From: an uncultured Verrucomicrobiae bacterium
GTDB lineage: Bacteria > Verrucomicrobiota > Verrucomicrobiia > Limisphaerales > Palsa-1400
NCBI GenBank assembly: GCA_963707025.1
Contig: CAVPOM010000016.1
Location: 124,047 to 188,046 of the forward strand
Length of the DNA stretch: 64,000 nucleotides
Direction of reading: 5' to 3'
Positions 1 through 64,000 of the stretch are shown here, in pieces (within the stretch, counting starts at the first letter, position 1; each line of letters opens with the position of its first letter). The position numbers and the translations under genes are program-made. The notes below the pieces were generated by a model. The model saw nothing but the letters and a program-made list of their open reading frames with translations. It did no database searches and was not told the origin of the DNA.

Positions 1-999
1 TGAAATGGAGGTGCTGAATCCCTGCAACAGGGTCAGTTGTTCGGTGGTGCTTTTGCTCCGCACCAAAGCGCCCACCCGCTCGCGCAGGTCCATCTGGATT
101 TGCGGGACGCGCTTGAGAAACTCCTGCCGGATTTCCAGGCGAAAAGAGGAGGTGGCGTCGGAGCCAAAAATCGGCGCCGCCGGCTCCCGGCTTTCCTCCT
201 CCGGCGCGGCCGGTTCCGGCGCCTGCGGCGGAGCTGGCGCGGCCGCGGCGGGCGCCGTTGAAAGCTTTGGCGCCCCCGGCAAACGCACCCCGGAAAACAC
301 CGGCGTCGGTGTCGGGGCCGGCACACTGGGACTGGTGGCCGCGGGCGCCGGCGGGGGCATCTTGATGAGCGGGGCGGTGAAAGGCATCTTTTCCCGCGCG
401 GCCGGCGCGGGGGCGGAGCCGGCGAATTTTGGCGGGGAAGGCGGAATGACCAGCCTGGGCAACGAAGCCACAGCGGGAGGCGAGGAAAGAGGAGAGGGGG
501 CCGAGGGCGCCGGCGGAGGAGGAGGAGCCGGGACCGGGGCGGGCGTGGGAATGGCCGCCGCCGGCCTGGGCGGCGGCATGCTGACGGGCGTGGCCGAGTT
601 GCCCAAAGGCTGGGGATAGAGGCCGATGATTTCCCCGCTAAATATCTGCTCGACAATTTCCAGGGCCAGATTGGGCGTGCAATCCATTTTGGAAACGCAC
701 TTGTTGGCGCCGGCGTCGAAGGCTTCCTTGATCAGATCAGGACGATAAAAGCTGGAAAGAACGACGATGGGGACAATCCTGAATTCGGGCATGGCCCGAA
801 TCTGGCGGATCAGATCCGTGCCGCTCATGCTGGGCAGGGTGAGATCCATCTGGATCAAATTGGGCCGGAAAGCGGGCAAGGTGTCCAACGCGGCCGGCCC
901 GTCATCCACCGCCTCCACCACGAAGCCCGACAAGTCAAACTTGCGCCGATAAATGCCCCGCAAAATGGGATCGTTCTCGACAATCAAAATTTTCTTCAT
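1..999 (-). CDS. Response regulator (N-terminal receiver domain, Pro/Ala-rich linker, helical possibly Hpt-like domain); runs off the left edge
   Basis: Not in the ORF track; manual translation from ATG at 999 gives MKKILIVENDPILRGIYRRKFDLSGFVVEAVDDG...IQMDLTLPSMSGTDLIRQIR...PIVVLSS...AGANKCVSK, a receiver-domain pattern; frame stays open to position 1. Confidence 0.85.
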   Translation of the reverse strand, partial: MKKILIVENDPILRGIYRRKFDLSGFVVEAVDDGPAALDTLPAFRPNLIQMDLTLPSMSGTDLIRQIRAMPEFRIVPIVVLSSFYRPDLIKEAFDAGANKCVSKMDCTPNLALEIVEQIFSGEIIGLYPQPLGNSATPVSMPPPRPAAAIPTPAPVPAPPPPPAPSAPSPLSSPPAVASLPRLVIPPSPPKFAGSAPAPAAREKMPFTAPLIKMPPPAPAATSPSVPAPTPTPVFSGVRLPGAPKLSTAPAAAAPAPPQAPEPAAPEEESREPAAPIFGSDATSSFRLEIRQEFLKRVPQIQMDLRERVGALVRSKSTTEQLTLLQGFSTSIS

Positions 1000-1202
1000 G
1001 CAAAGCCTTCAGGCCTCGTCCCCGCGGGCGGCATTAAAACACGTCATCGTCATCGGACGGTTGCATCCTACATGGTCCCCGCCGGGAAACCAGCAAAAAG
1101 TAATGCCGAGGCCGGCCCGGTCCGATGGGAACGCGCGCAGGGGACGCGCGAGGGGAATGCGTCCTTGCCAGAAGGGCGCGAAAGGGGTATCCATTAGCTG
1201 AC

Positions 1203-1691
1203 ATGGCAACGGTTGGCGAACAATTAAAGGCGGCGCGCGAAGCGCAACGGCTCACGGTCACACAGGTCGCGGACATGACCAAGATCCGCAGCGACCATAT
1301 CCGCGCCATAGATCAGGGCAATTATGATGTTTTTTCCGCGCCGGTTTACATCCGGGGATTTGTGCGCACTTACGCCACGACCCTGAAACTGGACCCGGCC
1401 GCGATCCTGGCCCAACTCAACGCGGAACTGGCGGAAAGCGGGGCCCAGACGCTGCCGACTTTTCAACCGCCGGCCTCCGGCCTGGTGGACTCCGCCATGT
1501 TTCACCTCTCCACCGCGGGCCGGCGGCTGCTGCTGCCCCTGCTCCTGATCGGATTGGTGGTGGGCGGGTTGACGGCCGGCATCGTGCTGATGAACCGCCG
1601 GGCGGCGCAGCACCCGCTCAACGGGCTGGGTCCGGGCCTTTATCAGGCGGCCGATAATGCGGGGGAAACCTTGCCCCTGCCCAAGCACTGA
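1203..1691 (+). CDS. rodZ: RodZ-like helix-turn-helix membrane protein
   Basis: MATVGEQLKAAREAQRLT...TKIRSDHIRAID...VYIRGFVRTYA (HTH_25 pattern) followed by one TM segment; directly upstream of rimO. Confidence 0.8.
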   Translation: MATVGEQLKAAREAQRLTVTQVADMTKIRSDHIRAIDQGNYDVFSAPVYIRGFVRTYATTLKLDPAAILAQLNAELAESGAQTLPTFQPPASGLVDSAMFHLSTAGRRLLLPLLLIGLVVGGLTAGIVLMNRRAAQHPLNGLGPGLYQAADNAGETLPLPKH

Positions 1692-1705
1692 CCGGGCGGG
1701 CATGC

Positions 1706-3331
1706 ATGACAAAACCCAGCCATCGCCCGGTTCGCGTGGGCTTGATTTCCCTCGGCTGCGCCAAAAATCTGGCGGACGCCGAGATCATGCTCGGTTCGCT
1801 GCTGCAAAGCGGGATGGAAATCACCAATGAAGCCGGGCAGGCCGATGTCGTCATCGTCAACACTTGTTCGTTCATTGACGCGGCCCAGAAGGAAAGCGTG
1901 GAAGCCATTCTGGAATCCGCCCAGGCGCGCGCCCGAACCCATCCGGCCCAGGGATTGATCGTGGCCGGCTGCCTGCCGCAGCGTTTCCGCGACGATCTGC
2001 CCAAACTGCTCCCGGAAGTGGACGCTTTCATGGGGGTTGACCAGGTGGCCCAAGTTTCCGAAATCGTCCGTCAGGCACTGGCCGGACGCCGCGAGAAATT
2101 GCGCCGCGCCGGGCCGGGCGCGGCCGGCGCCAATTCTGTCAAGACGATGGCCAAGCGCCTGGCCGGCCGGGAGGCAAAATCGCCCGCCCCCGCGCCCGGG
2201 CCGGTCCTGCAGGTTCATCGGCGCCCCAGCTACATCCCCGACTTCGCCACGCCGCGTTTTCGCCTGACCCCGCGGCATTTCGCCTACGTCAAAATCGCGG
2301 AAGGCTGCAATCACCCGTGCAGCTTTTGCGTCATCCCGCAGATGCGCGGCGCCCACCGCAGCCGCCCCCAGGCGGACGTGGTGCGGGAGGCGGCGCAACT
2401 TCTGGCCGGCGGCGTCCGGGAGTTGAACCTGATCTCCCAGGACTCCACCTATTACGGCCTGGACCTGCGCCCCCATCACAGCCGCGCGATTTCCTCCCCG
2501 GCAAAATTCAGCGCCGCCGCGCGCGCCCTGCCGGCCGAAGCGACCAGCCTGTGTACTCTGCTGCGGGCTCTCAACGCCCTGCCCGGCGATTTCTGGGTCC
2601 GCCTGCTCTACACCCATCCGGCCCATTGGACGGGCGAATTGATCGAGACCATCGCCCAATGCCCCAAAGTGGCGCGCTACGTGGACCTGCCGCTCCAGCA
2701 CATCCACGAAAACATGCTGGAGCGGATGCGGCGCGAAACCTCGCGGGAGCATATTGTTGACTTGATCGCGAGAATTCGCGCGGGCATCCCCGGCATCGCC
2801 CTCCGCACGACCTTTATCGTGGGCTTTCCCGGCGAGACGGAGGCCTGCTTCCAAGCGCTGCTGGAGTTTATTCGGACGGCGAAGTTCGAGCGTCTCGGCG
2901 TCTTCACCTTCTCGCCCCAGGAGGGCACGCGCGCCGGCAAAATGGAGGGGCAAATTCCGGCGCGGGTCAGAAAGCAGCGGCAGAAGCTGGCCATGGCCGA
3001 ACAGCTCAAGGTGGCGCGGGCCATTGCCGCGTCCTGCGTCGGGCGCGAGATGACGGTGCTGATCGAAGGCGAGGCCCGGCCGGGCGATGGGCCGGCCGCC
3101 AACCTCAGTTCCTGGGAGCACGGGCTGATCCGGTCCTCCTCCGGGCCCGCGGAAATGGAAAAACCCGGCCCTGGCGGGCCCAACCGTTTTTTGATCGCGC
3201 GCAGCCAGGCGGACGCGCCGGACATTGACGGACGGGTTTATGTGCGGGGCAAACTGCCGCTGGGCCAATTCGCCCGCGTCAGGATCATCGGCCACACCGA
3301 TTACGATTTGATCGCCGAACCGGCCGGGTGA
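1706..3331 (+). CDS. rimO: Ribosomal protein S12 methylthiotransferase (radical SAM, MiaB/RimO family)
   Basis: SLGCAKNLADAE, VNTCSFI, AGCLPQR, YVKIAEGCNHPCSFCVIP (CxxxCxxC), C-terminal TRAM with DAPDIDGRVY; rodZ-rimO-pgsA context. Confidence 0.93.
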   Translation: MTKPSHRPVRVGLISLGCAKNLADAEIMLGSLLQSGMEITNEAGQADVVIVNTCSFIDAAQKESVEAILESAQARARTHPAQGLIVAGCLPQRFRDDLPKLLPEVDAFMGVDQVAQVSEIVRQALAGRREKLRRAGPGAAGANSVKTMAKRLAGREAKSPAPAPGPVLQVHRRPSYIPDFATPRFRLTPRHFAYVKIAEGCNHPCSFCVIPQMRGAHRSRPQADVVREAAQLLAGGVRELNLISQDSTYYGLDLRPHHSRAISSPAKFSAAARALPAEATSLCTLLRALNALPGDFWVRLLYTHPAHWTGELIETIAQCPKVARYVDLPLQHIHENMLERMRRETSREHIVDLIARIRAGIPGIALRTTFIVGFPGETEACFQALLEFIRTAKFERLGVFTFSPQEGTRAGKMEGQIPARVRKQRQKLAMAEQLKVARAIAASCVGREMTVLIEGEARPGDGPAANLSSWEHGLIRSSSGPAEMEKPGPGGPNRFLIARSQADAPDIDGRVYVRGKLPLGQFARVRIIGHTDYDLIAEPAG

Positions 3332-3401
3332 TGGGATGGCCGAGGGCGCCGCGAACAAAGATTTACTTGGCGCGGGGAACCTGTCTTTATAAGGGCGGCC
3401 C

Positions 3402-3992
3402 ATGAACGTGCCGAACCAATTAACCGTCTCCCGTTTTGTCCTGACGGCCGCCTTTTTGGTGGCGGTCTTCGTGGAATTTCCCTTGCATAAGACGGTCTCC
3501 CTCCTGCTCTTCGGCGCGGCGAGCCTGACGGATTACTTTGACGGCCGCATCGCCCGCCGCGACCAACTCATCACCAATTTCGGAATTCTGATGGACCCGC
3601 TGGCAGACAAAATCCTGGTTTGCTCGGCGTTCATCGCGTTCGTGGGGTTGGGCTGGATGCCGGCGTGGATGGCGGTGATTGTGGTGGGGCGGGAACTGGC
3701 CATCACGGGCTTGCGCCTGCTGGCGGCCTCCAAAAACCTGGTGCTGGCGGCGGAACGATTCGGCAAACACAAAACCATTTCGCAAATAGTCGCCATCCTT
3801 GCCATCCTGGCGCGGCACTGCTACGAGGAGGCGGGGCCGGCGGGCACATTCATTTTTGGCTTCCATCTTTTCGGCCAACCGTGGGTGGAATGGTTCGCGC
3901 CCCTGGCCCTGTGGCTGGCGGTGGCGCTGACCCTGGCCTCCGGCGTGATTTATCTTTGGCGCAATCGCGCCCTGTATCTGGCTGATCTATGA
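3402..3992 (+). CDS. pgsA: CDP-diacylglycerol--glycerol-3-phosphate 3-phosphatidyltransferase
   Basis: NVPNQLTVSR and TDYFDGRIARR...TNFGILMDPLADK (CDP-alcohol phosphatidyltransferase motif). Confidence 0.93.
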   Translation: MNVPNQLTVSRFVLTAAFLVAVFVEFPLHKTVSLLLFGAASLTDYFDGRIARRDQLITNFGILMDPLADKILVCSAFIAFVGLGWMPAWMAVIVVGRELAITGLRLLAASKNLVLAAERFGKHKTISQIVAILAILARHCYEEAGPAGTFIFGFHLFGQPWVEWFAPLALWLAVALTLASGVIYLWRNRALYLADL

Positions 3993-4492
3993 AACTCTGG
4001 ATCGCCCAGGGATTTGGCGCGGGCCGGATTGGCTTCGCCCCGGGGACCTTCGGGTCGCTGCTGGGGCTGGGGTGGTTCGCCCTGCTGCTGTGCGGGAAGT
4101 CATGGCTGATCTTCGCCGCGGGCAGCGCCGCCGGCATCGCCCTTTCCGTCTGGCTGTGCGGGGAAGGAGAGAAACGCCTCAACCAAAAAGACCCCGGCTC
4201 GGTCGTTTTGGATGAAATCGCCGCCATGCCTGTCTGTTTTGCCGCGGCCCTGGCCATGGCGTGGTCCCGCCAAAAACAATGGCCCGGCCCGGAGCACTTT
4301 TTTTCCGCCGCGCACGGCCTTGAGACTGCCGGCATCTTCGTTCTGTTCCGATTCTTCGACATCCTCAAACCCTGGCCGGTGCGGCAAAGCCAGTCGCTGC
4401 CCGGCGGTTTGGGCATCACCCTGGATGACGTTCTGGCCGCGGGCTATGTCAATCTGGTGGTTTGGGCGCTGAGTGCGTTTGTGAGCTTTTAA
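3989..4492 (+). CDS. pgpA: Phosphatidylglycerophosphatase A
   Basis: APGTFGSL, KDPGSVVLDE, FRFFDILKPWP, GITLDDVLAA; 4-nt overlap with pgsA. Confidence 0.93.
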   Translation: MKLWIAQGFGAGRIGFAPGTFGSLLGLGWFALLLCGKSWLIFAAGSAAGIALSVWLCGEGEKRLNQKDPGSVVLDEIAAMPVCFAAALAMAWSRQKQWPGPEHFFSAAHGLETAGIFVLFRFFDILKPWPVRQSQSLPGGLGITLDDVLAAGYVNLVVWALSAFVSF

Positions 4493-5097
4493 ATTTTCTT
4501 GGGCGCGGTGAGGCTGTAGCGGCTGGTGTCCTGGGCGTGGGCCAGCGCGACGGCCAGGGCGTCGGCCGCGTCGGGCGCGGGCGTGGCGGACAAATGGAGA
4601 AGGCGCTGCACCATTTTGGCCACCGCCTCCTTGTGGGCGGCGCCGTAGCCCACGATGGCTTGCTTGACCTTGCGCGGGGCGATTTCAAAAATGTCCAGGC
4701 CGGCTTCGGCCATGGCGGTCAGGGCGGCGCCGCGGGCTTCGCCCAGGGTCAGGGCGGTTTGCAGGTTTTGGGCGTAGAAAAGCCCTTCGATGGCGCAAAC
4801 CGCGGGGTGGTATTGGGCGGCAATCGCCCGCAACGTTTGCAGGATATTCAAAAGACACCGCGAATGTTCCCAGCCCGGCGGGCAGGCGATGGTGCCGTGG
4901 GCCAGAGCCAGGGGATGCGGCCGGGCCATTTTGATCACGCCGTAGCCGGTGCCGCGCAGGGAAGGATCTATGCCAATAATAATTTGCGTCCCGGCGGCCG
5001 CCGGGCGGAGGCTGCTCTGAAAAACAGGCTCGGCCGCGCGCTTGGCGCCGCGCAGGCGCGCCTGGAGTTGCTCGAATTGGCGGGGTGTGACGGACAT
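4489..5097 (-). CDS. ruvC: Holliday junction resolvase
   Basis: IIGIDPSLRGTGYGVI, AIEGLFY, LGEARGA, KVKQAIVGYGAAHKEAV, DAADALAVA. Confidence 0.93.
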   Translation of the reverse strand: MSVTPRQFEQLQARLRGAKRAAEPVFQSSLRPAAAGTQIIIGIDPSLRGTGYGVIKMARPHPLALAHGTIACPPGWEHSRCLLNILQTLRAIAAQYHPAVCAIEGLFYAQNLQTALTLGEARGAALTAMAEAGLDIFEIAPRKVKQAIVGYGAAHKEAVAKMVQRLLHLSATPAPDAADALAVALAHAQDTSRYSLTAPKKI

Positions 5098-5119
5098 GGC
5101 AGCGCTGGTGTTTGTTTTG

Positions 5120-6322
5120 TCAAGCAATATTTTTGCGGCACGATTGCCGTTGCTGAATTAATCGTTTGCAGAGATTAAAAATGCCGCGGTCGGGGTGTTG
5201 CCAGGCCATCATCCGCCGGGCTTGCAAATCGCCGTGGCAACCGCGCACCGGACCGGCCTGGCCCATCCCAATCTCGGTGCCATAGTAGATGACCGGAGGA
5301 GCCGCCTGGGCGAACTGGATCTGCAAGGCTCTCCTGAGGCGGGCTTTATCACCGCGGGCTTCAAAGAGAAACCGGTTCATATCGTGGTTGTCCAGGAAGG
5401 AAAGGAGGGCGCAATGGTCCGGGAAGCCTGCGTAGTGTTCGTCCAACATCTCCTGGATTTGCGCATCGGAGGTCTTCTTCTTATTGCGGGCAACGCACGC
5501 GGCGAGCAGTTTCTGGAAGCGGAAGTCCAACAGCCCGTCAAACAGCGGGGCGTACTCCTTCATGGTGGCGTCCAGCACGTCCAAGCCGAGTTGTTGGGCC
5601 AGAAAGTAGAAGCGTTTGTCCGGCAAAAAAATGGTGTTGAGAAAGCGGCGTTGGATGCCCCAGAAATAGACTTCGGCAATCAAAGCAACCTCCTCATTGT
5701 GTTGCTTGAGGCGGCTGCGAAATTCACGCCAGAAATCCAGGGAAGGTCCCAGGGCGTGGTCCAGCCGAAAACCGGCCATGCCTTGATCCATCCAATGCCT
5801 GGCCACCTTGATTATTTCCTTCCTCGCCTCGGGGTTGTCCAAATTGAGCTTGGGCAATTCGGCGACATCGAGAAACTTGAGATAGTCCCCGTTGGGCAGC
5901 CAGTAGAACCAATGCCGGTACCGGCTGCGCTTGCTGTTCCTGGCTTCGATGAACCAAGGGTGAGTCTCGTGAACATGGTTGGGCACGAAATCCATGATCA
6001 AGCGCAGGCCGCGCCCGCGCGCCGCCTTGACCAGTGTTTGAAACGCTTTTTGTCCGCCAAACCTTCTTTCCACCTGAAGGAAATCCGTGATGTGGTATCC
6101 ATGATAAGCAGTCGTCCTGGTAAAGGGCGACAGCCAAATGGTATTGATGCCCAAGTCCGACAAATAATCCAGTTTCTCGGCCACCCCTTGCAGATTGCCG
6201 CCGCAGAAGACGGGCTTTTCCTCTGGAGGAAGATGGCGGCGGGGCGGTGGGCCGCCGCGGAAGAAACGGTCAATGAACACTTGGTAGATGACGGCCTGGT
6301 GGAGCCATTGGGAATTATTCAT
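5120..6322 (-). CDS. Alpha-amylase family glycoside hydrolase (GH13, neopullulanase-like)
   Basis: IYQVFIDRF, GGNLQGV..KLDYL..LGINTIWLSP, YHGY, DFVPNH, GFRLDHA, FLDNHDMNRF, IYYGTEIG. Confidence 0.9.
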   Translation of the reverse strand: MNNSQWLHQAVIYQVFIDRFFRGGPPPRRHLPPEEKPVFCGGNLQGVAEKLDYLSDLGINTIWLSPFTRTTAYHGYHITDFLQVERRFGGQKAFQTLVKAARGRGLRLIMDFVPNHVHETHPWFIEARNSKRSRYRHWFYWLPNGDYLKFLDVAELPKLNLDNPEARKEIIKVARHWMDQGMAGFRLDHALGPSLDFWREFRSRLKQHNEEVALIAEVYFWGIQRRFLNTIFLPDKRFYFLAQQLGLDVLDATMKEYAPLFDGLLDFRFQKLLAACVARNKKKTSDAQIQEMLDEHYAGFPDHCALLSFLDNHDMNRFLFEARGDKARLRRALQIQFAQAAPPVIYYGTEIGMGQAGPVRGCHGDLQARRMMAWQHPDRGIFNLCKRLIQQRQSCRKNIA

Positions 6323-8238
6323 ACCTCATAGGAGCCAGGATCCGTTTTGCTGGAGCAGGCGACACATCGTTGCATTTGATGCATGGCCAGCCGCAGGTTG
6401 GCCTGAGTCCAAAGGAGCGGGGTGTGATCATTGGGCACGTAGTGGCCGTTCTCAATATAATAAGCCTCCGGAGCGCGCAATTCAGGCACCCCTATTGACC
6501 TGCTGGTCAACTGGCCCAAGGCCCGGTTGAAATAAGCCGTTTGCAATCGGAGCAACTCGTTTGCCTCCTCTCCCGCCGCTTTCATTTCCAGGTATCTTTG
6601 CCCGTAGATCACGGAAATGATTGGGTCGAAGATGCACCATTGCGCTTCCTCGCCAACCCGCACAAGGGCGTCGCGCTTTTCGATCTCCTCGCTATAGTCA
6701 GCGGTCCGCTTGCTCGCCGGCACTTTCTTGTAGTCTCGAAACCAGTAAGAGTCGCCCAAATAACGGCGTATGCCGTAGTCGCCCTGGAGGCGGGATTTAA
6801 CATCTTCAAGGATCATCCGGACCCACGGTTCATCCCATTTCAGAACTTCCAACGGGTAGATTAAGAAAAGCAATGAGCTGTCATAGCGCCGGTAGCAATT
6901 CTCAGGTTTGATGGACTCGCACGGTAATATCTTAGCCAAGGCTTCGCGACCCGGCTTGATGAGTTTCTCCATCCGGCCGGCATCCAGTTTGTGCCCGGCC
7001 ATGATTGGGTTATCCCAAAGATGCTTTTCGTCCATGAGAATTTTGAACTCCCGCAGCCCCGCAATAACCGTTCCGATGGAGGATGCGGAAACTTTGCGCG
7101 TCTCTTCCCAATGTCCGCTGTCCTGATCCTGCCAGTATTCAATGGCCTCAAAATAAAGCGGAAATTCCGCCAGACATTCCAGTTCCTTCTCGCCACAAGG
7201 GACGATGCCTTTCCGCGCCAGTTTGCAGTAACACCACAGAAAATAGCCCAGCGCGTCGTTTTGGGCGTGCGGCCATTTCTTGCTGAGTTCCGCAAGTTCC
7301 CTGCCGTCAAAGCGGACATGTGGGCGGTGCATCGGATTGGCGGCAAGAGCTTTTTCGGTGGCCTTTCCCGGGTCTGCAATGATGTCCCGAAAGCGCTGAA
7401 TGTATTTTTGGAAGTAGCGCATCAAGGCGGACAAGGTGCGGCCGGCCGCCTTGGTTTCTCCGCACACAAAGTGGGCATGGGCCACATGCACATTATCCCT
7501 CACCCAGACGAATTGATATCCGGAAGCGTCCCCCGATTGGGCGGACGCGGCGGCTGGAAACAGCCCATTGGGCAAACTTTTGAAGAGGAAGGCGCCTTTT
7601 TGCTCAAGGAACTCCCGCAACCTGTTCAACTCCGCGGCCGTGTATTCCGCGCGCATCAAACCGGCCATTTTCCTGTTCCGCGTCTCAGGCGCATCCGTCA
7701 CTGGAGCCAGGTTTTCGATCAGCCGTTTGGATACCTTGGAAGTACACCAGGACAGTATTATCCCGGCCCAACCCGCCCCTATCAGGATTACGTCTTCCAA
7801 GGACGGCCATTGCCAGGAGTCTGTGGCAAGAGTTTGTGAGAGATATCCGATACAGAGCAAAAGAAAGCAAACCCCATAGGTTGAGCTATACAACGCCCAA
7901 TCTTCCATCTCAAAGACCGCGCGATTGCGCTGCGTGAACCGCTCGTAAAGATCCCGGCGAGACTCGGCGTAGAAGGCGCCGATAACGATGATGCGCACCT
8001 TCAGATTGGTGCATAACAGATCCACGTAAATGCAGACAAAGGGTATCAGCGCCAGAAACAAATGGGCCGGTTGGGCCTTGCTGTCCCACAAACCAAATCC
8101 GGCGGTGCCCAAAGCCGCGACCAGGACCAGCTTCCACTTCAGGAAGTCGGAACGACTTTGGTGCGCTGCAAGGATTTCGTCGGGAAGCTTGGAGCTTCGC
8201 TCCAAGGCACTCTCCGTGGCTGGTTTGTTGTTTGACAT
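6319..8238 (-). CDS. GH15-like / phosphorylase-kinase alpha/beta-like protein with an N-terminal multi-TM domain
   Basis: GLFPAA...YQFVWVRDN, WPHAQNDALG, DSGHWEE..KVSASSIG, DSSLLFLIYP, GIRRYLGDSY, PLLWTQANL; first ~170 aa hold about 4 hydrophobic segments. Confidence 0.75.
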   Translation of the reverse strand: MSNNKPATESALERSSKLPDEILAAHQSRSDFLKWKLVLVAALGTAGFGLWDSKAQPAHLFLALIPFVCIYVDLLCTNLKVRIIVIGAFYAESRRDLYERFTQRNRAVFEMEDWALYSSTYGVCFLLLCIGYLSQTLATDSWQWPSLEDVILIGAGWAGIILSWCTSKVSKRLIENLAPVTDAPETRNRKMAGLMRAEYTAAELNRLREFLEQKGAFLFKSLPNGLFPAAASAQSGDASGYQFVWVRDNVHVAHAHFVCGETKAAGRTLSALMRYFQKYIQRFRDIIADPGKATEKALAANPMHRPHVRFDGRELAELSKKWPHAQNDALGYFLWCYCKLARKGIVPCGEKELECLAEFPLYFEAIEYWQDQDSGHWEETRKVSASSIGTVIAGLREFKILMDEKHLWDNPIMAGHKLDAGRMEKLIKPGREALAKILPCESIKPENCYRRYDSSLLFLIYPLEVLKWDEPWVRMILEDVKSRLQGDYGIRRYLGDSYWFRDYKKVPASKRTADYSEEIEKRDALVRVGEEAQWCIFDPIISVIYGQRYLEMKAAGEEANELLRLQTAYFNRALGQLTSRSIGVPELRAPEAYYIENGHYVPNDHTPLLWTQANLRLAMHQMQRCVACSSKTDPGSYEV

Positions 8239-8677
8239 GGCTGCAATTCTGTTCCCGCATCCCAGTGGCGCCGACATTAGCAAAAGCCTCCAAATGCTAA
8301 AAGGAAAATCGCCCCCGCCAGCAGGGCGGGCGGCGCCAGTTTCTGGAAAGCTTTGGCCGGCAGGCCGGGAATGCGGCGGGGCGAAACGGCCGGCGTGGCA
8401 GGATCAATGACCCTGGCGCTGAGGGCGTTGCCGGGGCAGCGGCCGCCGCCGGCGCGAATAGCGCGCAGCGATGGCAGGATTCCAGCGATGCGTTGCCCAA
8501 GTTGTTGGCCAGCGATTTCTCGCGCCGCGGGAGGGTTTTGCAAACGAAAACCTGTCCCGCTCCATGCCAGGGGACCCGCGGACCTTTTCTCCCGTGACAG
8601 CCAGGTTACGTTGCATTCACAGGTTATTAGGTCTGATCGGGATGGTGATGCAAAGGTCAAACAGGAGAGACTCAAGG

Positions 8678-9483
8678 GGGTGGTGGAGTGGTGGAGTGAT
8701 GGGGTGGTGGAGCGGGGAGGCGCGCGAAAGGCAGACTGAAAAACACCTTGACTGGCCTTGATTGACCTTGACTGGCAAAACTCGCCGGGACTGATAAATG
8801 GTTCATGGAGAGGCACTTCGATTGATTTTCCTCGAAAACGCGCGAAAGTCGCAAAGCAAGCCGGATGGGGGGCTGAAAACCGGTCGTTTTGGTCCGCGCT
8901 TTGACGCGAACCCCGACTGCTTTTTGGGCTGCCGGGTGCCATCGCGGCGAGGAGGGGAGCGGATGGAAGTTCATGGTTAAGGCGGTCAAAGTCCAAGAAT
9001 ATGGTTTGACTGGGTGTGACCGGGTATGACCGGATGGGTGCGTTCGGCAAATTTTGCCGGTGCCGGCCCTTTTGGCGTTCGGCGGCGTCGAACGAAGAAG
9101 CCAGGCGGGGTTTGGGGTGTTCCGGCGCAACCGCAAAGGACTTCAGCGCGGCCAGACCTGACGGAAGGACTTGAGCCTCGGATAAGAAAATGCATAATGC
9201 AGAACGCAAAATGCAGCATTCCGAATCCATGAAATCCGTGGCAACATCCTTGCGGAAAGGAGCAATGGTAGAGGAGGGGGGATCGTCCCTGCTGAGTTTT
9301 GTTCTCCCAGAGGGGGATGCGCGCTCCAAGCCTGCGGCTGCGCCGGGCGCCTCCTGGCGGACGCAATCCCGGGCTGTCCCTACGTGTCTCATGCAGACGA
9401 TTCAACCATAGGTTCTAATTCAAGTCAAGACCCGGCCCTGAAGAAAATGCGGAATGAAGAATGCAAAATGCAAAATGAAGAAG
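8678..9483. repeat. Intergenic region with short degenerate tandem repeats (octamer GGAGTGGT-like at ~8678-8712; heptamer AAAATGC-like at ~9187-9220 and ~9444-9483)
   Basis: Visible: gtggtggagtggtggagtgatggggtggtggag; aaaatgcataatgcagaacgcaaaatgc; aaaatgcggaatgaagaatgcaaaatgcaaaatgaagaa. Confidence 0.7.
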
Positions 9484-9903
9484 CGGATTTGAACTGGAGA
9501 GCGAGGAACATCCATCTCTAATAGCTTGATGGACAATACCTTGGACAATGAATGATCGTGTGTTGAATGGGGAATAGTGAATGGGCGCAGCGGGTAAAAT
9601 CTGGGTTCTGTCCAGGCGCGTTGGCATTCCTTTGCGTCGAACGTCATCACCAAACGTTACGAGGATTTGTTGGGGGAATTCACACAGTTGGCGTTTGATG
9701 AGGCGGCGGAAATGCGTTGGCAGGAATCCCGGCAGGCGGAAGCGAACAACATGGATGCCGGGCCGGCGACTGAAACGGGTTTGCAGAGCGATTTGATTGA
9801 AGCGTCGGGGTCGGGGCATCCGTTTTGAGTTAGGAAAAGTGATCTGGAGCAATACCAGTCATCTGAAGCAATTCGCGCGGGGTCACCTGAGTTGGCGGGT
9901 TTA

Positions 9904-10818
9904 TTAACGGGCTTGAGGCGCATCGTGGAATTCGAGCAGGTGAACTTTGTTCTTATATGTAACCTCCACTTTGGCAACCGACTCCGGATGAGCAGTCGTG
10001 ATCTTGAAATAAACGACCTCTTGGATGGCGTCGGAAACTCCATTCCCAACGCCAGCGACGCCATCCGTGTCCGCCGCAGTTGGCTGACACTGAATTTCCG
10101 TCCCTGTGCTGTCAAACACTCGAACTTTAACATCTCCGGCATGAATTCGCCACGCCTGTGGATGTACAATACTGACCTGCATCAACCCCGGCGGTTGGCT
10201 ATCGCCCCAGCATGCCGAGATGCCATAGTCGTCCACCCGATCTACTTTTGTTTGCTTTCTGATAATTGTATTAGTGGTTGCCTGGTTCGTATCCGCCGCT
10301 TGCTGGGCATTAGAGGATGCCTCCGGCCGCGGCGGCATCGCCCCGTCCTTGGCCTGCTCCCATGAAACGACGATTTCATACAAATCTGCGCCGCCGAAGG
10401 AGTCGTCATCGAACGTAATCCCCAGCGTTTCATCGTTTTGCGAGTTTGGCATCTGGGTGATGGTGACCGGTCCGCGGCAGGCCAGTTTTGAGATTTTAAT
10501 TTTCGCCGGGTCGCCGGGCCGGAAGGCGGGACTCACACCGCCATACGGTTCGCTCACGTTTCCATTCCATTGGAGATTCCAGGCCTTGCCATTGAAATAC
10601 ATGGGGTTGACAGGCAATTGCCATGATTGGTGCTCGAACCACAGTTTGTTGCCTCTTATCATCACAACGTCCTTTCCATCAATATAGGCCTTGATCCGCA
10701 AAGAAGGTGGTCGAGACTCGCAGCCATTCCAGAGGACCAAGCCCGCCATTCCGATGAGAAGCGCCGCCACCGGGCTCAATTGGTTCCTGGCTTGCTGCAA
10801 TGGCCAGATTGCTTTCAT
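9904..10818 (-). CDS. Hypothetical exported protein, possible lipoprotein
   Basis: 304-aa ORF; hydrophobic leader ending LVLWNG-C; two beta-rich regions separated by a Q/T/A linker. Confidence 0.65.
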   Translation of the reverse strand: MKAIWPLQQARNQLSPVAALLIGMAGLVLWNGCESRPPSLRIKAYIDGKDVVMIRGNKLWFEHQSWQLPVNPMYFNGKAWNLQWNGNVSEPYGGVSPAFRPGDPAKIKISKLACRGPVTITQMPNSQNDETLGITFDDDSFGGADLYEIVVSWEQAKDGAMPPRPEASSNAQQAADTNQATTNTIIRKQTKVDRVDDYGISACWGDSQPPGLMQVSIVHPQAWRIHAGDVKVRVFDSTGTEIQCQPTAADTDGVAGVGNGVSDAIQEVVYFKITTAHPESVAKVEVTYKNKVHLLEFHDAPQAR

Positions 10819-10912
10819 GCCCAGACCATACGACCAAAATTCTGGCTGGTCGAGCTAAACTGCGCTTGGATTTTGCGATGGAGGATCCTCGTTGCCTCCG
10901 GCGTATGCCCGG

Positions 10913-11029
10913 TCAAGCGCGCTTTCGAGCGAAGAGCGTAAACTTCAGCTTGGCCTTCCTGCCTTGAGCAAGCCGGATGTTCGCGTCCACGAACACCGTT
11001 TCATCATCCGGGATGTCATCAAGATTCAC
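10913..11029 (-). pseudogene. Truncated PIN-domain (VapC-like) toxin
   Basis: GTG overlaps the antitoxin stop (GTGA); MNLDDIPDDETVFVDANI is a PIN N-terminus, then the sequence diverges and stops after 38 aa. Confidence 0.7.
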
Positions 11030-11268
11030 TGATTGTAAAAGTCGGCTTCCATGTTTTCTTTGAACTGTTCCGGCGTGAGCTTGAAAGGCTCCCTCGCCAG
11101 AAAACGCCGGAGGCCGGACTTGGGCAAGATGCGGCTCTTGGGCCGGTGCAGGTAATCCAGCACGGCGGTCTGAATGACCTCGCCAATGGGCTGGCCGTCA
11201 TCGGCTGCCCGCCGTTTTAGTTCGTCGAAAACTTCCTCTTCCAATTCTGTTCCAATTTTGCGTTTCAT
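11026..11268 (-). CDS. Putative antitoxin (ribbon-helix-helix-like)
   Basis: 80 aa, MKRKIGTELEEEVFDELKRRAADDGQPIGEVIQTAVLDYL; coupled to the PIN remnant. Confidence 0.7.
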   Translation of the reverse strand: MKRKIGTELEEEVFDELKRRAADDGQPIGEVIQTAVLDYLHRPKSRILPKSGLRRFLAREPFKLTPEQFKENMEADFYNQ

Positions 11269-11634
11269 AATTTGATTTGCCGCTGAGGCAAGTCAGGGCG
11301 ACACCACACGATAGAAACGCCGGCTGAAATTGACGGCGGATGGATCCAGGCAGATCGTGTTGGCGCCGTTGCCATAGAACGCGCCAAGCGTGATCCAATC
11401 GCTGAGGTTGGTCGAAGCCTCATAACGCGTACCTCCGCATCAGAAGACACGCCTCACCCATTGTCAAGCAGGAAGGATGGAGGCAAACGGGATGAGGCGC
11501 AGGAGAAAAGAGGTTCTTGCCCGCGATTGCTTCTGTCCGCAGACGCAAGTGCGAACACAACTTCACCCAGAGTTCACACGATTGCAGTTTGGATGCCACA
11601 GTTCGCTGTTACCTTGCTTAAAAATTGGAGAAAC

Positions 11635-11922
11635 ATGATCGCTAAAATCGCGAAACGAAGGGCCATTGGCGTAAACACCCAAACCAGCCGGGAGTTGAGA
11701 AACGAACTGGAGGACATTGTGACCTTGCGCGCCCAGGGTTTGCTCAACCAAAGCGAATACGAGGAGAAGCTCCAGGAAGTTGAGCGTTCTTTGCCTCAAA
11801 CAGCATGTCTGGCGGAAGTCGCCCTGCCCGGCGGGGGAACCTGTTTTGTTTTGCGTGAGTCCGGCGCAGGCCGCGTCCTTGCGGCGTTTGAATTTCAGCA
11901 CGGGCGCCCGGTTGAGAATTAG
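11635..11922 (+). CDS. Small protein with SHOCT-like motif
   Basis: GGAG RBS; ELEDIVTLRAQGLLNQSEYEEKLQEV resembles the SHOCT consensus. Confidence 0.55.
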   Translation: MIAKIAKRRAIGVNTQTSRELRNELEDIVTLRAQGLLNQSEYEEKLQEVERSLPQTACLAEVALPGGGTCFVLRESGAGRVLAAFEFQHGRPVEN

Positions 11923-12335
11923 CCATGACCCTTGCGACGGGGCGGGTATGGCCAGGATGTGCCGAAATGTCCGCACAGCATCTTCGTTCGCGACAGGAGT
12001 TTCCCGGAGGGGCGGTTAAGATGGTACGGGATGCCATTACCGCTCCTCCTGGAGATGCAGTCCTTAAGCACTCCCGGCCTCGGGCTTGGCCGAGGGCCTG
12101 CGCGGCGAACCGGCAGTTCCAGGCGCTGAGATGAAGGGATCTATTCCCAGCCGGATTGCAGATTACATTTGATGCGCTCGCGGGCTTCCGAGGAGAGCAC
12201 CGGCTGCAATGAAGGCGGCTCGCAGTCCGAAGCGCGCTCTTTGGCCGCCGAGATCAGGAATAGTTCCCGCGCACATCACGGCGCCGAGGCACGTTACCCA
12301 CATTTTCGTCCATGATTAAATCCGCGAAATTCTTC

Positions 12336-12361
12336 GCCCTTTCGGCTTAGATTTCTCGTAT
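12336..12361 (+). promoter_or_regulatory. Putative ECF-sigma promoter upstream of the kinase
   Basis: gccctttcggcttagatttctcgtat aligns without gaps to 17656-17681. Confidence 0.55.
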
Positions 12362-12385
12362 ATAATGGTGAATGATTGAATCGCC

Positions 12386-15300
12386 ATGAACGAACCGCCG
12401 AACCCCGAAGTTACGGTATTTGCCGGCGCCCTGGAATTGCCCGCAGAGCAACGCGGCGCGTACTTGGACCAAGCCTGCGCGGGCGAAGCCGCCTTGCGCC
12501 GACAGGTCGAAGCCTTGCTCCGGGTGCATGAGGAGGCCGGCAATTTCTTTGATAAACTGGCACCGGTGGCGCGGGCCGCTTCCACCCGGGAGCTGATGCC
12601 TGGTTTGAGCGGCGACGCTCAAATTCCCGGCCTCCTTTCCGAGAAGGCGGGCGACCGGATTGGCCGCTACAAACTGCTGCAACAGATTGGCGAAGGCGGT
12701 TGCGGCGTGGTCTATATGGCCGAGCAGGAGGAACCGGTCCGCCGGAAAGTAGCCCTGAAAGTCGTCAAGCTGGGCATGGATACCAAGAATGTCATCGCCC
12801 GCTTCGAAGCCGAGCGGCAGGCGTTGGCGTTGATGGACCATCCCAACATCGCCAAGGTGCTCGAGGCCGGCGCGACGGAAACCGGGAGGCCTTACTTCGT
12901 GATGGAACTGGTGCGCGGCATCAAAATCACCGAATATTGTGACGAGGCCAATCTATCAACGCGCGAACGGCTTAATCTTTTCCTCCAGGTCTGTCAGGCC
13001 ATCCAGCACGCGCACCAAAAGGGGGTGATTCATCGCGACATCAAGCCCTCGAACATTTTGGTGGCGGACCACGATGGGATGCCAGTGCCCAAAATCATTG
13101 ATTTTGGCATTGCCAAGGCGACGACCGACCAGCGGCTGACGGACAAAACAGTCTTTACCGCCTTTGAGCAGTTTATCGGCACGCCGGCCTACATGAGTCC
13201 CGAGCAAGCCAGGCTGAGCGGGCTGGACATAGACACGCGCAGCGACATTTATTCGCTGGGCGTTCTGCTGTATGAGTTGCTGACCGGCAAGACCCCCTTC
13301 GAGGCCAAGCGGTTGCTGGAAGCGGGTTTGGATGAAGTGCGCCGCATCATCCGGGAAGAGGAGCCGGTGCCGCCTTCGACCAGGCTGCACACGCTGGAGG
13401 CGGCGGAACGGACGACGGTGGCCAGGCGCCGCCAATCGGATCCTCCCAAACTGGTGCATCTGATTCGCGGCGACCTGGACTGGATCGTGATGAAGACGCT
13501 GGAGAAGGACCGGAGACGGCGCTACGAGACGGCCAACGGTCTGGCGATGGACATTCAGCGGCACTTGGGGAACGAAGCGATCATGGCCCGCCCACCGAGC
13601 AGCCTGTATCGGTTTCAGAAACTGGTTCGCCGGAACAAGCTGGCCTTTGGCGCGGCCGGGGCCGTTGTCCTGGTGCTCTTGCTCGGGGTTGTCGTGAGCG
13701 CCTGGCAGGCGGTGCGGGCCACACGCGCGGAGCATGAGCAGAGCCGGTTGCGGGCCAACGAGGCCCAATTGCGCCAAGAGGCCCAAGCCGCCGAGGCGGG
13801 GGCCTTGCAGCAGGCGGAACGGGCGGAAGCGGCCTCCACTGAGACGAGCAGAACCCTGTCGGCCTCCGATTTTTTGCAAGCGGTCCGGCTCATGGCCGAA
13901 GATAATGCGAATGATGCCTTGCCGTTCCTGGCGCGGAGTCTGTCTGCAAATCCGAGCAATGCGGCCGCAATGACACGACTGACGACGCTATTGACCTATC
14001 AGTCGTGGATGGCGCCCAGTTTGATTTTGAAGCCAACGGGCGAGCTGAAATCGGCCCAATTCAGTCCGGACGGAAGCCGCATTCTCACGGTCGCCGGCAG
14101 CGAGGCCCGCGTCTGGGACGCGCAGACCGGGCGGCCGGTGAGCGAGGAGATGAAGCACCGCATGGCCATTCAATCGGCCCAATTCAGTCTGGATGGGAAA
14201 CGGATTGTGACCGCTTCAATGGACAAGACAGCCCGGGTGTGGGATGCGCAGACCGGCCAGCCTCTGACGGATCCTATGACCCACAGTAATGGGGTGGCAT
14301 CCGCCGATTTCAGCATGGATGGAATGCGAATTCTCACGACTGCATTCGACGCCACAGCCCGCGTCTGGGACGCGCAGACCGGTGAGCCCCTGACAGATCC
14401 CATGAAGCATCCCGACATCAAAGACTCGAGCAATAATTCTGCGAAAGGGTCTGGAAATGTGTACAGTCAAAACGTAGTGGGCTACATGCACACCGAGGAC
14501 GGACGAACCGAGATGTTGAGTCTCAAGTCCATGCGCGCCCAATTTAGTCCCGATGGGAAGCGAATCGTGACCACGACGGACAAGACAGTGTTTGTCTGGG
14601 ACGTGCAGGCGGGCAAGCCGCTGACAGAACCTCTAAAACACGGCAGCGCCGTTCTCTCAGCGCAGTTCAGTTCCGATGGGAGGTGGATTGTCACGGCTTC
14701 CGCGGACGGAACAACTCGTGTCTGGGATGCACAGACCGGCCAGCCGCTGGCCAAGCCTTTAGAACACCGCCAGCCGCTGCTATCAGCGCGATTCAGTCCG
14801 GATGGGAAGCGGTCGGTCCCGGCTCCGTCGGCAAGAATCGTTTGCGTATGGGATGCGCAGAGCGGCCAGGTGCTTGCGCAGCCTGTTAGGGACGTCACGT
14901 CGCACCAATTCAGCCCGGATGGCACGCGCATTGTCACTGTTTCGCCGGACAACAGCGCCGGCGTGTGGAACAAAGAAATTGGCGAAGCGCTGCCCAGCCC
15001 CATCAAAAACCGATCCCGTGTGACCTCAGCCGAATTCAGTCCCGACGGGAAGCGCATCGTCACCGCTTCGCGGGATAAGACAGCTCGCGTGTGGGATGCA
15101 CAGACGGGCCAGCCCCTGACCGAGCCGATGGCACACGGCCACTGGGTGAACTCAGCACACTTCAGTCCCGACGGGAAACGAATTGTCACCGCTTCGCGGG
15201 ACAAGACAGCCCGGGTGTGGGATGCGCAAAGCGGCCAGCCCCTGACTGAGGCTTTGCAACACAGTAATTCGGTGGCATCGGCCGAATTCAGTCCGGATGG

Positions 15301-17035
15301 GAAACGGATTGTCACCGCTTCGGAGGACGGAGCCCGGGTGTGGGATGCGCAGACGGGCCAGCCCTTGACCGAGCTTATGACCTACGGCCAATCGGCGTCG
15401 GAGGACGGCACCCGCCTGTGGAGTGGGAGCAGATCAGCACACTTCAGTCCCGACGGGAAACGAATTGTCACCGCTTCGGGCTTTGGAGCCAGGGTGTGGG
15501 ATGCGCAGACGGGCCAACCCGTGGCCGAGCCTGTGACACACGGCCACTGGGTGAACTCAGCAAACTTCAGTCCCGACGGCAAGGCCTTTGTCACCGCTTC
15601 GCAGGACAAGACCGCCCGGGTGTGGGATGCACAGACTGGTCAGCCCCTGACCGAGCCATTGAAACACGGTGGCAGCCTTGGTTCAGCCCAATTCAGTCCG
15701 GATGGGAAGCGGATTGTCACCACTTCGTACGACGCGACAGCCCGCGTGTGGGATGCGCGGAGCGGCCAGCCGCTGACCGAGCCGCTGAAACACAACCAGG
15801 GAGTGGAGTCAGCGCAGTTCAGTTCTGACGGGAAGCGGATCGTCACGGCCGCGTGGGACGAGACCGCGCGGGTGTGGGATGCGCAGACGGGCCAGCCCCT
15901 GACTGAGCCTTTGAAACTCGCCGGCGTGGGCGCAGCCCACTTTGATCCCGACGGGAAGCGAATCGTCGCCGCTTCGGGCCGCGTCTGGGACCTCGCGCCA
16001 ACGCCAGCGAGATTTCCAGATTGGTTAATTCAGCTTAGTGAAGCCATTTCCGGACAGGTGCTCAACCAACAGGGTATCTTGGAGCCGACGAGACTGAACC
16101 GCATCGAAACCATCAACCGGATTCGACAGAAACTGGACCAGGACGCGGGCAACGACGATTGGGTCATGTGGGGGCGCTGGCTGCTGGCCGATCGCGCCAC
16201 CAGAACCATCTCTCCCTTTTCCAAAATCACGGTTCCCGAGTACATCGGGGATCGGATCCAAGAGGACACCGTTGAATCCCTGGCCGAGGCGGAGCAGTTG
16301 GCCTATGAAAACGGCGAGCCGGCACAGCTCATCCGGCAGGCTCACCAGGCACTGGAGCAAGCCGAGGAACGAAAGTACCAGATCGCGTCGCTGCAATCAG
16401 ACGCGACTGGCCACGCCCGCGCCGGTCGGTGGACAAATGCGATTGCGGCCTTTTCAAAGCTGATCGAGTTGGACCCAACAAACCACTACTTTTACCACTC
16501 GCTCGCGCCGCTCCTGGTTCAGAACGCTGACCTGGAAGGCTACCGCCGTCATTGCGCGCGGATGCTGGCCCGATTCGGCGGGACCAGCGACGCCGTCATC
16601 GCAGAACGGCTGGCCAAGGATTGCCTGATCCTGTCTTCTTCCGGCGTGGACCTTGGAGCCGTCGGCCAATTGGCTGAGACTGCCGTGAAGGATTCGGAGT
16701 GCTTTGAAACCAAAGGATTGGTGGAATATCGCCAGGGACACTTTACTGAGGCGGCGGCGTGGGCAGGCAAAGCCATTGACAAGAAGTCATCCCAGGCAAC
16801 CCAGTATCTTGAAGCTTACATGGTTTTGGCCATGACCAAGCATCAAATGAACCAAATGGAGGAAGCGCGCGCGGCCTTGGCCAAGGGGCTTGCGATTGAA
16901 GAAAAGGAATTGCCGCAACTGGACAGCGGCGACCTCGGCCACGACTGGCTGGACTGGATCATCGCGCACGCCCTCCTGAAAGAAGCCCGGGGGCTGATTG
17001 AAGGCAGCTCGAAAGCGGGCGACGAGATAAAGTGA
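12386..17035 (+). CDS. Hanks-type Ser/Thr protein kinase with TM segment, WD40 repeats and C-terminal TPR-like region
   Basis: GEGGCGVVY, VALKVVK, HRDIKPSN, DFGIAK, GTPAYMSPEQ, DIYSLGV; about 14 repeats of FSPDGKRIVTASxDKTARVWDAQTGQPL. Confidence 0.95.
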   Translation: MNEPPNPEVTVFAGALELPAEQRGAYLDQACAGEAALRRQVEALLRVHEEAGNFFDKLAPVARAASTRELMPGLSGDAQIPGLLSEKAGDRIGRYKLLQQIGEGGCGVVYMAEQEEPVRRKVALKVVKLGMDTKNVIARFEAERQALALMDHPNIAKVLEAGATETGRPYFVMELVRGIKITEYCDEANLSTRERLNLFLQVCQAIQHAHQKGVIHRDIKPSNILVADHDGMPVPKIIDFGIAKATTDQRLTDKTVFTAFEQFIGTPAYMSPEQARLSGLDIDTRSDIYSLGVLLYELLTGKTPFEAKRLLEAGLDEVRRIIREEEPVPPSTRLHTLEAAERTTVARRRQSDPPKLVHLIRGDLDWIVMKTLEKDRRRRYETANGLAMDIQRHLGNEAIMARPPSSLYRFQKLVRRNKLAFGAAGAVVLVLLLGVVVSAWQAVRATRAEHEQSRLRANEAQLRQEAQAAEAGALQQAERAEAASTETSRTLSASDFLQAVRLMAEDNANDALPFLARSLSANPSNAAAMTRLTTLLTYQSWMAPSLILKPTGELKSAQFSPDGSRILTVAGSEARVWDAQTGRPVSEEMKHRMAIQSAQFSLDGKRIVTASMDKTARVWDAQTGQPLTDPMTHSNGVASADFSMDGMRILTTAFDATARVWDAQTGEPLTDPMKHPDIKDSSNNSAKGSGNVYSQNVVGYMHTEDGRTEMLSLKSMRAQFSPDGKRIVTTTDKTVFVWDVQAGKPLTEPLKHGSAVLSAQFSSDGRWIVTASADGTTRVWDAQTGQPLAKPLEHRQPLLSARFSPDGKRSVPAPSARIVCVWDAQSGQVLAQPVRDVTSHQFSPDGTRIVTVSPDNSAGVWNKEIGEALPSPIKNRSRVTSAEFSPDGKRIVTASRDKTARVWDAQTGQPLTEPMAHGHWVNSAHFSPDGKRIVTASRDKTARVWDAQSGQPLTEALQHSNSVASAEFSPDGKRIVTASEDGARVWDAQTGQPLTELMTYGQSASEDGTRLWSGSRSAHFSPDGKRIVTASGFGARVWDAQTGQPVAEPVTHGHWVNSANFSPDGKAFVTASQDKTARVWDAQTGQPLTEPLKHGGSLGSAQFSPDGKRIVTTSYDATARVWDARSGQPLTEPLKHNQGVESAQFSSDGKRIVTAAWDETARVWDAQTGQPLTEPLKLAGVGAAHFDPDGKRIVAASGRVWDLAPTPARFPDWLIQLSEAISGQVLNQQGILEPTRLNRIETINRIRQKLDQDAGNDDWVMWGRWLLADRATRTISPFSKITVPEYIGDRIQEDTVESLAEAEQLAYENGEPAQLIRQAHQALEQAEERKYQIASLQSDATGHARAGRWTNAIAAFSKLIELDPTNHYFYHSLAPLLVQNADLEGYRRHCARMLARFGGTSDAVIAERLAKDCLILSSSGVDLGAVGQLAETAVKDSECFETKGLVEYRQGHFTEAAAWAGKAIDKKSSQATQYLEAYMVLAMTKHQMNQMEEARAALAKGLAIEEKELPQLDSGDLGHDWLDWIIAHALLKEARGLIEGSSKAGDEIK

Positions 17036-17613
17036 GCGACGTGACCCGCATTCTTGACTCCATCCAGCACGGCGACCGGAAGGCCGCCGATGAGTTGTTG
17101 CCGCTGGTCTATGCGGAATTGCGCAAGCTGGCGGCATATAAAATGGCTCACCTTGCGGCGGGTCACACGCTCCAGCCCACCGCCCTGGTGCATGAGGTCT
17201 GGCTGCGCCTGGCCGGCAGCGACAACCCGACCTTTGAAAATCGCGCCCATTTCTTCGCCGCCGCCGCCGAGGCCATGCGCCATCTTCTCATTGACAACGC
17301 CCGCCGCAGACTGGCCCGCCGTCACGGCGGCGGCCTGCAGCGGGTGGATTTTGAAAACGTGGACATCGCCATGCCCGCCGACGAGGACCATCTCCTGGCT
17401 GTCAATGACGCGCTCGACCAACTGGCCGCGCGCAGCCCGGTCGAGGCCCAGGTTGTCAAATTGCGTTTCTTCGTCGGCATGACCGTCGCGGAATCGGGCG
17501 AAGTTCTGGGCCTGTCCGAACGCACCATCAAGCAATACTGGTCTCACGCCAAGACCTGGCTCTACCGCGAAATTCAGAGCAAGTCGGGAGGGGCGGCCCC
17601 CGGGAGTCCCTAA
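17032..17613 (+). CDS. ECF sigma factor of the kinase-associated Planctomycetes/Verrucomicrobia type (TIGR02999-like)
   Basis: MSDVTRIL...AADELLPLVYAELRKLAA...TLQPTALVHEVWLRL...NRAHFFAAAAEAMR...VVKLRFFVG; GTGA overlap with the kinase. Confidence 0.92.
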   Translation: MSDVTRILDSIQHGDRKAADELLPLVYAELRKLAAYKMAHLAAGHTLQPTALVHEVWLRLAGSDNPTFENRAHFFAAAAEAMRHLLIDNARRRLARRHGGGLQRVDFENVDIAMPADEDHLLAVNDALDQLAARSPVEAQVVKLRFFVGMTVAESGEVLGLSERTIKQYWSHAKTWLYREIQSKSGGAAPGSP

Positions 17614-17655
17614 CAGCCTGAGGCGCGCTCTTTTTGGCCTTGCTTAAATCAATCC

Positions 17656-17681
17656 GCCCCTTTTTCCGTGCAATCTCGTAT
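17656..17681 (+). promoter_or_regulatory. Putative ECF-sigma promoter upstream of the NHL gene
   Basis: gcccctttttccgtgcaatctcgtat, same spacing as 12336-12361. Confidence 0.55.
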
Positions 17682-17745
17682 GTCCTTCTGAATGGGCGGA
17701 ACGACCCATTTCTCAACAATGAAGCTTAAATTGGAAGGCAACATT

Positions 17746-20646
17746 ATGAATGACTTGAACAATTCCCGAAATCTGGCGGCGCGTTCAGGCGCCGGTTGGT
17801 TCCGTGCATGTCGCGGCGTAGCTTCAGCGCGAAGCTGGATCCTGTTGCTGCTGGTCGGCTGGCTGGCCTTGGTGACGCCGCTGCGCGCGGATAATCCACC
17901 GACATTTTTGTTTGAGATTGATTCTTCTGCCGTGCCCGGCGGATTTAATCCCTGCGGCGTGGCGCTGGACAGCAGCAATAATGTGTATGTGACCGACGAC
18001 TTGAATAACCGAGTTGTAAAATTCACCGCCCGGGGCACGTATCTCACGCAATGGGGCAGTTCTGGCAGCGGCAACGGCCAGCTCGAAAATCCCCAAGGCA
18101 TTGCGGTGGACAAGAGCAACAATGTCTATGTGGCCGATTCGGGCAATAAACGCATAGAGAAGTTCGATAGCGGCGGGAACTATCTTACGCAATGGGGAAG
18201 CAGCGGCAGCGGCAACGGCCAGTTCGCGGGTCCCAATGGCGTTGCGGTGGACGGCGGCAACAACGTGTATGTCACCGACAACTACAACCATCGCATCGAG
18301 AAGTTCGATGCCAACGGTTCGTATCTGACACAATGGGGCAGTGATGGCACCGGCTTCGGCCAATTCGCTGATCTGGAAGGTATTGCGGTGGACAGCAGCA
18401 GCAACGTTTATGTGGCCGACGGCAGCAACAACCGCGTTGAGAAGTTCGACAGCAATGGCGGCTATCTGACGCAGTGGGGCGGTAACGGAACCAACAACGG
18501 CCAGTTCAATGGCCCCGCAGGCATTGCGGTGGACAGCAGCAACAATGTCTATGTGATTGATAGCGGCAACTACCGCGTTGAGAAATTCGCCACCAATGGC
18601 AACTATCTGGCGCAATGGGGCAGTTTTGGAAACGGCAACGGCCAGTTCTTGTATCTTGCCGGCATTGCGGCGGACAGCACCGGGAACTATATTTATGTGG
18701 CTGATTTTGACTATAATAACGAAATTGCAATCGGTCGGATTCAGATTTTCGTCAATAATGCGAACATCGTCCCGCCCGTTATTACCAACCAGCCTGTGAG
18801 CCAAACTGTTCCGGCGGGAATCAATGTCACTTTTAATATCAGCGTTGTTGGGGCAGCGCCATTGGCCTACGAGTGGATCTCCAATAATATCGCCGTGGCC
18901 GACGCAACCAACGCCACTTTAACGCTGAGCAACGTCAGTCTCTCCGCCTCCGGCGCTTATTCCGTGACGGTTACCAACAACTTTGGCAGCGAGTGGAGCA
19001 GCGATGCTGCGCTCACCGTTTTGCCAGCCTTGGTGACGACGCTGCCGGCCAGCGGCCTTTCCGCCACTGGCGCGGTGCTGAACGGTTCGGTAACGGTCGG
19101 CCCGGAAGAAACGGTCGTCTGGTTTGATTGGGGCACCGATACCAATTATGGGAATATCGCCGGAGCGGCCGTCGTGCCGGGCAACAATGGAAGCAACAAT
19201 GTCAGCGCGGCGTTGAATGGATTAAGCGGGAATTTCTATCACTGCCGGCTCGATGCCGCGAATGATTTTGGAATTGTTTATGGCGACGACCAAGTGTTCA
19301 CCGTCGGCTTCATTCCCAGCGCAACGACGCTTCCCCCGACGAATGGTGCGAATGGCGCGACCTTGGAGGCCGTTGTCAACCCAGAAGGATGGGACACGAC
19401 AGTTTATTTTAAATGGGAAACTCCGACCCTTACCAATACAACACCCAGCATGGATATAGGCGCCGGTGCCGCGTCGTTGAATGTCAGCAGTTTCGTCCCC
19501 GGCCTGGCTTCGTCCACACCCTACAAATACCAGATAGTGGCTTGGAATGCTCTGGGCGGAGCAGTTGGGAAGGCCGCCTTCGGGGACCCGGACCAACACC
19601 ATTACTTCTTCAGTGGGGCGGAGACGAATATCACTCTGAGCCCAGGCACTTACATTATCACTGCTTACGGCGCTCCGGGCGGCGACAGTTACAATAGCAG
19701 CTACCGCTACTCTGCTGGCGGCAGCGGAGCCGAAATGAGCGGGGAATTTATCTTCTCAACGTCCACGACCCTCACGCTCCAGGTGGGTGGCGCAGGGGGC
19801 GGCTACTACAACTACTACGGAGGAGGAGGAGGAGGAGGAGGCAGCTTTGTTGTCGAAGGCAGCAGACCGCTGGTCATCGCAGGCGGTGGCGGCGGCGGCG
19901 GCGACTACTACGGCATCGTAGGCAACGGCAACGTCAGCACCAACGGCGGCGGAGGGGGCGGCTACTACTACCACTACGGCGCTGGCGCTGGCGGCGCTGG
20001 CGGCACTAACGGTGGCGGCGGCGGCATCGGCATCGGCATGGGCTACTTCGGTGCCGGCTTTGGCCCCAACTACATCTACGGCGGCGGCGGCGGCGGCGGA
20101 TTCCTAGGCGACGGCGAACTCCCTGGCATCGGTGGTTCTAGTTTTGAAAACGGCGGCATGGGCGGCGGCGTCGGTTACTATGACGCCGGCGGCGGCTTCG
20201 GCGGCGGCGGCGGCGGTGGTGACGACGGTGCCCCTGGCGGTGGCGGCGGCTATAGCGGCGGTGGTGGTGGCGGCTATTATGGCCGCTACCAACCAGGCTA
20301 CGGCGGCGGTGGGGGCTCAATCATTGACTCAACTGCAATAGTGAATCTCGCCGAGGTTTCCCCCACTTACAGCCCAGACGACCCAGCCAATGGCGAGATT
20401 ATTATTACCGCAGTTCCCACACCCCTAGTCATCACCACCCACGCGGCGCTTGGCTTCACGAACGGAGCGTTTGGCTTTAGCGTGATCGGCCCGTCCGGCT
20501 CCAACCTGGTCATTCAGGCCAGCACGGACCTGCAAACCTGGATTCCGCTGCAAACCAATCTGCTCGGGAGCGGGCCGTTCTATTTCTCCGATTCAAACTC
20601 CCCCGCCAACGTCCGGCGTTTCTACCGCACCAAAATATCGCCCTAA
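17746..20646 (+). CDS. Secreted protein: NHL beta-propeller, Ig-like domain, fibronectin-like domains, glycine-rich (ALK/LTK-like) domain, C-terminal domain
   Basis: Signal peptide ending LRA-DN; six repeats P.GIAVDSSNNVYV.D..N.RVEKF; PPVITNQPVSQTV...GAYSVTVTN; YIITAYGAPGG...PLVIAGGGGGGG; QASTDLQTW...RRFYR. Confidence 0.88.
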   Translation: MNDLNNSRNLAARSGAGWFRACRGVASARSWILLLLVGWLALVTPLRADNPPTFLFEIDSSAVPGGFNPCGVALDSSNNVYVTDDLNNRVVKFTARGTYLTQWGSSGSGNGQLENPQGIAVDKSNNVYVADSGNKRIEKFDSGGNYLTQWGSSGSGNGQFAGPNGVAVDGGNNVYVTDNYNHRIEKFDANGSYLTQWGSDGTGFGQFADLEGIAVDSSSNVYVADGSNNRVEKFDSNGGYLTQWGGNGTNNGQFNGPAGIAVDSSNNVYVIDSGNYRVEKFATNGNYLAQWGSFGNGNGQFLYLAGIAADSTGNYIYVADFDYNNEIAIGRIQIFVNNANIVPPVITNQPVSQTVPAGINVTFNISVVGAAPLAYEWISNNIAVADATNATLTLSNVSLSASGAYSVTVTNNFGSEWSSDAALTVLPALVTTLPASGLSATGAVLNGSVTVGPEETVVWFDWGTDTNYGNIAGAAVVPGNNGSNNVSAALNGLSGNFYHCRLDAANDFGIVYGDDQVFTVGFIPSATTLPPTNGANGATLEAVVNPEGWDTTVYFKWETPTLTNTTPSMDIGAGAASLNVSSFVPGLASSTPYKYQIVAWNALGGAVGKAAFGDPDQHHYFFSGAETNITLSPGTYIITAYGAPGGDSYNSSYRYSAGGSGAEMSGEFIFSTSTTLTLQVGGAGGGYYNYYGGGGGGGGSFVVEGSRPLVIAGGGGGGGDYYGIVGNGNVSTNGGGGGGYYYHYGAGAGGAGGTNGGGGGIGIGMGYFGAGFGPNYIYGGGGGGGFLGDGELPGIGGSSFENGGMGGGVGYYDAGGGFGGGGGGGDDGAPGGGGGYSGGGGGGYYGRYQPGYGGGGGSIIDSTAIVNLAEVSPTYSPDDPANGEIIITAVPTPLVITTHAALGFTNGAFGFSVIGPSGSNLVIQASTDLQTWIPLQTNLLGSGPFYFSDSNSPANVRRFYRTKISP

Positions 20647-20712
20647 AGCCTGATGTTCTGATGTTGCTCGGGTTCGTACAATGAAAATGAATTTCAACAA
20701 AAAGGCTCCATT

Positions 20713-20945
20713 ATGATTGATCCGAATCCTTCCCGAAATCTGGCGGTGCGCCCGAATGCGGCAGGCTCGCTCTGGCTCCTGTCATTGATGGTCTGTTGCG
20801 CCGCCGCACCCCTTGCCACCCGCGCCGCCACGCTCTACGTCTGGCTGGGCAGCCCAAGTCCGGAGCCACCGTATGGCGACTAGGGCGGACCGCCTGGCGG
20901 CGAGGTGGCGCAGAGCACGCTGAACAACTGCATCGTCAATTGCCG
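20713..20945 (+). pseudogene. Remnant of a secreted protein gene
   Basis: MIDPNPSRNLAVR...LATRAATLYVWLGSPSPEPPYGD* then GG..QSTLNNCIV; leader DNA ttcccgaaatctggcgg is shared with the 17746 gene. Confidence 0.6.
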
Positions 20946-21725
20946 CTATAACAAGGCCAGTTGCCGCTGGTTCTTGCCTTTCTGCCTATGCCGTTCGGAG
21001 AACTCATTGAGAAGTTCCAATTCTCGTTCGATCACGGTGCGCTCAAACGGATGCGTCCGGGCCGTAAACTGCGATTGCAGCCAGAGCACCAAACCGTCTT
21101 GTGCTTCCCAAATGAATGCGGCCAGTGCCTTGGCAACTTCTCTCGCTGAATTGCCAAAATGGATCGCCGCCTGTTCCGCAAACCTGCCCTGTGCCCAACC
21201 TGCCGGAAGTTCGCCGAAGGCACGGCTTGGATTTATGGCCAGCCACAACAGACAAGCCAGCGTCCTGTGCAGATGACGCGCCTGGCCGCCCAGAGGCCCA
21301 TAGCGTTGCCAGCCTGGCTCCGGCACGTCCGTTACGGCCAGTTCCAATCGTTCCTCCACCTGCCGCCAAACCAGGAATCTTGTTTTCCCCGGCCAGACCC
21401 CGGCCCGATTGAACGGGGGCTTGAGCGAACGGAGAAGTTTGGATTCAAGCCGGAGGGCGGCTGATTCACCGGGGCAAAACTGAAACTCGATTCGCGCCAC
21501 TTCCCGGACCATTCTGAGATGGCGCCGGGGCATCCGGTCGGGATTGGCCAGCCGATAGTATTGCAGGCGTTGCTTAAGATTCCTGGCCTTGCCCACATAG
21601 AGCACCTGGTCCGCTGCGTCGCGCATCAGATACACACCCGGGTGTTGAGGAGCCTCACGGAAGAACCTTTGGCCCAACTGTTGGTCAAGCGGTTTCGGGT
21701 CGGGAATAAGGAGCAACTGGCTCAT
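20946..21725 (-). CDS. GIY-YIG nuclease (UvrC N-terminal-like)
   Basis: PQHPGVYLMRD...VLYVGKARNLKQRLQYY...ALRLESKLL..LKPPFN. Confidence 0.85.
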   Translation of the reverse strand: MSQLLLIPDPKPLDQQLGQRFFREAPQHPGVYLMRDAADQVLYVGKARNLKQRLQYYRLANPDRMPRRHLRMVREVARIEFQFCPGESAALRLESKLLRSLKPPFNRAGVWPGKTRFLVWRQVEERLELAVTDVPEPGWQRYGPLGGQARHLHRTLACLLWLAINPSRAFGELPAGWAQGRFAEQAAIHFGNSAREVAKALAAFIWEAQDGLVLWLQSQFTARTHPFERTVIERELELLNEFSERHRQKGKNQRQLALL

Positions 21726-21926
21726 GGTTCGACTCCGTTTTTAGCCCAAGGCGCCGGGCAGTTCCAGCGAAAACTAATTGCCGTGGGCGGCGAAAAGCAA
21801 GGCGTCATCCCTCCGCCGTCAAAGCCCGTGCCGCGGCCGTTGCGGTTTTGGGGGGAGGCCGCCGGCATAACAGGTGCGAGCTGCACAGAGATTGACACTC
21901 CTCCGCCACCAGTTAAGGTGCTGGAT

Positions 21927-23018
21927 ATGACTACTAAGATCAACCGCCGAACCACCCTCGTTTTGGGCGCGGCAGTCATCGCGCTGCTCCCAGCCATGGT
22001 CGTGGCCCAAGTCCCGGCCGACCTTGCGTCCAAGAAAGACTTCTCGGCCGGGCGAGCTTCGAGCACCGACCCCAACGGACGAAACGGCGACTCCCGGCGC
22101 ATCAATCCCGGCCAGACCCTCACGCTGATGGATGTCAAAGGCAGCGGACGGGTCACGCACATTTGGTTTACCATCAATTCACCTTCCCCGGAACACCTGC
22201 GGGAACTGGTGCTGCGCATGACCTGGGACGACGCGGCCCGTCCGGCGGTGGAGTGCCCGGTCGGCGACTTTTTCGCCCAAGGACACGGGAAGTATGTCGA
22301 GTTCCAGAGTGCGGCCGTGGTGGTCGGCGCGCGCAATGCCCTGAACTGTTACTGGCCGATGCCCTTCAAAAAGCATGCCGTGCTCACGGTGGCCAACGAG
22401 GGCGAGCGAGGTGTGAATAATTTTTATTTCAACATTGACTATCGGTTGGAACAGGATCCACAACCGGAGGCGCGCTATTTTCACACCCAGTATCGCACCT
22501 ACTTTCCCGCCCCCGTCGGCCAGCCGCTGACGATATGCGAGACCAAGGGCGCCGGCCATTTCGTGGGCACCTTCATCTCGGTGATGGCCAGCAGCGACGG
22601 CTGGTGGGGCGAGGGCAATGATTACTGGCATGTGGACGGTTCGGAGAAACCGGTCATTAGCGGCACGGGGAGCGAGGACTACTTCTGCGGCGCGTGGGAT
22701 TTTGGCCGGGCGTTTTGGAACCCCTATTTCGGCGTGCCCTACTACGACAACGCGGGCAAAGGCGGCGAGAAACGAGGCATCTTGAACACCTGCTACCGTT
22801 GGCACATCCAGGACCCTGTGCCGTTCAAACGGAGTCTCCTCTTTACGCTGGAACACGGGCGGAGCGGTTGGGACGAAAACCGCAAACCGTTTCCGAACCA
22901 TTACACCACGCTCGGTTTCTACTACCTGGACAATCCGGAAGGCGATGGCCCGCCCATCCCTGCCCTCAAGGACCGCATTCCGGTGCTCATACCCCTTCCG
23001 CTTGAACAACCGAAATAG
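21927..23018 (+). CDS. DUF2961 / GH172-family glycoside hydrolase, secreted
   Basis: Signal peptide; RASSTDPNGRNGD, THIWFT, PVGDFF, NCYWPMPF, WWGEGND, GTGSEDYF, YRWHIQDP. Confidence 0.88.
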   Translation: MTTKINRRTTLVLGAAVIALLPAMVVAQVPADLASKKDFSAGRASSTDPNGRNGDSRRINPGQTLTLMDVKGSGRVTHIWFTINSPSPEHLRELVLRMTWDDAARPAVECPVGDFFAQGHGKYVEFQSAAVVVGARNALNCYWPMPFKKHAVLTVANEGERGVNNFYFNIDYRLEQDPQPEARYFHTQYRTYFPAPVGQPLTICETKGAGHFVGTFISVMASSDGWWGEGNDYWHVDGSEKPVISGTGSEDYFCGAWDFGRAFWNPYFGVPYYDNAGKGGEKRGILNTCYRWHIQDPVPFKRSLLFTLEHGRSGWDENRKPFPNHYTTLGFYYLDNPEGDGPPIPALKDRIPVLIPLPLEQPK

Positions 23019-23026
23019 AACCATGA

Positions 23027-23230
23027 GTGAAAACTGATTCTCCCTTGCGCGAAAACTTCTGCCCGGACTGCAAAGACGAGGGCGAGGTGGTTGCTTCCTG
23101 GGGCGAGGCTCGGTTGGTCAAGTCCTCGGACGGCAAACTGGAACGGAAAGAAGGATCGAAGGAGGAACACGTGGAGGCGAGGGAATGGATTTCGATGTTC
23201 CGGCATGAGGCGGTGGTCATGGAGGTTTGA
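23027..23230 (+). CDS. Small hypothetical protein
   Basis: 67 aa with CPDC; C-terminus EAREWISMFRHEAVV has a paralogous fragment near 25356-25410. Confidence 0.5.
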   Translation: MKTDSPLRENFCPDCKDEGEVVASWGEARLVKSSDGKLERKEGSKEEHVEAREWISMFRHEAVVMEV

Positions 23231-23384
23231 TGAATTGCCGACAACGATTCAAACGTCGAATCGAATGTCCTGTGCGGCCGCGGAATTCACGATATCATCG
23301 GCGCCTGCTGCGGGAGCACGCCGGAGCGTACACGGGCGATTCGGGTGATCGTGGACTGCTTCAATCAAGCAGGCAGACAAAACA

Positions 23385-24387
23385 ATGAACTCGCGAGAAC
23401 GCGTGCTCAATCTGATGGAGGGCAAAGCGGTGGACCGCCCCCCGGCCATGCCCATCACCATGATGTGGAGCGCCGATTTGATCGGCGTCAGTTACCGCGA
23501 CTACGCGACGCGCGCCCCAATCCAGGCGGCCGGCCAATGCGCCGCCGCGGGCCAGTTTGGTTTTGACCATGTTCTCGGTCATTTCCGACCCGTGCTGCGA
23601 AGCAGCCGACTTGGGGGCGGACATCTTTTATCCTCCGGACGCCCCGCCCGCCATCATTGAGAAGAACGCTTTGCTGGCCGACCCCGCCGCTTTGGGCGCC
23701 TTGCGTGTTCCCGACCCGCACCGCCCTGGCAGCCGCATGGCCAACCGCATTGCGGCCGTGCGCCTTCTGCGCCATCAACTCGGCGGCACGCACCTGATCG
23801 AGGGCTGGGTGGAAGGGCCATGCGCCGAAAGCGCCGACTTGCGAGGCATCAACACCATCATGATGGACTACTACGACGATCCGGATTTCGCCCACGTTTT
23901 GGCGGAGTTCACCGTGAAGGTCGCTTTGAGATTTGCCGCCGCGCAGATCGGGGCCGGGGCGGACATCATCGGCGTGGGCGACGCCGCCGCCTCGCTGATC
24001 AACCGCAAGCTTTACGATCAGTTTGTCCTGCCGCACGAGAAGCAACTGGTGGACGGGATTCACGCCGCGGGCGGCCGGGTGCGGCTGCATATCTGCGGGC
24101 GCACGCAGCATCTGGCGGCTGCCATGGCAACGCTGGGTTGCGAGATCGTGGATTTGGACAGCATGGTGGACCTGCGCGCGGCCCGGGCCGAGATGGGCGG
24201 CCGCCAAGTGCTGCTGGGCAACGTGCATCCGGTCAACGCGGTCAAGAACGGCACGCCGGAGGACGTGAGCCAGGCGCTGGCCAAATGCCGCGCCGAGGCC
24301 GGGCCGGCCTGGATCGCCGGGGCGGGCTGCGAAGTGCCCCGGCATTCCCCGGCGGATAACGTGCGCCGTTTCACCCAAGTGGTTTGA
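23385..24387 (+). pseudogene. Uroporphyrinogen-decarboxylase-fold methyltransferase (MtaA/CmuA-like), one frameshift near 23573
   Basis: MNSRERVL...VDRPPAMPI joins SVISDPCCEAADLGA...EGP...GADIIGVGD...LHICG...LLGNV...GAGCEVP if one base is removed from gaccatgttctcg; may be a sequencing error. Confidence 0.8.
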
Positions 24388-24399
24388 ACCGGCTTTCCG

Positions 24400-25035
24400 T
24401 CAAGCCTTGCCTTGCAGCAGCGCCAAGGCCGCGTCCACCGCGCTGCCCGCGTCCGGCGCATAGCCGTCCGCGCCGATTTCACGGGCAAACTGCGGCGTGA
24501 TGGGCGCGCCGCCGATCAGCACCTTGACCGCCGGCCCCGTGTCGCGGATGGCCTTGACAATGTCGCGCATGGCGGGCATGGTCGTGGTCAGCAGCGCCGA
24601 CAAACCCACCAGGCTGGGTTGGTGTTGTTTGACAGCTTCGACAAACCGGGCCGCCGGCACGTTGACCCCAAGGTCAATCACCTCGATGTTCGCCCCCTTC
24701 CACATCATGGCCACCAGGTTCTTGCCAATGTCGTGCAAGTCGCCTTCCACCGTGCCGATGACCGCGCTGTGTTCGGGCCTCACACCGGCAGCCGCGAGCA
24801 GCGGCTCCAATATTTTGAGCGCCTCCTTCATCGCGCGGGCGGCGATGAGCATATCGGGGACGAAGAACTCGTTGCGCTTGAACTTCTCCCCGACCGCCGC
24901 CATGCCGGGCACGAGGCGGTTTTCAACGATGTCGCCCGCCTTCTCCCCGGCATCGAGGCACTGTTGGATGAGGCCGGCAACGTCTTTGCGTCGTCCGGCT
25001 ATAATGGCCTGCGCGAGCGGATGGTCTTCGTTCAT
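24400..25035 (-). CDS. Corrinoid (B12-binding) methyltransferase protein
   Basis: GTVEGDLHDIGKNLV (DxHxxG), DLGVNV, SALLTTTM, GGAP, IGADGY; cap domain FVPDMLIAARAM. Confidence 0.92.
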   Translation of the reverse strand: MNEDHPLAQAIIAGRRKDVAGLIQQCLDAGEKAGDIVENRLVPGMAAVGEKFKRNEFFVPDMLIAARAMKEALKILEPLLAAAGVRPEHSAVIGTVEGDLHDIGKNLVAMMWKGANIEVIDLGVNVPAARFVEAVKQHQPSLVGLSALLTTTMPAMRDIVKAIRDTGPAVKVLIGGAPITPQFAREIGADGYAPDAGSAVDAALALLQGKA

Positions 25036-25557
25036 ACCAAGGAGAAGGTTGGCGCTGTGCGGTGATCAGGTCTTGTAACCCGGTCATGGGGCCGGTGCTC
25101 CGGCAGCCGGATGGCGGGTAAATTGTTCATGGCGGCATTAGAGGCCCGCTGTAACGATCCTCGAAGCCGTCGGCGAGGTTGATCTCGATGACCTCGACCT
25201 GCGCGCGCAGCCAGTGTGATGGAGGCCGCCCGCAGCGGCCGGTTGGCGTCTGAAGCAGCCGCCGTGCAGCCCTCCAAGACCAGCGAAAGCAACCGCGTCG
25301 CCAACAGGGGTTTCATGCCTCGGTGCTTACCATGCTTGCGCCGACATCGCAAGAGGGGAGAAGCCAGGGAGTGGCTCTCCCTGTTCTGGCATGAGGCGGT
25401 GGTGGCATTTCAAAGCAGAGAATCCTGGAATGATCGCAACTTTGTGGAGAGGCCGAAAGGTTGGAAGTTGAGCGTCAACTCTCAATAGGCCGCCAACTTC
25501 GCAGAACTATATTGTCGCGACTGGTTTTAACCTGGCTGCTCGCATTTATTTGGCCGA

Positions 25558-26235
25558 ATGAACCAAACTCTCTCGCGAAATCTCCTGCTTCCGCTGTTAG
25601 CCTTGTGGCAACTGGCCGCGGCACATGCGCCCGCCCAAACGACCAATTCCCGGCCCTTTGAAGCGGAAATCCTGGCCTTCGAAGCGGCGGACAAAACCAA
25701 CCCGCCGCCGCACGGCGCCATTTTGTTCACCGGCTCTTCCAGCATCCGCAGGTGGACCACGCTGGCGCAGGACTTTAAAGGGCACAAAGTCATCAATCGG
25801 GGGTTTGGCGGGTCCCAAATCAGCGACGCGGTTTATTACGCCGACCGCATCGTCATTCCTTACCGGCCGCAGAGGATTGTGTTTTTCGCCGGCTCGAATG
25901 ACCTTGATGCCGGGAAAACCCCGGAGCAGGTTTTCAAGGATTTCAAAGCCTTGGTGCAAAAGGTCCGCCTGGCGTTGCCCAAAGTCGAGATGGATTACCT
26001 CTCCATCACCACCAGCCCGTTGCGCTGGCATGAGGTGGAACAGGTCAAGAAGGCCAATGACCTCATTTCCTCCTGGATAATCGGGCAGGACCATCTCACT
26101 TTCATCAATGTGTTCCCCGCCACGCTGGGAGAGGACGGCCAGCCCAAGCCTGAGTTTTTCCTCGCGGACAGGCTCCACATGAATGCGAAGGGCTACGCCC
26201 TCTGGACCAAGATAATTGAGCCTTATTTGAAGTGA
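25558..26235 (+). CDS. SGNH/GDSL hydrolase, secreted
   Basis: FTGSSSI, NRGFGGS, AGSNDL, DRLH. Confidence 0.88.
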   Translation: MNQTLSRNLLLPLLALWQLAAAHAPAQTTNSRPFEAEILAFEAADKTNPPPHGAILFTGSSSIRRWTTLAQDFKGHKVINRGFGGSQISDAVYYADRIVIPYRPQRIVFFAGSNDLDAGKTPEQVFKDFKALVQKVRLALPKVEMDYLSITTSPLRWHEVEQVKKANDLISSWIIGQDHLTFINVFPATLGEDGQPKPEFFLADRLHMNAKGYALWTKIIEPYLK

Positions 26236-26272
26236 AAAGCACCACCTTTGCGCTGCCGGTCCATCCAGCCTT

Positions 26273-27946
26273 TCACGGCTTTGCCGGTATCGCTGGCGCA
26301 AGTCCAGCCCGCCAAGTCGCATAACGCTGCAGCACCGCTTGTGGGGCGCCGTTGTACCAACTGTACCCGCGGCGGCGTTCCACCGAGATTTCGCTCATGG
26401 CGTCGTGAATGGTCTTGTCGCGGTCCCCGAAGAGCGGCCGATCTGTGCCAATCTCGGCAAAGCGCGGCCAGATCGGTCCAGCTCCGGGGGCGGCTTCCAG
26501 CACCCGCCCTTCGCTGGGAGAAACGCGGACCGCCATGCCATAGATGGCGGTCTTCTTGAGCCAGGCGGCGGCGCCGTCCACCGACGCGATCATCGCGGCG
26601 TCCGGGTTGGGCAGCGACATGAGAAAGCTCATCACCTGGGCGCTTTCCGAGCTGACTGCGGCGGGCATTTCGTAATTGCGCCCGGAAGCGGGCGTCAAGG
26701 TCAGCGCGTTGTGCTGTTGACACCAAACCGTCAGCCGCCCTTGCACACGAATTTGCGCGGCCAGGGTGCATTGGACGCCCCGGTCCAAACTGTCCTTGGC
26801 CAGATGGCGGGTTTGCACCGGCACGAAGGCAAATTCATTTTGCCCGCCGCCGATGTCGCGTAATAATTCCATGGTGTGGAGCACCGCTCCATCATTAAAT
26901 GTGACAGTATCATGGTAGCCGCCTTGCAGCGGCCAGACTTGCGGCCAGCCACCGTTGGGGAATTGCGCCGCCAGAATGTAATCCACGCCGCGCAAAAATG
27001 AGGCCCGCCATTTTTTGGCCTGATCCGGCGAACCGGGCATGGCGGTCTTGGCGAGGAAGCGCATTTGCGTGGTGGTGGCGTCGTTGTCGAACGTCCCCAC
27101 GTAATCCCAATTGGTATCGCGGGGCAGGTCGAAATCCGTGGGATTGCTGAAGCGCGAAAGATTATTGGGGGCAAAATGCCCGCCGGGAGCGCGCGGGCCG
27201 CGGGAAAAGTCGAGGTTCTTGCTCCAGCCGCCTGCCGGGGTCTGGAAGGAAACAACATTGTCGGCCAGAAATTGGGCGTTGCTCGCGCCGTACCAGGCGG
27301 CGTCTCGATTGAGTGGAAGGCTGCGCGCGGAACCGCCGGAGGGAGGCAGGACTGCTTCTTTTAAGCCTGACTGTTTCAACTCCCTGGCCAGAAAGTCCTG
27401 GTCCGCGCGCATCTGCCGGTTGGAGCGATCGAGATATTCTTTCCAGGCGCCTTGTTGCGCCGGCGGCAGGGTGGCGATGGTGGCGGGCGCGATTTCCTGC
27501 GCCGGGGTGTTGGTGCCGACGATGGCGGCGGGCAGAGGCGGTGCGGCCAGCCACATCGCGGCGCTCGCGAGAGCGCCGACTGAAGCCGCGTGCAACCAGC
27601 GGACGACAAATGCGGTTCGGCATCTCCAACGGCCCACGGCAAAAAGTCCATCGCCAAGGGACAAACACCCGGCCGGATTTCCCGAAGAACCTATTGACGT
27701 CCAGCAAGGACGGTCAAATGCCAACTGGGGTCGGCTCCCTTTTCCCCGCAACGCCGGGAGAGGGATAGGCAGAGGGGCCCGATGGCGCTGAATCCGTGAG
27801 TTTGTCTTCGCCTCGTTTTGCGAAAACCCCTCTCTCCGGCTCTCTCCCCGCCGGCGGGGAGAGAGGGAAGAAATCGGCGCAATGTTAGTTGGACGCAAAT
27901 GCGACGGCCAGGGAGCGAAAGCCCTGAATGAGGTTTTTGCGTTCAT
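26273..27946 (-). CDS. Pectate lyase, PL10 (PelA-like); true start uncertain
   Basis: FQTPAGGWSKN, GTFDNDAT, AQFPNGGWPQ, TFNDGA, WCQQH, RNYE, WPRF, ERRRGYSW; the 5' region contains a palindromic element. Confidence 0.88.
   Translation of the reverse strand: MNAKTSFRAFAPWPSHLRPTNIAPISSLSPRRRGESRREGFSQNEAKTNSRIQRHRAPLPIPLPALRGKGSRPQLAFDRPCWTSIGSSGNPAGCLSLGDGLFAVGRWRCRTAFVVRWLHAASVGALASAAMWLAAPPLPAAIVGTNTPAQEIAPATIATLPPAQQGAWKEYLDRSNRQMRADQDFLARELKQSGLKEAVLPPSGGSARSLPLNRDAAWYGASNAQFLADNVVSFQTPAGGWSKNLDFSRGPRAPGGHFAPNNLSRFSNPTDFDLPRDTNWDYVGTFDNDATTTQMRFLAKTAMPGSPDQAKKWRASFLRGVDYILAAQFPNGGWPQVWPLQGGYHDTVTFNDGAVLHTMELLRDIGGGQNEFAFVPVQTRHLAKDSLDRGVQCTLAAQIRVQGRLTVWCQQHNALTLTPASGRNYEMPAAVSSESAQVMSFLMSLPNPDAAMIASVDGAAAWLKKTAIYGMAVRVSPSEGRVLEAAPGAGPIWPRFAEIGTDRPLFGDRDKTIHDAMSEISVERRRGYSWYNGAPQAVLQRYATWRAGLAPAIPAKP
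27735..27867. repeat. REP-like paired palindromic element
   Basis: ctcccttttccccgcaacgccgggagagggataggcagagggg and cccctctctccggctctctccccgccggcggggagagaggg form an inverted pair, each with its own hairpin. Confidence 0.7.
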
Positions 27947-27967
27947 AAAATATTCTCAAGGCCCTTT

Positions 27968-29290
27968 CTACCGCGCTGGCGGTGAGGCGGGCACCCCGCG
28001 CGCGGGCGGCGGCGTGTAGGGTGCGGCGGAGTCAAGGCCGGCGCCGGTCACGTCATTGGTGGCGACGAGCGGGCCGGTCAATCCGGTCACGCTCAAGCCG
28101 CTCAACCGGACATTGCGGACGTGTTGCAGGGAGATGCCGTGGCTGCATTGGCCGGTTATATTTTCCAGGATCAGGCCGTCCAGCGGCTTTTCGACCGGAA
28201 TCTGCGTAACGTCCGCCAGGGTGCCGCCCGCCACGCGAATATTGGAAAACTGGAAATTCCGGCCCTCGGGAATGCCGGGCAATCCGTCCACTGGATCGTC
28301 GGCGGTGTTTCTGTTGCCGGCGCTGGCCAGGTTAATGCGGAGAAAGTTGCCCGACGAAATCTCCAGATCGTCACCGATGATGTTCTCGTTGACACCGGCG
28401 CGGCCGATTCGTGATTTGACGTAAATGGCAAAGGAGCGCGGCGCGCTCAGTTTGCAATGCTCGATGCGCACGTTGCGCACACCGGCGGAAGTTTCACTGC
28501 CAATGCCGATGCAGGCAAAGGTGCGGCAATTCAAAGTGCAGTTTTTGATCAGGACGTCTTCCGTTGGTTTTGCAATCCGCGCGCCGTCCAGGCCGCGACC
28601 GGATTTAAGGCTGATGGAGTCATCGCCGGTATCCAGATGGCAGCCTTCCACGCGGACGTTTTTGCAGGAATCAATGTCAATGCCGTCGCGGCTGCCGCGG
28701 ATTTGGAGGTTGGTGATTTCGACATCTGAGCAGTAGGTGGGGTGGGCCGCCCAGTTGCCCCCCTGGCTGACGCTGAAACCTTCCCAACGGAGGTCCTGGC
28801 ACGAAATCGGTTCGAGCACGACCGAGCCGCGCGGGTTCTGCGGAGCGGCGACGCCGGGATTTCCTTCGATGCGGCCGGGGCCAATGATGCCGGTATGATC
28901 CACGTTGGCCGAGTAAATCAGGGCGCGCCGTCCGGGTTGCCAGCGGCCCTCCCAGCGGATGTCCATCGTCGGATAATCCGCCGCATCCGGACTGCCGACG
29001 AGGATGCTCTCGGGCTGGAGGCGGAGGATCGTGCGGTTGCCCATCTGGATGCTGCCTATCAGATACCTGCCCGCAGGAACGACGACTTCACCGCCGCCGG
29101 AAACGGCACAAGTATCGAGAGCTTTTTGAAAGGCGGCGGTGTCCTTGTTGGTGCCGTCGCCGACCGCGCCAAAATCGCGGACGCTGAAAGATCGGGGCGT
29201 CTGAGCTGTCAAGGGCAAAGGGCGCACCACGAGCAAGGCAGCCAGTGCGGACACAGCAATTCGCACAGAGAGATAGGTCGGCTGGCTCAT
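27968..29290 (-). CDS. GH28-family glycoside hydrolase (polygalacturonase-like), secreted
   Basis: SVRDFGAVGDG, DGIDIDS, TGDDSISLKSG, IGSETS, YVKSRIGR. Confidence 0.85.
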   Translation of the reverse strand: MSQPTYLSVRIAVSALAALLVVRPLPLTAQTPRSFSVRDFGAVGDGTNKDTAAFQKALDTCAVSGGGEVVVPAGRYLIGSIQMGNRTILRLQPESILVGSPDAADYPTMDIRWEGRWQPGRRALIYSANVDHTGIIGPGRIEGNPGVAAPQNPRGSVVLEPISCQDLRWEGFSVSQGGNWAAHPTYCSDVEITNLQIRGSRDGIDIDSCKNVRVEGCHLDTGDDSISLKSGRGLDGARIAKPTEDVLIKNCTLNCRTFACIGIGSETSAGVRNVRIEHCKLSAPRSFAIYVKSRIGRAGVNENIIGDDLEISSGNFLRINLASAGNRNTADDPVDGLPGIPEGRNFQFSNIRVAGGTLADVTQIPVEKPLDGLILENITGQCSHGISLQHVRNVRLSGLSVTGLTGPLVATNDVTGAGLDSAAPYTPPPARGVPASPPAR

Positions 29291-29602
29291 GGAGCATGAC
29301 GAAGCTGAATCAATTCGACAGGAAAGTCAAGTTTTGCCCAACAGTATCAGCCAAAGTATGACGCCTCGGGTGTTGAATACCGGCAATGGAATTAGTGCTG
29401 AGAACAACTTGACCGCAGCGGCCGGAAGTTGTATCTTGCGCGCCAATTTCCTGATTGCCATGACAACTTTGGTCCATGTCTGCTTCGCCGGGTTTCAGAC
29501 GAAGTGCTCGCCCCCAACCCCGGCGCGGCGACGAAAAGTGTGCGGTAACCCGTGTCGTCTGCCCAACGCGTAAACCACTAACATAAACAAGGAACCCAGG
29601 CC

Positions 29603-32600
29603 ATGAAAAGCACCCGGCACGCCAGCGATTATCAGACACCCCAACCCCGCATGCGCCGGAGCAGGCGTTTTTGCCGGGACCAATGGATTGTTCTAGCTAT
29701 GGGCGCCTTGGGATGCCTGGGGACGAGGCCCGGGCAGGCGCAACAGGTGATTTTTCCGTTGCCGTTTTATGAACCGTTTCCCAGCGCGGTATCCATTGCC
29801 AACACTTCACCCAATGGCTATGCCTATGCCAATAACGAAGAGTTGGGCCAGCCGCTGAGCGAAGGCATCGGCGGCTATGCCGCCTGTTCCTCCAATGTCT
29901 GGACCATTGGCAACAGCATCAGCAGCTCTTGCGGCCGGATCTTATGCACCAATGGTGTATCGGGCCTGGAATACCCCGGCCTGACCAACGTGGACGCCGC
30001 CTATCAAACCGGCCTGTTCACCCTCTACTCCAAGGACACTTCTTCCACCAAGAACCGCGGCGTCGCGATGGCCATACCGACCAACAATCCGGGCGCGCCG
30101 GAGGCGATCTACGCCTCCCTGCTGATCAACATTCAGACAAATCGGAACGCCGCCGGCACGCTGCCCTATCCATTTTTCGGTTTAACCACCTCCACCTCTG
30201 GCACCTCTGTCAATCAAAACGGCGCGTCCATTTTTCTGAACAGTTCCTTGCAATTGCAGCTTTCCAAGAACTCGGCCACGCCGGCCCCGGCTGCGACCGC
30301 TCCGCTCCAGGTCAGCAACACCTGCCTGATTGTCATGCGCTACCAGTACAACAATACGAATGCTCCTCCCAACACTAACGACGAGGTGGATCTGTGGGTC
30401 AATCCGATTGCCTTGGGCACCAACGCGGTTCCTCCACCGACGATTTCCATCACTAACAATGCCAATCTGGCGTCAAATTACTTTCACGGGATCGGCATAT
30501 ACGAATTACCCAACCCGCCCCAAATCTATATGGACGAGATTCGGGTGGCGACCAATTGGGCCGGGGTTACTCCCGCCTTTCCTTCCCCCGGAACCATCTA
30601 CAGCGTCACCGGCGGCGGTGCGGGCGGCACTGTGGAGTGCGGATCCTCCAGCGTCAACGTTGGCTTGAGCGGTTCGGATGTGGGGGTGGACTATTATCTT
30701 TATATGAATGCAATCGAAGTCACCAACAGCAGCGGACCTGTCTTCGTCCCCGGCACCGGCACCGCCATCTCCTTCGGAGCGCAGACCGTGAGCGGGGATT
30801 ACACAGTGCTGGGCAGCAATAACGCGACGCTCAATGTGGGATGGATGAGCGGCGACGCCAACCTGTTGTTGCTGGTTCCGATTGCGATCACGGCGGAGCC
30901 CTTGCCGGTGAGCGTGCCGACGGGCGGGCTGGCGGCCTTCACCGTTGCCACCTCCGGCAACGGCCAGGTGTATCAGTGGTATAAAGGTGGCACGGCATTG
31001 GCCAACGGCGGCGAGTATTCGGGCGTCCAAACCTCCAATCTCGTCATTTATCCGGTGGGACCGGCGGATGCGGCCACGTCGGCCAACGGTTACTACGTCG
31101 TGGTCACGAATGCCTGCGCCTACTCGGCCACTTCGGTCACCAACGCGCTTGTGATCGGCACTCCGAACAACCTTTTTTGGGTGGGCGATGGTATTTCCAA
31201 TTTGTGGGATGTGGATACGTCCACCAATTGGGCCACATCCAGCGGCGGGGCCGCGACCTCGGTGTTTAATTTTGGCGACAATGTCACGCTTGACGACACT
31301 TCCTTCAACATCAACTTGGTGCTGAACAGCAGTTACCTGAGTCCCTCGACCATTACCGTCAACGGCAGCGGGAATGCTTACCTCTTGAACGGTCCTGGCG
31401 CCTTGACCGGCCCCGGCAGCATCCTCATGAATAGTACCGCCAGCCTGACCCTGGCCGCGCCCAACACGGAAACCGGCGGCCTTGTCATCAGCAACGGCGT
31501 TGTCACCTTCACCCGGTCGGCCTGCCTTGGCAATGGCCCGATCACCCTGGCGGGGGGCCAACTGGCCTCGCCGAACGTCGGCACCGTCGGCATCTCCAAT
31601 GTGGTCAATGTCACCGGCCCAGGCAGCACGATCGGGGTTAACAGCAGCGGCGGACAGAATCTATACCTAACCAACAACCTCGTCGGGACATCGGGCAATT
31701 TGACCCTTGTGAACAATACCACCCGGGCGGCGAATCCATTAATCTTCTTTCTGTATTCCAACCTGACCTTCAACCTGCCGGTGGACATCAATGTCGGGAC
31801 GCTCGGAGGAGAGTTGTACTTGACATCCGGGAACACCAACGGGGTCCAGTCCTGGACCGGCCTCATCAGCGATGCGGGCGGGGTGGAGAGAAACGGCGCC
31901 GGAGGCACCACGTTGTTAAACAACAGTTCGAACACCTATAGCGGCGGCACGGCGCTGATTAGCGGCAATCTTGCCGTGGGTGCCAGCACCGTGTTCGTAA
32001 CGCCGGCCACGGTGCCGCCCACCATTCAGTCCGGTCCTTTGGGGACCGGCCCGTTGGTCATTTCCACCAATTTGGTGTCGGGGGGGGCCGCCTTGGTCGC
32101 CTCGAACGGTCCGCAGTCGCTGGGCAACCCCATTGACTTTCAATTGGACATCGTGATACCGCCGTTCATAGTCGCCGGGTCACAGAGTCTGACGCTTGCC
32201 GGCGCCATAGACCTTTACGGAACCAACCGCACCCTGGAGGTTGACAACACCGGGGATACCACGCTGTCGGGTATCATTCTGGATAGCGTCAACGACGCGG
32301 CCATCGCCACGGCCCTCGCCAACTCCTTGCCGCCCCCAGCCCCCGGAGCTTTGACCAAGACGGGCGCGGGCACGTTGTTCTATGACGGCGTCGAGGCCGC
32401 CGGCTTGACGGATGCCAGCGGCAATCCGATCGTCTTCGGGACGATCACCAACCGGGCTGGCACCCTCGCCGGTGCGGGCACGCTGGCTGGTCCGGTGGTG
32501 GTGGCCAGCGGGGCCAATATCGGGGTGGGAGATCGGGCGCAGATCGGCACGCTGACCATCACCAACAACTTGACGTTGCAAGGTACCGCCACCTTCCGGA

Positions 32601-33052
32601 TCAGCAAGACCGGCACTACCCTGACCAGCGACCTCATCACGGGAATCAGCAACGTCGTTTACGGCGGCAGCTTGGTGGTGACAAACGCCGGCCCAACGCC
32701 CCTGGCGGTTAACGACAGCTTCCAACTGTTCAGTGCCGCCAGCTTTTCCGGCAACTTCACCAACATTACGAGCGGGTTTACCAACTACACCTTTAACCCG
32801 GCCACGGGTGTATTGACCGTGTCTCAGATCATCGCCAGCACTCCGACGAACATTTCCTTCAGCGTCAGCGGCGGCAACCTGAATCTGAGCTGGCCGGCAA
32901 ACTACCAGGGCTGGATCTTGCAAACCAATTCGGTCAGCGTTGCCAGCCCAAGCAACTGGTTCCCGTATCCCGGATCAACCTCGGTCTCCAGCGAAATCAT
33001 CCCGATCAGTCATAATAACACCAACGTGTATTTCCGGATGGTCGCGCCATAA
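29603..33052 (+). CDS. Large secreted protein with Ig-like domain and autotransporter-associated beta-strand repeats
   Basis: Signal peptide; YQWYKG...YYVVVTN; NTYSGGTALISG, LTKTGAGTL; C-terminal LNLSWP...VYFRMVAP. Confidence 0.85.
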   Translation: MKSTRHASDYQTPQPRMRRSRRFCRDQWIVLAMGALGCLGTRPGQAQQVIFPLPFYEPFPSAVSIANTSPNGYAYANNEELGQPLSEGIGGYAACSSNVWTIGNSISSSCGRILCTNGVSGLEYPGLTNVDAAYQTGLFTLYSKDTSSTKNRGVAMAIPTNNPGAPEAIYASLLINIQTNRNAAGTLPYPFFGLTTSTSGTSVNQNGASIFLNSSLQLQLSKNSATPAPAATAPLQVSNTCLIVMRYQYNNTNAPPNTNDEVDLWVNPIALGTNAVPPPTISITNNANLASNYFHGIGIYELPNPPQIYMDEIRVATNWAGVTPAFPSPGTIYSVTGGGAGGTVECGSSSVNVGLSGSDVGVDYYLYMNAIEVTNSSGPVFVPGTGTAISFGAQTVSGDYTVLGSNNATLNVGWMSGDANLLLLVPIAITAEPLPVSVPTGGLAAFTVATSGNGQVYQWYKGGTALANGGEYSGVQTSNLVIYPVGPADAATSANGYYVVVTNACAYSATSVTNALVIGTPNNLFWVGDGISNLWDVDTSTNWATSSGGAATSVFNFGDNVTLDDTSFNINLVLNSSYLSPSTITVNGSGNAYLLNGPGALTGPGSILMNSTASLTLAAPNTETGGLVISNGVVTFTRSACLGNGPITLAGGQLASPNVGTVGISNVVNVTGPGSTIGVNSSGGQNLYLTNNLVGTSGNLTLVNNTTRAANPLIFFLYSNLTFNLPVDINVGTLGGELYLTSGNTNGVQSWTGLISDAGGVERNGAGGTTLLNNSSNTYSGGTALISGNLAVGASTVFVTPATVPPTIQSGPLGTGPLVISTNLVSGGAALVASNGPQSLGNPIDFQLDIVIPPFIVAGSQSLTLAGAIDLYGTNRTLEVDNTGDTTLSGIILDSVNDAAIATALANSLPPPAPGALTKTGAGTLFYDGVEAAGLTDASGNPIVFGTITNRAGTLAGAGTLAGPVVVASGANIGVGDRAQIGTLTITNNLTLQGTATFRISKTGTTLTSDLITGISNVVYGGSLVVTNAGPTPLAVNDSFQLFSAASFSGNFTNITSGFTNYTFNPATGVLTVSQIIASTPTNISFSVSGGNLNLSWPANYQGWILQTNSVSVASPSNWFPYPGSTSVSSEIIPISHNNTNVYFRMVAP

Positions 33053-33064
33053 AGTTAAATACAT

Positions 33065-33102
33065 GCCCCCCGCGCCCCCGCGAAGGGCGCGGGGCTTTTT
33101 TT
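33065..33102 (+). terminator. Rho-independent terminator between convergent genes
   Basis: ccccgcgccc-loop-gggcgcgggg followed by a T run. Confidence 0.8.
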
Positions 33103-33116
33103 GCGCTGCGGCAGTT

Positions 33117-35090
33117 TTACGGAAGTTGCAGCGCGTAAAACCGGCGCCCGAAATTGGTTCCGGTCAAATTAGTAAAGAAGAAATTACCGCCGGCGTCGAA
33201 TTGGTTGGTGGCCACGGGCGTCCATTGGCTCAAAGGCACTTCAATGTTCGTTGAAGTCAGGACATGGTAACTGCCGTTGGTCACGCCGCCGGCGCCGCTG
33301 AGAACCAAATGGCCGCTGGCGGCGTCAAAAACGACGCCCGTAAACCGCGGCGGAGACGGCAGTGAATTGGAAACCACGAGCAGAACCTGTCCCATCGTAT
33401 TGGTGTCGAGCGCATAGGTGTAGCCTGCCAAGCCAGGCGTAGAACCCAAAACCGGCCGACCGCTCAGACTTCCCGTGTAAGTAAACAAAGCATAGTTGGT
33501 GGCGGTGAAACCGGCGCCGTTGGAGACGTTGATCGTGCTGTTGAGCGCCAGATTGCCCACGACCGTCACGGTACTGGCATTGGTTCCGAGGACAAAGGTC
33601 TGCGCCGTTGAACCTGGCAGCGCCAGACTGGTGGTGTCGGTCAGGATACCGGCGCTGATGGTAACCGGATTGGCGGCGAAGAGGTTGGTGCTGGCCAGGC
33701 TGGCGGTGGCATTCCAGAGCGCCAGGGAGTTTGTGCCGGCGGCTCCGCCGATCGTGATCGCCCGGCGGCCGGGTCCGGTGTTGCTGACGGTCAGGCCGGC
33801 GTTGCAGAGCGTAAGAGTATTGCCGCCGGCAAAATCAAATTCGCAGTCAATAATATTGACTTCCCTGACGTTATACAGGTCAAACGTCTGCGGAGCGGTG
33901 TTGGTGACGCGGATGAGCGTGACGTTGGAGATGGGCATTTCCGTGGGTCCCCAGATGATTCCCCCAATATCGCCGCCGGGGGAACTGGCGAACAAATTGC
34001 TGATGGTGATGTCGCGCCAGAGGGGAGTGGCCGCCACCACCGGCGCCGCGTTGGAAGCCGCCAGGACCTCCGCGGGCGTGATGTGGTCGGGCGTGCCGGT
34101 GTCGTTGTAATAACTATAGATGACAACCGGCAGATTCACGTTGGTCATGGCGAGGCTGAGATAATTGAGGTTTCTCACCGGGGCGCTGCTGCTCATGTTG
34201 CATTTCATCCGGATGCCGTTTTCGGTGCCGTCGAAACTGCAGTTGATGACCGTCAAATTGGTGATGCCGGTCGTGACGCCGCTGCCGATGGAAACGCCAT
34301 GGCCGCTGCCAAAAGTGCAATTGGTGATGAGCAGATCGTTGATCGGTCCGGTCGAGCCCAGGGCGATGTTGTCGTCGCCATCGCTGATGTGGCAGTTCTC
34401 GATGATGCTGTTGGTGGCGACGAAATTGAGCCCGTCGGTGTTCGGGGAAGGCGAAGGCGTGTTGACCGTCAGATTGCTGATCGTAATGTTGCCGCCGTTC
34501 TCCCGCAGGCCGCAGTGGTGATAGGGCGGATTTTGAAAGGTAATGTCGTGAATAAAAAGACGGTTGCAGGAATACAAGTTCAGCATCATGGGACGGACCA
34601 AACCGCCATTGGTGGCGTAAGCCGCCCACCAGGCCGCGCCCTGCCCGTCAATCTTCCCCCACCCGCTGATTTCCAGGTCGTGGACGTTGTCGCAGCCGAT
34701 AAAGGTCTGGGCGCCGGTGGCGCCGCCGGGATAGGTCCCGAAGGGCAGCATCTGCAACATGGCATTGCTGTCCACCTGTAAGTCAATGCTACTGAGCAGG
34801 GTGATGGGGCCGCTCAAATAAGTGCCGGGCGGGATCTCGACGATGCCTCCGCCGGCGGCGCTGGCGGCGTTGATGGCGTTTTGAATATTGGTGGTGTTGT
34901 CTTGCACGCCGTCACCGATGGCGCCGTAATTCGTGATCACGAAAACATTGGCAGGAATGCCCGGCAACGCGGGGTTGGCAGCGTGAACCGGGCCAAGCGC
35001 GGTCAAAACGAACACAAGGAAGACAGCGGCACGAAGCATGGCATCGGAATTGAAACACGATGCGATACCGCGGCCCTGTTCGTCAGTCAT
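33117..35090 (-). CDS. GH28 polygalacturonase with C-terminal extension
   Basis: ITNYGAIGDG, NTDG, GDDNIA, GHGVSIGS, GIRMK; C-terminal LTSTN...W...RRFYALQLP. Confidence 0.88.
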   Translation of the reverse strand: MTDEQGRGIASCFNSDAMLRAAVFLVFVLTALGPVHAANPALPGIPANVFVITNYGAIGDGVQDNTTNIQNAINAASAAGGGIVEIPPGTYLSGPITLLSSIDLQVDSNAMLQMLPFGTYPGGATGAQTFIGCDNVHDLEISGWGKIDGQGAAWWAAYATNGGLVRPMMLNLYSCNRLFIHDITFQNPPYHHCGLRENGGNITISNLTVNTPSPSPNTDGLNFVATNSIIENCHISDGDDNIALGSTGPINDLLITNCTFGSGHGVSIGSGVTTGITNLTVINCSFDGTENGIRMKCNMSSSAPVRNLNYLSLAMTNVNLPVVIYSYYNDTGTPDHITPAEVLAASNAAPVVAATPLWRDITISNLFASSPGGDIGGIIWGPTEMPISNVTLIRVTNTAPQTFDLYNVREVNIIDCEFDFAGGNTLTLCNAGLTVSNTGPGRRAITIGGAAGTNSLALWNATASLASTNLFAANPVTISAGILTDTTSLALPGSTAQTFVLGTNASTVTVVGNLALNSTINVSNGAGFTATNYALFTYTGSLSGRPVLGSTPGLAGYTYALDTNTMGQVLLVVSNSLPSPPRFTGVVFDAASGHLVLSGAGGVTNGSYHVLTSTNIEVPLSQWTPVATNQFDAGGNFFFTNLTGTNFGRRFYALQLP

Positions 35091-35497
35091 TTGGTTTCCA
35101 GCCATCGGCGCCTTTCAGGATATGTTCCACCGTACAAGCCTTGGCCTGGTCATCGGTTAATTGCCGGGTCCGTTTGAAACGCGCGTCCGGGTTCGGTCTG
35201 ATTGAGAGCGCAAGTGAGGATCGCTTTTTCTGTATCCGCCCCGGCAAAGTGAAGGTGTCGCTTGGTTTTCGGCACGATGATCTGCCCCTGATACGTGCCG
35301 GGCTTGATGAAAATGACGAAGACGTTCGAGCCGTTGTCCGGCGCCGCGGCAAGGGCGGAGTGAAGATTGGTGCAGGCGCCTGAGCCGCCCTCGGCCACGA
35401 CGGCATCATAATTCGCGGCGGCCTTCCGCGAAATTCCCGCGCCCAACATCACCGCTGGAGTGGCCCGGCCCCGGACGCGCGAAGCGTGATTTCTCAT
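35083..35497 (-). pseudogene. Pectinesterase (CE8) remnant with large internal deletion
   Basis: N-terminus AVVAEGGSG...IFIKPGTY...LHFAG..TEKAILT and, in another frame, the C-terminus RQLTDDQAKACTVEHILKGADGWKP; catalytic core absent. Confidence 0.75.
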
Positions 35498-35518
35498 AAA
35501 GTTAAGATATAACTTTGG

Positions 35519-36784
35519 TCATTCCAGACCGGTCGGCTTGGCGTCGTAAAGAATCAGCTTCTCACCTCGTTCCACCTGGATTTGCGAAGAGGAGAATTGA
35601 ATCTCCCGCGCGAAATAAATCTGCAACCCGGTGGCAGCCGAGATGTTCACCTGATCCAATGTCACATTGGAAACGGGCGCTTCCGGCAGGCCGTAAATGG
35701 TGCCGGCGGTCGGACAATTGCTGGCGGTCAGATTGCGGATGGTGATGTTCCTGTCAATCGGGGTGCGATCATTGACCGGGACGTTGGTCGAGGTGGAAGG
35801 ATCCTTGGGCGCGGTACTCTCCGGGTAATAGTCAACAATGTAAATGGGATGCTTCACATTATTCATGGTCAGGTTGGCGTAGGTGCAATTTTGCAGCACC
35901 CCTCCCCGGCCTCGCCCACTCTTAATGCGGATGCCGGAATCGGTGCCATCGAACGTGCAATTGCTGACGGACATGTCTTCCAACCCGCCGGAAGATCCGG
36001 ACCCAACCGACATGCCGTGCCCGTGGAGAAAGACGCAATTCCGAATCGTGAAGTTTTTGTCGCCAGGAGAGCGCGCGCTGCCGGGCTTGACCGCGATGTT
36101 GTCGTCACCCACATCAATGTGGCAGCCCTCGATCAGAAAATTCCATCCCGAGGGATCAATGCCGTCGGTATTGGGCGAGGGGAAAGTGGCTCCGATGGTC
36201 ATGCCGCGGATGGTCACATTGATGCAGTTTTGCGGGACGAGATGAAACATCGGCGAATTGGTCAGCGTGATGCCCAACACAGCCACATTGCTGCAATCCG
36301 AGAAACTGAGGAGGTTGGGACGATGGGTCATCGCGCTGTTGGCGCGAAATTCGGCCCACCATTTCGCCCCCTGGCCGTCAATCACTCCCTCCCCGCTGAT
36401 TTCCAAATCATGCGCCCGGGTGGCGCTGATCCCGTTCTGGTAGCGGGCGCCGCGAACGGGATAGGTGGCAAGATTGTCGCTCAGGAGCAATCTGGCATTT
36501 TTGTCCAGATGGAAATTGAGGCTGCTGGCCAATGTGAACGGCCCGGTCAAGTAATTCCCCGCCGACACCGCCACGGTTCCCCCGCCCGCCGCGGCGCAGG
36601 CGTCCACGGCCTTCTGAATGGCGGCAGTGTTCAGCGTCCGGCCGTCGCCTACGGCGCCATAATTCGTTATGTTGAACGTCGCTGCCGGAATGACCGGCAA
36701 AGGGATGCTTTGAGCGGAGAGAGGCGACGTCTTCTGCGCCAGCATGACAGCAAGCGCAAGGAGCGTGGCGTTTGGGAAAGTCAT
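35519..36784 (-). CDS. GH28 polygalacturonase, secreted
   Basis: ITNYGAVGDG, NSPMFH, NTDGIDP, GDDNIAVK, GHGMSVGS, GIRIKS. Confidence 0.92.
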   Translation of the reverse strand: MTFPNATLLALAVMLAQKTSPLSAQSIPLPVIPAATFNITNYGAVGDGRTLNTAAIQKAVDACAAAGGGTVAVSAGNYLTGPFTLASSLNFHLDKNARLLLSDNLATYPVRGARYQNGISATRAHDLEISGEGVIDGQGAKWWAEFRANSAMTHRPNLLSFSDCSNVAVLGITLTNSPMFHLVPQNCINVTIRGMTIGATFPSPNTDGIDPSGWNFLIEGCHIDVGDDNIAVKPGSARSPGDKNFTIRNCVFLHGHGMSVGSGSSGGLEDMSVSNCTFDGTDSGIRIKSGRGRGGVLQNCTYANLTMNNVKHPIYIVDYYPESTAPKDPSTSTNVPVNDRTPIDRNITIRNLTASNCPTAGTIYGLPEAPVSNVTLDQVNISAATGLQIYFAREIQFSSSQIQVERGEKLILYDAKPTGLE

Positions 36785-36859
36785 GCTAATGAAGTTAAAC
36801 GAATCATTCGCCTGTAGCAACTTCTAATAGGTTCGTGCCGGCACGTTCAGCGTTGTGCA

Positions 36860-37330
36860 TCATTTTCGCGGCCAGCGCCGTGCCATCCTGTATGACTTCC
36901 TCGGCATCCTCACAACCGTCGAAATTGACGGCGGCCGGGATAGGGGAACGGATTCTGGGAACAACTTCTGTGCATAATACGTCTCCTGCAAAGGGGCCCA
37001 GATGAGCTTGCGGCTGCGGATGAGATCGAATGCCTTGTCTTTCATGGCCGATTTCCAGAGGGCCTGTGTCGGGCCGGTTTTGGGTGGACTCATTGCTTCC
37101 ATGACATTTTGCCATGTGCGGCTTGCCGGGGTTGGGTAGCTGTGCTGCGAATAGACCTGGGCGATTTGCAGGTTCATTTCGACATGGCGGACGGCTTCGT
37201 TCCGGGCCTCAATCAGGCGCTGGGCTTCGCCGGCGTCATTGATTCCCAGGTTCTCCCGCTTTTTGGTGAGGGTGTCGAAACAGTAATAGGCATCGCGGAT
37301 TCCGCGATAGATGAGACGATAGCGCTTCAT
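36860..37330 (-). pseudogene. N-terminal fragment of a tyrosine integrase
   Basis: MKRYRLIYRG...YYCFDTLTKKRENLG...EAQRLIEARNEA...NLQIAQVY...RTWQNVM...AMKDKAFD resembles the N-terminal region of integrases in this lineage; no catalytic domain; starts 165 bp from the att core. Confidence 0.7.
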
Positions 37331-37426
37331 AACGGTTGATCGTAAATGAAGTGCGAGCGTTCGAGTTAGCGCGTACTGGCGTAACCCTGACAGCATTCTG
37401 GCATGATTCTGACATCATAGCCAGGG

Positions 37427-37708
37427 TGGTGTCCAAAATGGTGTCCGCCGCCGCTCTCTCCTCTCCAACCCATTGTGTTACAACACATTGGAAATGGAGC
37501 CAGTTGCCGGACTTGGGCTTTCCATTCCGTTCTGGCCTTCCACTCGGTAACTCCACCAAATGAAGAGGTTGCGAATAAAATTCGCACTGCATTTACGAGG
37601 GAGAATATGCCATGAATGCATCCAGAATTCAAGACAATTCCGTCACTATTTTTCAGAATTCGTCTTTACTCATTTGGTGTCCAAAATGGTGTCCATTTTG
37701 GTGTCCAA
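37427..37708. repeat. TGGTGTCC direct repeats on both sides of the att core (putative integrase arm-type sites)
   Basis: tggtgtccaaaatggtgtcc at 37427-37446 and tggtgtccaaaatggtgtccattttggtgtccaa at 37675-37708. Confidence 0.75.
37495..37515 (-). mobile_element. att core: 3' end of a tRNA (possibly tRNA-Thr)
   Basis: Minus strand reads CAAGT-CCGGC-AACTGGC-T-CCA: partial T-loop, 5-nt T-stem strand, 7-nt acceptor strand, discriminator, CCA; the 5' part of the tRNA is absent. Confidence 0.75.
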
Positions 37709-37901
37709 TCTCGGAGAGTCGGCAAACACGCCGACATTCACTTTCCTTTCCGCTCAAAGGAAAGGGCGCAGAGCGAAAAGGCCAGCGCGAGCGGAACTGG
37801 AGTCCATGAGGTCAAAGACCTTTGGCGCGGGTCTGGGCCGGCGTGAGGCCCGGCGCCGGGGTTTGGGGACGGCGCAGTCCCCAAGAAAACCAATCTGAGG
37901 T

Positions 37902-38541
37902 TTAGGAAGGTCGAATTCGTTGTCGAATTGAATTCAGGTGGTATTCGTCGGTTTCGAGGGATCGGCGCATCCGGGCCATTTCAACGCGGCCAATCAAGCA
38001 GGCCATTGTAGGTTGGTCAAACAGGATGGGACGTTCTGCGGAAAGGCACGCAATCAATTCAGGAAGTTTCAGTACCGGTGGGCCCAAGATTGGATTTGAA
38101 GTCGGCATCGGCAGTGAAAACAACCAGCGGAACGAAAGCGTCGGGGGACAGGCTCAAGAGCACCTGTAAAGCCTTTACATGAGCGTAGTTTTGGCGAATT
38201 GGGTTCTGAAATCGGCATTTCTTCCTGTAAATCACTTGAGTCCACTGCGGGTCGTCGGCACGACCGAAAATCCAGCCGCTGTAGTGCTTGGTTTCGATCA
38301 CGAAAATCCCGGTATCGGCCACCAGGATATGATCAATCTGCGTCGTTCCCCGCTGGTTTTCGAAAGTCACGTTGTTAAGCAAAACGTGGGGGCGTTGAAA
38401 ATTGCCGCCGATGGCGTTGGCAACCAAGGCTTCGCCGATGTTGCGGCGCAAATGTTGAAAACGGCCAGCAAGTAAGCCAATCGCCATGCCCCCCAGAAGC
38501 GTGAGGAGAGCCAACAATGCGGCAACGAAAATCGGAATCAC
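37902..38541 (-). pseudogene. NERD-domain nuclease-related protein, frameshift near 38085
   Basis: N-terminal TM; GEALV, TTQIDHILV..TGIFVIETKHYSGWIFG, FQNPIRQN; C-terminus continues in the 37902..38123 frame. Confidence 0.8.
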
Positions 38542-38679
38542 GGTGTATTCAATTTCAGGTTGAATTGCACCCTAACAAGCTGTGGCCGTCAAACTCAAAT
38601 CAGCGCCCTAAACAAGTCCCCAACGACAGAAAAACGGCTGAACCGCTGCCAATCCAGCCGGGTGGGTTTGTCCGGGCGG

Positions 38680-39081
38680 TCAATCCTCGTCCATTAGCAT
38701 GACAGTAATTGCAGGCTGCGGGTCATCAATGTCGAGGGGGCCGCAAACGGCGGTCAACCTGACAAGTCGAGGGGCGCGATTGTCATTGCGGACGTACAGC
38801 GCAACCGGCAAGCGGTCGCAACCGGGGCGGCTGCGGAGGACGGCAAACCGGGCCATTGTGATTATATCCCAGAGCCGGCCGGCTTCGTCCTGGCAGGCCA
38901 CGCCGGGCGGCACGGTCACGTAAGCATCATAAACGGCGCGGGTGAGAAAAACCGGAAAGCGGATTCCGGCTTCCTGCGCGGTTTTGGAAACCTCAATCTG
39001 CACGCCATCGGCGACGGCCTGTGATCGGGTGCAAGAATAGATGACTTCGCCAAAGGGCGAGTTTTCGTTGTCTGTGTTCAT
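38680..39081 (-). CDS. Conserved mobile-element protein (DUF6573-like)
   Basis: VIYSCTRSQAVADGVQIEV..AQEAGIRFPVFLT...QDEAGRLWDI...CGPLD...PAITVML. Confidence 0.75.
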   Translation of the reverse strand: MNTDNENSPFGEVIYSCTRSQAVADGVQIEVSKTAQEAGIRFPVFLTRAVYDAYVTVPPGVACQDEAGRLWDIITMARFAVLRSRPGCDRLPVALYVRNDNRAPRLVRLTAVCGPLDIDDPQPAITVMLMDED

Positions 39082-39087
39082 GGTGTT

Positions 39088-39309
39088 TTAGCGGTTAAGA
39101 ATGGGGACTTCCGATTGTGGAGAGATACGAACCAAACCGGGCTTGGGTTGAATACGGACACGCACGCCAAAAAGGGTGGTGAACTCGCGCGGCTGCTTGG
39201 TCACGGCGACAACGGCGGAACAATCGGTGACGCGGACAACGCGACACGGCTTGCCGTCCAGGCGGATGACATCGCCAGCGCGGAGTCGGAATGGAGAAAA
39301 GGTTTTCAT
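39088..39309 (-). CDS. Small hypothetical protein
   Basis: 73 aa MKTFSPFRLRAGDVIRLDGKPCRVVRV...; 4-nt overlap with the upstream ORF. Confidence 0.65.
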   Translation of the reverse strand: MKTFSPFRLRAGDVIRLDGKPCRVVRVTDCSAVVAVTKQPREFTTLFGVRVRIQPKPGLVRISPQSEVPILNR

Positions 39310-39497
39310 TTGGGCTTTTGAGAAGCAAACAAACGCGCTTGCGCGGACTCTGCGGCACGGCGGGCACGGTCTGCCTCGGCTCGTTCGCGGGCAAGACGAT
39401 CTCCGTCTAATCCGGTTTCGAGTGCGAGATTGAAGGTGTCCCCGGCAAACAAAAATTCGTGTTGCGGAATGGGCAAGCGGCGTCTGTTTCGTTTCAT
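39306..39497 (-). CDS. Small hypothetical protein
   Basis: MKRNRRRLPIPQHEFLFAGDTFNL...; tightly packed operon with RBS. Confidence 0.6.
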   Translation of the reverse strand: MKRNRRRLPIPQHEFLFAGDTFNLALETGLDGDRLARERAEADRARRAAESAQARLFASQKPK

Positions 39498-39511
39498 GGT
39501 GGGTTCGCCTT

Positions 39512-39898
39512 TCAAGCGGCTTTGGCGTCTGCCGGGAAGTAGGTCTGATATTTATCGCGGGGGTCGCGGTGACTGGCGGTGGAAAAGTGGCCGCAAGGGT
39601 GTTGCCAAGTCTGGCGTTTCCGATTCCAATGGAAACCAAACTGGGACAGGGCGGCGGTAATCTCCGGCGGCTGTTTATCCTCAAACTGAATCCAAACCCA
39701 CTTGCCCACTACCTGCGCCAATTCCCAAAAGCGGGGTGTCTCGTGATAAAGCATGTCCAAGAGTTTTTCGGTGGAAAGTCCCCGGTTTTGAAATCGGAGT
39801 CTGAAATCAATCTGCGGCACTTGGTTTTCAATGCGCTGTGCGGTCCGGTTCAAGAGCCCCGAATCCGAATTTGAAACTGAATTTGTGTTTGTTTTCAT
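39512..39898 (-). CDS. Hypothetical mobile-element protein
   Basis: 128 aa, VVGKWVWIQF...LSQFGFHWNRKRQTWQHPCG; first gene of the leftward operon. Confidence 0.7.
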   Translation of the reverse strand: MKTNTNSVSNSDSGLLNRTAQRIENQVPQIDFRLRFQNRGLSTEKLLDMLYHETPRFWELAQVVGKWVWIQFEDKQPPEITAALSQFGFHWNRKRQTWQHPCGHFSTASHRDPRDKYQTYFPADAKAA

Positions 39899-40115
39899 AG
39901 TGTTTTTTTTACAACTGCGCGTGCGTTCTCGGACTGTCGCCCTTCACGAAAAAGCCTGCGGCACAGGGCGGCCAGCGGGAGTAGTCTTTAGAGGGCACCG
40001 CGTCCGGCCCCCTGTGGAAAGCAGGCTAGTGGAGGGCGACAGGCTGGGAACGCACGGCAAAAAACACTTGAAAACAACCATGAGGCCGGCAGAAGGGTAA
40101 TTGCCTCACACTCTG

Positions 40116-40301
40116 CGCGGAGCGGCGCGGCTGGCGGGTTTCAATGCCAGGATTATGGCAGGCATGAAACATGACAGATGCGCGTCATGCCCTCACGCCC
40201 TGGGGGTCGTTGAAGCCGTGGGATCGTCGGCCCACTATCGCGGAGCGGCACGGCTGGCGGGCTTCATGCCAGGTTGACGGGCGGGCATGAAGCATGACAG
40301 A
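40116..40301. repeat. Two ~63-bp imperfect direct repeats, each containing a hairpin
   Basis: 40116-40178 and 40239-40301; stems gtttca(a)tgcc/ggcatgaaac and gcttcatgcc/ggcatgaagc. Confidence 0.8.
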
Positions 40302-40957
40302 GGAGCGTTGTCTGGATTCCCGGCTCGCTTGTGAATTTCAGAATCCGTGAGCGTAACGGAGCGTTTGGGCTGGCCGCCCGCGTAGGGGAAAGGGCCGTGG
40401 AGCGGACAGAACAAAAAGCGGAGTGGAGCGGCGGATTTAGAAATTCATCAAGGGAGCCTCCGTGGGGGAGCCAAGTCTTGCGTCTTTGGCGGCGTAGTCT
40501 TTGAAGGGGAAGCCAAAGCCGACAAGTCTTGGCAACAGGGTCGGGCGATGGGGTTCCCGGGCACATGATCTGCGTTTCGTGCGAAATCATCAGAAATACA
40601 CAGATTTCTGATAGATTGGCGTTTTTGCAGCGTATTTATAGTAAGGGGATTTGTGGCCCGCGCGCGGTGATGGCACTTCTCCTGTTCGGGGGGTTGGGCT
40701 GATGTGGGCCGGCAACTGGTCAACGGCAAGCGGGCATTACTAGACGAACGCAAGTAGCGATGAAAATGTTGCCAATTGGCAACATTCGCACAGGTGGTTG
40801 AACAGCAAGCACTTAAAGGCAGAAAAGCCGGAAAGAGAGGCCAAATCGTTATGATGCAACAAGAAGCCAGTGCCGCAGACATCCCTGCTCCCGTGAATCG
40901 TCCGGGGGTGACTTCGGATCAACCTCGGGAGGCGGAGCCACATGAAGGATGCCAAAT

Positions 40958-41323
40958 ATGGCGGGACGCCTTTTGAGAATCAAAGAATGGGGACAGATGG
41001 CACGGGAAGCCGATTTCCAACCAACGAAACTGGCGATGCTGTGCTTGGTCTCGGATCGTCAATTGCAACGGTTTTCCCTCCAACGATTTGGTTTGACCCC
41101 CGGCAGGTGGCTTCGCACCCTGCAATGTCAACTTGCCAAAGATTTGATCTCGCAAGGCTGGTCCACCAAGGCTGTCGCGGCTGAACTCAAGTTTGCCAGC
41201 GAATCCCATTTCTGCCACGCCTTCAAGAAACTGTCCGGCAGAACGCCGCAGTCTTTTGCTCCGGTCTATGCAAAGAGCCAAAAATTGTCGCTTTTAGACA
41301 ATAATGTCGCTAATGAGCAATAA
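40958..41323 (+). CDS. AraC-family regulator, DNA-binding domain only
   Basis: LAMLCLVSDRQLQRF...FGLTPGRWL...AKDLI...KAVAAELKFASESHFCHAFKKLSGRTP. Confidence 0.88.
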   Translation: MAGRLLRIKEWGQMAREADFQPTKLAMLCLVSDRQLQRFSLQRFGLTPGRWLRTLQCQLAKDLISQGWSTKAVAAELKFASESHFCHAFKKLSGRTPQSFAPVYAKSQKLSLLDNNVANEQ

Positions 41324-41369
41324 AAACTGTAAAAACTCCGTTGACAAGGATCGGGAAGAATGTTTGAAT
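41286..41369 (+). promoter_or_regulatory. 19-bp tandem repeat followed by a sigma70-type promoter
   Basis: tgtcgcttttagacaataa / tgtcgctaatgagcaataa (41286-41323); TTGACA (41341)-17 bp-TTGAAT with extended TG. Confidence 0.55.
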
Positions 41370-41417
41370 CACCATGTTCACCGAACATACGATTTCAGGC
41401 ATACGCGGCAGGTTTAA

Positions 41418-42725
41418 ATGAAACAAAGCCGCTTTACGCCCATGAATGCGGCCAACGATTGGTTTTACAGTTCTCGAGGAAGTTCATTTTCCTTGGAATT
41501 CGCTTTGAAAAATGCGAAATTCTATTTTTCTAGGATTGGCCATTTCAGATCGCTTGCAAGTTTGACAGCAAGCTTTGTTCGGGCCTGCTTGATGCTTCTG
41601 CTTGCATTGACCGCTGCCCACGCTCTCTCGGTTTCTGCTCAGGAACCGCGCTATGTTGAGATTTCCGCTGAGGTTGACATGGTCAGCTACGTTAAACGTG
41701 ACACAAATGGTGCGCCAATTGAAACGAAAAGAAGTTTTCAGTTCACATGTATCGTAGGGACAAACGAATGGCGAATCGAAACGGGTTTCTCACCATTTAT
41801 CCAGGATACATGGTATTATGACGGCACCGATGTCTATGAGGCCAACCGTACCACAAACGATGAAGCGTTTGTGCAGATGAAGCAGTTCTCCCAGAAGATG
41901 CGGCCAAGGCCGGCGCTTGCTGATCCAGAAATCATCAAATCAAACCTTACAATCCACGTTACACCGTCCTTGGGCGGCCATCCGCTTGGCGACCTTGGGG
42001 TAAACATCCCGTGGCTCGCTTACTGTTCCGGAAGCTATCTAAAGCAGCAAGCCAGGGTCATTCCCCTTCCGACGACTGTAATTAGCGAAGCGGAGGATGC
42101 CTTCGCCTATGTAGATAAAACAGTCACTTTTCCTGATCAATTCGGGCTGCCATATACTCTTGATCTTTTGACGTCCAAAGATCAATATCGTCGAGGTTTA
42201 GAGGATAAACGAATTTACCGGAACACTCCTGCTGCATTGGCTGCGCTGAATCCAGTTGTACCGGCAGATCCCGATGGAACCCTCAAGTTCCATTACGAAG
42301 TTAAACAGGTCACAAATTTTGATGGATGGCAATTCCCGACGCAGTTCAGTTACGTTGATTATCGGCCGGATCGCAAAGGGGGTTGGCATCCCTATGTGGC
42401 GGGTCTTGGTAAGATGCTCTCTATTCGAGAATGTGGACCGCCAGCATCGGTATTCGATACGAATTTGCAGCAGACGGTGCAGGACTTCCGCTTCAGGCAC
42501 CCAACTAAAGTCCTAGATGCTATCACTTATACCACCACGAATAGCGCGCTATGGCCAACAAACGACCCACGATTACAAGCGGAATTCAAACGGCTGGCGG
42601 TTTTTGCACCTCTTGAGCACGGCATATCCATTCGTAGGGGTAGGATAATTTTCGGGATTATGGTAGTCTTGTTGGCATTTGTGCCTCTTTTCTGGTCACG
42701 CTTAAAATCCCGAAACAGCAGATAA
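41418..42725 (+). CDS. Exported protein of unknown function with C-terminal membrane anchor (paralog 1); start uncertain
   Basis: Signal-like segment ending SVSA-QE; C-terminal IIFGIMVVLLAFVPLFW plus basic tail; colinear motifs shared with 43769..45466. Confidence 0.8.
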   Translation: MKQSRFTPMNAANDWFYSSRGSSFSLEFALKNAKFYFSRIGHFRSLASLTASFVRACLMLLLALTAAHALSVSAQEPRYVEISAEVDMVSYVKRDTNGAPIETKRSFQFTCIVGTNEWRIETGFSPFIQDTWYYDGTDVYEANRTTNDEAFVQMKQFSQKMRPRPALADPEIIKSNLTIHVTPSLGGHPLGDLGVNIPWLAYCSGSYLKQQARVIPLPTTVISEAEDAFAYVDKTVTFPDQFGLPYTLDLLTSKDQYRRGLEDKRIYRNTPAALAALNPVVPADPDGTLKFHYEVKQVTNFDGWQFPTQFSYVDYRPDRKGGWHPYVAGLGKMLSIRECGPPASVFDTNLQQTVQDFRFRHPTKVLDAITYTTTNSALWPTNDPRLQAEFKRLAVFAPLEHGISIRRGRIIFGIMVVLLAFVPLFWSRLKSRNSR

Positions 42726-42746
42726 ATTGCAACAATACTAGTACTT

Positions 42747-43133
42747 ATGAAAACAACAAAGAAAACAAAAGTAGTTATCGGAATAGTGTTAGCCACTCTG
42801 TGCATCGCTCCGGCCAAAATGTTGCTTGCACAGGGACCATACGAATGGTCAACATGTTATTGGCCAGGCAGTCCAGACAGCTGTGTTATCGCTGTTCAAA
42901 ATGAGCCAGAATATGACCCCTGTGAAGCGCCAGATGGATGTACTGTTGCCACCCCTCCCACAACCCAATCATATTGCGTTTACTGGAGCCAGGACACTTG
43001 GTGTCCGGACGGCCACAAAGGAATATTGTTGGGTCAATTGTGGTATGTGGGAACTTGCGGTGGTGGTGCTTGTACTTGCCAGTACGACCCCAACAACGGA
43101 AAACAATCCGACCCCATAACGCTCTGCCCTTAG
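42747..43133 (+). CDS. Secreted cysteine-rich small protein (10 Cys in the predicted mature part)
   Basis: MKTTKKTKVVIGIVLATLCIAPAKMLLA leader; contains GTCGGGACTCQ. Confidence 0.75.
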   Translation: MKTTKKTKVVIGIVLATLCIAPAKMLLAQGPYEWSTCYWPGSPDSCVIAVQNEPEYDPCEAPDGCTVATPPTTQSYCVYWSQDTWCPDGHKGILLGQLWYVGTCGGGACTCQYDPNNGKQSDPITLCP

Positions 43134-43148
43134 TTCGCAGAAGAGCCC

Positions 43149-43272
43149 AGAGCGTGTTTTGAAAATCGTTTTCATTGTAGGAGCCGGCGCGTGAGGAGGC
43201 TCAAATTTCCGGGAGCCCATGGGGAAGACAGATCCTCCTCACGTTGGCACTTACGTTCTCAAAACAGGCTCT
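43149..43272. repeat. MITE/REP-like palindromic element
   Basis: Terminal inverted repeats agagcgtgttttgaaaa / ttctcaaaacaggctct enclosing gtaggagccggcgcgtgaggagg / cctcctcacgttggcacttac. Confidence 0.7.
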
Positions 43273-43326
43273 CACACCGGTTCTGCGACTTTTCGGGTCG
43301 GCGATTTTCGAGGATTCAGTAAAAGT

Positions 43327-43776
43327 ATGCTGTTCAAGTTTTTCATTCGTTCAGGAGGTGGCCTGTTATTAATTACCGGGATCGCAAAGGTCATTAGCGC
43401 ATCTGGGAAGCAGGCAATATTATACTCCCATGATCCCATCCTCGGGTTTACCTATCGCTATGTATTCATCCTATTAGGTTTGGTTGAAATCAGCATCGCA
43501 TTGTATTGTTTTCTCGGAACACGTCGCTTGCTCCAGGCCGGAATATTAGGCTGGCTTTCAGCTTGCTTTTTTCTTTATAGGACCGAACTTGGCTGGTTGA
43601 AGTATGCGCGACCGTGCCCGTGCTTAGGGAGCCTGACTGCCGCTCTTGCAATCCCTGAAAGAACTGCCGACCTGATTCTGATAGCGGTTCTTTTCTACAT
43701 GCTGATCGGTAGTTGTATTGCGTTCCTGACGCTGGCGGAGAACACCAAGCCACCTCTTAATCATACTTGTGATTAA
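43327..43776 (+). CDS. MauE/DoxX-like membrane protein
   Basis: LLLITGIAKV, GLVEISIA, PCPCLG (cf. the CxCxG motif of MauE), four TM segments. Confidence 0.75.
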   Translation: MLFKFFIRSGGGLLLITGIAKVISASGKQAILYSHDPILGFTYRYVFILLGLVEISIALYCFLGTRRLLQAGILGWLSACFFLYRTELGWLKYARPCPCLGSLTAALAIPERTADLILIAVLFYMLIGSCIAFLTLAENTKPPLNHTCD

Positions 43777-45466
43777 TATTACTAACATGCAAGACCCCCT
43801 CAAGCGCTTAGTTGTTACACAAAGAGATGAGGGTTCTCGGTGCGACCCAAAAGGAGTAGCTTCCGCACTTCATGTTTGTGCCGGCACAATATTGTTAATA
43901 TACGGCGCTTCACATTTCGGGTTTTTAACGCTTCGCGATCATAATCACCAGCTTCACAATTTAGTTTTCCCGATTATCAACAACTGGACACTTTATCTAA
44001 TCGTGGCAGCAATCGAGACAATTCTCGGAGTTGCTTGTTTTATCCGACGTGGCCACGAGGCAATTAGCATTACAATTGTAACATTTGTCGGAGTTATGAT
44101 TTGGTACAGATGGGCATTTTATTACGCAGGAGGAATACGTTGCAGCTGCACCGGTCTTCTAGGCAGACTGTTCCATTTTACACCCGCTCAAGAAAGGACT
44201 TTTCCTGTACTTACATTGATGTTGCTCATCGTGAGCGCATCACCATTCATCCTGAGAATATGTAAACGGATGTGCCGACTCTATACATTGGTGCTATTTG
44301 CGGTGTCGATGACTATGACTCTTGGACAATTAGACGCCAAGGCCGGAGACACTATTGCAATTCGTGGCCTGTTGGATTGGCAGGACTACGATTTCGTTAC
44401 GGCCAAACCCTCAACTAGGTATTATAAGCACTATGTATTTACAACGATGATTTCGGGGAAGTCTTGGAGCATATGCGTCACGAACATGAGTCGGCCTAGA
44501 TGGTGGGCGCAACTTGTTTATGATGGAAGCAGTACATTTATAATTCAACCTGCTACCAAATATGGGAGTCTTGCGACTAATGAAGATCAAGTGCCGGAAA
44601 CCAATTTGAATGAGGTTCTTGTAGAAGGATCGGCAAGATTCCTTCCCGAGTCAGATGAAATGCAATTAAGCATCGGATGGTTTACTTACGGTTTCTCGAA
44701 GTGGCTTTTAGGCACTAACACGAATGGATTCGTGGAGTTGCCGTTGCCAAGCGGCAATGTGCGTGAGAATCCGAGATCTTTTGGCTATAAATGGCTCGTC
44801 AACTTTTCCGATGGTGGGCTATATGCGAGTAATTGTCAGGTGGTGCGAGACCACGCTCTTGACAAAAGGGAGGCAGATGAATTATTCCGATCAGAGTTGA
44901 ATTACCCAGATACTTTGGCGGATTACAATGATTACCAGACTTTGCTGCGATTTAAAAGGGATACTCCTGATGGCTTCGTCAAACTTAAGTACAAATGTAC
45001 AAAATGGGCGGATACCAGCTTGGGAGAGGTGCCAAGTGAGTCGAAACTTGAGGTATACTGGTGGGATGAGAGACGTGGAATTGGGCGTTATCCATTCCAC
45101 GTTGTCACTTTGAAAGCTACAAACGTAGACATTCGCCCACCTGTAACGAGCCTTTTGCCAGAAGTTGAGGTGTTAACGAAGGTTGAGGATTACCGCTATA
45201 AACGGGTAAATTCCTCCAGAATTTTCAAGTATGCCGAGTATAATTTAGAGCCCGGCGATTTGTGGAAATCTGGCGATGATCCGATACTTGTAGCCAGGGC
45301 TGCTGAGTATCTTGAGCATGGCCGAAAGTATACACATTGGGCCAACAATGGAAGAATGTGGACGAGTTGGCTTCTTTTAGCGGTTTTACTCGCACCAGCC
45401 GTAATTGTGCTAGTAAGAAGGAAACAAAAACAAAGAAATCAGGAGTTAAACAATGAAAAAGTATAA
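43769..45466 (+). CDS. MauE-like domain fused to an exported membrane-anchored domain (paralog 2)
   Basis: N-terminal TM bundle with AAIETILG and RCSCTG; C-terminal region colinear with 41418..42725; C-terminal TM plus RRKQK. Confidence 0.8.
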   Translation: MINITNMQDPLKRLVVTQRDEGSRCDPKGVASALHVCAGTILLIYGASHFGFLTLRDHNHQLHNLVFPIINNWTLYLIVAAIETILGVACFIRRGHEAISITIVTFVGVMIWYRWAFYYAGGIRCSCTGLLGRLFHFTPAQERTFPVLTLMLLIVSASPFILRICKRMCRLYTLVLFAVSMTMTLGQLDAKAGDTIAIRGLLDWQDYDFVTAKPSTRYYKHYVFTTMISGKSWSICVTNMSRPRWWAQLVYDGSSTFIIQPATKYGSLATNEDQVPETNLNEVLVEGSARFLPESDEMQLSIGWFTYGFSKWLLGTNTNGFVELPLPSGNVRENPRSFGYKWLVNFSDGGLYASNCQVVRDHALDKREADELFRSELNYPDTLADYNDYQTLLRFKRDTPDGFVKLKYKCTKWADTSLGEVPSESKLEVYWWDERRGIGRYPFHVVTLKATNVDIRPPVTSLLPEVEVLTKVEDYRYKRVNSSRIFKYAEYNLEPGDLWKSGDDPILVARAAEYLEHGRKYTHWANNGRMWTSWLLLAVLLAPAVIVLVRRKQKQRNQELNNEKV

Positions 45467-45686
45467 GAAATATATCTCGATAGCTGCTATGATTATAGGA
45501 TTGATGGCGGGTGGTTCTGTTGCTATGGCTTCACGTCAATGTAATGTGACGATAACTTACACTTGCGTGTATAATGATTGCTTCAGCTTTAGTGGAGGTG
45601 GAATTATATATTGCAGTAGCGGCACTACGTGTTCCTGTCAGCCGACTGATACAGAGAATACTGATTGCGGTTGCTTTTTATCGTAA
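45453..45686 (+). CDS. Secreted cysteine-rich peptide (8 Cys in ~51 mature residues)
   Basis: AGGAG RBS; MKKYKKYISIAAMIIGLMAGGSVAMA leader; YCSSGTTCSCQ...DCGC. Confidence 0.78.
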   Translation: MKKYKKYISIAAMIIGLMAGGSVAMASRQCNVTITYTCVYNDCFSFSGGGIIYCSSGTTCSCQPTDTENTDCGCFLS

Positions 45687-45780
45687 TTGGAGCTACGCGC
45701 GACTGTGGGGTTGTTGTTTGTAACCAAGATGGCTGTAGTTTTTGTCCTGCTCGTCATCTAAGGTTGGGTAGTTTGGCTGC

Positions 45781-46354
45781 TTGCCGCCGGCTGAACTGTT
45801 CCAAGTGCTCGTCCAGGGGCGCCGGGAGCCCGCTGAGGCTCGACGTGGTGATCTCGTGCCTGCACAACTCCTGCGTGATCGCCGCCACTTTGCGCGTCGA
45901 GACTGCTTGCACATACATCTGCGCGAGCGCCGCAACCAACGCCTTATCGCTCCGCTGATATTGCTCGAACTCCTGCGTGCTGAAATGCCCCGCCAGATGC
46001 TGCGGCACCCGCCGCAGGATCGGGCCGACCCGCGTAATCAAGCGCCGCCGGTAATATACGCGCTGCGGTAGGCCGCCCGCTGGGCGCTCCGCTCATACTT
46101 GCCGGCCTGCAAGCATTCCTCCATCTCCAATTCCAGGATCCCTTGCACCGCTTCCTGCACCGCCGGGGCCAAAAAAATCCTTCTGCTCCGTCAAAAAGGG
46201 GACCTCATTTCCGCGACATCCAGGGTTGCTTTCTTCGCGTCCGTCACTTTGCTCTTTGGCGTCATGGTTCTGCCTTTCTTTTAGTGGTTTCCTAACATGC
46301 CCCAGGGGCCACCATGACCCTCCTCTTTTTTGCACAACTTTTAAAGCACTAGCC
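45781..46354 (-). mobile_element. Degenerate, truncated IS256-family element
   Basis: Fragments LELEMEECLQAGKYERS, TRVGPI..RVP, F....FEQYQRSDKALVAALAQMYVQAVSTRKV..ITQELC; left end ggctagtgctttaaaagttgtgcaaaa; stops and frameshifts, no DDE core. Confidence 0.82.
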
Positions 46355-46447
46355 GATTCGTCTTATTTCATTTGATTTTGGTGTGGCGATTTGTCAATTT
46401 TAGGCTGTCCGGATGATGGACATGTGGTAAGATAGCAAACGGTAGCA

Positions 46448-46933
46448 ATGAGCACTTTGCTTGATTGTATGAATGCGATTCGGAAACCTTTGAAAACGGA
46501 GGGTGCCAACCCTGGCTTGGCGCTTCTGATAAAGCGTTATTTTCGCTTTGGAGTTGTCGGAGGCAGCGGCATCGCGGTGGACATGGCCGCTTTGTTCATT
46601 CTGGGTAACCCCAGAATGCTTGGGTTGGATTTGTCCTTGAGCAAGGCCCTGGCGGCAGAGATTGCCATTCTCTGGAATTTCACTTGGAATGAACTCTGGA
46701 CATTTCGCGATCTGGCCGTGAATAATTCATGCGCGGCTCGAACATTGCGGTTTGGAAAGTTTAACCTCATATGTTTGGCTGGCATCGGCTTGAGTGTGCT
46801 GCTGCTCAATGTGGAAACTCGCTGTTTTCAGATGAATATGTATCTTGGAAATCTGGTGGCGATTTTAATCGTGAGTTTTTGGAATTTTGGATTGAATCTG
46901 AGGTTCGGATGGAGGCCGGGCGGCAAGCCATGA
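46448..46933 (+). CDS. GtrA-family flippase-like protein
   Basis: RFGVVGGSGIAVD, AAEIAILWNFTWNELWTF, WNFGLN. Confidence 0.85.
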   Translation: MSTLLDCMNAIRKPLKTEGANPGLALLIKRYFRFGVVGGSGIAVDMAALFILGNPRMLGLDLSLSKALAAEIAILWNFTWNELWTFRDLAVNNSCAARTLRFGKFNLICLAGIGLSVLLLNVETRCFQMNMYLGNLVAILIVSFWNFGLNLRFGWRPGGKP

Positions 46934-48171
46934 TCACACTATCGCGCCACGATCAACATCTTTATGGATGCCTGATTTTGTTCAAAGGTTTGTATCTCGC
47001 ACTCCTTTCTGCCGCTTTGCTTTTGTGGCCAACGTCTAGAGAGGACACCATTTTCCATTCTGCCGGGGCGAACTGGACAGTGGAGGGTTATCTGAAGTTC
47101 GGAAGCCATTTTGACACATGGGACGCAGAGCATTACTTGTTTTTGAGCCGGGAAGGATACAAAAGCGGTCTCGCGGCGTGTGCGTTTTATCCGCTGTATC
47201 CGATGGTCATCCGGTGGGTTTCAGCAGCCATGGGAGGCCACGAGGTTTTGACTGCCATGCTGCTGGCGAATCTATTTTCGTTGGCGGCTTTCCTGCTTTT
47301 TTTTCACCTGGTCGCCCGGCGTTATGGCGAAAAGGTGGCCCTTCTGGCGCTGGCGCTCTTGCTGGTTTTTCCCGGCTCGCTGTTCTACCAATTTATTTAT
47401 ACGGAGTCGCTGTTTTTTCTTTTACTGATGCTCTTTTGTTACGCCTTGGAGCTGGAACATCGTTCGCTGGCGCTGGTGACGGGTTTCTTGCTGCCGCTGA
47501 CACGGGCGGTGGGCATTTTCTGCGTCTTTCCGCTTTTGTGGCTTCTGTTTTTCAGGTCGCCGCCGGCCTGGTGGGTGGCACTGGCCGACCGAAAGAACTG
47601 GGCCGCCAGGATCGCACGGTTTGTAGGGCCGCGTTCCGGCGATTTGCCGGTATTGAATTCCCCACGTTGGAGTGGGGCGGGCGCTGTGTGGGTGTTTCTA
47701 GCTCCATTGTTGGGATGGGCCGCTTACTTTCTGCTTATGCAGAAATGGACGGGTAATGCCTTCGAGGGGATTGAGGCCCAGAAACAGTTTCATGCGCAAT
47801 CCATCCATAATCTGTTTGACCCGGTTGGGTTTGTGACGCAGTTGTTCAATGCAACCGAATGGCACGCATTCAGAGGATCGGTGCTGGATCGTTGCGTTTT
47901 TATTCTGGTGATCTACTGTTTTCCGCTGATCTGGAAACTGGACAAAAGCTGGGGCCTATGGGCGTTTTTCCTCGGGGTGGTGCCAGCGGTAAGCGGCGGG
48001 TTCGCCTCCTACACGCGGTTTGCCTCGGTGGTGTTTCCGCTGTTTGTGGCTCTGGCAGTGTTCTTGAGCAAGTCTGGGATGCGTTGGTGGCGCTGGCTGT
48101 TCCTGGCGACCTTCGTCACCTTGCATTTGATATTGGTCTGGCGATTTGTGAATTATAGGTGGGCCGGATGA
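46930..48171 (+). CDS. GT-C glycosyltransferase (PIG-V-like mannosyltransferase)
   Basis: WDAEHYL...GY, AFYPLYP, FPGSLF...YTESLF, LTRAVG, RFASVVFP; multi-TM. Confidence 0.82.
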   Translation: MITLSRHDQHLYGCLILFKGLYLALLSAALLLWPTSREDTIFHSAGANWTVEGYLKFGSHFDTWDAEHYLFLSREGYKSGLAACAFYPLYPMVIRWVSAAMGGHEVLTAMLLANLFSLAAFLLFFHLVARRYGEKVALLALALLLVFPGSLFYQFIYTESLFFLLLMLFCYALELEHRSLALVTGFLLPLTRAVGIFCVFPLLWLLFFRSPPAWWVALADRKNWAARIARFVGPRSGDLPVLNSPRWSGAGAVWVFLAPLLGWAAYFLLMQKWTGNAFEGIEAQKQFHAQSIHNLFDPVGFVTQLFNATEWHAFRGSVLDRCVFILVIYCFPLIWKLDKSWGLWAFFLGVVPAVSGGFASYTRFASVVFPLFVALAVFLSKSGMRWWRWLFLATFVTLHLILVWRFVNYRWAG

Positions 48172-49469
48172 TGAACATGGACTCTCTCAATCATGGCCGT
48201 GCGGCCTTGTGGACCTATGTTGCCAATTGGGTCGCGCGGCATCGGTTTGCAGTGGCCTATTTCATCGTGGTGCTGAGTTGGCTGCCATTCCTGGCCACTC
48301 TTGACGGATTCGCGCAGGGAGACATCTCGATTTACAGGAATGATGCCGACAGCCTGATGCAAGGCAAGATGCCTTACCGTGATACGATGGTGGAATACCC
48401 GCCTTACGCCATCCCCATTTTTGTCCTGCCCGGGGTGTTTGGCGTTGGCAACTACGTGTATGGCTTCATGATGCTGGCCGCTTTGTGTGACTTGGCCATC
48501 AGGGGAGGGTTATTTTGGGGCGGAATGCGGAACACCAAGTCATTAGGTTCCCTGCTGCCGGTTGTGTGCTATTGCGCCTCCGTTCCGTTTCTCCGGTTCT
48601 TCTTCTTTCAGCGGTTTGATCTTTGGCCGGCGCTGATCTGTGTGGCGGCGCTGTTGCTGTTCTGCGCCGACAAACCCGGATGGTCGGGCCTTGCGATCGC
48701 CATCGGTATTGGCGTCAAGGTTTATCCCGCTGTTTTCGTGCCGCCACTTTTTGTTTTGGCGTTGCGCCAGGGGAAAGCGCTGCGGTTTTCAGCCGGTTTG
48801 ATCGCCGGACTGTCGCCGATTCTATTGCTGAGTTTTGTTCTGCCGTGGTGGCGCTTTGCGCAATTCCAAGGGGCTCGTGGACTGCAATGCGAATCCCTCG
48901 TGGCGTCGCTTATATGGGGACTAAACCACCTTGGCTTGACACATGCCTCGTGGGTGGGGGTCAAGCGGTGGACAGAGGTTCATGGTCCCATGGCTACGGC
49001 GCTGCTGCCGTGGGCCAGGGCGCTGTTCATTGCGGCGGTGGTTTTTTCTGTCGCAATAGCCTCCTGTGCCGCCGCCCGTTGCCCGAAACCTTCCATAGGG
49101 CGGGTGGCGCGTTTGCTGCTGGGGCCTCTGCTCGCGTTTGTGGTGTTCAATCAAGTTCTCAGTCCGCAGTTTATGATTTGGCTGCTGCCGCTGGCGGCGG
49201 TTGCGACATTGGAGGGAAATCCGTGGATCGTCCTGGGCATTCCACTGGCGACAATGTTGACGCCGGTCATTTTCCCGTCCTTTGGTGCAGACTATAGCAG
49301 AGGTTTGAATTCTCTTGAAACGATGGTTCTGGTCACGCGGAATTTAATTCTCGTGGCGGTTTGGTGGCTGCTGGTGAGGGAACAATGGCGAATATGCCGA
49401 CTCGGAAACACGGATAAAATGCAAACCGGCGTCGGTGCAAATTGCTCCGTTGGTTCCACTCAAGCTTGA
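48168..49469 (+). CDS. GT-C glycosyltransferase (GT87 / DUF2029-like)
   Basis: GDISIY, PYRD..VEYPP, RFDLWP, GVKVYP, RGLQCES, VLSPQFMIWL. Confidence 0.82.
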   Translation: MMNMDSLNHGRAALWTYVANWVARHRFAVAYFIVVLSWLPFLATLDGFAQGDISIYRNDADSLMQGKMPYRDTMVEYPPYAIPIFVLPGVFGVGNYVYGFMMLAALCDLAIRGGLFWGGMRNTKSLGSLLPVVCYCASVPFLRFFFFQRFDLWPALICVAALLLFCADKPGWSGLAIAIGIGVKVYPAVFVPPLFVLALRQGKALRFSAGLIAGLSPILLLSFVLPWWRFAQFQGARGLQCESLVASLIWGLNHLGLTHASWVGVKRWTEVHGPMATALLPWARALFIAAVVFSVAIASCAAARCPKPSIGRVARLLLGPLLAFVVFNQVLSPQFMIWLLPLAAVATLEGNPWIVLGIPLATMLTPVIFPSFGADYSRGLNSLETMVLVTRNLILVAVWWLLVREQWRICRLGNTDKMQTGVGANCSVGSTQA

Positions 49470-49516
49470 CTGCCTTGTTTGACCTGAGATTGATTATGCT
49501 GATTTGCCAACAGGAT

Positions 49517-50668
49517 ATGAAGTCCGGCAACGCCAGAACGGCGACGTTTGTGATTCCGTGTCTGAACGAAGCGGAGACGTTGCGTGAATTCTTAATGGAG
49601 TGCAAAACGGTCTTTGCGGAAGATGCAAACACGGAGTGGGCAATTCTTGTGGCAGACAACGGCTCGACTGATGTATCCATTCAAATTGCCCAGGAGGAAG
49701 ACGTCGCCGTCCTTCGAGTGCCCGCACAAGGGTACGGCTTTTCCGTTCATGCTGGAATTCTCGCGGCTAAATCGGAATATGTGGTTTTTGCCGATGCCGA
49801 TGGAACTTATGCTCCCTCCGATGCGGTCAGGCTTCTTGATGGGATTAGGTGTCATGCGGCGGATTTGGCAATCGGCTCCCGAATTCGCGGCACGATAGAA
49901 GCTGGCGCTATGCCGTGGCTCCACAGGCACATCGGAACACCGGCGCTTTCGCTTCTCATTCGCAAATTATACCGGGTGCCGATCACTGATTGTAACTGTG
50001 GCATCCGTTGTGTCAGGCGAAGTGCTTATGAAAAGTGGAACCTCTCCGGCCAGGGAATGGAATATGCGTCGGCGATGCTGATCCGCGCGGCAACGGCGGG
50101 CGCGAAGGTCATCGAAGTGCCCGTCACTTTGCGGCGTGGCAAGCCAAAGCGGGCTCCCCATCTCAAGACATGGAGAGACGGAATGAGGCATTTGTTGACC
50201 ATTCTGGCCGGCGCTCCCGGAGTATTCTGGCATCCAGGATTGGCTTTGCTTGGGCTGTCGCTGGGTCTGGTGCTGCCGTCATTTTGGGGGCCTTTTCGTG
50301 TTGTCGGCCACGTCCGTTTTTTTGGACTGCACACGGAAGCCATTTCTATTGTAATCGGTTTTTATGGGGCTGCGTTTTTGAGTTTGGCCCTGTCCCTTTA
50401 CGCCCAGGCGCCAAAGCTCAAGCCGGTGCCGAAGCTTGCTGCGTCCCTGACCCTATTGAGAGAGGATATTTTGTTTTGGGGCCTGATCGCATTTTTCGGT
50501 GCGTTCGTAACAGGCGGGGGGTTCGCGCTGTGGCAATGGTCCAAAGTCAATTACTCAGACTTCGATTTTCTGAAATTTACGCTCGGCATGATCTATTTCA
50601 CATTGATACCCGCAACCATCGCTTTGGGTGTTTTCCAATCCCATTTGCAGAAACGGGCGCTGCTTTAA
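49517..50668 (+). CDS. GT2 polyprenol-phosphate glycosyltransferase with C-terminal TM segments
   Basis: VIPCLNEAE, VADNGSTD, GYG, FADADGTY, GSRIRGTIEAGAMPWLHR, HLKTWRDGMRHL. Confidence 0.88.
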   Translation: MKSGNARTATFVIPCLNEAETLREFLMECKTVFAEDANTEWAILVADNGSTDVSIQIAQEEDVAVLRVPAQGYGFSVHAGILAAKSEYVVFADADGTYAPSDAVRLLDGIRCHAADLAIGSRIRGTIEAGAMPWLHRHIGTPALSLLIRKLYRVPITDCNCGIRCVRRSAYEKWNLSGQGMEYASAMLIRAATAGAKVIEVPVTLRRGKPKRAPHLKTWRDGMRHLLTILAGAPGVFWHPGLALLGLSLGLVLPSFWGPFRVVGHVRFFGLHTEAISIVIGFYGAAFLSLALSLYAQAPKLKPVPKLAASLTLLREDILFWGLIAFFGAFVTGGGFALWQWSKVNYSDFDFLKFTLGMIYFTLIPATIALGVFQSHLQKRALL

Positions 50669-50713
50669 ATGCCAACGACGGGTCCACGGCGTGGTGTCGA
50701 AAACGTCGCGAAG

Positions 50714-52167
50714 CTATAGACTCAAAAGCAGCTTTAACGGATGCCAAGAGGTGTGGTGCCAAATATCGTCGGGAGGAAGAATGGCTGCTGTTATCGCAAT
50801 CACGCCTGAAATGTAGATCAAAATCATCAAAAGTAAGCGAACCAACGTTGGAATGATGCCCCAGGTACCTGTTTGACGCCTATGCCAAAGGCAAGAGCCA
50901 GCCATGGGACATAGGGCACCCAATAGCGCGGGCCATAACAAAACTGCCCGGTGTAAGGAAGAATCATATAGACCGCCGCCACCGGCAAAATGCCACCGGC
51001 CACCATTTTTAACAGCATCTGTTGCTCAGGGGCGTTTGGATTGCGATGCAGGAAAGCGAGAAGCAAGAAACAGAATGCAGCAAGCGACCACGGCAGAAAG
51101 AGCAGGACGCCTGTTTCAGCCTCAAGGAAAGTGCGCCATACACGGGTCAGGTCGAACCCGAAACCCGTGTCGCGGATTGATGCGTGGCCGAGTAGCAGAT
51201 GGTTAAAGAGACTGGTGAGGGCAATCGAAATCACGCTGGCCGCCGCAAAGAATCCTGCTTCACGCCGCTTTTTGCAGAGGAAAAGCAAAAATATCCATGC
51301 GGGAAAAATCAATACGAATGCTTCGGACTGCATCGCCGCAACGGCAAGGAAAAGAGCCGAAATCAAAAACAAGTTGTCCAGCAAAGCCCACAGTGCCACC
51401 AGCAGGAGAAGTCCCATAAAGGTGGCCGGGAACAACTGATGGGAATACACAAGCCAGGGACTGGCGAAATAAAGCAGCGCGGTCACCGACAGGGCGCCTC
51501 TTGATCCCAAGCCAATCTTGAGAGCGCACAGGTAAGTAAAAATGCCGGTCAGCCACGAGAGAAATATTTGCGCGTAAATGGCCCGCGCCTCCAATTTATC
51601 CATGGTACTGCCAAAGAGTTCGAGGATTAGTGCCAAGGTTCCGGGGTAGGGGACAGGGTGTTTCGGCAATTCCTTGTAATCCGTGTTTATTGGGGTGTAA
51701 TCGGGGAATTGAGTGTTAATGCGTTTGAATCCGACATAAGCAGGATTTGTGGATGCGCGACCCAACGGTTTGGACATGTCAAATACCTGCTCCCACAGCC
51801 GGCTTTCTCCGGTTCGCAAATCCTGGATAAGCGTGTGATGGTCGAGGCGGCTTCCTTTGAATCGGCGGCCGGCGTTTGCGTGACCGAGCGAAACGTCGCG
51901 ATAGTTATTGCGAAGATCAATGTCCCCGTCCAACAGCATGCTGGAAATGATGATTAAATAATGCGGCTCATCACCGCTGAAAACTTCCGGCTCGCTGGAT
52001 TTCCATCGCATCTGATTTGGATCATAAAAGTGTGTCGAGAAAAAGAATAAAACAAACAGCGACGCGGAAAAGAACGCCAGCGCAGGCCAGGCATGGAGCT
52101 GCCTGGTGTTCAAGGCATTGCGAACTGAATCCAAGAGCTTCAAAACGCGAAAAATGCTTGCTGACAT
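50714..52167 (-). CDS. GT-C-like multi-pass membrane protein; probable frameshift near 50870
   Basis: SGDEPHYL...S...DGDIDLRNNY, GVLLFLPW, CYGPRYWVP; a further TM segment lies in the 50714..50941 frame. Confidence 0.72.
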
Positions 52168-52714
52168 TTTTTCATCATTTGCCCCACTTCATGGATATTC
52201 AACGGATTTCGTGGTTTGCGCAAGGAGATTCATCGGTGAATTTTGCGGGAACAAGCCAGGATTTTGGGAAGCGGTCGGCTGGCCTCTGACGTTCTCCGGT
52301 TGGTTGAAGAGGACCGTCGGTCGTACCACAGCACGCTTCTGGGTTGTGGTTTTTGGTTGGGAAGGGGTGGCCGGTGCTTGCCATGGCTGTCGGCATGACC
52401 ATTACGAGTTTGGCAAAACGATCTGTGCGCCCCATTACAAAAGGGAGTGGCGGTCCGGCATTTGAGCCGGCGATTTAGTTCCGCATCCGGTCCATCGCCT
52501 CGTTCGAGGGCGTGGGCGACTGGCGCGGTATGGCTTGGCGCTGCACCGGCAGCCTGGGATCGCATGCTTTTCACGCGTCGAAAGAATCAAATTACTTGAA
52601 CAATCCGGCACGCGATGGCGTCGAATGAAATAATGGCAAAAGTAAGGTTGAAGTTTTCGCGTTCGAGCGTATAGTTTTGCTATGACCCGTGGGAGTCTGA
52701 CAAGCTGAACCAAA

Positions 52715-53446
52715 ATGCCCTTCCCGCCCTGCATCAGAAAACTCGGGAAGTCCGGCGTATCCGCGCGCGGCTTCACCCTGATCGAATTGCTGGTCGTCAT
52801 CGCCATCATCGCCATTCTGGCCGCGCTGTTGCTGCCCGCTTTGAGCAGCGCCAAGGACACGGCCGTGCGCACCACAGACGTCAACAATATAAAGCAGATG
52901 GTCCTGGCCCTGGACATGTATGGCAACGACAATCAGGACAACTCCCCCTGGTCCAACTGGCTGGCCGGCGATGCCACCAACCGCCAAGGCTGGCTTTATA
53001 CCATCAATCCCCAGGCCTCGGGCACCGCACAGTTCGACCCCCGCACCGGCGCGTTGTGGCCGGTCCTACAGAACAGCAACATGTATTTCTGCCCGCGGGA
53101 TAAACTCACCCCGACCTTTAAGCTGCGGGGCCAGCAATGCTCGACTTACGTGATGAATGGAGCGATTAACGGCTATAACTTGGACATTTATCCCCCTATC
53201 AAATTAAACCAGATGCCGCCACGCGGCATTGTCTTTTGGGAGCCGGACGAAAATGACATCAACAATTTTAATGACGGTGCCAGCAGCCCTAATGAGGGCT
53301 TGACCGCCCGGCATTTGCAGGGCGGTGTTTATGGGGAGTTCGATGGCGCGGTGGCCTTCATGGAACAGAGCCTTTGGAACAACGGCTGTGCCCAGTCCAC
53401 CGCAAACCAGTTTTGGTGTTACCCTGACAGCCCCAACGGACGGTAA
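52715..53446 (+). CDS. Prepilin-type N-terminal cleavage/methylation protein (H-X9-DG type)
   Basis: [47 protein letters not shown]. Confidence 0.92.
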
Positions 53447-53804
53447 GACGGCAGCCGCAGTCTCCGGTGTTGTGAGGCGGAAGGTGCTGAGGCTAAATCA
53501 GCCGCTGGCGCCGGCTGGTCGGCAGGCCGTCCAGGGAATACATGCCGAGAAAGTGCGAGAAATGCACCGGCTCACCCAGTCAATGTGTCGTTGGAAGGTG
53601 CTTCCGGGGACTCATTGGCGTTCGATAATTGGCCGGTAAACTGTTGCCGCGTTTTGATGTTTTCAGTGGGTTTCGTTTGTAAGCCGTTGGTTCTCAACGC
53701 CATATCTATTTCCATAAATCATTTCGCATGGACAGCCAATGTCCAACTGGTTTTGGCAAGATTGCGGCAGGATTGGGAAATTGAGCGAAGAGAAAGAAAG
53801 AAAC

Positions 53805-55080
53805 ATGGCGACGTTGGGATGCAAGAGGTTTACGAAGCTGCATTTTTTAAAAGGAGTTGGCCGGAAATTGGTGGCCCGGTTTTTTGAGCGGTTCAGGGGC
53901 GAACTGGCAGAGAAGAAGGTGGACCTGCCGAAAGGGGATTTGCCTGACGATGAATACTTCGGCGGGCTGTCCAGGCTGCTGTTGTCGCCGGAAGGGCTGC
54001 CCGGCGATTTGTGCGAGGCGCTGTTCACGATTGATGAGATGGCGGATGATGCGGGGCAGGAAGGGCTGCAAAATGCGGTGGCGCAAAGCAAACTGGAGGT
54101 GAAGTTTGAAGCCGAGTCGTCGCACGGGGATGTGGCGATGCAGGTTTGGCTTGCGAGACCGGAGTTGTTGGCGGCAAAGCACAATGGGCAGCAGTTGCGG
54201 CGTTTGTCCTCGTTTGAGTACTTCGGGACAAAGTTGGCTGAAAAGAAGGGGAAGCCATTTGCCGGGCCTTGGAATGCAGCAGCAATCGAGGGTCTGCGGG
54301 CGGACCTGGATGGCTGGTTTGTGAGCCATAACCGGGGCCATGAAACGACCCAGATCAGTTACCATGAGATTGACGGGGAGTGGTGGTTTGTCATCAGGCA
54401 CGGGGACACGTTGTTGCGCACTGCGAAAGTCGAAAGGCAGGAGACAACGCTGTTCCAGTTTCGCCCGGTGAAGGATGACGTGGTCGTGTTTTCTCCTGGG
54501 CATGAGGAGATTCGGATTCAAGCGGCGACAGAGGGAGAGAAGGAACTTTACCGGCGGGAGTTTGGCGTCTGGTTGCGCGGGGATGGCAAATACTTTTCGG
54601 AGCGGAATGCTTTTACGCTGGAGCCGTTGCGTTTGGATGGGGCGGGCGCATTAGAGTGGAAGGGCAATGGAGACGTTGATCGAATCGTTTTGCGCGAATT
54701 TGAAATCGCCTGGGGTGGCGGCCGTGACGAGGTTCCTGATTCGGAAGGCGGAGGATATTTTTTCGGCCGCAGCGGCCAGGGGAGAGGAAGCGTTCCCCGA
54801 TGGGGGCAGACTGGTGAGGGCGGCGTTCGATTTCTATTTTGGGGGCATGGGCAAGCCGCGCAAGGTGCAGGTGCGTCCTCCGAACATTCTCAAGCTGGGC
54901 CGTCGTTGCGACGCGGCGGTGGTGCAAAAGTGGCTGTCCGAAAAACACTTCCGGGAAACGGTAACGGCGAGGAATGCAGGGGTGGGACCTTTTGCGGAGC
55001 ATATTCTCTGCGCGACTTCGCCGCTGGCGGTTCTCCAAACGGCTGACCTGGCGCAAGGGGCAACGGAGGGCAAAGAATAA
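53805..55080 (+). pseudogene. Conserved-looking hypothetical protein of mobile elements, frameshift near 54730
   Basis: MATLGCKRF...FVIRHGD...FRPVKDDVV...FTLEPL continues as FLIRKAEDIF...VRPPN in the 54667..55080 frame. Confidence 0.65.
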
Positions 55081-55092
55081 GGGGTGTCAGGC

Positions 55093-56073
55093 ATGTGGCA
55101 GTGTCTGGATAATATTCACGGGCTGGCCGGCGTGCCCGCACTCTGGCGAAGCTGGCTGGGCGGCGAGTTTGCCACCTTTGAGCGTGCATTCCTGGAGAGG
55201 AGGGCAGAACCGGCCAAGTCATACCCGTGTCCGCGCCAGTGCGGTTGCGCGCATGATCTGGTCCGGCGTGCGGATGGTTCTTTTGTCGCGGTCTGCACTT
55301 GTGATCCTTGGAACTGTGACGACTTCGGCGTGGCGCGGGCTGAGGCTGTGCTGCTGGAACTGAAGTGGTCGCGCCTGGGGCGGGCGATCTGCAAGGCGTT
55401 TGAATGTGATTTCCGGGAAACGGATTTGCATTTGCCCCTCACCTGGCAGATAGGCTCAAAGTTTGCGAATGCGGTGCCGGTGGTGCTGACGATTCAGGAT
55501 GACCGGGATGAGTTCCGACAGGCGGTGGCGGGTGTGGTGGCGCAACTTGGCAGGCCGTTCATTCTGCTGGGGCCGACAAGCCGGTTCCTGGATGCAAACA
55601 GCATCGGACTTTTACACGGCGCGCGGGCGGAGTTTTTCGATTTGGCTTCGCATGTCACCATGTTGCCGGGCGGGGTGCTGCAAGCGCGGAAGAGCGGCGG
55701 GGAGTTGTTCTCGCGGTTTTTGCCGCAGACAAGCGAACCGGCGAGCGATGATGAGGCCCGGCGGTTGTTCGCATTGATGGAGGCCCTGGAATCCGAATCA
55801 AACTATCGGAAAGCGCCGGTGACGCGGGTTTTCCAGCTTTACTGCAAGGACGGGCTTTCTCGCGAAGAAGTGGCCCGGCAGTGTCATTGCGTGCCGTCAC
55901 TGATTACGGTTCGATTGCAGGCGATTGAACACAAGCTCGGTCGCAAACCGGCTGAACTGCGGCAATTCTCCTCCCAATTCGAGCGCATAGCCGATTCGCT
56001 TTCGGATGACCGCGCGGCGCATATCCATCGCAAGAGCGCGATGGATGATTCCGATTCTGACAGCGAAGATTGA
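55093..56073 (+). CDS. Putative transcriptional regulator: Cys-cluster N-terminal domain and C-terminal HTH
   Basis: CPRQCGC...CTCDPWNC; VFQLYCKDGLSREEVARQCHCVPSLITVRL (sigma region-4-like HTH). Confidence 0.7.
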   Translation: MWQCLDNIHGLAGVPALWRSWLGGEFATFERAFLERRAEPAKSYPCPRQCGCAHDLVRRADGSFVAVCTCDPWNCDDFGVARAEAVLLELKWSRLGRAICKAFECDFRETDLHLPLTWQIGSKFANAVPVVLTIQDDRDEFRQAVAGVVAQLGRPFILLGPTSRFLDANSIGLLHGARAEFFDLASHVTMLPGGVLQARKSGGELFSRFLPQTSEPASDDEARRLFALMEALESESNYRKAPVTRVFQLYCKDGLSREEVARQCHCVPSLITVRLQAIEHKLGRKPAELRQFSSQFERIADSLSDDRAAHIHRKSAMDDSDSDSED

Positions 56074-56166
56074 CCCCCATTTTGACCTTGTTTTGACCTG
56101 GTCAAAATGCCTCAAACGCCCCTATTGACGGGCGTTTTTTCATTTCCGCATCAATACCTTTTGACC
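56070..56166. promoter_or_regulatory. TTTTGACC repeat cluster with a perfect palindrome, plus a terminator-like hairpin
   Basis: ttttgacc at 56080, 56091, 56159; ttttgacc-t-ggtcaaaa 56091-56107; aaacgccc..gggcgtttttt 56114-56140. Confidence 0.6.
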
Positions 56167-56321
56167 CCCCTGCGGTTCATAGAGGCCATTCGCATGAGGC
56201 GGGAGCGGGAGGGGCGGGCGGGGATTGAGAGACTGGCGAATGCGACGGGCAACAAAAGCGATTTCCGGCCCGTATGTGCGAGTCGGGGAAGAGAACCAAT
56301 AACAATGAAACGAAGGATAGT

Positions 56322-56609
56322 ATGATAATGACATTGATCGTGTTCAAGGAGGTCCACAATACGTGGCCGGCCAAGAACGGAAAACCAGCGGGCGAATCCT
56401 ATGATTTGCTTTGCATGGACCAAAGCAACCCGCCGGAGCATCGCATGGAAGAGATGCTCTATTACCGGACCAAGGAGGAGGAGCGTCCCAGGGTTTGGGG
56501 CAAGTCGGTCGGCACCACCATCCAGGTGGGCGTGTCCAAAATCCGGCACGGCGAAAACGGCGGCAAGGCCACCCTGCTGGGTTCCATCATCGTCGAAGCC
56601 AAAAAATAA
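56322..56609 (+). CDS. Putative ssDNA-binding protein (gene V-like)
   Basis: 95 aa, beta-rich, WPAKNGKPAGESY hairpin motif, next to Rep; assignment rests on size and position. Confidence 0.55.
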   Translation: MIMTLIVFKEVHNTWPAKNGKPAGESYDLLCMDQSNPPEHRMEEMLYYRTKEEERPRVWGKSVGTTIQVGVSKIRHGENGGKATLLGSIIVEAKK

Positions 56610-56615
56610 GGGCTT

Positions 56616-57275
56616 ATGGCAACCAAAAATCCCCGGAGAGACAGAGACTGGCGCGAACCGATTCGCCGCTCCGAGGTCGCCACAGACTTTGGCATCACAC
56701 TGGCTCGAATCCAGTGGGACTTTTTTGCAACCCCGACCTTCGCGGGCACCGTGCCCAAACCTCAAATTGCGTATGGTCTTGCGTTTCGCTGGTTGCAGGA
56801 ATTGGCCCGGGTTTGCGGTCGTCCCTATAATCGCCTTCTCATTGCACTGCGTGGTGAAGAGGGCGAAGAAAAAGGGCGTTTCCACTTCCACTGTCTGGTG
56901 GGGGGAACTCTTACGCGCAACTATCACACGCTGCTTCACCAGGCGGAATGGCTTTGGAAGCGCCAGTCTGGCGGGGCGCGTGTAGATGTTCGGCAATACG
57001 ACCGCTCACTCGCTGGAGCGGACTACGTGTGCAAGTGCCTTGGGGCCAATGCCTACGAACTGAATAAGTACAGTTTTGCCAACTCCGTGACGCTTTCCGC
57101 TTCTGTTATCCGTTTGATAGCGGGTATTGACGCGAGTGGGGAAAGACGCGGCGGCGATGGACACATGAGAAAACAGGATGGTGCGAGGGCGGTTGGCGAA
57201 GGCGCTGGCCGGGACGCGCTTTGCGATGAGACATCCTCCCTGAATGCGGGCAGTCCGGCATCCGCCACGGCCTAA
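56616..57275 (+). CDS. Rolling-circle replication initiator (HUH endonuclease)
   Basis: Motif I FFATPTF, motif II RFHFHCLV, motif III ADYVCK. Confidence 0.85.
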   Translation: MATKNPRRDRDWREPIRRSEVATDFGITLARIQWDFFATPTFAGTVPKPQIAYGLAFRWLQELARVCGRPYNRLLIALRGEEGEEKGRFHFHCLVGGTLTRNYHTLLHQAEWLWKRQSGGARVDVRQYDRSLAGADYVCKCLGANAYELNKYSFANSVTLSASVIRLIAGIDASGERRGGDGHMRKQDGARAVGEGAGRDALCDETSSLNAGSPASATA

Positions 57276-57383
57276 GAGCTCCTTGTGAGCCACGGTGTGG
57301 GACGGAGCGGCGAAAATCCGCCATCAGATGTCAGGGATAAAATGCCAAAGCTATTGTGGCGCGTGTCAAAGTTACAATGGATT

Positions 57384-57426
57384 CCTTACCAAGGGGGGCG
57401 GCCTTCAGGCCGCCCCCCTGGTAAGG
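57384..57426. other. Strong hairpin in the phage intergenic region (candidate origin or packaging signal)
   Basis: ccttacca(a)ggggggcggcc-ttca-ggccgcccccctggtaagg: 19-bp stem with one bulge. Confidence 0.6.
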
Positions 57427-57549
57427 CTCCTTGTAGAAACCTTCTGCCCTGATGGGGAAGGGATTGGAGAGGGATTTCCAAGGGTTCGTGGTTCGCGTTT
57501 GCGGGCTGTTCACTTGGGGAAAAACAATGAAGTGAAAGGATAAGTAAGT

Positions 57550-57762
57550 ATGAAAAAGATGAAGTTGATTCTGTGCCTCCTGGCGGTTCTGGTTATCAGT
57601 CTGAGTTCTGCTCTGGCTGACGGGGGTTATACTCCGGTGTTTGCTGACCCGTCCACCATCACGGCGGCGGCAACGACCGCGTTCACGGCAATCGCGACCT
57701 TCATGGTCGGCGTGTTGGGCTTCTGGGTGATCTTCCGTCTGGTGAAGAAAATCCGCGGCTAA
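57550..57762 (+). CDS. Major coat protein (pVIII-like)
   Basis: 70 aa: signal peptide ending ALA-DG, amphipathic N-terminus, one TM helix, basic C-terminus RLVKKIRG; AAGGA RBS. Confidence 0.85.
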   Translation: MKKMKLILCLLAVLVISLSSALADGGYTPVFADPSTITAAATTAFTAIATFMVGVLGFWVIFRLVKKIRG

Positions 57763-57784
57763 TTTGTAGTGCTCCTGCAAACGT

Positions 57785-57828
57785 CGGGGGCCGGTCATGG
57801 GCCGATGAAAAGGGTGGCTGGCTCCCGA
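57785..57828 (+). terminator. Hairpin downstream of the coat gene (attenuator or mRNA-stabilising structure)
   Basis: tcgggggccggtca pairs with tggctggctcccga using three G-U pairs; no clear U tract. Confidence 0.5.
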
Positions 57829-57848
57829 TAGCCTCAAAAAAAGGATTT

Positions 57849-57920
57849 ATGCCTCAACTGATTTGCTTCTGTGCCGGAATGGCAATCCCTCTGGCTCTGT
57901 TCTGGCTGTTCAAATGGTGA
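57849..57920 (+). CDS. Tiny hydrophobic protein (pVII/pIX-like minor coat candidate)
   Basis: Below the ORF-track cutoff: MPQLICFCAGMAIPLALFWLFKW, AAGGA RBS, 9 bp before the next ATG. Confidence 0.6.
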   Translation: MPQLICFCAGMAIPLALFWLFKW

Positions 57921-57929
57921 AAAGAATTT

Positions 57930-60005
57930 ATGAGAAAATTGTTACTTGGCGGGCTGATGTTACTGGGCGGGCTGGCGGTGCAAGCGCAACCTCCGGTGAG
58001 CCTTTACAACACCTTCATTTTCCACAACAACGGCACGTCTGAGGGGATACAGTATTGCACGCTGCGCGACTCCTACACGGGCTTCAACATCAGCGTCAGT
58101 TTTCCGGCGCCGTTCCTGGCGGCAGGGGCCAGTTACACAAAAGTCAGTTGGGGAAGCGCCTGGCCGGTGTATCAGGGCGACACGATTTCGTTCGTGGGCG
58201 GGGCCAACAACTGCGCCTGGCTGGATGGGAGCGCCGTTACGAGCGTCCAATTCTCCAGCGGGACAACCTACACGCTGCCTGGAACATCCGCCGGGAGTCC
58301 GGTCACAATTGACGTGTATATGTGGGGCGGCGCGGCGGCGGCGCCGGGCCGGCGGTTTCGACCAATTCCCTGTTTTGCGTCACGATCAACAATACTTCCG
58401 GCGTGGGCAACTCCTATGGGATTGCCAACGTGGACAACGGCGTTTTGCTGAGTATTGACGCCTGCGGGGATAATGAGATTTATGTGCCGGCGGGCGGGTC
58501 GGCGCAGATCTGCACGACGGCGGGGCCGACAAACAACCTGGCTTTGGTCACGGAGACGGGCGGCGGGATGGGTTCGCAGTCCACGCAAGTCAGTTTGCCA
58601 CTGATTGGGGATGGGGGCCGCAAGGCGGGCGGGTGCAGTTCGATGGCGGGGTATGACCCCAATTTCACGGGGACCATTGCCTCGACGAATTTGGTCGGGA
58701 CGGCCATTCCTCCGGGGGCTTCGTCCGGCTCGGTGGTCAATAACAATGGGGCCACCATTCCCTGGGCCAGGCGGCGACAGCGTCTATCCTGGCGGGACAA
58801 ATTCACCGATCAACTATGCCGGCATGGCGGGTTCCGGCTTGGCGTCCAATGCGACCCTGATAACGGGGTTTGACGCGGTATTTGCGGAATTGGTCAATGT
58901 GGCCAACGGGGTGGGCAAGCTGGATGTAGATAACAATGCGGGCCTGGGAGCCATCAGGGGTATCGAGGGCAGCATTTTGAGCGGCCAGGGGACCGGAAAC
59001 GCATTGCTGACAGCGGCCAACGGCGATTTGGCGGCCATCAATTCCAGCATTTCGTCCGGCAATGCGAGTTTGGGCAGCATCCAGGGCGCATTGGGCGGCA
59101 TGTCGAATAACGCGGCAGCCGTGGGCAGCAATACCATTCAGGGGCTTGGGGGAATCTCCAATTTGCTCTGGATCGCTGACGGGACTCTGTCGGGCATGTC
59201 CAACGGGGTCGAGCTAATCGTTTCCAATACCGGGGACATGGCGGGCCAGTTTGGGATCGTGTCCAATTTCGCGGCGGCGTCGCTGGCGGCCACCAATGAC
59301 GCGGTTGGGGGGCTGTCGCGGGTCTGGTCGGATGGGGCGAATGTGGCGGGCATGACCAATCACCTGGCCGGGTTCGCGGCTTCGCAGTTCGCCAATTTGA
59401 ATGTGCAAGGGTCCCTGGCGCAAGCAGGCGCAAACGACTTGGGGACAGGGCCGATTTCGTCGCTGGACAGCAGTTTTTGGAATTTGAACTGTGTGATGGG
59501 CGACAAGACCTATTCGTTTGACCTCAACCCAATGGACAATGCCGGGATTGCTTCCCTGGCCGGGGTGAGCCGGACTTGTGAACAGTGGATCGCGTGCGTG
59601 GTTTTCATCCTGCTGGTGATGAAACTGTTTGAGAAATACTCGGCGGGCCTGGCCGGGACCACGCAACTGCAAGCCAACCGCATGAGCGTTCTGGGCAACT
59701 CGGTGGGTCAATTGTCGGGCGCGGTGTATTTGCCTCTGATGGTGGCCCTGGCCGGGGCCATTCCGTTGTTTATCGGGGTCGCGGTGACAACGGGCGTCGG
59801 TTCCACCTGGTTTGGGGCGTGCGGGGTGATCCCGTTTCGGCCTGACGGCCTGACATCGGCTTTGCAGCAAGCCTACTGGCTGGCCGATCAATTTCTCCCC
59901 ATCAATTTCCTGATCTGCTCGGTGCTCTGGTACGTCTTCATCCGCCTCACGGCGGGGCCGATCTGGGCCATGTCCATGCTCGTGCTCAAATCCCTAATCT
60001 CCTGA
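57930..60005 (+). CDS. Adsorption protein (pIII-like) with pVI-like C-terminal extension; two single-base frameshifts (~58335, ~58762)
   Basis: Signal peptide ending VQA-QP; three overlapping ORFs join into ~691 aa; Gly linkers, Cys pairs, coiled region, FDLNP...WIACVVFILLV anchor then further TM segments. Confidence 0.7.
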
Positions 60006-60008
60006 CCT

Positions 60009-60686
60009 ATGATTGATTACCTGGCTTTGCGCGTGTTTGGCTGCTTTGCGGCGGCGATAGTTCTTGGCGGCGCGACTCTGATTGCGGTCGTGGATGGGGA
60101 GGCGGGACGGCGCCGGGCGTTGTTTTGGGGCATCTGCGGCGCGGGGCTGCTCCTGTGTGCGACGGCGCGGGCCGATGGTTACACGGTTACGGGCGTCGGG
60201 AGCGGGTCCGGGCCGGTCGGCGTGCTGTCTGACGGATCGGTCATGGTCCCGGTGATTTGGGACAATGAGACGGGCGCGGCTGTCGAGGTGGATTGCGCCA
60301 AGCCTGGCGGGAGCGGCATTTACTACACGCTTTGGCCGGTGCAGGGCGTTTCGGCGCTGTCCTGGGTTCTGGTGCCTCCAGGCGGGTGTTATTTCCAGGC
60401 GTTTTGCCCGTCGGACACTCACGAAGGGGACACGTTCAGTCCGGCGATGGATTTGAGCGGAACCAATGTCAACGTCGTGACGTTCGTTTGCGACAGCGGT
60501 TCGTTGGCGGCGGGCGGGTTGGGCGGCGTCTCGGTCGTGAATTACGGCTACATCCGGCCTGACCAGGCGCAAGAGTTCCTCTGGCCGTGGTTTATCGCGG
60601 GTTTCACCCTGGCCTGCACCGGGATTGCCTATCAACTGATTTGGCGGCAAGTCCGCAACATCGGCGGGGAGGCGCCCACAATGTGA
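60009..60686 (+). CDS. Phage exported/virion protein with C-terminal TM helix
   Basis: Long hydrophobic leader ending ARA-DG, beta-rich domain with 4 Cys, WFIAGFTLACTGIAYQLIWRQVR. Confidence 0.7.
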   Translation: MIDYLALRVFGCFAAAIVLGGATLIAVVDGEAGRRRALFWGICGAGLLLCATARADGYTVTGVGSGSGPVGVLSDGSVMVPVIWDNETGAAVEVDCAKPGGSGIYYTLWPVQGVSALSWVLVPPGGCYFQAFCPSDTHEGDTFSPAMDLSGTNVNVVTFVCDSGSLAAGGLGGVSVVNYGYIRPDQAQEFLWPWFIAGFTLACTGIAYQLIWRQVRNIGGEAPTM

Positions 60687-60901
60687 AAAGAAACGCTCCA
60701 GGATTGGGTATGAGGCGTTTTGAGAACACCTGCGTCGTGGTGACACGGGGGCGGCGCTTGGTTCGGACCTGGGCCGGCGGCTTGGACTACGCGCACATGA
60801 TGTGCCGGCTGGATGGCGTGATTGATCTTCTTGACGAACCGCTCCCGTATTTGGAGCGCGATCTTTTCTCCCTTTATGAGTCTCTATTTTGTCAGCGGTA
60901 A
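60683..60901 (+). CDS. Small hypothetical phage protein
   Basis: GTG overlaps the upstream stop; 72 aa filling the gap before the ATPase. Confidence 0.4.
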   Translation: MKRNAPGLGMRRFENTCVVVTRGRRLVRTWAGGLDYAHMMCRLDGVIDLLDEPLPYLERDLFSLYESLFCQR

Positions 60902-62804
60902 AATCGGGTCGGGCAAGTCCTATCGCGGGATGGTGAACATCCGGGACGAAATCCTGCACGGCCATCGTTTGATCGTGACCAATCTCCCGATCAAGCTGCC
61001 GGAGTTCTCGGATTACCTGGCGGAGCATTACCCATCCCATGATGTTTGCCTTTACGACCATTGGCGGCCGGCCACCGATTTCGAGTGTCCAGCGGGGGCG
61101 GGGGTATTTGCGCCCGGCCTGGTCGGCAAGGTGGTGGACGGCGTGGCGATGGTGCTGGTGCCTTCGCGCATTCGCATCCTGGGCGATGATGAGTTGAAGG
61201 AGTTCTACCGTTACCGGCAAACCGGCGCGGAGTTGGTGGCGAAAGTGAATCAACGGGCGTCGGGCGACAAGGGGCCGTCGCATCCGGTGTGCCTGGATTT
61301 CTCGCCGTGGGGCGCAAAGGGCCGCTTTGCCGGGCAGGGCGTGGTTTACCACCTGGACGAATGCCAGTTGTTTTACAACGTGCGCAAGTATGCGGAAGCC
61401 CCGGAGGAAATGCCCTTTTACCTGTCGCAGCATCGCAAGCTCGGTGACGACATTTACGTTTATACGCAGAAGCCGGAAAACGTGGACAAGATGCTGCGGA
61501 GTTTCACCCAGGAATACATATACCTGACCAACGTGGGGAAGAAGAAGATCGGCATCTTCCAGCCTCCCAGGTTCTTCCGCATGGCGGCTTACCCTGACGT
61601 GTTCACGGGAGCGCCTGGGCAAGCCTCGGAATGGTCGCGCAGTTTTCGGATGGATTTTCGGCTGGCGGATTGTTACGAGACGGCCAAGGGCATCGGGATT
61701 GAAGCCATGAAAGCGGACAAAGAGGCGGCGGCGCGGGGCATTTCGTGGCGGTGGGCGTTGCTGTTTCCGATAATCCTGGCGTCGTTGTTTCCGGCGTATG
61801 GGATGATTTCCAAGCATGTCGTGCATAAGTTCTTCGGGCAATCGGTGGACGCTTTGGCGGCGGTGCAACATCAGACTAATCGTGTGGACGGCGGGACGGT
61901 GGCGCGGGTTGTGCCAGGGGGCGCGAATGATGCTCCGTCGGCGGGTGCCGTGGCGGGCCTGCCTGCCGGCCAGATCGGGGCCGTTGCGCCGGCGGAAAAG
62001 CCAAATCTGATTGGCAGGCCGTTGCCCGCGGCTCCGCGGTTGGATGCCAGGACCGTCGCGGAATCTGTGTTTGCGGCGTCTGAGTCTGTGCCGACCGTTT
62101 CCCATGATGTGTTTTTCGTGGGAGTGATGACCACGCCGGACCGCAACGGGCGCTTGGTCACAACGGTAGTCTTGTCAGACAAGTCGGTTTATGTCCTGGG
62201 CGTGGACAAGGAGCTTACGAGCGTGACGGCCAAGTACTGCATCGTGGGCGGCGTGATGTATGCCTGGCGGTCGTACGAGGACATGGCGCGGGAAGCCGGC
62301 ACGGCGCCTTATCCGGCGTTCACGAAGCCTGGCGCAATGGCAACGCCACCGGCCGTTCTCCGTTCCGGTGGCGTGATTGTGGGCGGTTCCCCCCGGCAGG
62401 TACTAAAACCGGCATCCGGTAATCAAGGATTACAAACTCAAATGAAAGACGAGCAACATCAATTTCTGTCGTTGGTTGGGCAGCTCCCGGCCCGGCTGAC
62501 TGTCGAACAAGCGGCCTGGGTGCTCGGTTGCCAGTTCCATGACATGCCGATCCTCATTTCAACTCGTCTGCTGAAACCCCTCGGAAACCCGCCACAAAAC
62601 GCCGTCAAGTTCTTTTCCACGGCAGAGGTTACGGAATTGACCAAAGACCGGGCATGGCTGGCAAAGATGACGAACACCATCAGCCAGCACTGGCACAAAA
62701 GAAATGTGCGCCAGAAAAGTCATTCTCCAAATGGAGCGCGGCACGGTTTGTCCCCGAATTTAGAACGAGCAAGTTTAGCGACCACCGCTGGCGAAAACGG
62801 TTGA
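60876..62804 (+). CDS. Zot/pI-like morphogenesis ATPase, in frame with a C-terminal excisionase-like domain
   Basis: MSLYFVSGKIGSGKS (Walker A), IVTNL, YHLDECQ (Walker B), SQHRKLGDDIYVYTQ, CYET, one TM segment. Confidence 0.88.
   Translation: MSLYFVSGKIGSGKSYRGMVNIRDEILHGHRLIVTNLPIKLPEFSDYLAEHYPSHDVCLYDHWRPATDFECPAGAGVFAPGLVGKVVDGVAMVLVPSRIRILGDDELKEFYRYRQTGAELVAKVNQRASGDKGPSHPVCLDFSPWGAKGRFAGQGVVYHLDECQLFYNVRKYAEAPEEMPFYLSQHRKLGDDIYVYTQKPENVDKMLRSFTQEYIYLTNVGKKKIGIFQPPRFFRMAAYPDVFTGAPGQASEWSRSFRMDFRLADCYETAKGIGIEAMKADKEAAARGISWRWALLFPIILASLFPAYGMISKHVVHKFFGQSVDALAAVQHQTNRVDGGTVARVVPGGANDAPSAGAVAGLPAGQIGAVAPAEKPNLIGRPLPAAPRLDARTVAESVFAASESVPTVSHDVFFVGVMTTPDRNGRLVTTVVLSDKSVYVLGVDKELTSVTAKYCIVGGVMYAWRSYEDMAREAGTAPYPAFTKPGAMATPPAVLRSGGVIVGGSPRQVLKPASGNQGLQTQMKDEQHQFLSLVGQLPARLTVEQAAWVLGCQFHDMPILISTRLLKPLGNPPQNAVKFFSTAEVTELTKDRAWLAKMTNTISQHWHKRNVRQKSHSPNGARHGLSPNLERASLATTAGENG
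62442..62804 (+). CDS. Excisionase-like HTH protein (probable internal start)
   Basis: AAGGA upstream of the ATG; LPARLTVEQAAWVLGCQFHDMPILI...LLKPLG resembles MerR/Xis-type winged HTH proteins. Confidence 0.6.
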   Translation: MKDEQHQFLSLVGQLPARLTVEQAAWVLGCQFHDMPILISTRLLKPLGNPPQNAVKFFSTAEVTELTKDRAWLAKMTNTISQHWHKRNVRQKSHSPNGARHGLSPNLERASLATTAGENG

Positions 62805-62880
62805 GCGTGAAAGGCGCGTCCGAATTGCAGTCCCGCACAGGGTGGAGAAACATGGCGTTGGTTCGCGGGAGCGGACGTGA

Positions 62881-63828
62881 CTATTTTTTGTCGTCTGGTT
62901 GCATCGTCCGCGCAGCGTAGGCGATGACGGTGGTGGTGATGGCTTGGATCATCTGCGACTCAAATTGGTCGTAGTGCGGTTCGGGAAGGTGAACCGTGGG
63001 GTTCGCAGCAGTTTTGATCGCGGTAAGTGCGCTGTTCAACCAGGTGGAGGTAGCGGAACCAAGCCGCGTTTGCCAGCTTCGCTTTAATTCGGGCTGCCGG
63101 GCCGAGTCTTTGTTTTTTGGGTCCACGGGAACTGACGTGAAAAACGGATCGAGCGCCGTGCGGCATCTGGCTACGGCCATATCATAGAAGCCTTCTGCGT
63201 GGAGTGATTGTGCCTGGCGCAGAGCTTCGTAGGACCGATTAAGGGCTTGGCAATTTTCGATTGGCACTGCGGGAAGTTCAACCAGGTGAACCACCCCAAA
63301 GCCCGTGTTTGGTAAAACACGTTCAATCCAGGTTGACCGAGGAATCCTGATGGATAATTTTGCCGTCAGGCGGAGCACACTGCGAACTCCCCATATTGCC
63401 GGGCGCTGCGTCTTTGGATCTCCTTCGATGGGCCGATGTTCCTCAACGGTCAGTTGACAATCAATGTTCAGAGCCAAGTCTTTGCCATCACGCTGCCGTT
63501 CCATTGCCGTGACACGCTTCGCATCAATGGGAAACTCCAGGGACAGGTATTCAGGGCCGACATAATGCGCGTGGGTGCGCTGAACACGAACCAGCCTTAA
63601 AGGAATTGCGTCCGCCAATTTTCCAACGTTATCGCGCGACAATTGCGCGTCAAGCCCAGTGAAAACATAATCTGCGAGCTTCTCGTGCAGAGGATAGTAA
63701 TCGAGCTTAACGGGAATCATGAGGCGGGGATAGATCGCGCCACCGGTTCCGAACAATAGCGCCTCATCAACGGAAATGCCCGCGAGTCCAGAGCCGCTGG
63801 CGAGGCATGAAAACATTTGGTCGCTCAT
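62881..63828 (-). CDS. Hypothetical protein with HEPN-like C-terminal domain
   Basis: LRQAQSLHAEGFYDMAVARCRTALD ... AANPTVH ... ESQMIQAITTTVIAY; beta-rich N-terminal half. Confidence 0.55.
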   Translation of the reverse strand: MSDQMFSCLASGSGLAGISVDEALLFGTGGAIYPRLMIPVKLDYYPLHEKLADYVFTGLDAQLSRDNVGKLADAIPLRLVRVQRTHAHYVGPEYLSLEFPIDAKRVTAMERQRDGKDLALNIDCQLTVEEHRPIEGDPKTQRPAIWGVRSVLRLTAKLSIRIPRSTWIERVLPNTGFGVVHLVELPAVPIENCQALNRSYEALRQAQSLHAEGFYDMAVARCRTALDPFFTSVPVDPKNKDSARQPELKRSWQTRLGSATSTWLNSALTAIKTAANPTVHLPEPHYDQFESQMIQAITTTVIAYAARTMQPDDKK

Positions 63829-64000
63829 AAATTTTTCACATGCTAACTGATAAGAATCTCGGGTCCACTCCTTTACGGAGCAGTGGGCCAAATCTTGCAA
63901 ACCGTAACCACCGATAACCTCAGAGTGCCGCCCTGGTGCCATAGAATCCGCCACGGCACGCCGTCACCGGTCTTGGCGTTCGCCTTCACTGATTCACCGC

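What the first reader, a model, noticed from the sequence alone, without database searches (positions are those of the whole stretch)
37495..64000. Composite tRNA-targeted island of at least 26 kb whose only visible transfer machinery is a filamentous-phage module
Seen: att core at 37495-37515, then mobile-element genes, cargo cassettes, an inovirus-like gene set and an excisionase-like ORF; no relaxase-T4SS or tailed-phage genes within the window. Established: islands integrated at tRNA 3' ends leave a short duplicate at the far end, and inovirus particle length scales with the ssDNA packaged. Inference: the intact tRNA and integrase lie beyond 64000, and the whole island may be replicated by the HUH Rep and extruded as a very long filament. 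The alternative is a small inovirus nested inside an unrelated island.
Basis: partly seen in the sequence, partly recalled or inferred. Interest (0 to 1): 0.85.

Follow-up and report, generated by a model that had tools for sequence, protein, structure and literature searches.

The report
Genomic island with filamentous-phage exit genes
A 28,000-base mobile DNA island in a Verrucomicrobia bacterium carries the genes that thread-like viruses use to push single-stranded DNA out of a living cell, so it may leave whole, cargo included, as an unusually long filament, though no particle has been seen.

Summary
Mostly confirmed. 37495-37515 is the att core (tRNA-Thr CGT 3' end), flanked by integrase arm repeats. 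It is a tandem junction, not the chromosomal border. The contig ends at 64000 inside the integrase's last codons. A sister copy in the same genome supplies integrase and second core: 40.0 kb core to core, about 27.7 kb predicted here.

The island holds an HUH Rep, one candidate origin and a coat/pIII/pI cassette under purifying selection. A small nested phage is unlikely: no inner att or second origin, and the cassette sits where Rep-only relatives join origin to excisionase. A relative's 19.2-kb att-bounded element has Rep and coat genes at opposite ends of its cargo.

New: a conserved stem-loop at 39.9 kb folds best on the Rep/pI sense strand, which templates the genes beside it (21 of 21 Rep/pI elements). 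Many relatives lack coat genes (candidate satellites).

Against: whole-island extrusion is untested; conjugation genes lie elsewhere in the genome; frameshifts are unresolved. Closest precedent: Dehalococcoides IME1 (21-28 kb). No earlier scan note described this. New variant; 0.72.

The parts
36847..37000 (-). Scrap of another mobile element's gene, at the left edge of the array
   Evidence: 82-90% to C8:179691-179834, C10:3887-4002, C9:442475-442588
37001..37330 (-). 5' part of a truncated tyrosine integrase of an older, mostly deleted element (outside the island proper)
   Evidence: 89-90% aa to full integrases on C9 and C17; full copy hits PHROG integrase E 1e-14
37427..37446 (+). Arm-type repeat, right-end arm of the older element
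   Evidence: repeat family D2; same motif at element ends on C7, C9, C17 and G014; integrase-binding role inferred
37495..37515 (+). att core = reverse complement of tRNA-Thr(CGT) 3' end; left end of the island
37675..37706 (+). Left-arm repeats of the island
37738..37893 (+). Conserved multi-hairpin non-coding module (candidate single-strand origin or packaging region; inferred)
   Evidence: 8 copies in G000 and copies in relatives; directly follows the pI stop in L045 and L049; folding z only -2.2 here and +0.3 in G029, little covariation
38059..38541 (-). NERD nuclease-related gene, an insertion missing from the sister copy
   Evidence: PF08378 E 2e-29; gap in alignments
38680..39898 (-). 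Left-arm gene block: DUF6573 (38680-39081), small ORFs, orf39.5 (39512-39898, no known family or fold)
   Evidence: PF20213; orf39.5 in 20 of 60 relatives, 4417 homologues; best PDB Z 3.3
39899..40068 (+). About 170-nt covarying stem-loop directly upstream of orf39.5, on its template strand (Frpo-like by position; function inferred)
   Evidence: 30 copies, 17 of 38 pairs with more than one Watson-Crick type; + strand more stable in 24 of 27, G-T:A-C 28:3; no Rfam match
40949..46041 (+). Variable cargo: AraC regulator, membrane/secreted proteins, two MauE-like genes, IS256 scrap (45754-46041, - strand)
   Evidence: largely replaced in the sister copy
46469..52167 (.). Gtr-like surface-glycosylation cassette: GtrA, membrane protein, GT87, GT2, membrane protein (- strand)
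   Evidence: PF04138 E 1e-22, PF09594, PF00535; 79-87% nt to sister copy
52715..53446 (+). Prepilin-type N-methyl gene of host style
   Evidence: PF07963
53739..56073 (+). Gene pair of unknown function, shared with non-inovirus elements; the first gene has a frameshift near 54734 relative to the sister copy
   Evidence: second gene in 7 of 60 relatives; beside primase/terminase-like genes in G045
56328..56609 (+). Small ORF in the position of the ssDNA-binding protein pV (by position only)
   Evidence: no family hit; precedes Rep in relatives
56616..57275 (+). HUH rolling-circle Rep, motifs intact
   Evidence: PF23343 in 5 of 5 aligned members; invariant H90, H92, Y137; fold matches AAV Rep and SIRV1 ORF119
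57306..57436 (+). Candidate double-strand origin: conserved block plus perfect hairpin, single copy in the island
   Evidence: conserved after Rep in Rep-only relatives L142, L145, L146; hairpin z -7.6; nick site not identified
57550..57762 (+). Major coat protein pVIII-like
   Evidence: PHROG 1646 E 0.007; hydrophobic leader, one TM, basic tail
57849..60901 (+). Minor coat region: 23-aa TM ORF, pIII-like adsorption protein (57930-60005, two frameshifts here, 667 aa in the sister copy), orf60.0, orf60.7; names by position and hydrophobicity
60876..62399 (+). pI (Zot-family) morphogenesis ATPase; about 508 aa in relatives, read through into the next ORF here
62442..62804 (+). Excisionase-like ORF (by position next to integrases; no Pfam hit)
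62881..63828 (-). Unknown accessory gene
   Evidence: no family hit
63986..64000 (-). Last four codons and stop of the island's integrase; contig ends here

Best explanation
A tRNA-Thr-targeted integrative element that replicates by rolling circle and has a filamentous-phage morphogenesis cassette, so that the whole island is the phage genome. Steps: (1) integrase and excisionase recombine the two cores and release one circle of about 27.7 kb (parts shown; excision inferred, about 0.9). (2) The HUH Rep nicks the single origin after its gene and displaces the + strand of the whole circle (Rep fold shown; origin and product inferred, about 0.75). (3) pI and the coat proteins extrude that strand through a host secretin as a filament of roughly 3.4 micrometres, scaled from 8.1 kb per micrometre for phage Dolos (inferred, untested, about 0.5). 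(4) In the new cell the stem-loop at 39.9 kb forms on the incoming + strand and drives the left-arm genes before the second strand is made (structure and strand shown; promoter role inferred). (5) The circle integrates at a tRNA-Thr 3' end, building tandem arrays. Rep-bearing relatives without coat genes would ride along as satellites (inferred).
For: One att-bounded unit: arm repeats at both ends, no inner core, sister copy 40,000 bp core to core. Independent complete relative G029:C51: 29-bp repeat 19,199 bp apart, Rep at one end, coat/pI at the other, cargo between. Same layout with a distant pI in G065:C3, at least 16 kb, ends not found. The cassette has no integrase or Rep of its own and lies where Rep-only relatives join origin to excisionase; in L046 it sits with a different Rep. 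pI is followed directly by the left-arm hairpin module in L045 and L049. dN/dS 0.13-0.17 for pI, 0.10-0.25 for pIII. Left-arm block antisense to Rep/pI in 21 of 21 elements with such a neighbour, out of 51 blocks examined. Stem-loop favours the + strand. Six secretin matches in the genome. A 51,466-nt ssDNA has been made with an M13 phagemid/helper system (PMC7435391).
Against: No particle, circle or depth evidence: no source reads were available. The left-arm block and the 53.7-56.1 kb pair are shared with relaxase-type and PICI-like elements, so they are not phage-specific, and 4 of 5 relaxase neighbours are antisense too, so orientation does not single out phage delivery. Rep is commoner than pI (15 of 30 against 5 of 30 family genomes), and the genome has T4SS genes on C10, so Rep circles could move by conjugation. 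Four frame-breaking differences in 10.3 kb of this copy's backbone and one in the sister's pI: within the assembly's 0.21-0.30 indels per kb but possibly real. Selection on pI was measured against relatives of unknown size. Other att-bounded pI elements in the order are only 8.2-9.1 kb. The sister copy carries an IS of 3.7 kb and swapped cargo, as a decaying island might.
Confidence: 0.5

Rival explanations
1. Overgrown or hitch-hiking island: the unit excises and may replicate, but at 28-40 kb it is rarely or never extruded. It moves by integrase hops inside the genome or by conjugation in trans (Rep acting as relaxase; recalled for other rolling-circle plasmids, not tested), and the coat cassette is kept working in smaller relatives or mainly serves smaller satellites.
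For: T4SS genes and TrwC relaxases elsewhere in G000; many Rep elements lack pI, including a complete 16.8-kb one in G000 and an 11.7-kb one in G015; cargo turnover, IS pieces and unresolved frameshifts; shared modules across element types.
Against: Cassette and cargo share one att-bounded unit in two pI subclades (58% identical) and a second pI lineage; purifying selection even between the two large copies (pIII 0.10, Rep 0.19; few sites); the VirB4 family PF03135 was not found in G000 and the C10 ATPase looks split.
Confidence: 0.37
2. A small inovirus (about 56-64 kb) nested in an unrelated island, leaving by itself.
For: Canonical 8.2-9.1-kb inoviruses with related Rep genes occur in the order; G+T skew at fourfold sites is strongest in the 53.8-62.4 kb backbone and weak in the 41-45 kb cargo.
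Against: No inner att core, no flanking repeat and no second origin copy; the only integrase is the one whose arms mark the far left end; in G029 the Rep lies 12 kb from the coat genes, across the cargo.
Confidence: 0.08
3. Assembly chimera of separate elements at a collapsed repeat.
For: Three contig ends fall inside this element family and the last 3.7 kb are 99.65% identical between copies.
Against: Both copies run without a contig break from the left core into the coat genes with different cargo and 90-98% backbone identity; the layout recurs in other genomes.
Confidence: 0.05

Closest known systems
Inoviruses (Tubulavirales) with integrase, as surveyed in PMC6813254
   Same: pI ATPase, small TM coat protein, pIII-like protein, rolling-circle Rep, tRNA att site
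   Different: That paper gives 5-20 kb, and 5.7-11.9 kb for its four Verrucomicrobia species. Here 19-40 kb with roughly 8-26 kb of cargo and a left-arm module shared with mobilisable islands
Dehalococcoides IME1 (bioRxiv 10.64898/2026.09.15.751708)
   Same: 21-28 kb integrative elements with tyrosine recombinase and pI, found enriched in viral fractions; shows that size alone is not unprecedented
   Different: IME1 has a primase-helicase, SSV1-like coat, 14 conserved gene groups and is proposed to be dsDNA. This element has an HUH Rep, a pVIII-type coat, ssDNA-type hairpins and interchangeable cargo
Inovirus satellites RS1, TLC (PMC3545932) and pDolos (bioRxiv 10.1101/2023.11.28.569023)
   Same: Rolling-circle elements without morphogenesis genes packaged by a filamentous helper; model for the pI-less relatives
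   Different: Those are 2.7-5.4 kb; the candidates here are 11.7 and 16.8 kb, integrase-encoding, with large cargo; packaging untested
Plasmid leading region with Frpo/ssi promoters (PMC11541004)
   Same: Long stem-loop upstream of small genes oriented for transcription from incoming ssDNA
   Different: Here linked to HUH Rep and pI; no -35/-10 boxes or sequence likeness to Frpo shown
VPI-phi claim for the 41-kb Vibrio TCP island (PMC3545932)
   Same: The idea of a 40-kb island leaving as a filamentous phage
   Different: That claim was found incorrect and the island lacked morphogenesis genes; this island has them

Membership tests
Inovirus (Tubulavirales) | pI-like morphogenesis ATPase | tested here: met
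   PF05707 E 1e-12; PHROG 1675 E 7e-12
Inovirus (Tubulavirales) | Short single-TM major coat protein and further small hydrophobic genes | tested here: met
   70-aa ORF, PHROG major coat E 0.007 (weak), hydropathy; 23-aa TM ORF
Inovirus (Tubulavirales) | Rolling-circle initiator | tested here: met
   HUH motifs and fold
Inovirus (Tubulavirales) | ssDNA-binding protein pV | tested here: inconclusive
   ORF in the right place, no family hit, not folded
Inovirus (Tubulavirales) | Genome of about 5-20 kb | tested here: not met
   27.7 kb predicted, 40.0 kb sister copy; a described range rather than a mechanism, but it is why I file this as a variant and not as a plain member
Inovirus (Tubulavirales) | Circular ssDNA in an extruded filament | not testable with these tools
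   needs particles or raw virome reads
Inovirus (Tubulavirales) | Intact morphogenesis genes in this copy | tested here: inconclusive
   indels at about the assembly error rate
tRNA-targeted integrative element | Tyrosine integrase with att cores at both ends | tested here: met
   sister copy complete; this copy shows left core, arms and the integrase stop
ICE / IME (conjugative) | Relaxase, coupling protein or T4SS inside the element | tested here: not met
   no such hit among island ORFs; TrwC and TrbI matches lie on other parts of the genome; PF03135 absent
Dehalococcoides IME1 | Primase-helicase and serine resolvase module, SSV1-like coat | tested here: inconclusive
   no primase or resolvase hit among island ORFs scanned; IME1 proteins were not compared directly
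Frpo/ssi ssDNA promoter | Long stem-loop on the template strand upstream of the gene | tested here: met
Frpo/ssi ssDNA promoter | -35/-10 boxes in the stem and transcription from ssDNA | not tested
   no boxes evident by eye; needs an assay

The most novel reading that the evidence does not exclude
In these Verrucomicrobia a family of 12-40 kb rolling-circle genomic islands spreads by filamentous-phage extrusion. A minority carry the coat/pI cassette and leave whole as 2-5 micrometre filaments; the rest are cargo-laden satellites packaged by them; all use a plasmid-style single-strand promoter to express genes on entry. Filament extrusion would then be a third route, beside conjugation and tailed-phage transduction, for moving large islands without lysis or cell contact.
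Probability: 0.33. Interest if true: 0.92.

Novelty: new variant of a known kind. Interest (0 to 1): 0.72.

Why it matters
Characterised filamentous phages package about 4-11 kb, and an earlier claim that a 41-kb island is a filamentous phage was found incorrect. This island has the morphogenesis genes that claim lacked, plus a rolling-circle Rep, so the question of whether extrusion can move a 20-40 kb island becomes directly testable. It would also explain how Rep-only cargo islands move, and show that size-limited inovirus searches clip such genomes. The Gtr-like cargo could change the host surface and phage receptors (inferred).

Tried and rejected
Reads: no run held half of the words of 35001-45000 and no RNA holder was listed. 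Contigs of four runs gave only short pieces, with no depth or junction information.

Orientation flip between relaxase and Rep elements: I predicted that the block would be same-strand with relaxases; the count was 4 antisense, 1 same, and mixed for MobC and coupling proteins. Rejected as a discriminator. In that count 51 blocks in 50 stretches were examined and 21 had a Rep or pI neighbour; one MobC neighbour (G014:C40) lies beyond an att repeat and belongs to another element. Copies are related, so 21 of 21 is not 21 independent events.

Strand skew as a sign of an ssDNA phase of the cargo: island GC skew 0.102, reached by 24 of 497 genome windows; absent in the 41-45 kb cargo and in the sister's cargo. 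Inconclusive.

In one search, 3 of 30 stem-loop copies were dropped (one truncated, one with a replaced arm, one duplicate). The 37.7-kb hairpins fold only weakly.

No relative of pI or Rep in viral contigs; one weak phage record. orf39.5: no PDB sequence match, best fold Z 3.3, a DUF3560 protein at E 0.16 (lead only), no named family in the Atlas (likewise the 55084 protein).

Synteny test to join C16 to C17 through the GH28 gene failed: no close orthologue in 5 genus genomes. No att repeat was found for G065:C3 or G301 or G068. No Rfam match in 36800-64000. The promoter scan of 53400-64000 was at chance level.


Full report
1. Setting. The window is G000:C16:124047-188046 and ends at the contig end. 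Relatives' record titles are mostly Verrucomicrobia (4 of 5), agreeing with an earlier scan note on this genome. The assembly has 18 contigs, is 88% complete and shows 0.21-0.30 indels per kb among IS copies, an upper bound on error.

2. The att site. The 21-mer at 37495-37515 matches the 3' end of tRNA-Thr(CGT) and occurs exactly three times in the genome. To its left lie an arm-type repeat (37427) and the 5' 330 bp of a truncated integrase; to its right, two more arm repeats (37675-37706). The same arm motif marks both ends of the sister copy and of a complete island in G014. So the site is a junction between an older, mostly deleted element and this island, and the island's left arm belongs to the integrase at its right end. 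That integrase's stop codon is at 63986-63988.

3. Size. The ends of contigs C7 and C9 overlap at 99.72% over 3214 bp and give a sister copy of 40,000 bp, core to core, with a full 340-aa integrase, followed by a 5'-truncated tRNA-Thr. The window copy is 97-98% identical to it over 53.6-60.3 kb and 99.65% over 60.3-64 kb, but has different cargo, so it is a second copy. If its right end matches, it is 27,701 bp. No inner core exists in either copy at up to 5 mismatches.

4. The phage genes. pI (PF05707), a pVIII-like coat, a pIII-like protein and small hydrophobic ORFs are present. Rep keeps its HUH motifs, matches PF23343 in 5 of 5 aligned members (below the cut-off for this copy) and folds like AAV Rep and SIRV1 ORF119. 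No secretin hit was found in the island; the genome has six matches. pI, pIII and orf60.0 show dN/dS of 0.07-0.25 against metagenomic relatives. This copy has four frame-breaking differences in 10.3 kb (54734, 58331, 58768, 62399) and the sister has one in pI; 2-3 are expected from error alone, so intactness is unresolved.

5. Nested phage or whole island? After Rep comes a conserved block and hairpin (57306-57436), single in both copies. In Rep-only relatives L145 and L146 the same block is followed directly by the excisionase-like gene; here the coat-to-pI cassette lies between them. In L046 the cassette (window 57486-62415) sits with a different Rep placed after pI. The cassette therefore has no integrase, att or Rep of its own. 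pI was found in 4 of 60 relatives, 16 of 400 genomes of the order and 5 of 30 of the family, one a fragment. Among those fetched, both ends were visible in G029 (19.2 kb, 29-bp tRNA-type repeat), G308 (9.1 kb), G312 and G353 (8.2 kb each) and a broken 7.2-kb piece in G015; the others were cut by contig ends or showed no repeat. In G029 the only Rep found lies 12 kb from the coat genes, across the cargo. G065:C3 repeats the layout over at least 16 kb with a pI from another lineage. In L045 and L049 the pI stop is followed at once by the hairpin module found here at 37.7 kb. Of 14 metagenome loci I examined 10; all are 1-10 kb, so none gives an element size.

6. A single-strand entry module. orf39.5 occurs in 20 of 60 relatives, often in several copies. 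Directly upstream is a 170-nt stem-loop: 30 copies, 17 of 38 consensus pairs with more than one Watson-Crick type. It is more stable on the + strand in 24 of 27 copies (DNA parameters), with G-T outnumbering A-C 28 to 3 in single mismatches; base composition alone gives about 1 to 1. The + strand is the template of orf39.5 and the sense strand of Rep and pI, which by general knowledge of rolling-circle replicons is the displaced and packaged strand (recalled). Of 51 blocks examined, 21 had a Rep or pI neighbour with no integrase between; all 21 were antisense. This matches the description of plasmid leading regions with Frpo promoters (PMC11541004, passages). Limits: the copies are related, an antisense RNA could explain the strand bias, and 4 of 5 relaxase neighbours were antisense too, so the module does not prove phage delivery.

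7. The wider family. The block also sits on TrwC- or MobA-type mobilisable elements, PICI-like elements and islands with no mobility genes found. This Rep family was found in 15 of 30 family genomes (some matches weak or with stops), three times as often as pI. Complete Rep elements without pI include 16.8 kb in G000 and 11.7 kb in G015. They may be satellites, as RS1, TLC and pDolos are, or be mobilised by conjugation; G000 has T4SS genes on C10.

8. Mechanism and odds. Excision as one circle about 0.9; rolling-circle copying of the whole circle about 0.75; extrusion of the whole strand about 0.5. At the Dolos ratio (8146 nt, about 1 micrometre) the filaments would be about 3.4 and 4.9 micrometres. 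Rivals: overgrown island moving by other routes 0.37; nested small phage 0.08; assembly chimera 0.05.

9. Literature. PMC6813254: term-search passages and supplement hits only; it gives 5-20 kb and four Verrucomicrobia species of 5.7-11.9 kb. I did not read its whole length table, which may hold larger entries; the IME1 paper says that survey included a full-length IME1. bioRxiv 10.1101/2023.11.28.569023: abstract and first part of Results. PMC3545932, PMC11389934, PMC7435391, PMC11541004: passages. Searches listed no paper on this family, judged from titles and abstract starts; most subscription papers are not in the library.

10. Verdict. A real and unusual element: an inovirus morphogenesis cassette on a large rolling-circle tRNA island, within a modular family with candidate satellites. 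Size has a precedent in IME1, which differs in replication and coat. New variant of a known kind; interest 0.72.

Noticed in passing
G000:C9:21067-37885: Complete 16.8-kb element between 46-bp tRNA-Arg repeats with integrase, small ORF before Rep, a second HUH Rep type, the left-arm block and large cargo genes but no pI: a candidate satellite in the same genome.
   Followed up: partly
G000:C10:16874-26133 (L128): T4SS-like gene cluster (TrbI, TrbC, weak TrbL and TraG P-loop hits) inside an integrase-bearing element; the ATPase looks split.
   Followed up: partly
G000:C17:4584-9317 and C17:223376-228081: Inverted 4.7-kb duplicates (97%) with the same integrase and excisionase-like gene but no pI; one abuts the intact tRNA-Thr(CGT), the other a secondary site.
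   Followed up: partly
L072-L073 (G014:C40, 14815-30466 of the joined stretch): 15.6-kb island at intact tRNA-Thr(CGT) with an 88% identical integrase, the left-arm block and two very large cargo genes, but no Rep or transfer gene found.
   Followed up: partly
window 40100-40560: Further strong stem-loops (z -4.1) and a 28-bp direct repeat upstream of the 39.9-kb stem-loop, conserved in G015 and G029.
   Followed up: no
L022, L033, L072, L086, L089, L106: Cargo of these islands is often very large proteins (1300-2100 aa); TSP3, RHS and transglutaminase domains in the ones scanned.
   Followed up: no
L062-L063 (G045:C202): The 53.7-56.1 kb gene pair and the left-arm block also frame an element whose ORFs look like primase and terminase genes by inspection, PICI-like.
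   Followed up: no
L035-L036, L118-L119, L039: Ordinary small inoviruses of 8.2-9.1 kb at dif-like (recalled motif) or tRNA-Arg sites in the same order.
   Followed up: partly
   Followed up: no
window 27968-36784: Run of carbohydrate-active genes left of the array, two with GH28 hits, and a 1117-aa Ig-domain protein.
   Followed up: no

Follow-up and report, generated by a model that had tools for sequence, protein, structure and literature searches.

Organization of the locus

The window analysed here is a stretch of 64 kb (64,000 nucleotides), in which six open reading frames (ORFs), all on the forward strand, encode, in this order, an AraC-type helix-turn-helix protein, the likely exported protein L1, the mini-protein S1, a MauE-like membrane protein, a second L protein fused to a MauE-like domain (L2), and the mini-protein S2 (Table 1). 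A first-pass annotation had described an anchored protein, a Cys-rich peptide, and a MauE-like domain behind an AraC regulator, and we recovered all six ORFs where it had placed them. Likewise, we confirmed one free and one fused MauE-like domain, both with a C-x-C motif (CPCLG and CSCTG), as well as the occurrence of 10 Cys in mature S1 (11 in total, one of which falls in the signal region) and 8 in S2. The region is indeed AT-richer than its surroundings, with a GC content of 46.8% over the cassette versus 57.7% for the whole window, and the GC3 of the cassette genes is 0.37 to 0.57 versus 0.72 in a host GH28 gene. The true start of L1 is probably at 41562 or 41592, and that of the stand-alone MauE-like ORF is probably at 43327.

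Table 1. Features of the locus (positions counted from the first letter of the window)
Feature	Position	Strand	Description
Left flank, remnant of a multi-copy integrative element	36860..40939		Integrase-like fragment, DUF6573, NERD (Pfam)
AraC-family regulator	40949..41323	+	Helix-turn-helix only, 124 aa; Pfam HTH_18, E 4.5e-16
TGTCGC direct repeat (41286, 41305) and TTGACA hexamer (41341)	41286..41346	+	Candidate AraC site and -35 element, seen in the sequence
L1	41418..42725	+	Exported; LolA-like predicted fold; C-terminal membrane anchor
S1	42747..43133	+	Exported acidic mini-protein with 10 mature Cys; S1 family with conserved Cys skeleton
Stand-alone MauE-like protein	43219..43776	+	CPC loop, conserved Lys (TM1) and Glu (TM2); Pfam MauE, E 3.6e-4, below cut-off
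L2	43769..45466	+	MauE-like domain (CSC) fused to a divergent L domain; C-terminal anchor
S2	45453..45686	+	Exported mini-protein of 77 aa with 8 Cys; overlaps the L2 stop
Mutator-family (IS256-type) transposase fragment	45693..46041	-	Directly after S2; Pfam Transposase_mut, E 4.5e-19, on 45754-46038
Glycosylation cluster	46448..52167		GtrA-type flippase, GT-C-like membrane proteins, GT87, GT2
Prepilin-type (N-methylation) protein	52715..53446	+	Pfam N_methyl, E 1.3e-7

The locus had also been taken for a duplicated module. This view stands insofar as L2 can be assigned to the L1 family as a full-length though remote relative (hhalign, 92.5%, E 4.9e-7, 293 columns), but a recent tandem duplication is rejected, since BLASTP aligned L1 and L2 at only 25% identity over 204 aa and S2 was not matched by the S1-family profile (probability, 0.6%), S1 and S2 being not detectably related. 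Judged by their sequences, the two units are anciently diverged. As a control for chance, the rule of an anchored ORF followed by a Cys-rich ORF was applied to the whole genome, where it was true for 6 of 240 anchored ORFs; four of these six are L-S cassettes, and the other two are spurious (wrong-frame artefacts on contig C6).

The S mini-proteins

The N termini of S1 and S2 present a basic n-region followed by a hydrophobic stretch; signal regions and anchors of both S and L proteins were judged by hydropathy. The Cys skeleton is conserved among the S proteins, and the number of mature Cys is even in 55 of 76 (P = 6e-5). The S proteins are rich in Thr and Ser (9.9% and 7.6%) and contain between 0 and 8 Trp each, and a lipobox-like motif occurs in four of the 76, neither S1 nor S2 being among them. 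Defensin-like antimicrobial peptides are net cationic in their mature form. The S proteins, which the first-pass annotation had proposed as possibly defensin-like, are instead acidic, with a median net charge of -4 (S1, -9; S2, -4) and a positive charge in only 4/76, and the reading as cationic defensins is therefore rejected.

The AF2 model of S1, made mainly of beta strands, is of moderate confidence (pLDDT 72, pTM 0.54). With this model, Foldseek found no match (best E, 3.2) and VIA gave no row at a Z of at least 2 among 48,161 chains; as the pLDDT is only 72, these failed fold searches do not demonstrate a new fold. At the sequence level, the S profile reached a best E of only 0.44 in the PDB, the ESM Atlas returned nothing for S1, no match was obtained between S and the Pfam toxin and bacteriocin families, and a word-based homologue search with the S alignment retrieved only four proteins, including S1 itself. 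Of 78 S proteins, an iterated S profile recruits 34, S2 and the allele on contig C7 never being among them, so that a single S family is not established.

The L proteins

Both L1 and L2 end with a single hydrophobic helix followed by a basic tail. The AF2 model of L1 (pLDDT 95.8) confidently predicts a fold of the LolA superfamily, namely, an unclosed beta-barrel with a helical lid. With this model, Foldseek retrieved matches of the LolA3/LolA superfamily (E, 4e-6 to 2e-4), and the top VIA rows were LolA-like (Z 9.7, rmsd 3.6, 166-168 aligned), the match being distant (5-10% identity, TM about 0.3). A common fold with LolA says nothing on the function of L. In sequence searches, L1 had no match in Pfam and NCBIfam, no match of L to a LolA sequence family was found, and the L profile reached a best E of only 0.45 in the PDB; the ESM Atlas associated L1 with unnamed Verrucomicrobiota clusters, with LolA-clan families as leads below 0.9.

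At an E of at most 1e-3, the L1 homologue clusters number 500, and the fusion of MauE with L is seen in 7 of 175 L homologues examined. Some L domains are unanchored, being either free-standing or part of fusions with ECF sigma factors or BlaR1/M56, and these homologues form a separate orphan class. A CxxC motif of any kind is present in only 4/77 anchored L proteins, and the hypothesis of L as a CxxC redox enzyme is rejected, since both family-conserved Cys are replaced in L2.

MauE-like domains and probable disulfide formation

The stand-alone MauE-like protein presents the motif of MauE oxidases, that is, a CXC loop between TM3 and TM4 together with a Lys in TM1 and a Glu in TM2, and its K21, E54, C97, and C99 hardly vary in the alignment with 14 cassette homologues. 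In the fused domain of L2, inspected by eye, the CxC and the Glu are retained and a His apparently replaces the conserved Lys. Both copies score under the curated gathering cut-off of Pfam MauE (PF07291; 21.3 and 17.6 bits versus 27), while several cassette homologues exceed it (32.6-43.7 bits), which indicates a divergent branch. This multi-copy cassette subfamily features Leu or Thr instead of Phe after the CXC and occurs in 122 of 401 genomes of the order (about 30%), with up to 9 matches each. Among the cassettes of this genome, the MauE proteins are 42-47% identical, whereas the L proteins are only about 21-22% identical or unalignable.

According to the main text of a preprint, MauE is a DsbB-like oxidase, two MauE proteins having complemented a dsbB deletion via their CXC (10.64898/2026.03.05.709764). 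The complementation was observed in E. coli, where DsbA is present, and a thioredoxin intermediate is proposed by the authors (10.64898/2026.03.05.709764). L could therefore stay outside the redox path altogether. The cassette MauE shares with the proteins described there the small multi-helix membrane architecture, the CXC loop, and the conserved Lys and Glu; however, the former is embedded in a cassette with no detected thioredoxin gene and is sometimes fused to L, whereas the latter is presented as a generalist with a supposed thioredoxin partner (10.64898/2026.03.05.709764). We found no thioredoxin-family protein among 124 ORFs of 140 aa or more that surround 22 related loci or among the scanned ORFs of the window. 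Elsewhere, the same genome encodes a VKOR-DsbA fusion (contig C4) and a canonical MauE, so that the cassette copies are extra.

Coupling of L, S, and MauE across genomes

A Cys-rich small ORF directly follows L in 23/29 anchored versus 1/48 unanchored L1 homologue clusters, and a MauE gene lies within 1.5 kb or is fused in 14/18 anchored versus 0/27 unanchored ones, counts for which related genomes are not independent samples. Thus, the expectation that L homologues are consistently trailed by a Cys-rich ORF and MauE is borne out for the anchored homologues and fails for the unanchored ones. No S gene was found by either test in four of the 29 anchored clusters. When the search started from MauE, an L-to-S pair was found in 35 of 60 regions and no pair in the remaining 25; in these regions, S follows 37 of 45 L-profile ORFs, and 15 regions contain 2-4 pairs, the tandem units being mostly not each other's closest relatives. 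The S start often overlaps the L stop (offset, -3), and some L proteins have two S genes after them.

The divergence of L parallels that of S (Mantel rho 0.21, P = 5e-4), with the nearest L predicting the nearest S in 23/74 cases, and the S genes behind the two closest relatives of L2 are, like S2, uncommonly short (76 and 61 aa); such a co-variation is also expected from the plain co-inheritance of adjacent genes. Of the undescribed maturation system initially proposed, in which each S has its partner, the conserved L-S-MauE module stands, with MauE as the likely disulfide source, while the toxin and signal roles are unproven. The cassettes are apparently undescribed, no description having been found in the searched literature.

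Proposed role of the cassettes and alternative explanations

From the observed gene order, coupling, anchor dependence, hypervariability, and allelic exchange of the cassettes and, as regards the functional steps, from genomic context and structural models, we tentatively infer a dedicated oxidative-folding line that serves variable envelope mini-proteins and provides every one of them with a cognate holder. The S mini-protein would likely be exported via Sec, the anchored L protein with its LolA-like fold would likely hold its own S at the outer face of the inner membrane, and the MauE-type oxidase would likely provide S with its 4-5 disulfides, the product being a putative variable envelope or secreted recognition protein. 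It is likely that the cassette MauE copies oxidise S, although the host DsbA-like domain (VKOR fusion, C4) may still shuttle the disulfide from MauE to S. L probably binds its cognate S; the complex prediction for L1 and S1, both given as alignments, scored 0.01 versus a mark of 0.32, which, the fold of the partner being uncertain, speaks neither for nor against binding. Should binding occur, we lean toward L as a non-redox folding holder rather than a receptor or an immunity protein. A broader version, namely, a polymorphic, exchangeable Verrucomicrobia library with a private thioredoxin-free route, in which MauE would oxidise the client directly, a cognate anchored LolA-fold chaperone would template the disulfide pattern, and the products would then be glycosylated and either displayed or released to act in identity, defence, or competition, seems to us speculative and rather unlikely.

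The one-to-one pairing and co-variation of L and S could also mean that the two remain stably bound as cognate partners. L would then serve as a tethered carrier or receptor, and S, as a peptide for signalling or kin recognition, would be its ligand or plug, much as RseB/MucB binds a peptide; the part of MauE would be limited to folding S. MucB and RseB are among the VIA fold matches to L1 (Z 5.8-5.9), L1 is preceded by an araC gene with a candidate site, and the fusions of unanchored L to ECF sigma factors and BlaR1/M56 fit a ligand-sensing role, so that these forms could be sensors. However, the sensor-fused forms are precisely those lacking S and MauE, and the cytoplasmic tail of the anchored L is short and has no signalling domain, and we judge this explanation unlikely.

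A different reading is suggested by the mobile surroundings of the locus. Segments of the left flank repeat at 78-94% on contigs C1, C2, C7, C9, C14, and C17, and the C7 copy adjoins relaxase-like and integrase-like ORFs (named by eye); in this second copy of the island within the same genome, a different L-S-MauE unit occupies the same slot between the shared flanks. Polymorphic toxin-immunity cassettes are known for variable cognate pairs, arrays, one-slot exchange, and mobile DNA, and variable cognate pairs exchanged at one locus are what the C7 island displays. S could accordingly be viewed as a disulfide-stapled antibacterial peptide and L as its cognate inner-membrane immunity protein, given that the tandem arrays of hypervariable, diverged pairs, the allelic replacement in a mobile-element context, and the patchy carriage (122/401 genomes) resemble conflict loci. 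Nevertheless, the S proteins are acidic and without a match among the Pfam toxin and bacteriocin families, neither a toxin domain nor a delivery scaffold was detected, and no recurrent dedicated exporter or protease occurs in the scanned neighbours; moreover, L is large and located upstream of S, whereas immunity genes usually come after the toxin gene. This makes the toxin-immunity array distinctly improbable.

The right flank has to be considered as well. Relatives of the glycosylation cluster (Pfam GtrA, E 1.5e-22; GT87, E 8.7e-8; GT2, E 1.5e-20; PMT_2 weak, E 0.09) lie near 7/14 anchored versus 1/28 unanchored L loci. Pilin-like relatives occur in 28/52 MauE regions (about 8.4 kb) versus 6.7% of random windows, a background drawn only from one genome, that of the host; they share the orientation of MauE in 30/34 cases, and one is fused to MauE. 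The prepilin-type protein of the window is a probable part of the wider system, to which the glycosylation genes are likewise assigned. The enriched glycosylation genes, the pilin-like genes, and the Thr/Ser content of S would suit a glycosylated surface structure that is built with the pilin-like protein and serves to evade phages or predators or to attach, with S as its variable subunit or adhesin and L as the assembly factor of S. Yet, pilin-like genes are abundant (72 in the host genome) and show no clear enrichment near anchored versus unanchored L1 relatives (4/14 versus 5/28), and S has no prepilin or anchor motif, so we give this explanation little credence. Within the oxidative-folding line, the GT-C cluster and the pilin-like protein might decorate or display the product, a possibility that we regard as doubtful.

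Finally, we find it highly improbable that S should be a lipoprotein or bind metal, with L as its LolA-like lipid carrier and MauE as a reductant or incidental, since, despite the LolA-like fold of L and the high Cys content of S, few S proteins have the lipobox-like motif that the cargo of LolA carriers bears (4/76, neither S1 nor S2), L is C-terminally anchored and not soluble in the periplasm as LolA carriers are, and the even Cys numbers together with MauE oxidase activity favour disulfides.

Comparison with known systems

As described in the preprint, the MauE gene of the mau cluster (mauE-mauD-mauA) adjoins a small disulfide-rich exported client, as it does in the cassettes; the main text of the preprint makes no mention of L-S cassettes (10.64898/2026.03.05.709764). 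Different from the mau cluster, the cassette has no MauD-like thioredoxin, its clients are hypervariable (0-8 Trp), and a LolA-like partner is present. A methylamine dehydrogenase cluster is rejected; no MauD-type thioredoxin occurs in the scanned window ORFs or in the 124 neighbouring ORFs of 22 loci. In the genome, whose completeness is 88%, MauA (PF02975) had no match, but control genomes gave none either; PF02975 is also absent from the Pfam matches of S1, S2, and 23 S1-family members.

With its predicted cradle, an unclosed beta-barrel under a helical lid, L resembles the LolA/LolB/RseB-MucB superfamily (P. gingivalis LolA3, 9tp6; NE2245, 3buu; DUF1329, 4z48), from which L differs in its length of about 330 aa, an extra C-terminal part, the membrane anchor, hypervariability, the low identity of 5-10%, and the pairing with a small protein, which is rarely a lipoprotein. 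The "LolA-like" passages of the Lipocone preprint treat other operons.

In DsbL/DsbI-AssT and BdbA/BdbB-sublancin, an extra disulfide machine, additional to the housekeeping one, lies beside its client; the oxidase there has a thioredoxin fold and serves just one, conserved client. The cassettes, in contrast, hold a swappable client repertoire with one partner per client. Repertoires of disulfide-rich mini-proteins are considered a trait of animals, plants, and fungi; if our reading is true, the cassettes would represent an undescribed bacterial repertoire of disulfide-stapled proteins. In that case, MauE, only recently shown to be disulfide-forming, would gain a large natural client class, the LolA fold would acquire a new job, and the correct pairing of 4-7 disulfides might be possible with no cassette-encoded isomerase. 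Cassette-type MauE in a widespread bacterial order typically has its own variable client and partner, and the mini-proteins would be a new source of stable scaffolds. As the system is small enough for reconstitution in E. coli, we suggest that cognate specificity is directly testable.

Putative regulatory elements

At the araC end, a TTGTC-N7-GACAA palindrome proved not to be conserved and was rejected as a regulatory site. The TGTCGC/TTGACA site was not called by the promoter scan, and the promoter and terminator scan remained at or below the shuffle level. An RNA run covered only a minor part of the cassette, from which nothing follows. At the 3' end of araC, a TGTCGC pair with a spacing of 20-21 nt and at most 2 mismatches was found in 7/18 loci versus 0.8% of shuffles, the motif having been chosen by eye from the very loci counted; the spacing in the window is 19, so the window is not one of the seven. 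Similar AraC proteins are encoded in 10 of the 60 MauE regions and, considering the loci with at least 2.5 kb upstream, in 3/13 anchored-L versus 0/25 unanchored-L loci.

Organization of the cassette

All six open reading frames (ORFs) that the first-pass annotation had assigned to a module behind an AraC regulator were confirmed in place, as was the AT-richer character of the region (GC content of 46.8% at the cassette versus 57.7% for the window). The cassette comprises two large, C-terminally anchored proteins (L1 and L2), each directly followed by a small exported Cys-rich mini-protein (S1 and S2), together with a MauE-like membrane protein; signal peptides and anchors were called from hydropathy and by eye. 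The module had been described as duplicated, and its architecture is indeed repeated. However, L1 and L2 are remote homologues across the whole domain (25% over 204 amino acids; hhalign 92.5%) and profile comparison detected no relatedness between S2 and the S1 family; therefore, what is repeated is the architecture, and not the product of a recent duplication. Most of the relatives that carry a taxon name belong to Verrucomicrobiota, where the window itself would also be placed.

Cassette genes and other features of the window
Feature	Position	Remarks
araC	40949-41323	
L1	41418-42725	C-terminal anchor
S1	42747-43133	11 Cys, one within the signal region
mauE-like	43219-43776	
L2	43769-45466	MauE-like N terminus
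S2	45453-45686	8 Cys
Ser/Thr kinase with WD40 repeats	12386-17032	1549 aa; many paralogues in the genome
NHL-repeat/Ig protein	17692-20643	
Pectin-degradation cluster	26276-36820	Pectate lyase and three GH28-like genes; ordinary
Integrative element remnant	36860-40560	Multi-copy

Coupling of anchored L proteins to S and MauE

Homologues of the two kinds of protein at other loci are also called L and S here. The forward test drew on 128 loci: the family search contributed 16, genome contigs all of their 32 and metagenomes the best 80 out of 194. These loci form 87 clusters at 80% identity, of which six with a cut C terminus and those with <500 nt downstream were left out. The genome-contig and metagenome scans demanded the motif WLA[FY]CS[GA]x[YF]L and therefore sample close relatives of L1. 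The expectation that L homologues would be accompanied by a Cys-rich ORF and by MauE held for anchored proteins and failed for unanchored ones: by a profile-free rule, a Cys-rich small ORF lies directly 3' of L in 23/29 anchored versus 1/48 unanchored clusters, and, where flanks were adequate, MauE is found within 1.5 kb or fused in 14/18 versus 0/27. The significance of the association between anchor and S (P = 4e-13) is overstated, because related genomes are not independent. Once the S profile is added, S is found behind L in 25 of the 29 anchored clusters, two of which come from this genome, where the background of the pairing rule amounts to 6 of 240 anchored ORFs (the four cassettes and two artefacts).

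For the reverse test, a profile built from 15 cassette MauE proteins matched 122 of 401 genomes searched in the order, and 60 regions were hand-picked among 150 listed of 302 matches, with long flanks favoured and some genomes taken twice. At least one pair of anchored protein and S occurs in 35 of these regions (53 pairs in total), S lies behind 37 of the 45 L-profile ORFs longer than 300 aa, and the same rules gave no pair in 25 regions. As 15 regions contain two to four pairs, the tandem layout of the window is typical of such regions.

Fold of L and features of S

A search of representatives of 50%-identity clusters gave 500 relatives of L1 at E <= 1e-3; the protein has no match in Pfam, NCBIfam or PDB sequences. 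Its model, built on 144 sequences, has high confidence (pLDDT 95.8, pTM 0.92), and the best fold matches are LolA-like, including Porphyromonas gingivalis LolA3 at E 4.4e-6 (Z 9.7, rmsd 3.6 and 166 aligned residues for the LolA-like fold, with 5-10% identity). Among 175 L proteins examined, seven present an N-terminal CxCxG MauE-like domain, and fusions to ECF sigma, BlaR1/M56 or YceI domains occur in others. The LolA-like domain without an anchor, which occurs in the latter three kinds of fusion or as an orphan (loci L018, L019, L112 and L080; proteins P0052, P0108, P0131 and P0144), suggests a second, putative role as a periplasmic sensor domain.

The 76 non-redundant S proteins show a median pairwise identity of 25% and a median net charge of -4, and after crude trimming of the signal region their mature Cys count is even in 55 cases (P = 6e-5). 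S1 relatives have in common a skeleton of about 10 Cys, the S1 model, of moderate confidence, consists mostly of beta structure, and one S profile joins only 34 of 78 S proteins. L and S similarities co-vary (rho 0.21, P = 5e-4), with nearest neighbours in agreement in 23/74 cases, and for most units of an array the closest relative lies outside that array. The two nearest L2 relatives are followed by S genes of 76 and 61 aa; together with S2 (77 aa), these are the shortest in the set. The co-variation and the short S behind L2 relatives are consistent with cognate pairing, and with simple co-inheritance as well.

MauE and the putative role of the cassette

In a recent preprint (10.64898/2026.03.05.709764), two MauE proteins complement a dsbB deletion in a CXC-dependent manner, conserved Lys and Glu residues are described and a thioredoxin intermediate is proposed. 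In the alignment of cassette MauE proteins, the stand-alone form keeps the CXC, Lys and Glu. This genome (88% complete) carries a canonical MauE on contig C15 and a VKOR-DsbA-like fusion on contig C4, and neither DsbB nor MauA was found in it. Of 153 candidate ORFs in the neighbourhood of 22 loci, 124 were scanned and gave no thioredoxin; the remainder were mostly S, MauE or overlapping frames. MauE-like domains with C-terminal, repeated CxxC zinc-ribbon-like motifs occur at two homologous loci (L049, 577-1302; L051, 1517-2275), and a single ORF at L197 (3236-4570, minus strand), matching both the MauE profile and a pilin-like query, represents a MauE-prepilin fusion.

We tentatively favour, over four alternatives, a dedicated oxidative-folding line for S, in which L would act as its cognate LolA-fold holder. 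That L and S are instead receptor and ligand seems rather unlikely, and a toxin-immunity relationship between them is unlikely. The background for comparison includes the DsbL/DsbI and BdbA/B systems, how defensins are charged, how immunity genes are ordered and how AraC sites are spaced. Doubtful, too, is a pilus-linked surface subunit. A lipoprotein or metal-binding role is very improbable, a lipobox-like motif being present in 4 of the 76 S proteins.

The literature searched, largely without subscription journals, contains no description of such a cassette and nothing on "MauE" together with "LolA". No known system with the same parts list was found for the cassette, whose function is putative. 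Two short contigs from one metatranscriptome run (41404-41582 and 42737-42955; 99-100% identity), which cover the 5' part of L1 and the initial half of S1, may derive from DNA in the library and are thus no more than a weak hint of expression.

Allelic exchange and genomic neighbourhood

Contig C7 of the same assembly bears two more L-S-MauE cassettes (520459-523352, minus strand, with an IS-like fragment between mauE and L; 530821-533002, plus strand), both followed by GT-C-like genes. The flanks of one of them match window positions 40552-40939 (90%) and 46469-60300 (79-97%), and the slot between them contains a different L, S and MauE, along with genes that were judged by eye to be sulfotransferase-like and GT-C-like. 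This is allelic exchange, with one slot occupied by different L-S-MauE units in the window and on C7. Within this genome, the four L domains either align at about 21-22% identity or show no significant alignment, and the stand-alone MauE copies are 42-47% identical. On contigs C1, C2, C9 and C14, the left-flank element is found with different, unrelated cargo: inspection by eye points to an RHS-like gene, a long ORF partnered with a methylase-like gene, and IS elements. Near-identical repeats link 53642-60300 to the end of C7 (97%) and 57084-64000 to the end of C9 (98.9%); the repeats at 53642-64000 reflect either an element present in several copies or a break in the assembly, and the ORFs scanned there have no Pfam or NCBIfam match.

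Relatives of the window and C7 glycosylation genes lie near 7/14 anchored versus 1/28 unanchored L loci, and in 16/52 MauE regions, compared with a rate of 1.5% in random windows. Pilin-like genes occur in 28/52 MauE regions versus a 6.7% background, co-oriented in 30/34 cases and within 300 nt in 13; they are not clearly enriched near anchored L loci (4/14 versus 5/28 unanchored). Both background rates were taken from this genome only. A TGTCGC direct repeat, picked by eye, occurs at the araC 3' end in 7/18 loci versus 0.8% of shuffles, with a spacing in the window of 19 rather than 20-21. Among 22 loci, an S9-type hydrolase gene adjoins the cassette in four (L060, L101, L104 and L051), and O-antigen-ligase-like (Wzy_C) genes lie beside it in two.

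Follow-up and report, generated by a model that had tools for sequence, protein, structure and literature searches.

The 64,000-nt stretch of bacterial DNA analysed here (the window) carries, at one end of an element of ~27.7 kb, a block of inovirus-like genes; the element is bounded by tRNA-Thr att repeats and has its own integrase and a glycosylation cargo. We lean, with a little more belief than doubt, towards a reading in which this is an integrated phage whose whole element would be excised as one circle, copied by the rolling-circle route and extruded as a long filament. The original prediction had equated the element with 56322..62804. The genes that it listed are all found there, on the + strand and in the order given, and the host very probably belongs to the Verrucomicrobiota as it had proposed, but the boundaries lie elsewhere, at att repeats at 37493 and ~65170 (a window-equivalent position, read on contig C9).

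Boundaries and copies of the element

The far boundary is a 19-bp att core at 37493..37511 on the - strand, which duplicates the 3' end of tRNA-Thr(CGT). The same core recurs in direct orientation on C9, where it adjoins the integrase gene, on contig C7 at the same point of a second copy of the element, and inside a tRNA on contig C17. Past the last letter of the window, the C9 sequence shows a 340-aa tyrosine integrase (Phage_integrase, E 3e-11) and then a 49-bp att; as the window copy's own integrase end is absent from the assembly, the size of 27.7 kb combines the left att of the window with this C9 end. With att repeats from a tRNA 3' end and an adjacent integrase, the latter read on C9, the element has the make-up of a tRNA-targeting tyrosine-integrase element. 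Three TGGTGTCC repeats just inside the att (37675..37706) are likely integrase arm sites, and the opposite end has similar repeats in the interval from att to integrase. The original prediction did not include the integrase, the att sites, the cargo, the fused pIII tail or the coat-less relatives described below.

The second copy in this genome is ~40 kb. From 53.6 kb onward it matches the window copy at 97% identity, against 79-94% in the cargo and left arm, and this step implies that phage block and cargo have had separate histories. We found no inner att site: the longest exact repeat bracketing the phage block alone is 12 bp, approximately what chance would give for the lengths compared. 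A Pfam scan of the longer island ORFs, several of which had no match, gave no type IV secretion or coupling genes. Contigs from four of 23 public runs, all of them short, contain no attP junction, an absence that weighs neither way. In the public run X4, one contig joins 57453 to 62442, the origin directly to the excisionase-like gene; its short side is only 31 letters long, and its source is possibly another organism.

Cargo and upstream genes

Near the far end (38059..39898, - strand) lie NERD and DUF6573 genes and a 128-aa ORF, c128b, which recurs near the far end in related elements and in genome G129 is found 10 kb upstream of the ssb gene. The cargo proper (40949..53446) encodes an AraC regulator, exported and MauE-like proteins, GtrA, GT87, GT2, two more membrane proteins and a prepilin-type gene, and its GtrA-to-pilin stretch is 79-87% identical to the C7 copy. 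Gene A (53739..55080, +), to which neither Pfam nor PHROG assigns a function by any match, is split into two frames in the window by a break near 54733. Gene B (55084..56073, +; 329 aa) is likely a regulator, with a weak C-terminal HTH (Pfam HTH_30, E 0.18, below cut-off); homologues stand upstream of the phage block at three related loci (L017, L028 and L035), and look-alikes in an Atlas search were all unnamed. At the 3' end of gene B, three TTGACC repeats with 11-12 bp spacing (56070..56098, +) are a candidate operator. Three relatives have short repeats of their own at this place, and a promoter scan performed no better than chance level. Beyond Zot and the excisionase-like gene lies a 357-aa cargo ORF (62881..63954, -).

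Replication cassette

The block opens with a 95-aa predicted gene V-like single-stranded DNA-binding protein (ssb; 56322..56609, +). Its AlphaFold model (pLDDT 91) bears out the original assignment, in that the top 13 Foldseek PDB rows are all Ff gene V protein (E 0.015-0.03, none reaching 0.001); OB-fold SSB and PriB proteins match at Z ~7, and the best viral row is RstB-like (E 1e-3). Going by this predicted fold, the block would possess the gene V-type ssDNA-binding protein of an inovirus. The adjoining gene (56616..57275, +) encodes a predicted HUH rolling-circle initiator, Rep, of 219 aa with motifs at residues 37, 90 and 137. Rep matches Pfam REP_ORF2-G2P at E 0.006, below the cut-off, and several of its close relatives carry PF23343.

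Downstream of Rep lies a plus-strand origin candidate (57384..57437, +), composed of a GC-rich hairpin at 57384-57426 and then CTTGTAGA at 57430-57437, the likely nick motif. The hairpin intergenic region, already noticed in the original prediction, is more stable than chance allows (z = -4.67): none of 200 shuffles equals it, nor does any of the 509 other 62-nt windows between 53.6 and 63.9 kb. The CTTGTAGA motif follows the 3' end of Rep in 27 of the 33 Rep loci examined, where the preceding stems differ in sequence. A second CTTG motif at 44618 has a weaker context, and no second origin of the CTTGTAGA/hairpin type was found in the element. As far as sequence can tell, the block has a rolling-circle initiator together with its origin, as inoviruses do.

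Virion proteins and morphogenesis

The major coat precursor (57550..57762, +; 70 aa) comprises a signal peptide and a mature helix of ~47 aa and matches the PHROG major coat family at E 0.007. A 23-member profile of the coat and M13 procoat align along the whole coat (8ixk, E 8e-4; 1ifk, E 0.027; hhalign 72%), in keeping with the proposed coat function; this likeness is one of profile alignment. The first PDB row for the profile, a chloroplast PsbY repeat protein, was dismissed as a hydrophobic-repeat artefact. Directly after the coat gene, a 23-aa TM ORF (57849..57920, +) encodes a pIX-like tip protein, for which a 9-sequence profile scores 16.7 (E 7e-4) against pIX and VGJ orf29 when the best of 30 shuffles reaches 10.4. 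The block thus appears to include the short single-TM structural proteins of inoviruses, a pVIII-type major coat among them.

The predicted pIII-like adsorption protein (57930..60005, +) is present, but as three frames in the window, with breaks near 58331 and 58767, and as a single 691-aa ORF in C7. It runs into a helical, pVI-sized C-terminal extension of ~120 aa, a form seen in 52 of the 61 tails examined, which likely stands for pVI, so that two tip proteins would be fused in one. Position, size and predicted helix lengths agree with pVI; the profile score of 8.9 falls within the shuffle range, a model of the tail has no match in Foldseek, and Atlas leads stay below 0.9 (111-128-aa hypotheticals, TspB). 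The 225-aa exported protein that follows (60009..60686, +), with a C-terminal TM and a basic tail, probably serves as a minor coat protein that has gained an outer domain. At its position relatives have genes of 54-262 aa with a similar TM tail, and no match of the 225-aa tail to pVII or pIX profiles rises above shuffles.

The ATPase (60876..62406, +) was to be compared with Zot/pI profiles, and it is of this type: Pfam scores it at 48.2 bits against a cut-off of 20.3, and PHROG 1675, the PHROG of M13 pI, at E 7e-12. Walker A at residue 8, Walker B near 158 and a TM segment near 293 complete the picture of an inovirus pI/Zot ATPase. On ATPase and coat alike, the checks set for the original prediction came out in its favour. 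Zot does not, however, extend to 62804 as first annotated; the 660-aa ORF ending there consists of a Zot of ~509 aa and a distinct 120-aa gene, fused by a single-base difference near 62399, and three of the five closest relatives terminate in the same motif as this Zot. This 120-aa gene (62442..62804, +) follows Zot or Rep and precedes the integrase in many related loci, a position from which we predict an excisionase; it has no Pfam match. An xis-like gene and/or an integrase comes after Zot at eight loci with Zot identity down to 32-34% (L018, L157, L017, L037, L108, L110, L033 and L109), and the lysogeny module therefore travels with the virion genes. A Pfam scan finds no secretin gene in the phage block, as originally stated, and the host genome has six.

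Relatives and coat-less elements

The nearest counterparts of the ssb-rep-origin cassette are in coat-less ssb-rep-xis elements, which make up 16 of the 51 Rep loci. Their gene content fits satellites, and we consider the coat-less ssb-rep-origin-xis elements candidate filamentous-phage satellites. Among 401 genomes 36 are Rep-positive and 17 Zot-positive; the coat-less elements, if satellites, would form a large integrating satellite family. Relatives of Zot or Rep were absent from a viral contig collection, and Zot has nine matches among GenBank phages, all weak and partial. Distant relatives occur on contigs with terminal repeats, which are probable circles; those that are circular or att-bounded are compact, at 4.6-11.3 kb and at 8.2 and 9.1 kb.

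An independent 19.2-kb element in genome G401 has a 29-bp tRNA-Pro repeat at both bounds and virion genes at one end. The only Rep found there, of another family, adjoins the far att, with ~12 kb separating it from the virion genes; this arrangement suggests that the replicon is the att-to-att circle. Because this sole case with enough flank has such a Rep, we set aside a 'Rep-less inovirus' reading of six loci (L017, L033, L035, L036, L108 and L109); the other five candidates are cut by contig ends or unsettled.

A model for the element and its alternatives

In the model that we favour, the element's own tyrosine integrase and the predicted excisionase would excise the whole element as one circle. 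Rep would nick the CTTG motif past the hairpin to start rolling-circle replication, the gene V-like protein would cover the displaced strand, and Zot, working with one of the six host secretins, would export it wrapped in the 47-aa coat. At the leading tip the cap would consist of the 23-aa ORF product and the 225-aa protein, at the other of one pIII-pVI polypeptide. Replication would copy the element in full, glycosylation cargo included, because neither an inner att site nor a second like origin was found. Coat-less elements of the same order are the likely source of the ssb-rep-origin cassette, acquired through a swap. Counted against whole-element packaging are the separate histories of block and cargo, the compact distant circular or att-bounded relatives and the compact Verrucomicrobia species as described in Roux et al. 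(2019).

Frame breaks bear most directly on whether the present copy makes particles. The window has four (54733 in gene A, 58331 and 58767 in pIII, 62399 at the Zot-xis junction); C9 has two defects, with pIII cut by a premature stop and Zot shifting frame, and C7 stops before Zot, so neither copy, as assembled, is intact in every gene. Such damage would suit a decaying or domesticated prophage, a passenger of an integrative island that the integrase moves, and relics are known, with ~130 bp of the Zot 3' end kept before xis and integrase at both ends of C17 and a truncated Zot in G433. We nevertheless judge this reading unlikely, if the most serious of the rivals. At ~0.3 indels per kb (16 found in 36 IS copies), the assembly is expected to contain about three in 9 kb, which the four frameshifts fit; each window break is missing from the other copy; and the pIII and Zot frames are open in relatives at 94-96% Zot identity (L028). 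The pIII frameshifts and the Zot-xis fusion are thus probably assembly errors. Programmed frameshifting in pIII and a genuine Zot-xis fusion are both rejected, since other copies do not have the changes.

It is also rather improbable, in our estimate, that a working filamentous phage packages a 6-12 kb block only, through a cryptic inner site, recombination between copies or an unrecognised second origin. The identity step at 53.6 kb, the compact distant relatives and the CTTG motif at 44618 would agree with a small genome, but inner direct repeats do not exceed chance and G401's Rep stands at the far att. Very little weight falls on a Zot-type secretion or adhesin module that lies beside a rolling-circle element by chance. 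Rep does occur without Zot in 26 of the 36 Rep-positive genomes, and the viral contigs hold no relatives; against this, coat, pIX, pIII C-terminal end and gene V all match filamentous-phage proteins, and where Rep is not beside ssb, ssb still stands in front of the coat gene.

We tentatively extend the whole-element model, with distinctly less confidence, to an order of Verrucomicrobiota that hosts 19-40 kb filamentous phages, several times larger than the reference phages compared here, packaging whole cargo islands (a surface-glycosylation cassette in the present element), with a natural pIII-pVI fusion tip and a common family of ssb-rep-origin-xis satellites trading the origin cassette. Were the att-to-att circle to be packaged, genomic islands of 20-40 kb would travel in filamentous phages with no need for lysis, which would be a route of gene flow in an abundant, poorly cultured group, and classifiers trained on short compact genomes would clip such phages. 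A natural pIII-pVI fusion, if true, would constrain tip assembly and opening and might interest phage-display engineering.

Comparison with known filamentous phages

The host phylum, originally put forward as a novelty, is not one. The account in Roux et al. (2019; PMC6813254) describes four Verrucomicrobia inovirus species, integrated prophages of 5.7-11.9 kb, and an inovirus had also been reported from Lentisphaerae cultures; filamentous phages were already predicted in Verrucomicrobiota, so the host alone adds little. Compared by description rather than sequence, those species share the host phylum, integrated state, pI marker and short TM proteins with the present element and differ from its ~27.7 kb in size, and one of the four may belong to the present lineage. 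The same account describes frequent exchange of replication and integration genes.

The claim of a non-canonical gene order holds in one respect: ssb immediately before Rep is the only order difference from five reference genomes (M13, If1, IKe, Pf1 and VGJphi). A tiny minor-coat gene directly after the coat gene is already found in VGJphi (AY242528), which also shares Zot; this phage has Rep then ssb, a separate pVI, no integrase in its record and a genome of 7.5 kb. The absence of a secretin is likewise not new, as VGJphi and the Pf1 record (X52107) also have none. Pf phages, as far as Pf1 and PMC4863604 describe them, share ssb, small TM genes, coat, pIII, Zot, Rep and an integrase of their own. 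Their Rep, however, is a Pfam02486 initiator downstream of Zot, whereas the present one is of the HUH type between ssb and coat, and Pf1 has a separate gene at the pVI position in a genome of 7.3 kb.

With the Ff phages M13, If1 and IKe the block shares the gene V fold, procoat, pIX and, by the part of the f1 structure described in PMC10175506, the pIII C-terminal hairpin and helix. Unlike it, they encode a secretin, do not integrate and have pIII and pVI as two proteins; the block has neither the own secretin pIV nor the order II-V-VII-IX-VIII-III-VI-I-IV of the Ff genus.

RS1 and TLC of Vibrio cholerae are coat-less rolling-circle inovirus satellites. pDolos of Shewanella phage Dolos, by the description in bioRxiv 10.1101/2023.11.28.569023, is a coat-less rolling-circle satellite packaged by a filamentous helper. 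The coat-less elements found here differ from all three in being integrated, at least some at tRNA 3' ends, and mostly with a tyrosine integrase, and match them in gene content.

The gene block and its second copy

The source genome comprises 18 contigs and is 88% complete, and the window forms the end of one of them, contig C16. Every part of the gene order given in the original prediction is present on the + strand at 56322-62804: in sequence, ORFs of 95 and 219 aa, a GC-rich hairpin, ORFs of 70 and 23 aa, a long exported ORF rich in Gly, an exported ORF of 225 aa and an ATPase. A second copy of the block, with 97-99% identity to the window copy, is divided between the ends of contigs C7 and C9, and in it pIII is a single 691-aa frame. 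We are highly confident that the block is a real inovirus-like prophage.

The ATPase is of the Zot/pI type, as claimed; it scores above the Pfam cut-off and matches the PHROG of M13 pI. Comparison with the second copy and with relatives shows that its 660-aa frame joins two genes: a motif just before 62406 terminates three of the five closest Zot relatives and the 120-aa gene that follows (62442-62804), called xis-like here from its position, is free-standing on C9, C17 and several further contigs. Four breaks in 9 kb are as expected from consensus error, since 36 copies of one IS show 16 assembly indels, or about 0.3 per kb. This does not prove that the genes are intact, given that the C9 copy shows separate defects, an early stop codon in pIII and a change of frame in Zot. 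A small ORF at 60710-60901 overlaps the Zot start; its first 38 residues are 50-100% conserved in four close relatives, and it has no match in Pfam or PHROG.

The 95-aa protein, a putative gene V-like ssDNA-binding protein, is a predicted beta barrel (pLDDT 91). Ff gene V protein fills its top 13 Foldseek rows, none of them reaching E 0.001, and a wide structural search returned SSB and PriB (Z ~7). The 70-aa ORF is a pVIII-related major coat: a 23-sequence coat profile aligns with M13 procoat (E 8e-4) and with a four-phage pVIII profile (72%). The 23-aa ORF family scores 16.7 against pIX/VGJ orf29, the best of 30 shuffles reaching 10.4. The 219-aa Rep has all three HUH motifs, with a Pfam match below threshold. 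The stated lack of a phage secretin was borne out: there is none within the element, and the host has six secretin genes.

The hairpin (57384-57426) has a stability far outside the shuffled range. The motif CTTG(A/T)A(G/T)A lies within 900 bases after Rep in 27 of the 33 Rep loci examined and has no match in the other six; a stem precedes it in nearly all of the 27, differing in sequence from locus to locus. The CTTG motif presumably resembles the pC194/phiX174 nick site.

Boundaries and cargo of the element

At 37493 lies an att core, a 19-bp copy of the tRNA-Thr(CGT) 3' end. The same core recurs in direct orientation on C9, adjoining a tyrosine integrase of 340 aa, which points towards the xis-like gene with one cargo ORF between, and on C7, where it occupies the position in the second copy equivalent to window 37493. 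The element thus measures about 27.7 kb for the window copy, if the end on C9 is taken as its boundary, and about 40 kb for the C7 plus C9 copy. Its cargo includes NERD, DUF6573, an AraC regulator, a GtrA/GT87/GT2 cassette and a prepilin-type gene.

We considered whether the whole element is a single large replicon. Repeats that flank only the phage block reach no more than 12 bp, and the gene after Zot is the xis-like gene or an integrase even in relatives at 32-34% identity. A 19.2-kb element in another genome, inside 29-bp tRNA-Pro repeats, has virion genes at one end and an other-family Rep at the opposite end. Against a single replicon, identity between the two copies is 97% from 53.6 kb on and drops to 79-94% to the left, and distant relatives are compact, occurring as terminal-repeat contigs of 4.6-11.3 kb and as prophages of 9.1 kb (in tRNA-Arg) and 8.2 kb (in a 24-bp repeat).

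The GtrA, GT87 and GT2 genes and two multi-TM proteins (46448-52167), partly duplicated in the C7 copy, resemble a cassette for surface glycosylation, which could change the receptors used by phages. Just outside the att core, a truncated integrase (36860-37396) has 89% identity over 110 aa to the C9 integrase; the element lies within the beginning of an older relative that has decayed. Further left, 29603-36820 reads as host DNA with a cluster of genes for large exported proteins and for enzymes that likely degrade pectin. A 128-aa family (window copy 39512-39898) has at least seven copies in the source genome, recurrently close to integrases, Reps or att sites. Contigs C2 (106,500-112,200) and C8 (72,400-81,800) each carry an array of about ten tRNA genes, probably as part of other mobile elements.

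Likely cassette exchange and coat-less relatives

With counts that include the source genome and some fragments, Zot matched 9/401 genomes in the class (single-protein query), 6/31 in the family and 17/401 in the order. Rep was matched in 36 of the same 401 genomes in the order, 26 of these, in a mostly incomplete set, being without a Zot match. Among 51 Rep matches outside the source genome, Zot lies downstream in four; in 16 (13 genomes) the xis-like gene directly follows Rep with no virion gene between, and the other 31 were assigned to neither class. Two of the 16 proved to lie between att sites, with lengths of 5.6 and 11.7 kb.

When 33 Reps labelled by hand are placed in a tree, the window Rep falls in an unresolved group with seven from virion-gene-less loci (support 87/95), and the phage-linked Reps require six label changes, several 'coat-less' loci being cut by contig ends or insertions. 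Locus L028, whose Zot is 96% identical, has no such cassette before its coat gene and carries ssb and another Rep after Zot. Given this grouping and L028, the ssb-Rep-origin-coat order, which had been taken to set the phage apart, likely marks a swapped cassette. Roux 2019 describes replication/integration-type genes as often exchanged.

A 16.8-kb element on C9 (about 21,000-37,900), within a 46-bp tRNA-Arg repeat, encodes an integrase, ssb, an other-family Rep and a member of the 128-aa family; no virion genes were found in it, and it is a candidate satellite residing in the same cell. Both ends of C17 (7566-9365; 223369-225118) hold att, integrase, the xis-like gene and a remnant of about 130 bp from the 3' end of Zot, then unrelated cargo, and likely descend from the phage element after loss of virion genes. 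Two metagenome loci (L100, L104) are tandem inovirus-like genomes of about 5 kb.

A possible pIII-pVI fusion

Of the final 190 residues of pIII, the opening stretch aligns with the extreme C-terminus of pIII from five reference phages (score 21.1 and E 6e-4, against at most 13.3 for shuffles), the alignment lying some 120 residues ahead of the stop. The modelled tail (pLDDT 74) starts with a hairpin and a helix, which are followed by helices of about 39, 13 and 33 residues; in f1 pVI the helices measure 54, 10 and 32 residues (PMC10175506). No separate gene VI-like ORF follows pIII in the block. With a profile seeded with, and so favouring, the fused form, 52 of 61 distinct tails share one continuous frame with the pIII end, two of these tails belonging to the source genome. 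Four rows from two loci of genome G297 are divided into pIII and a stand-alone ORF of about 130 aa; a further five are cut by edges. The tail had no match above shuffles to a five-sequence pVI profile, and its model none in Foldseek. We consider a natural pIII-pVI fusion probable. Contig C47 of G297 carries two inovirus-like prophages back to back (L019/L020), with pIII and the pVI-like ORF separate in both.

Proposed cycle and comparison with known systems

The genes, origin conservation, att sites, integrase and two copies are established; beyond them, we suggest that the integrase and the xis-like protein would excise the element, rolling-circle replication would start at the CTTG site, the gene V-like protein would coat the DNA, and Zot would extrude it via a host secretin, with the whole circle packaged. 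Filament length follows genome length.

Roux 2019 lists four Verrucomicrobia inovirus species of 5.7-11.9 kb and, besides these, two from Lentisphaerae, and PMC11361711 describes a 6.3-kb inovirus in Lentisphaerae cultures, outside the host chromosome. The literature listings searched, mostly without subscription papers, turned up no filamentous phage characterised from Verrucomicrobiae, no case of pIII and pVI fused in nature and no comparable satellite family. The claim of novelty for the phylum is weakened by those four Verrucomicrobia species. Like the element, the VGJphi record lacks a secretin and has a tiny gene after the coat; the Pf1 record also lacks a secretin. PMC4863604 describes a Pf that encodes an integrase, and bioRxiv 10.1101/2023.11.28.569023 an inovirus satellite that is a rolling-circle plasmid. 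The original grounds for interest mostly fall, and what remains of interest is the unusual size of the element, the probably fused tip gene and the coat-less elements as candidate satellites.
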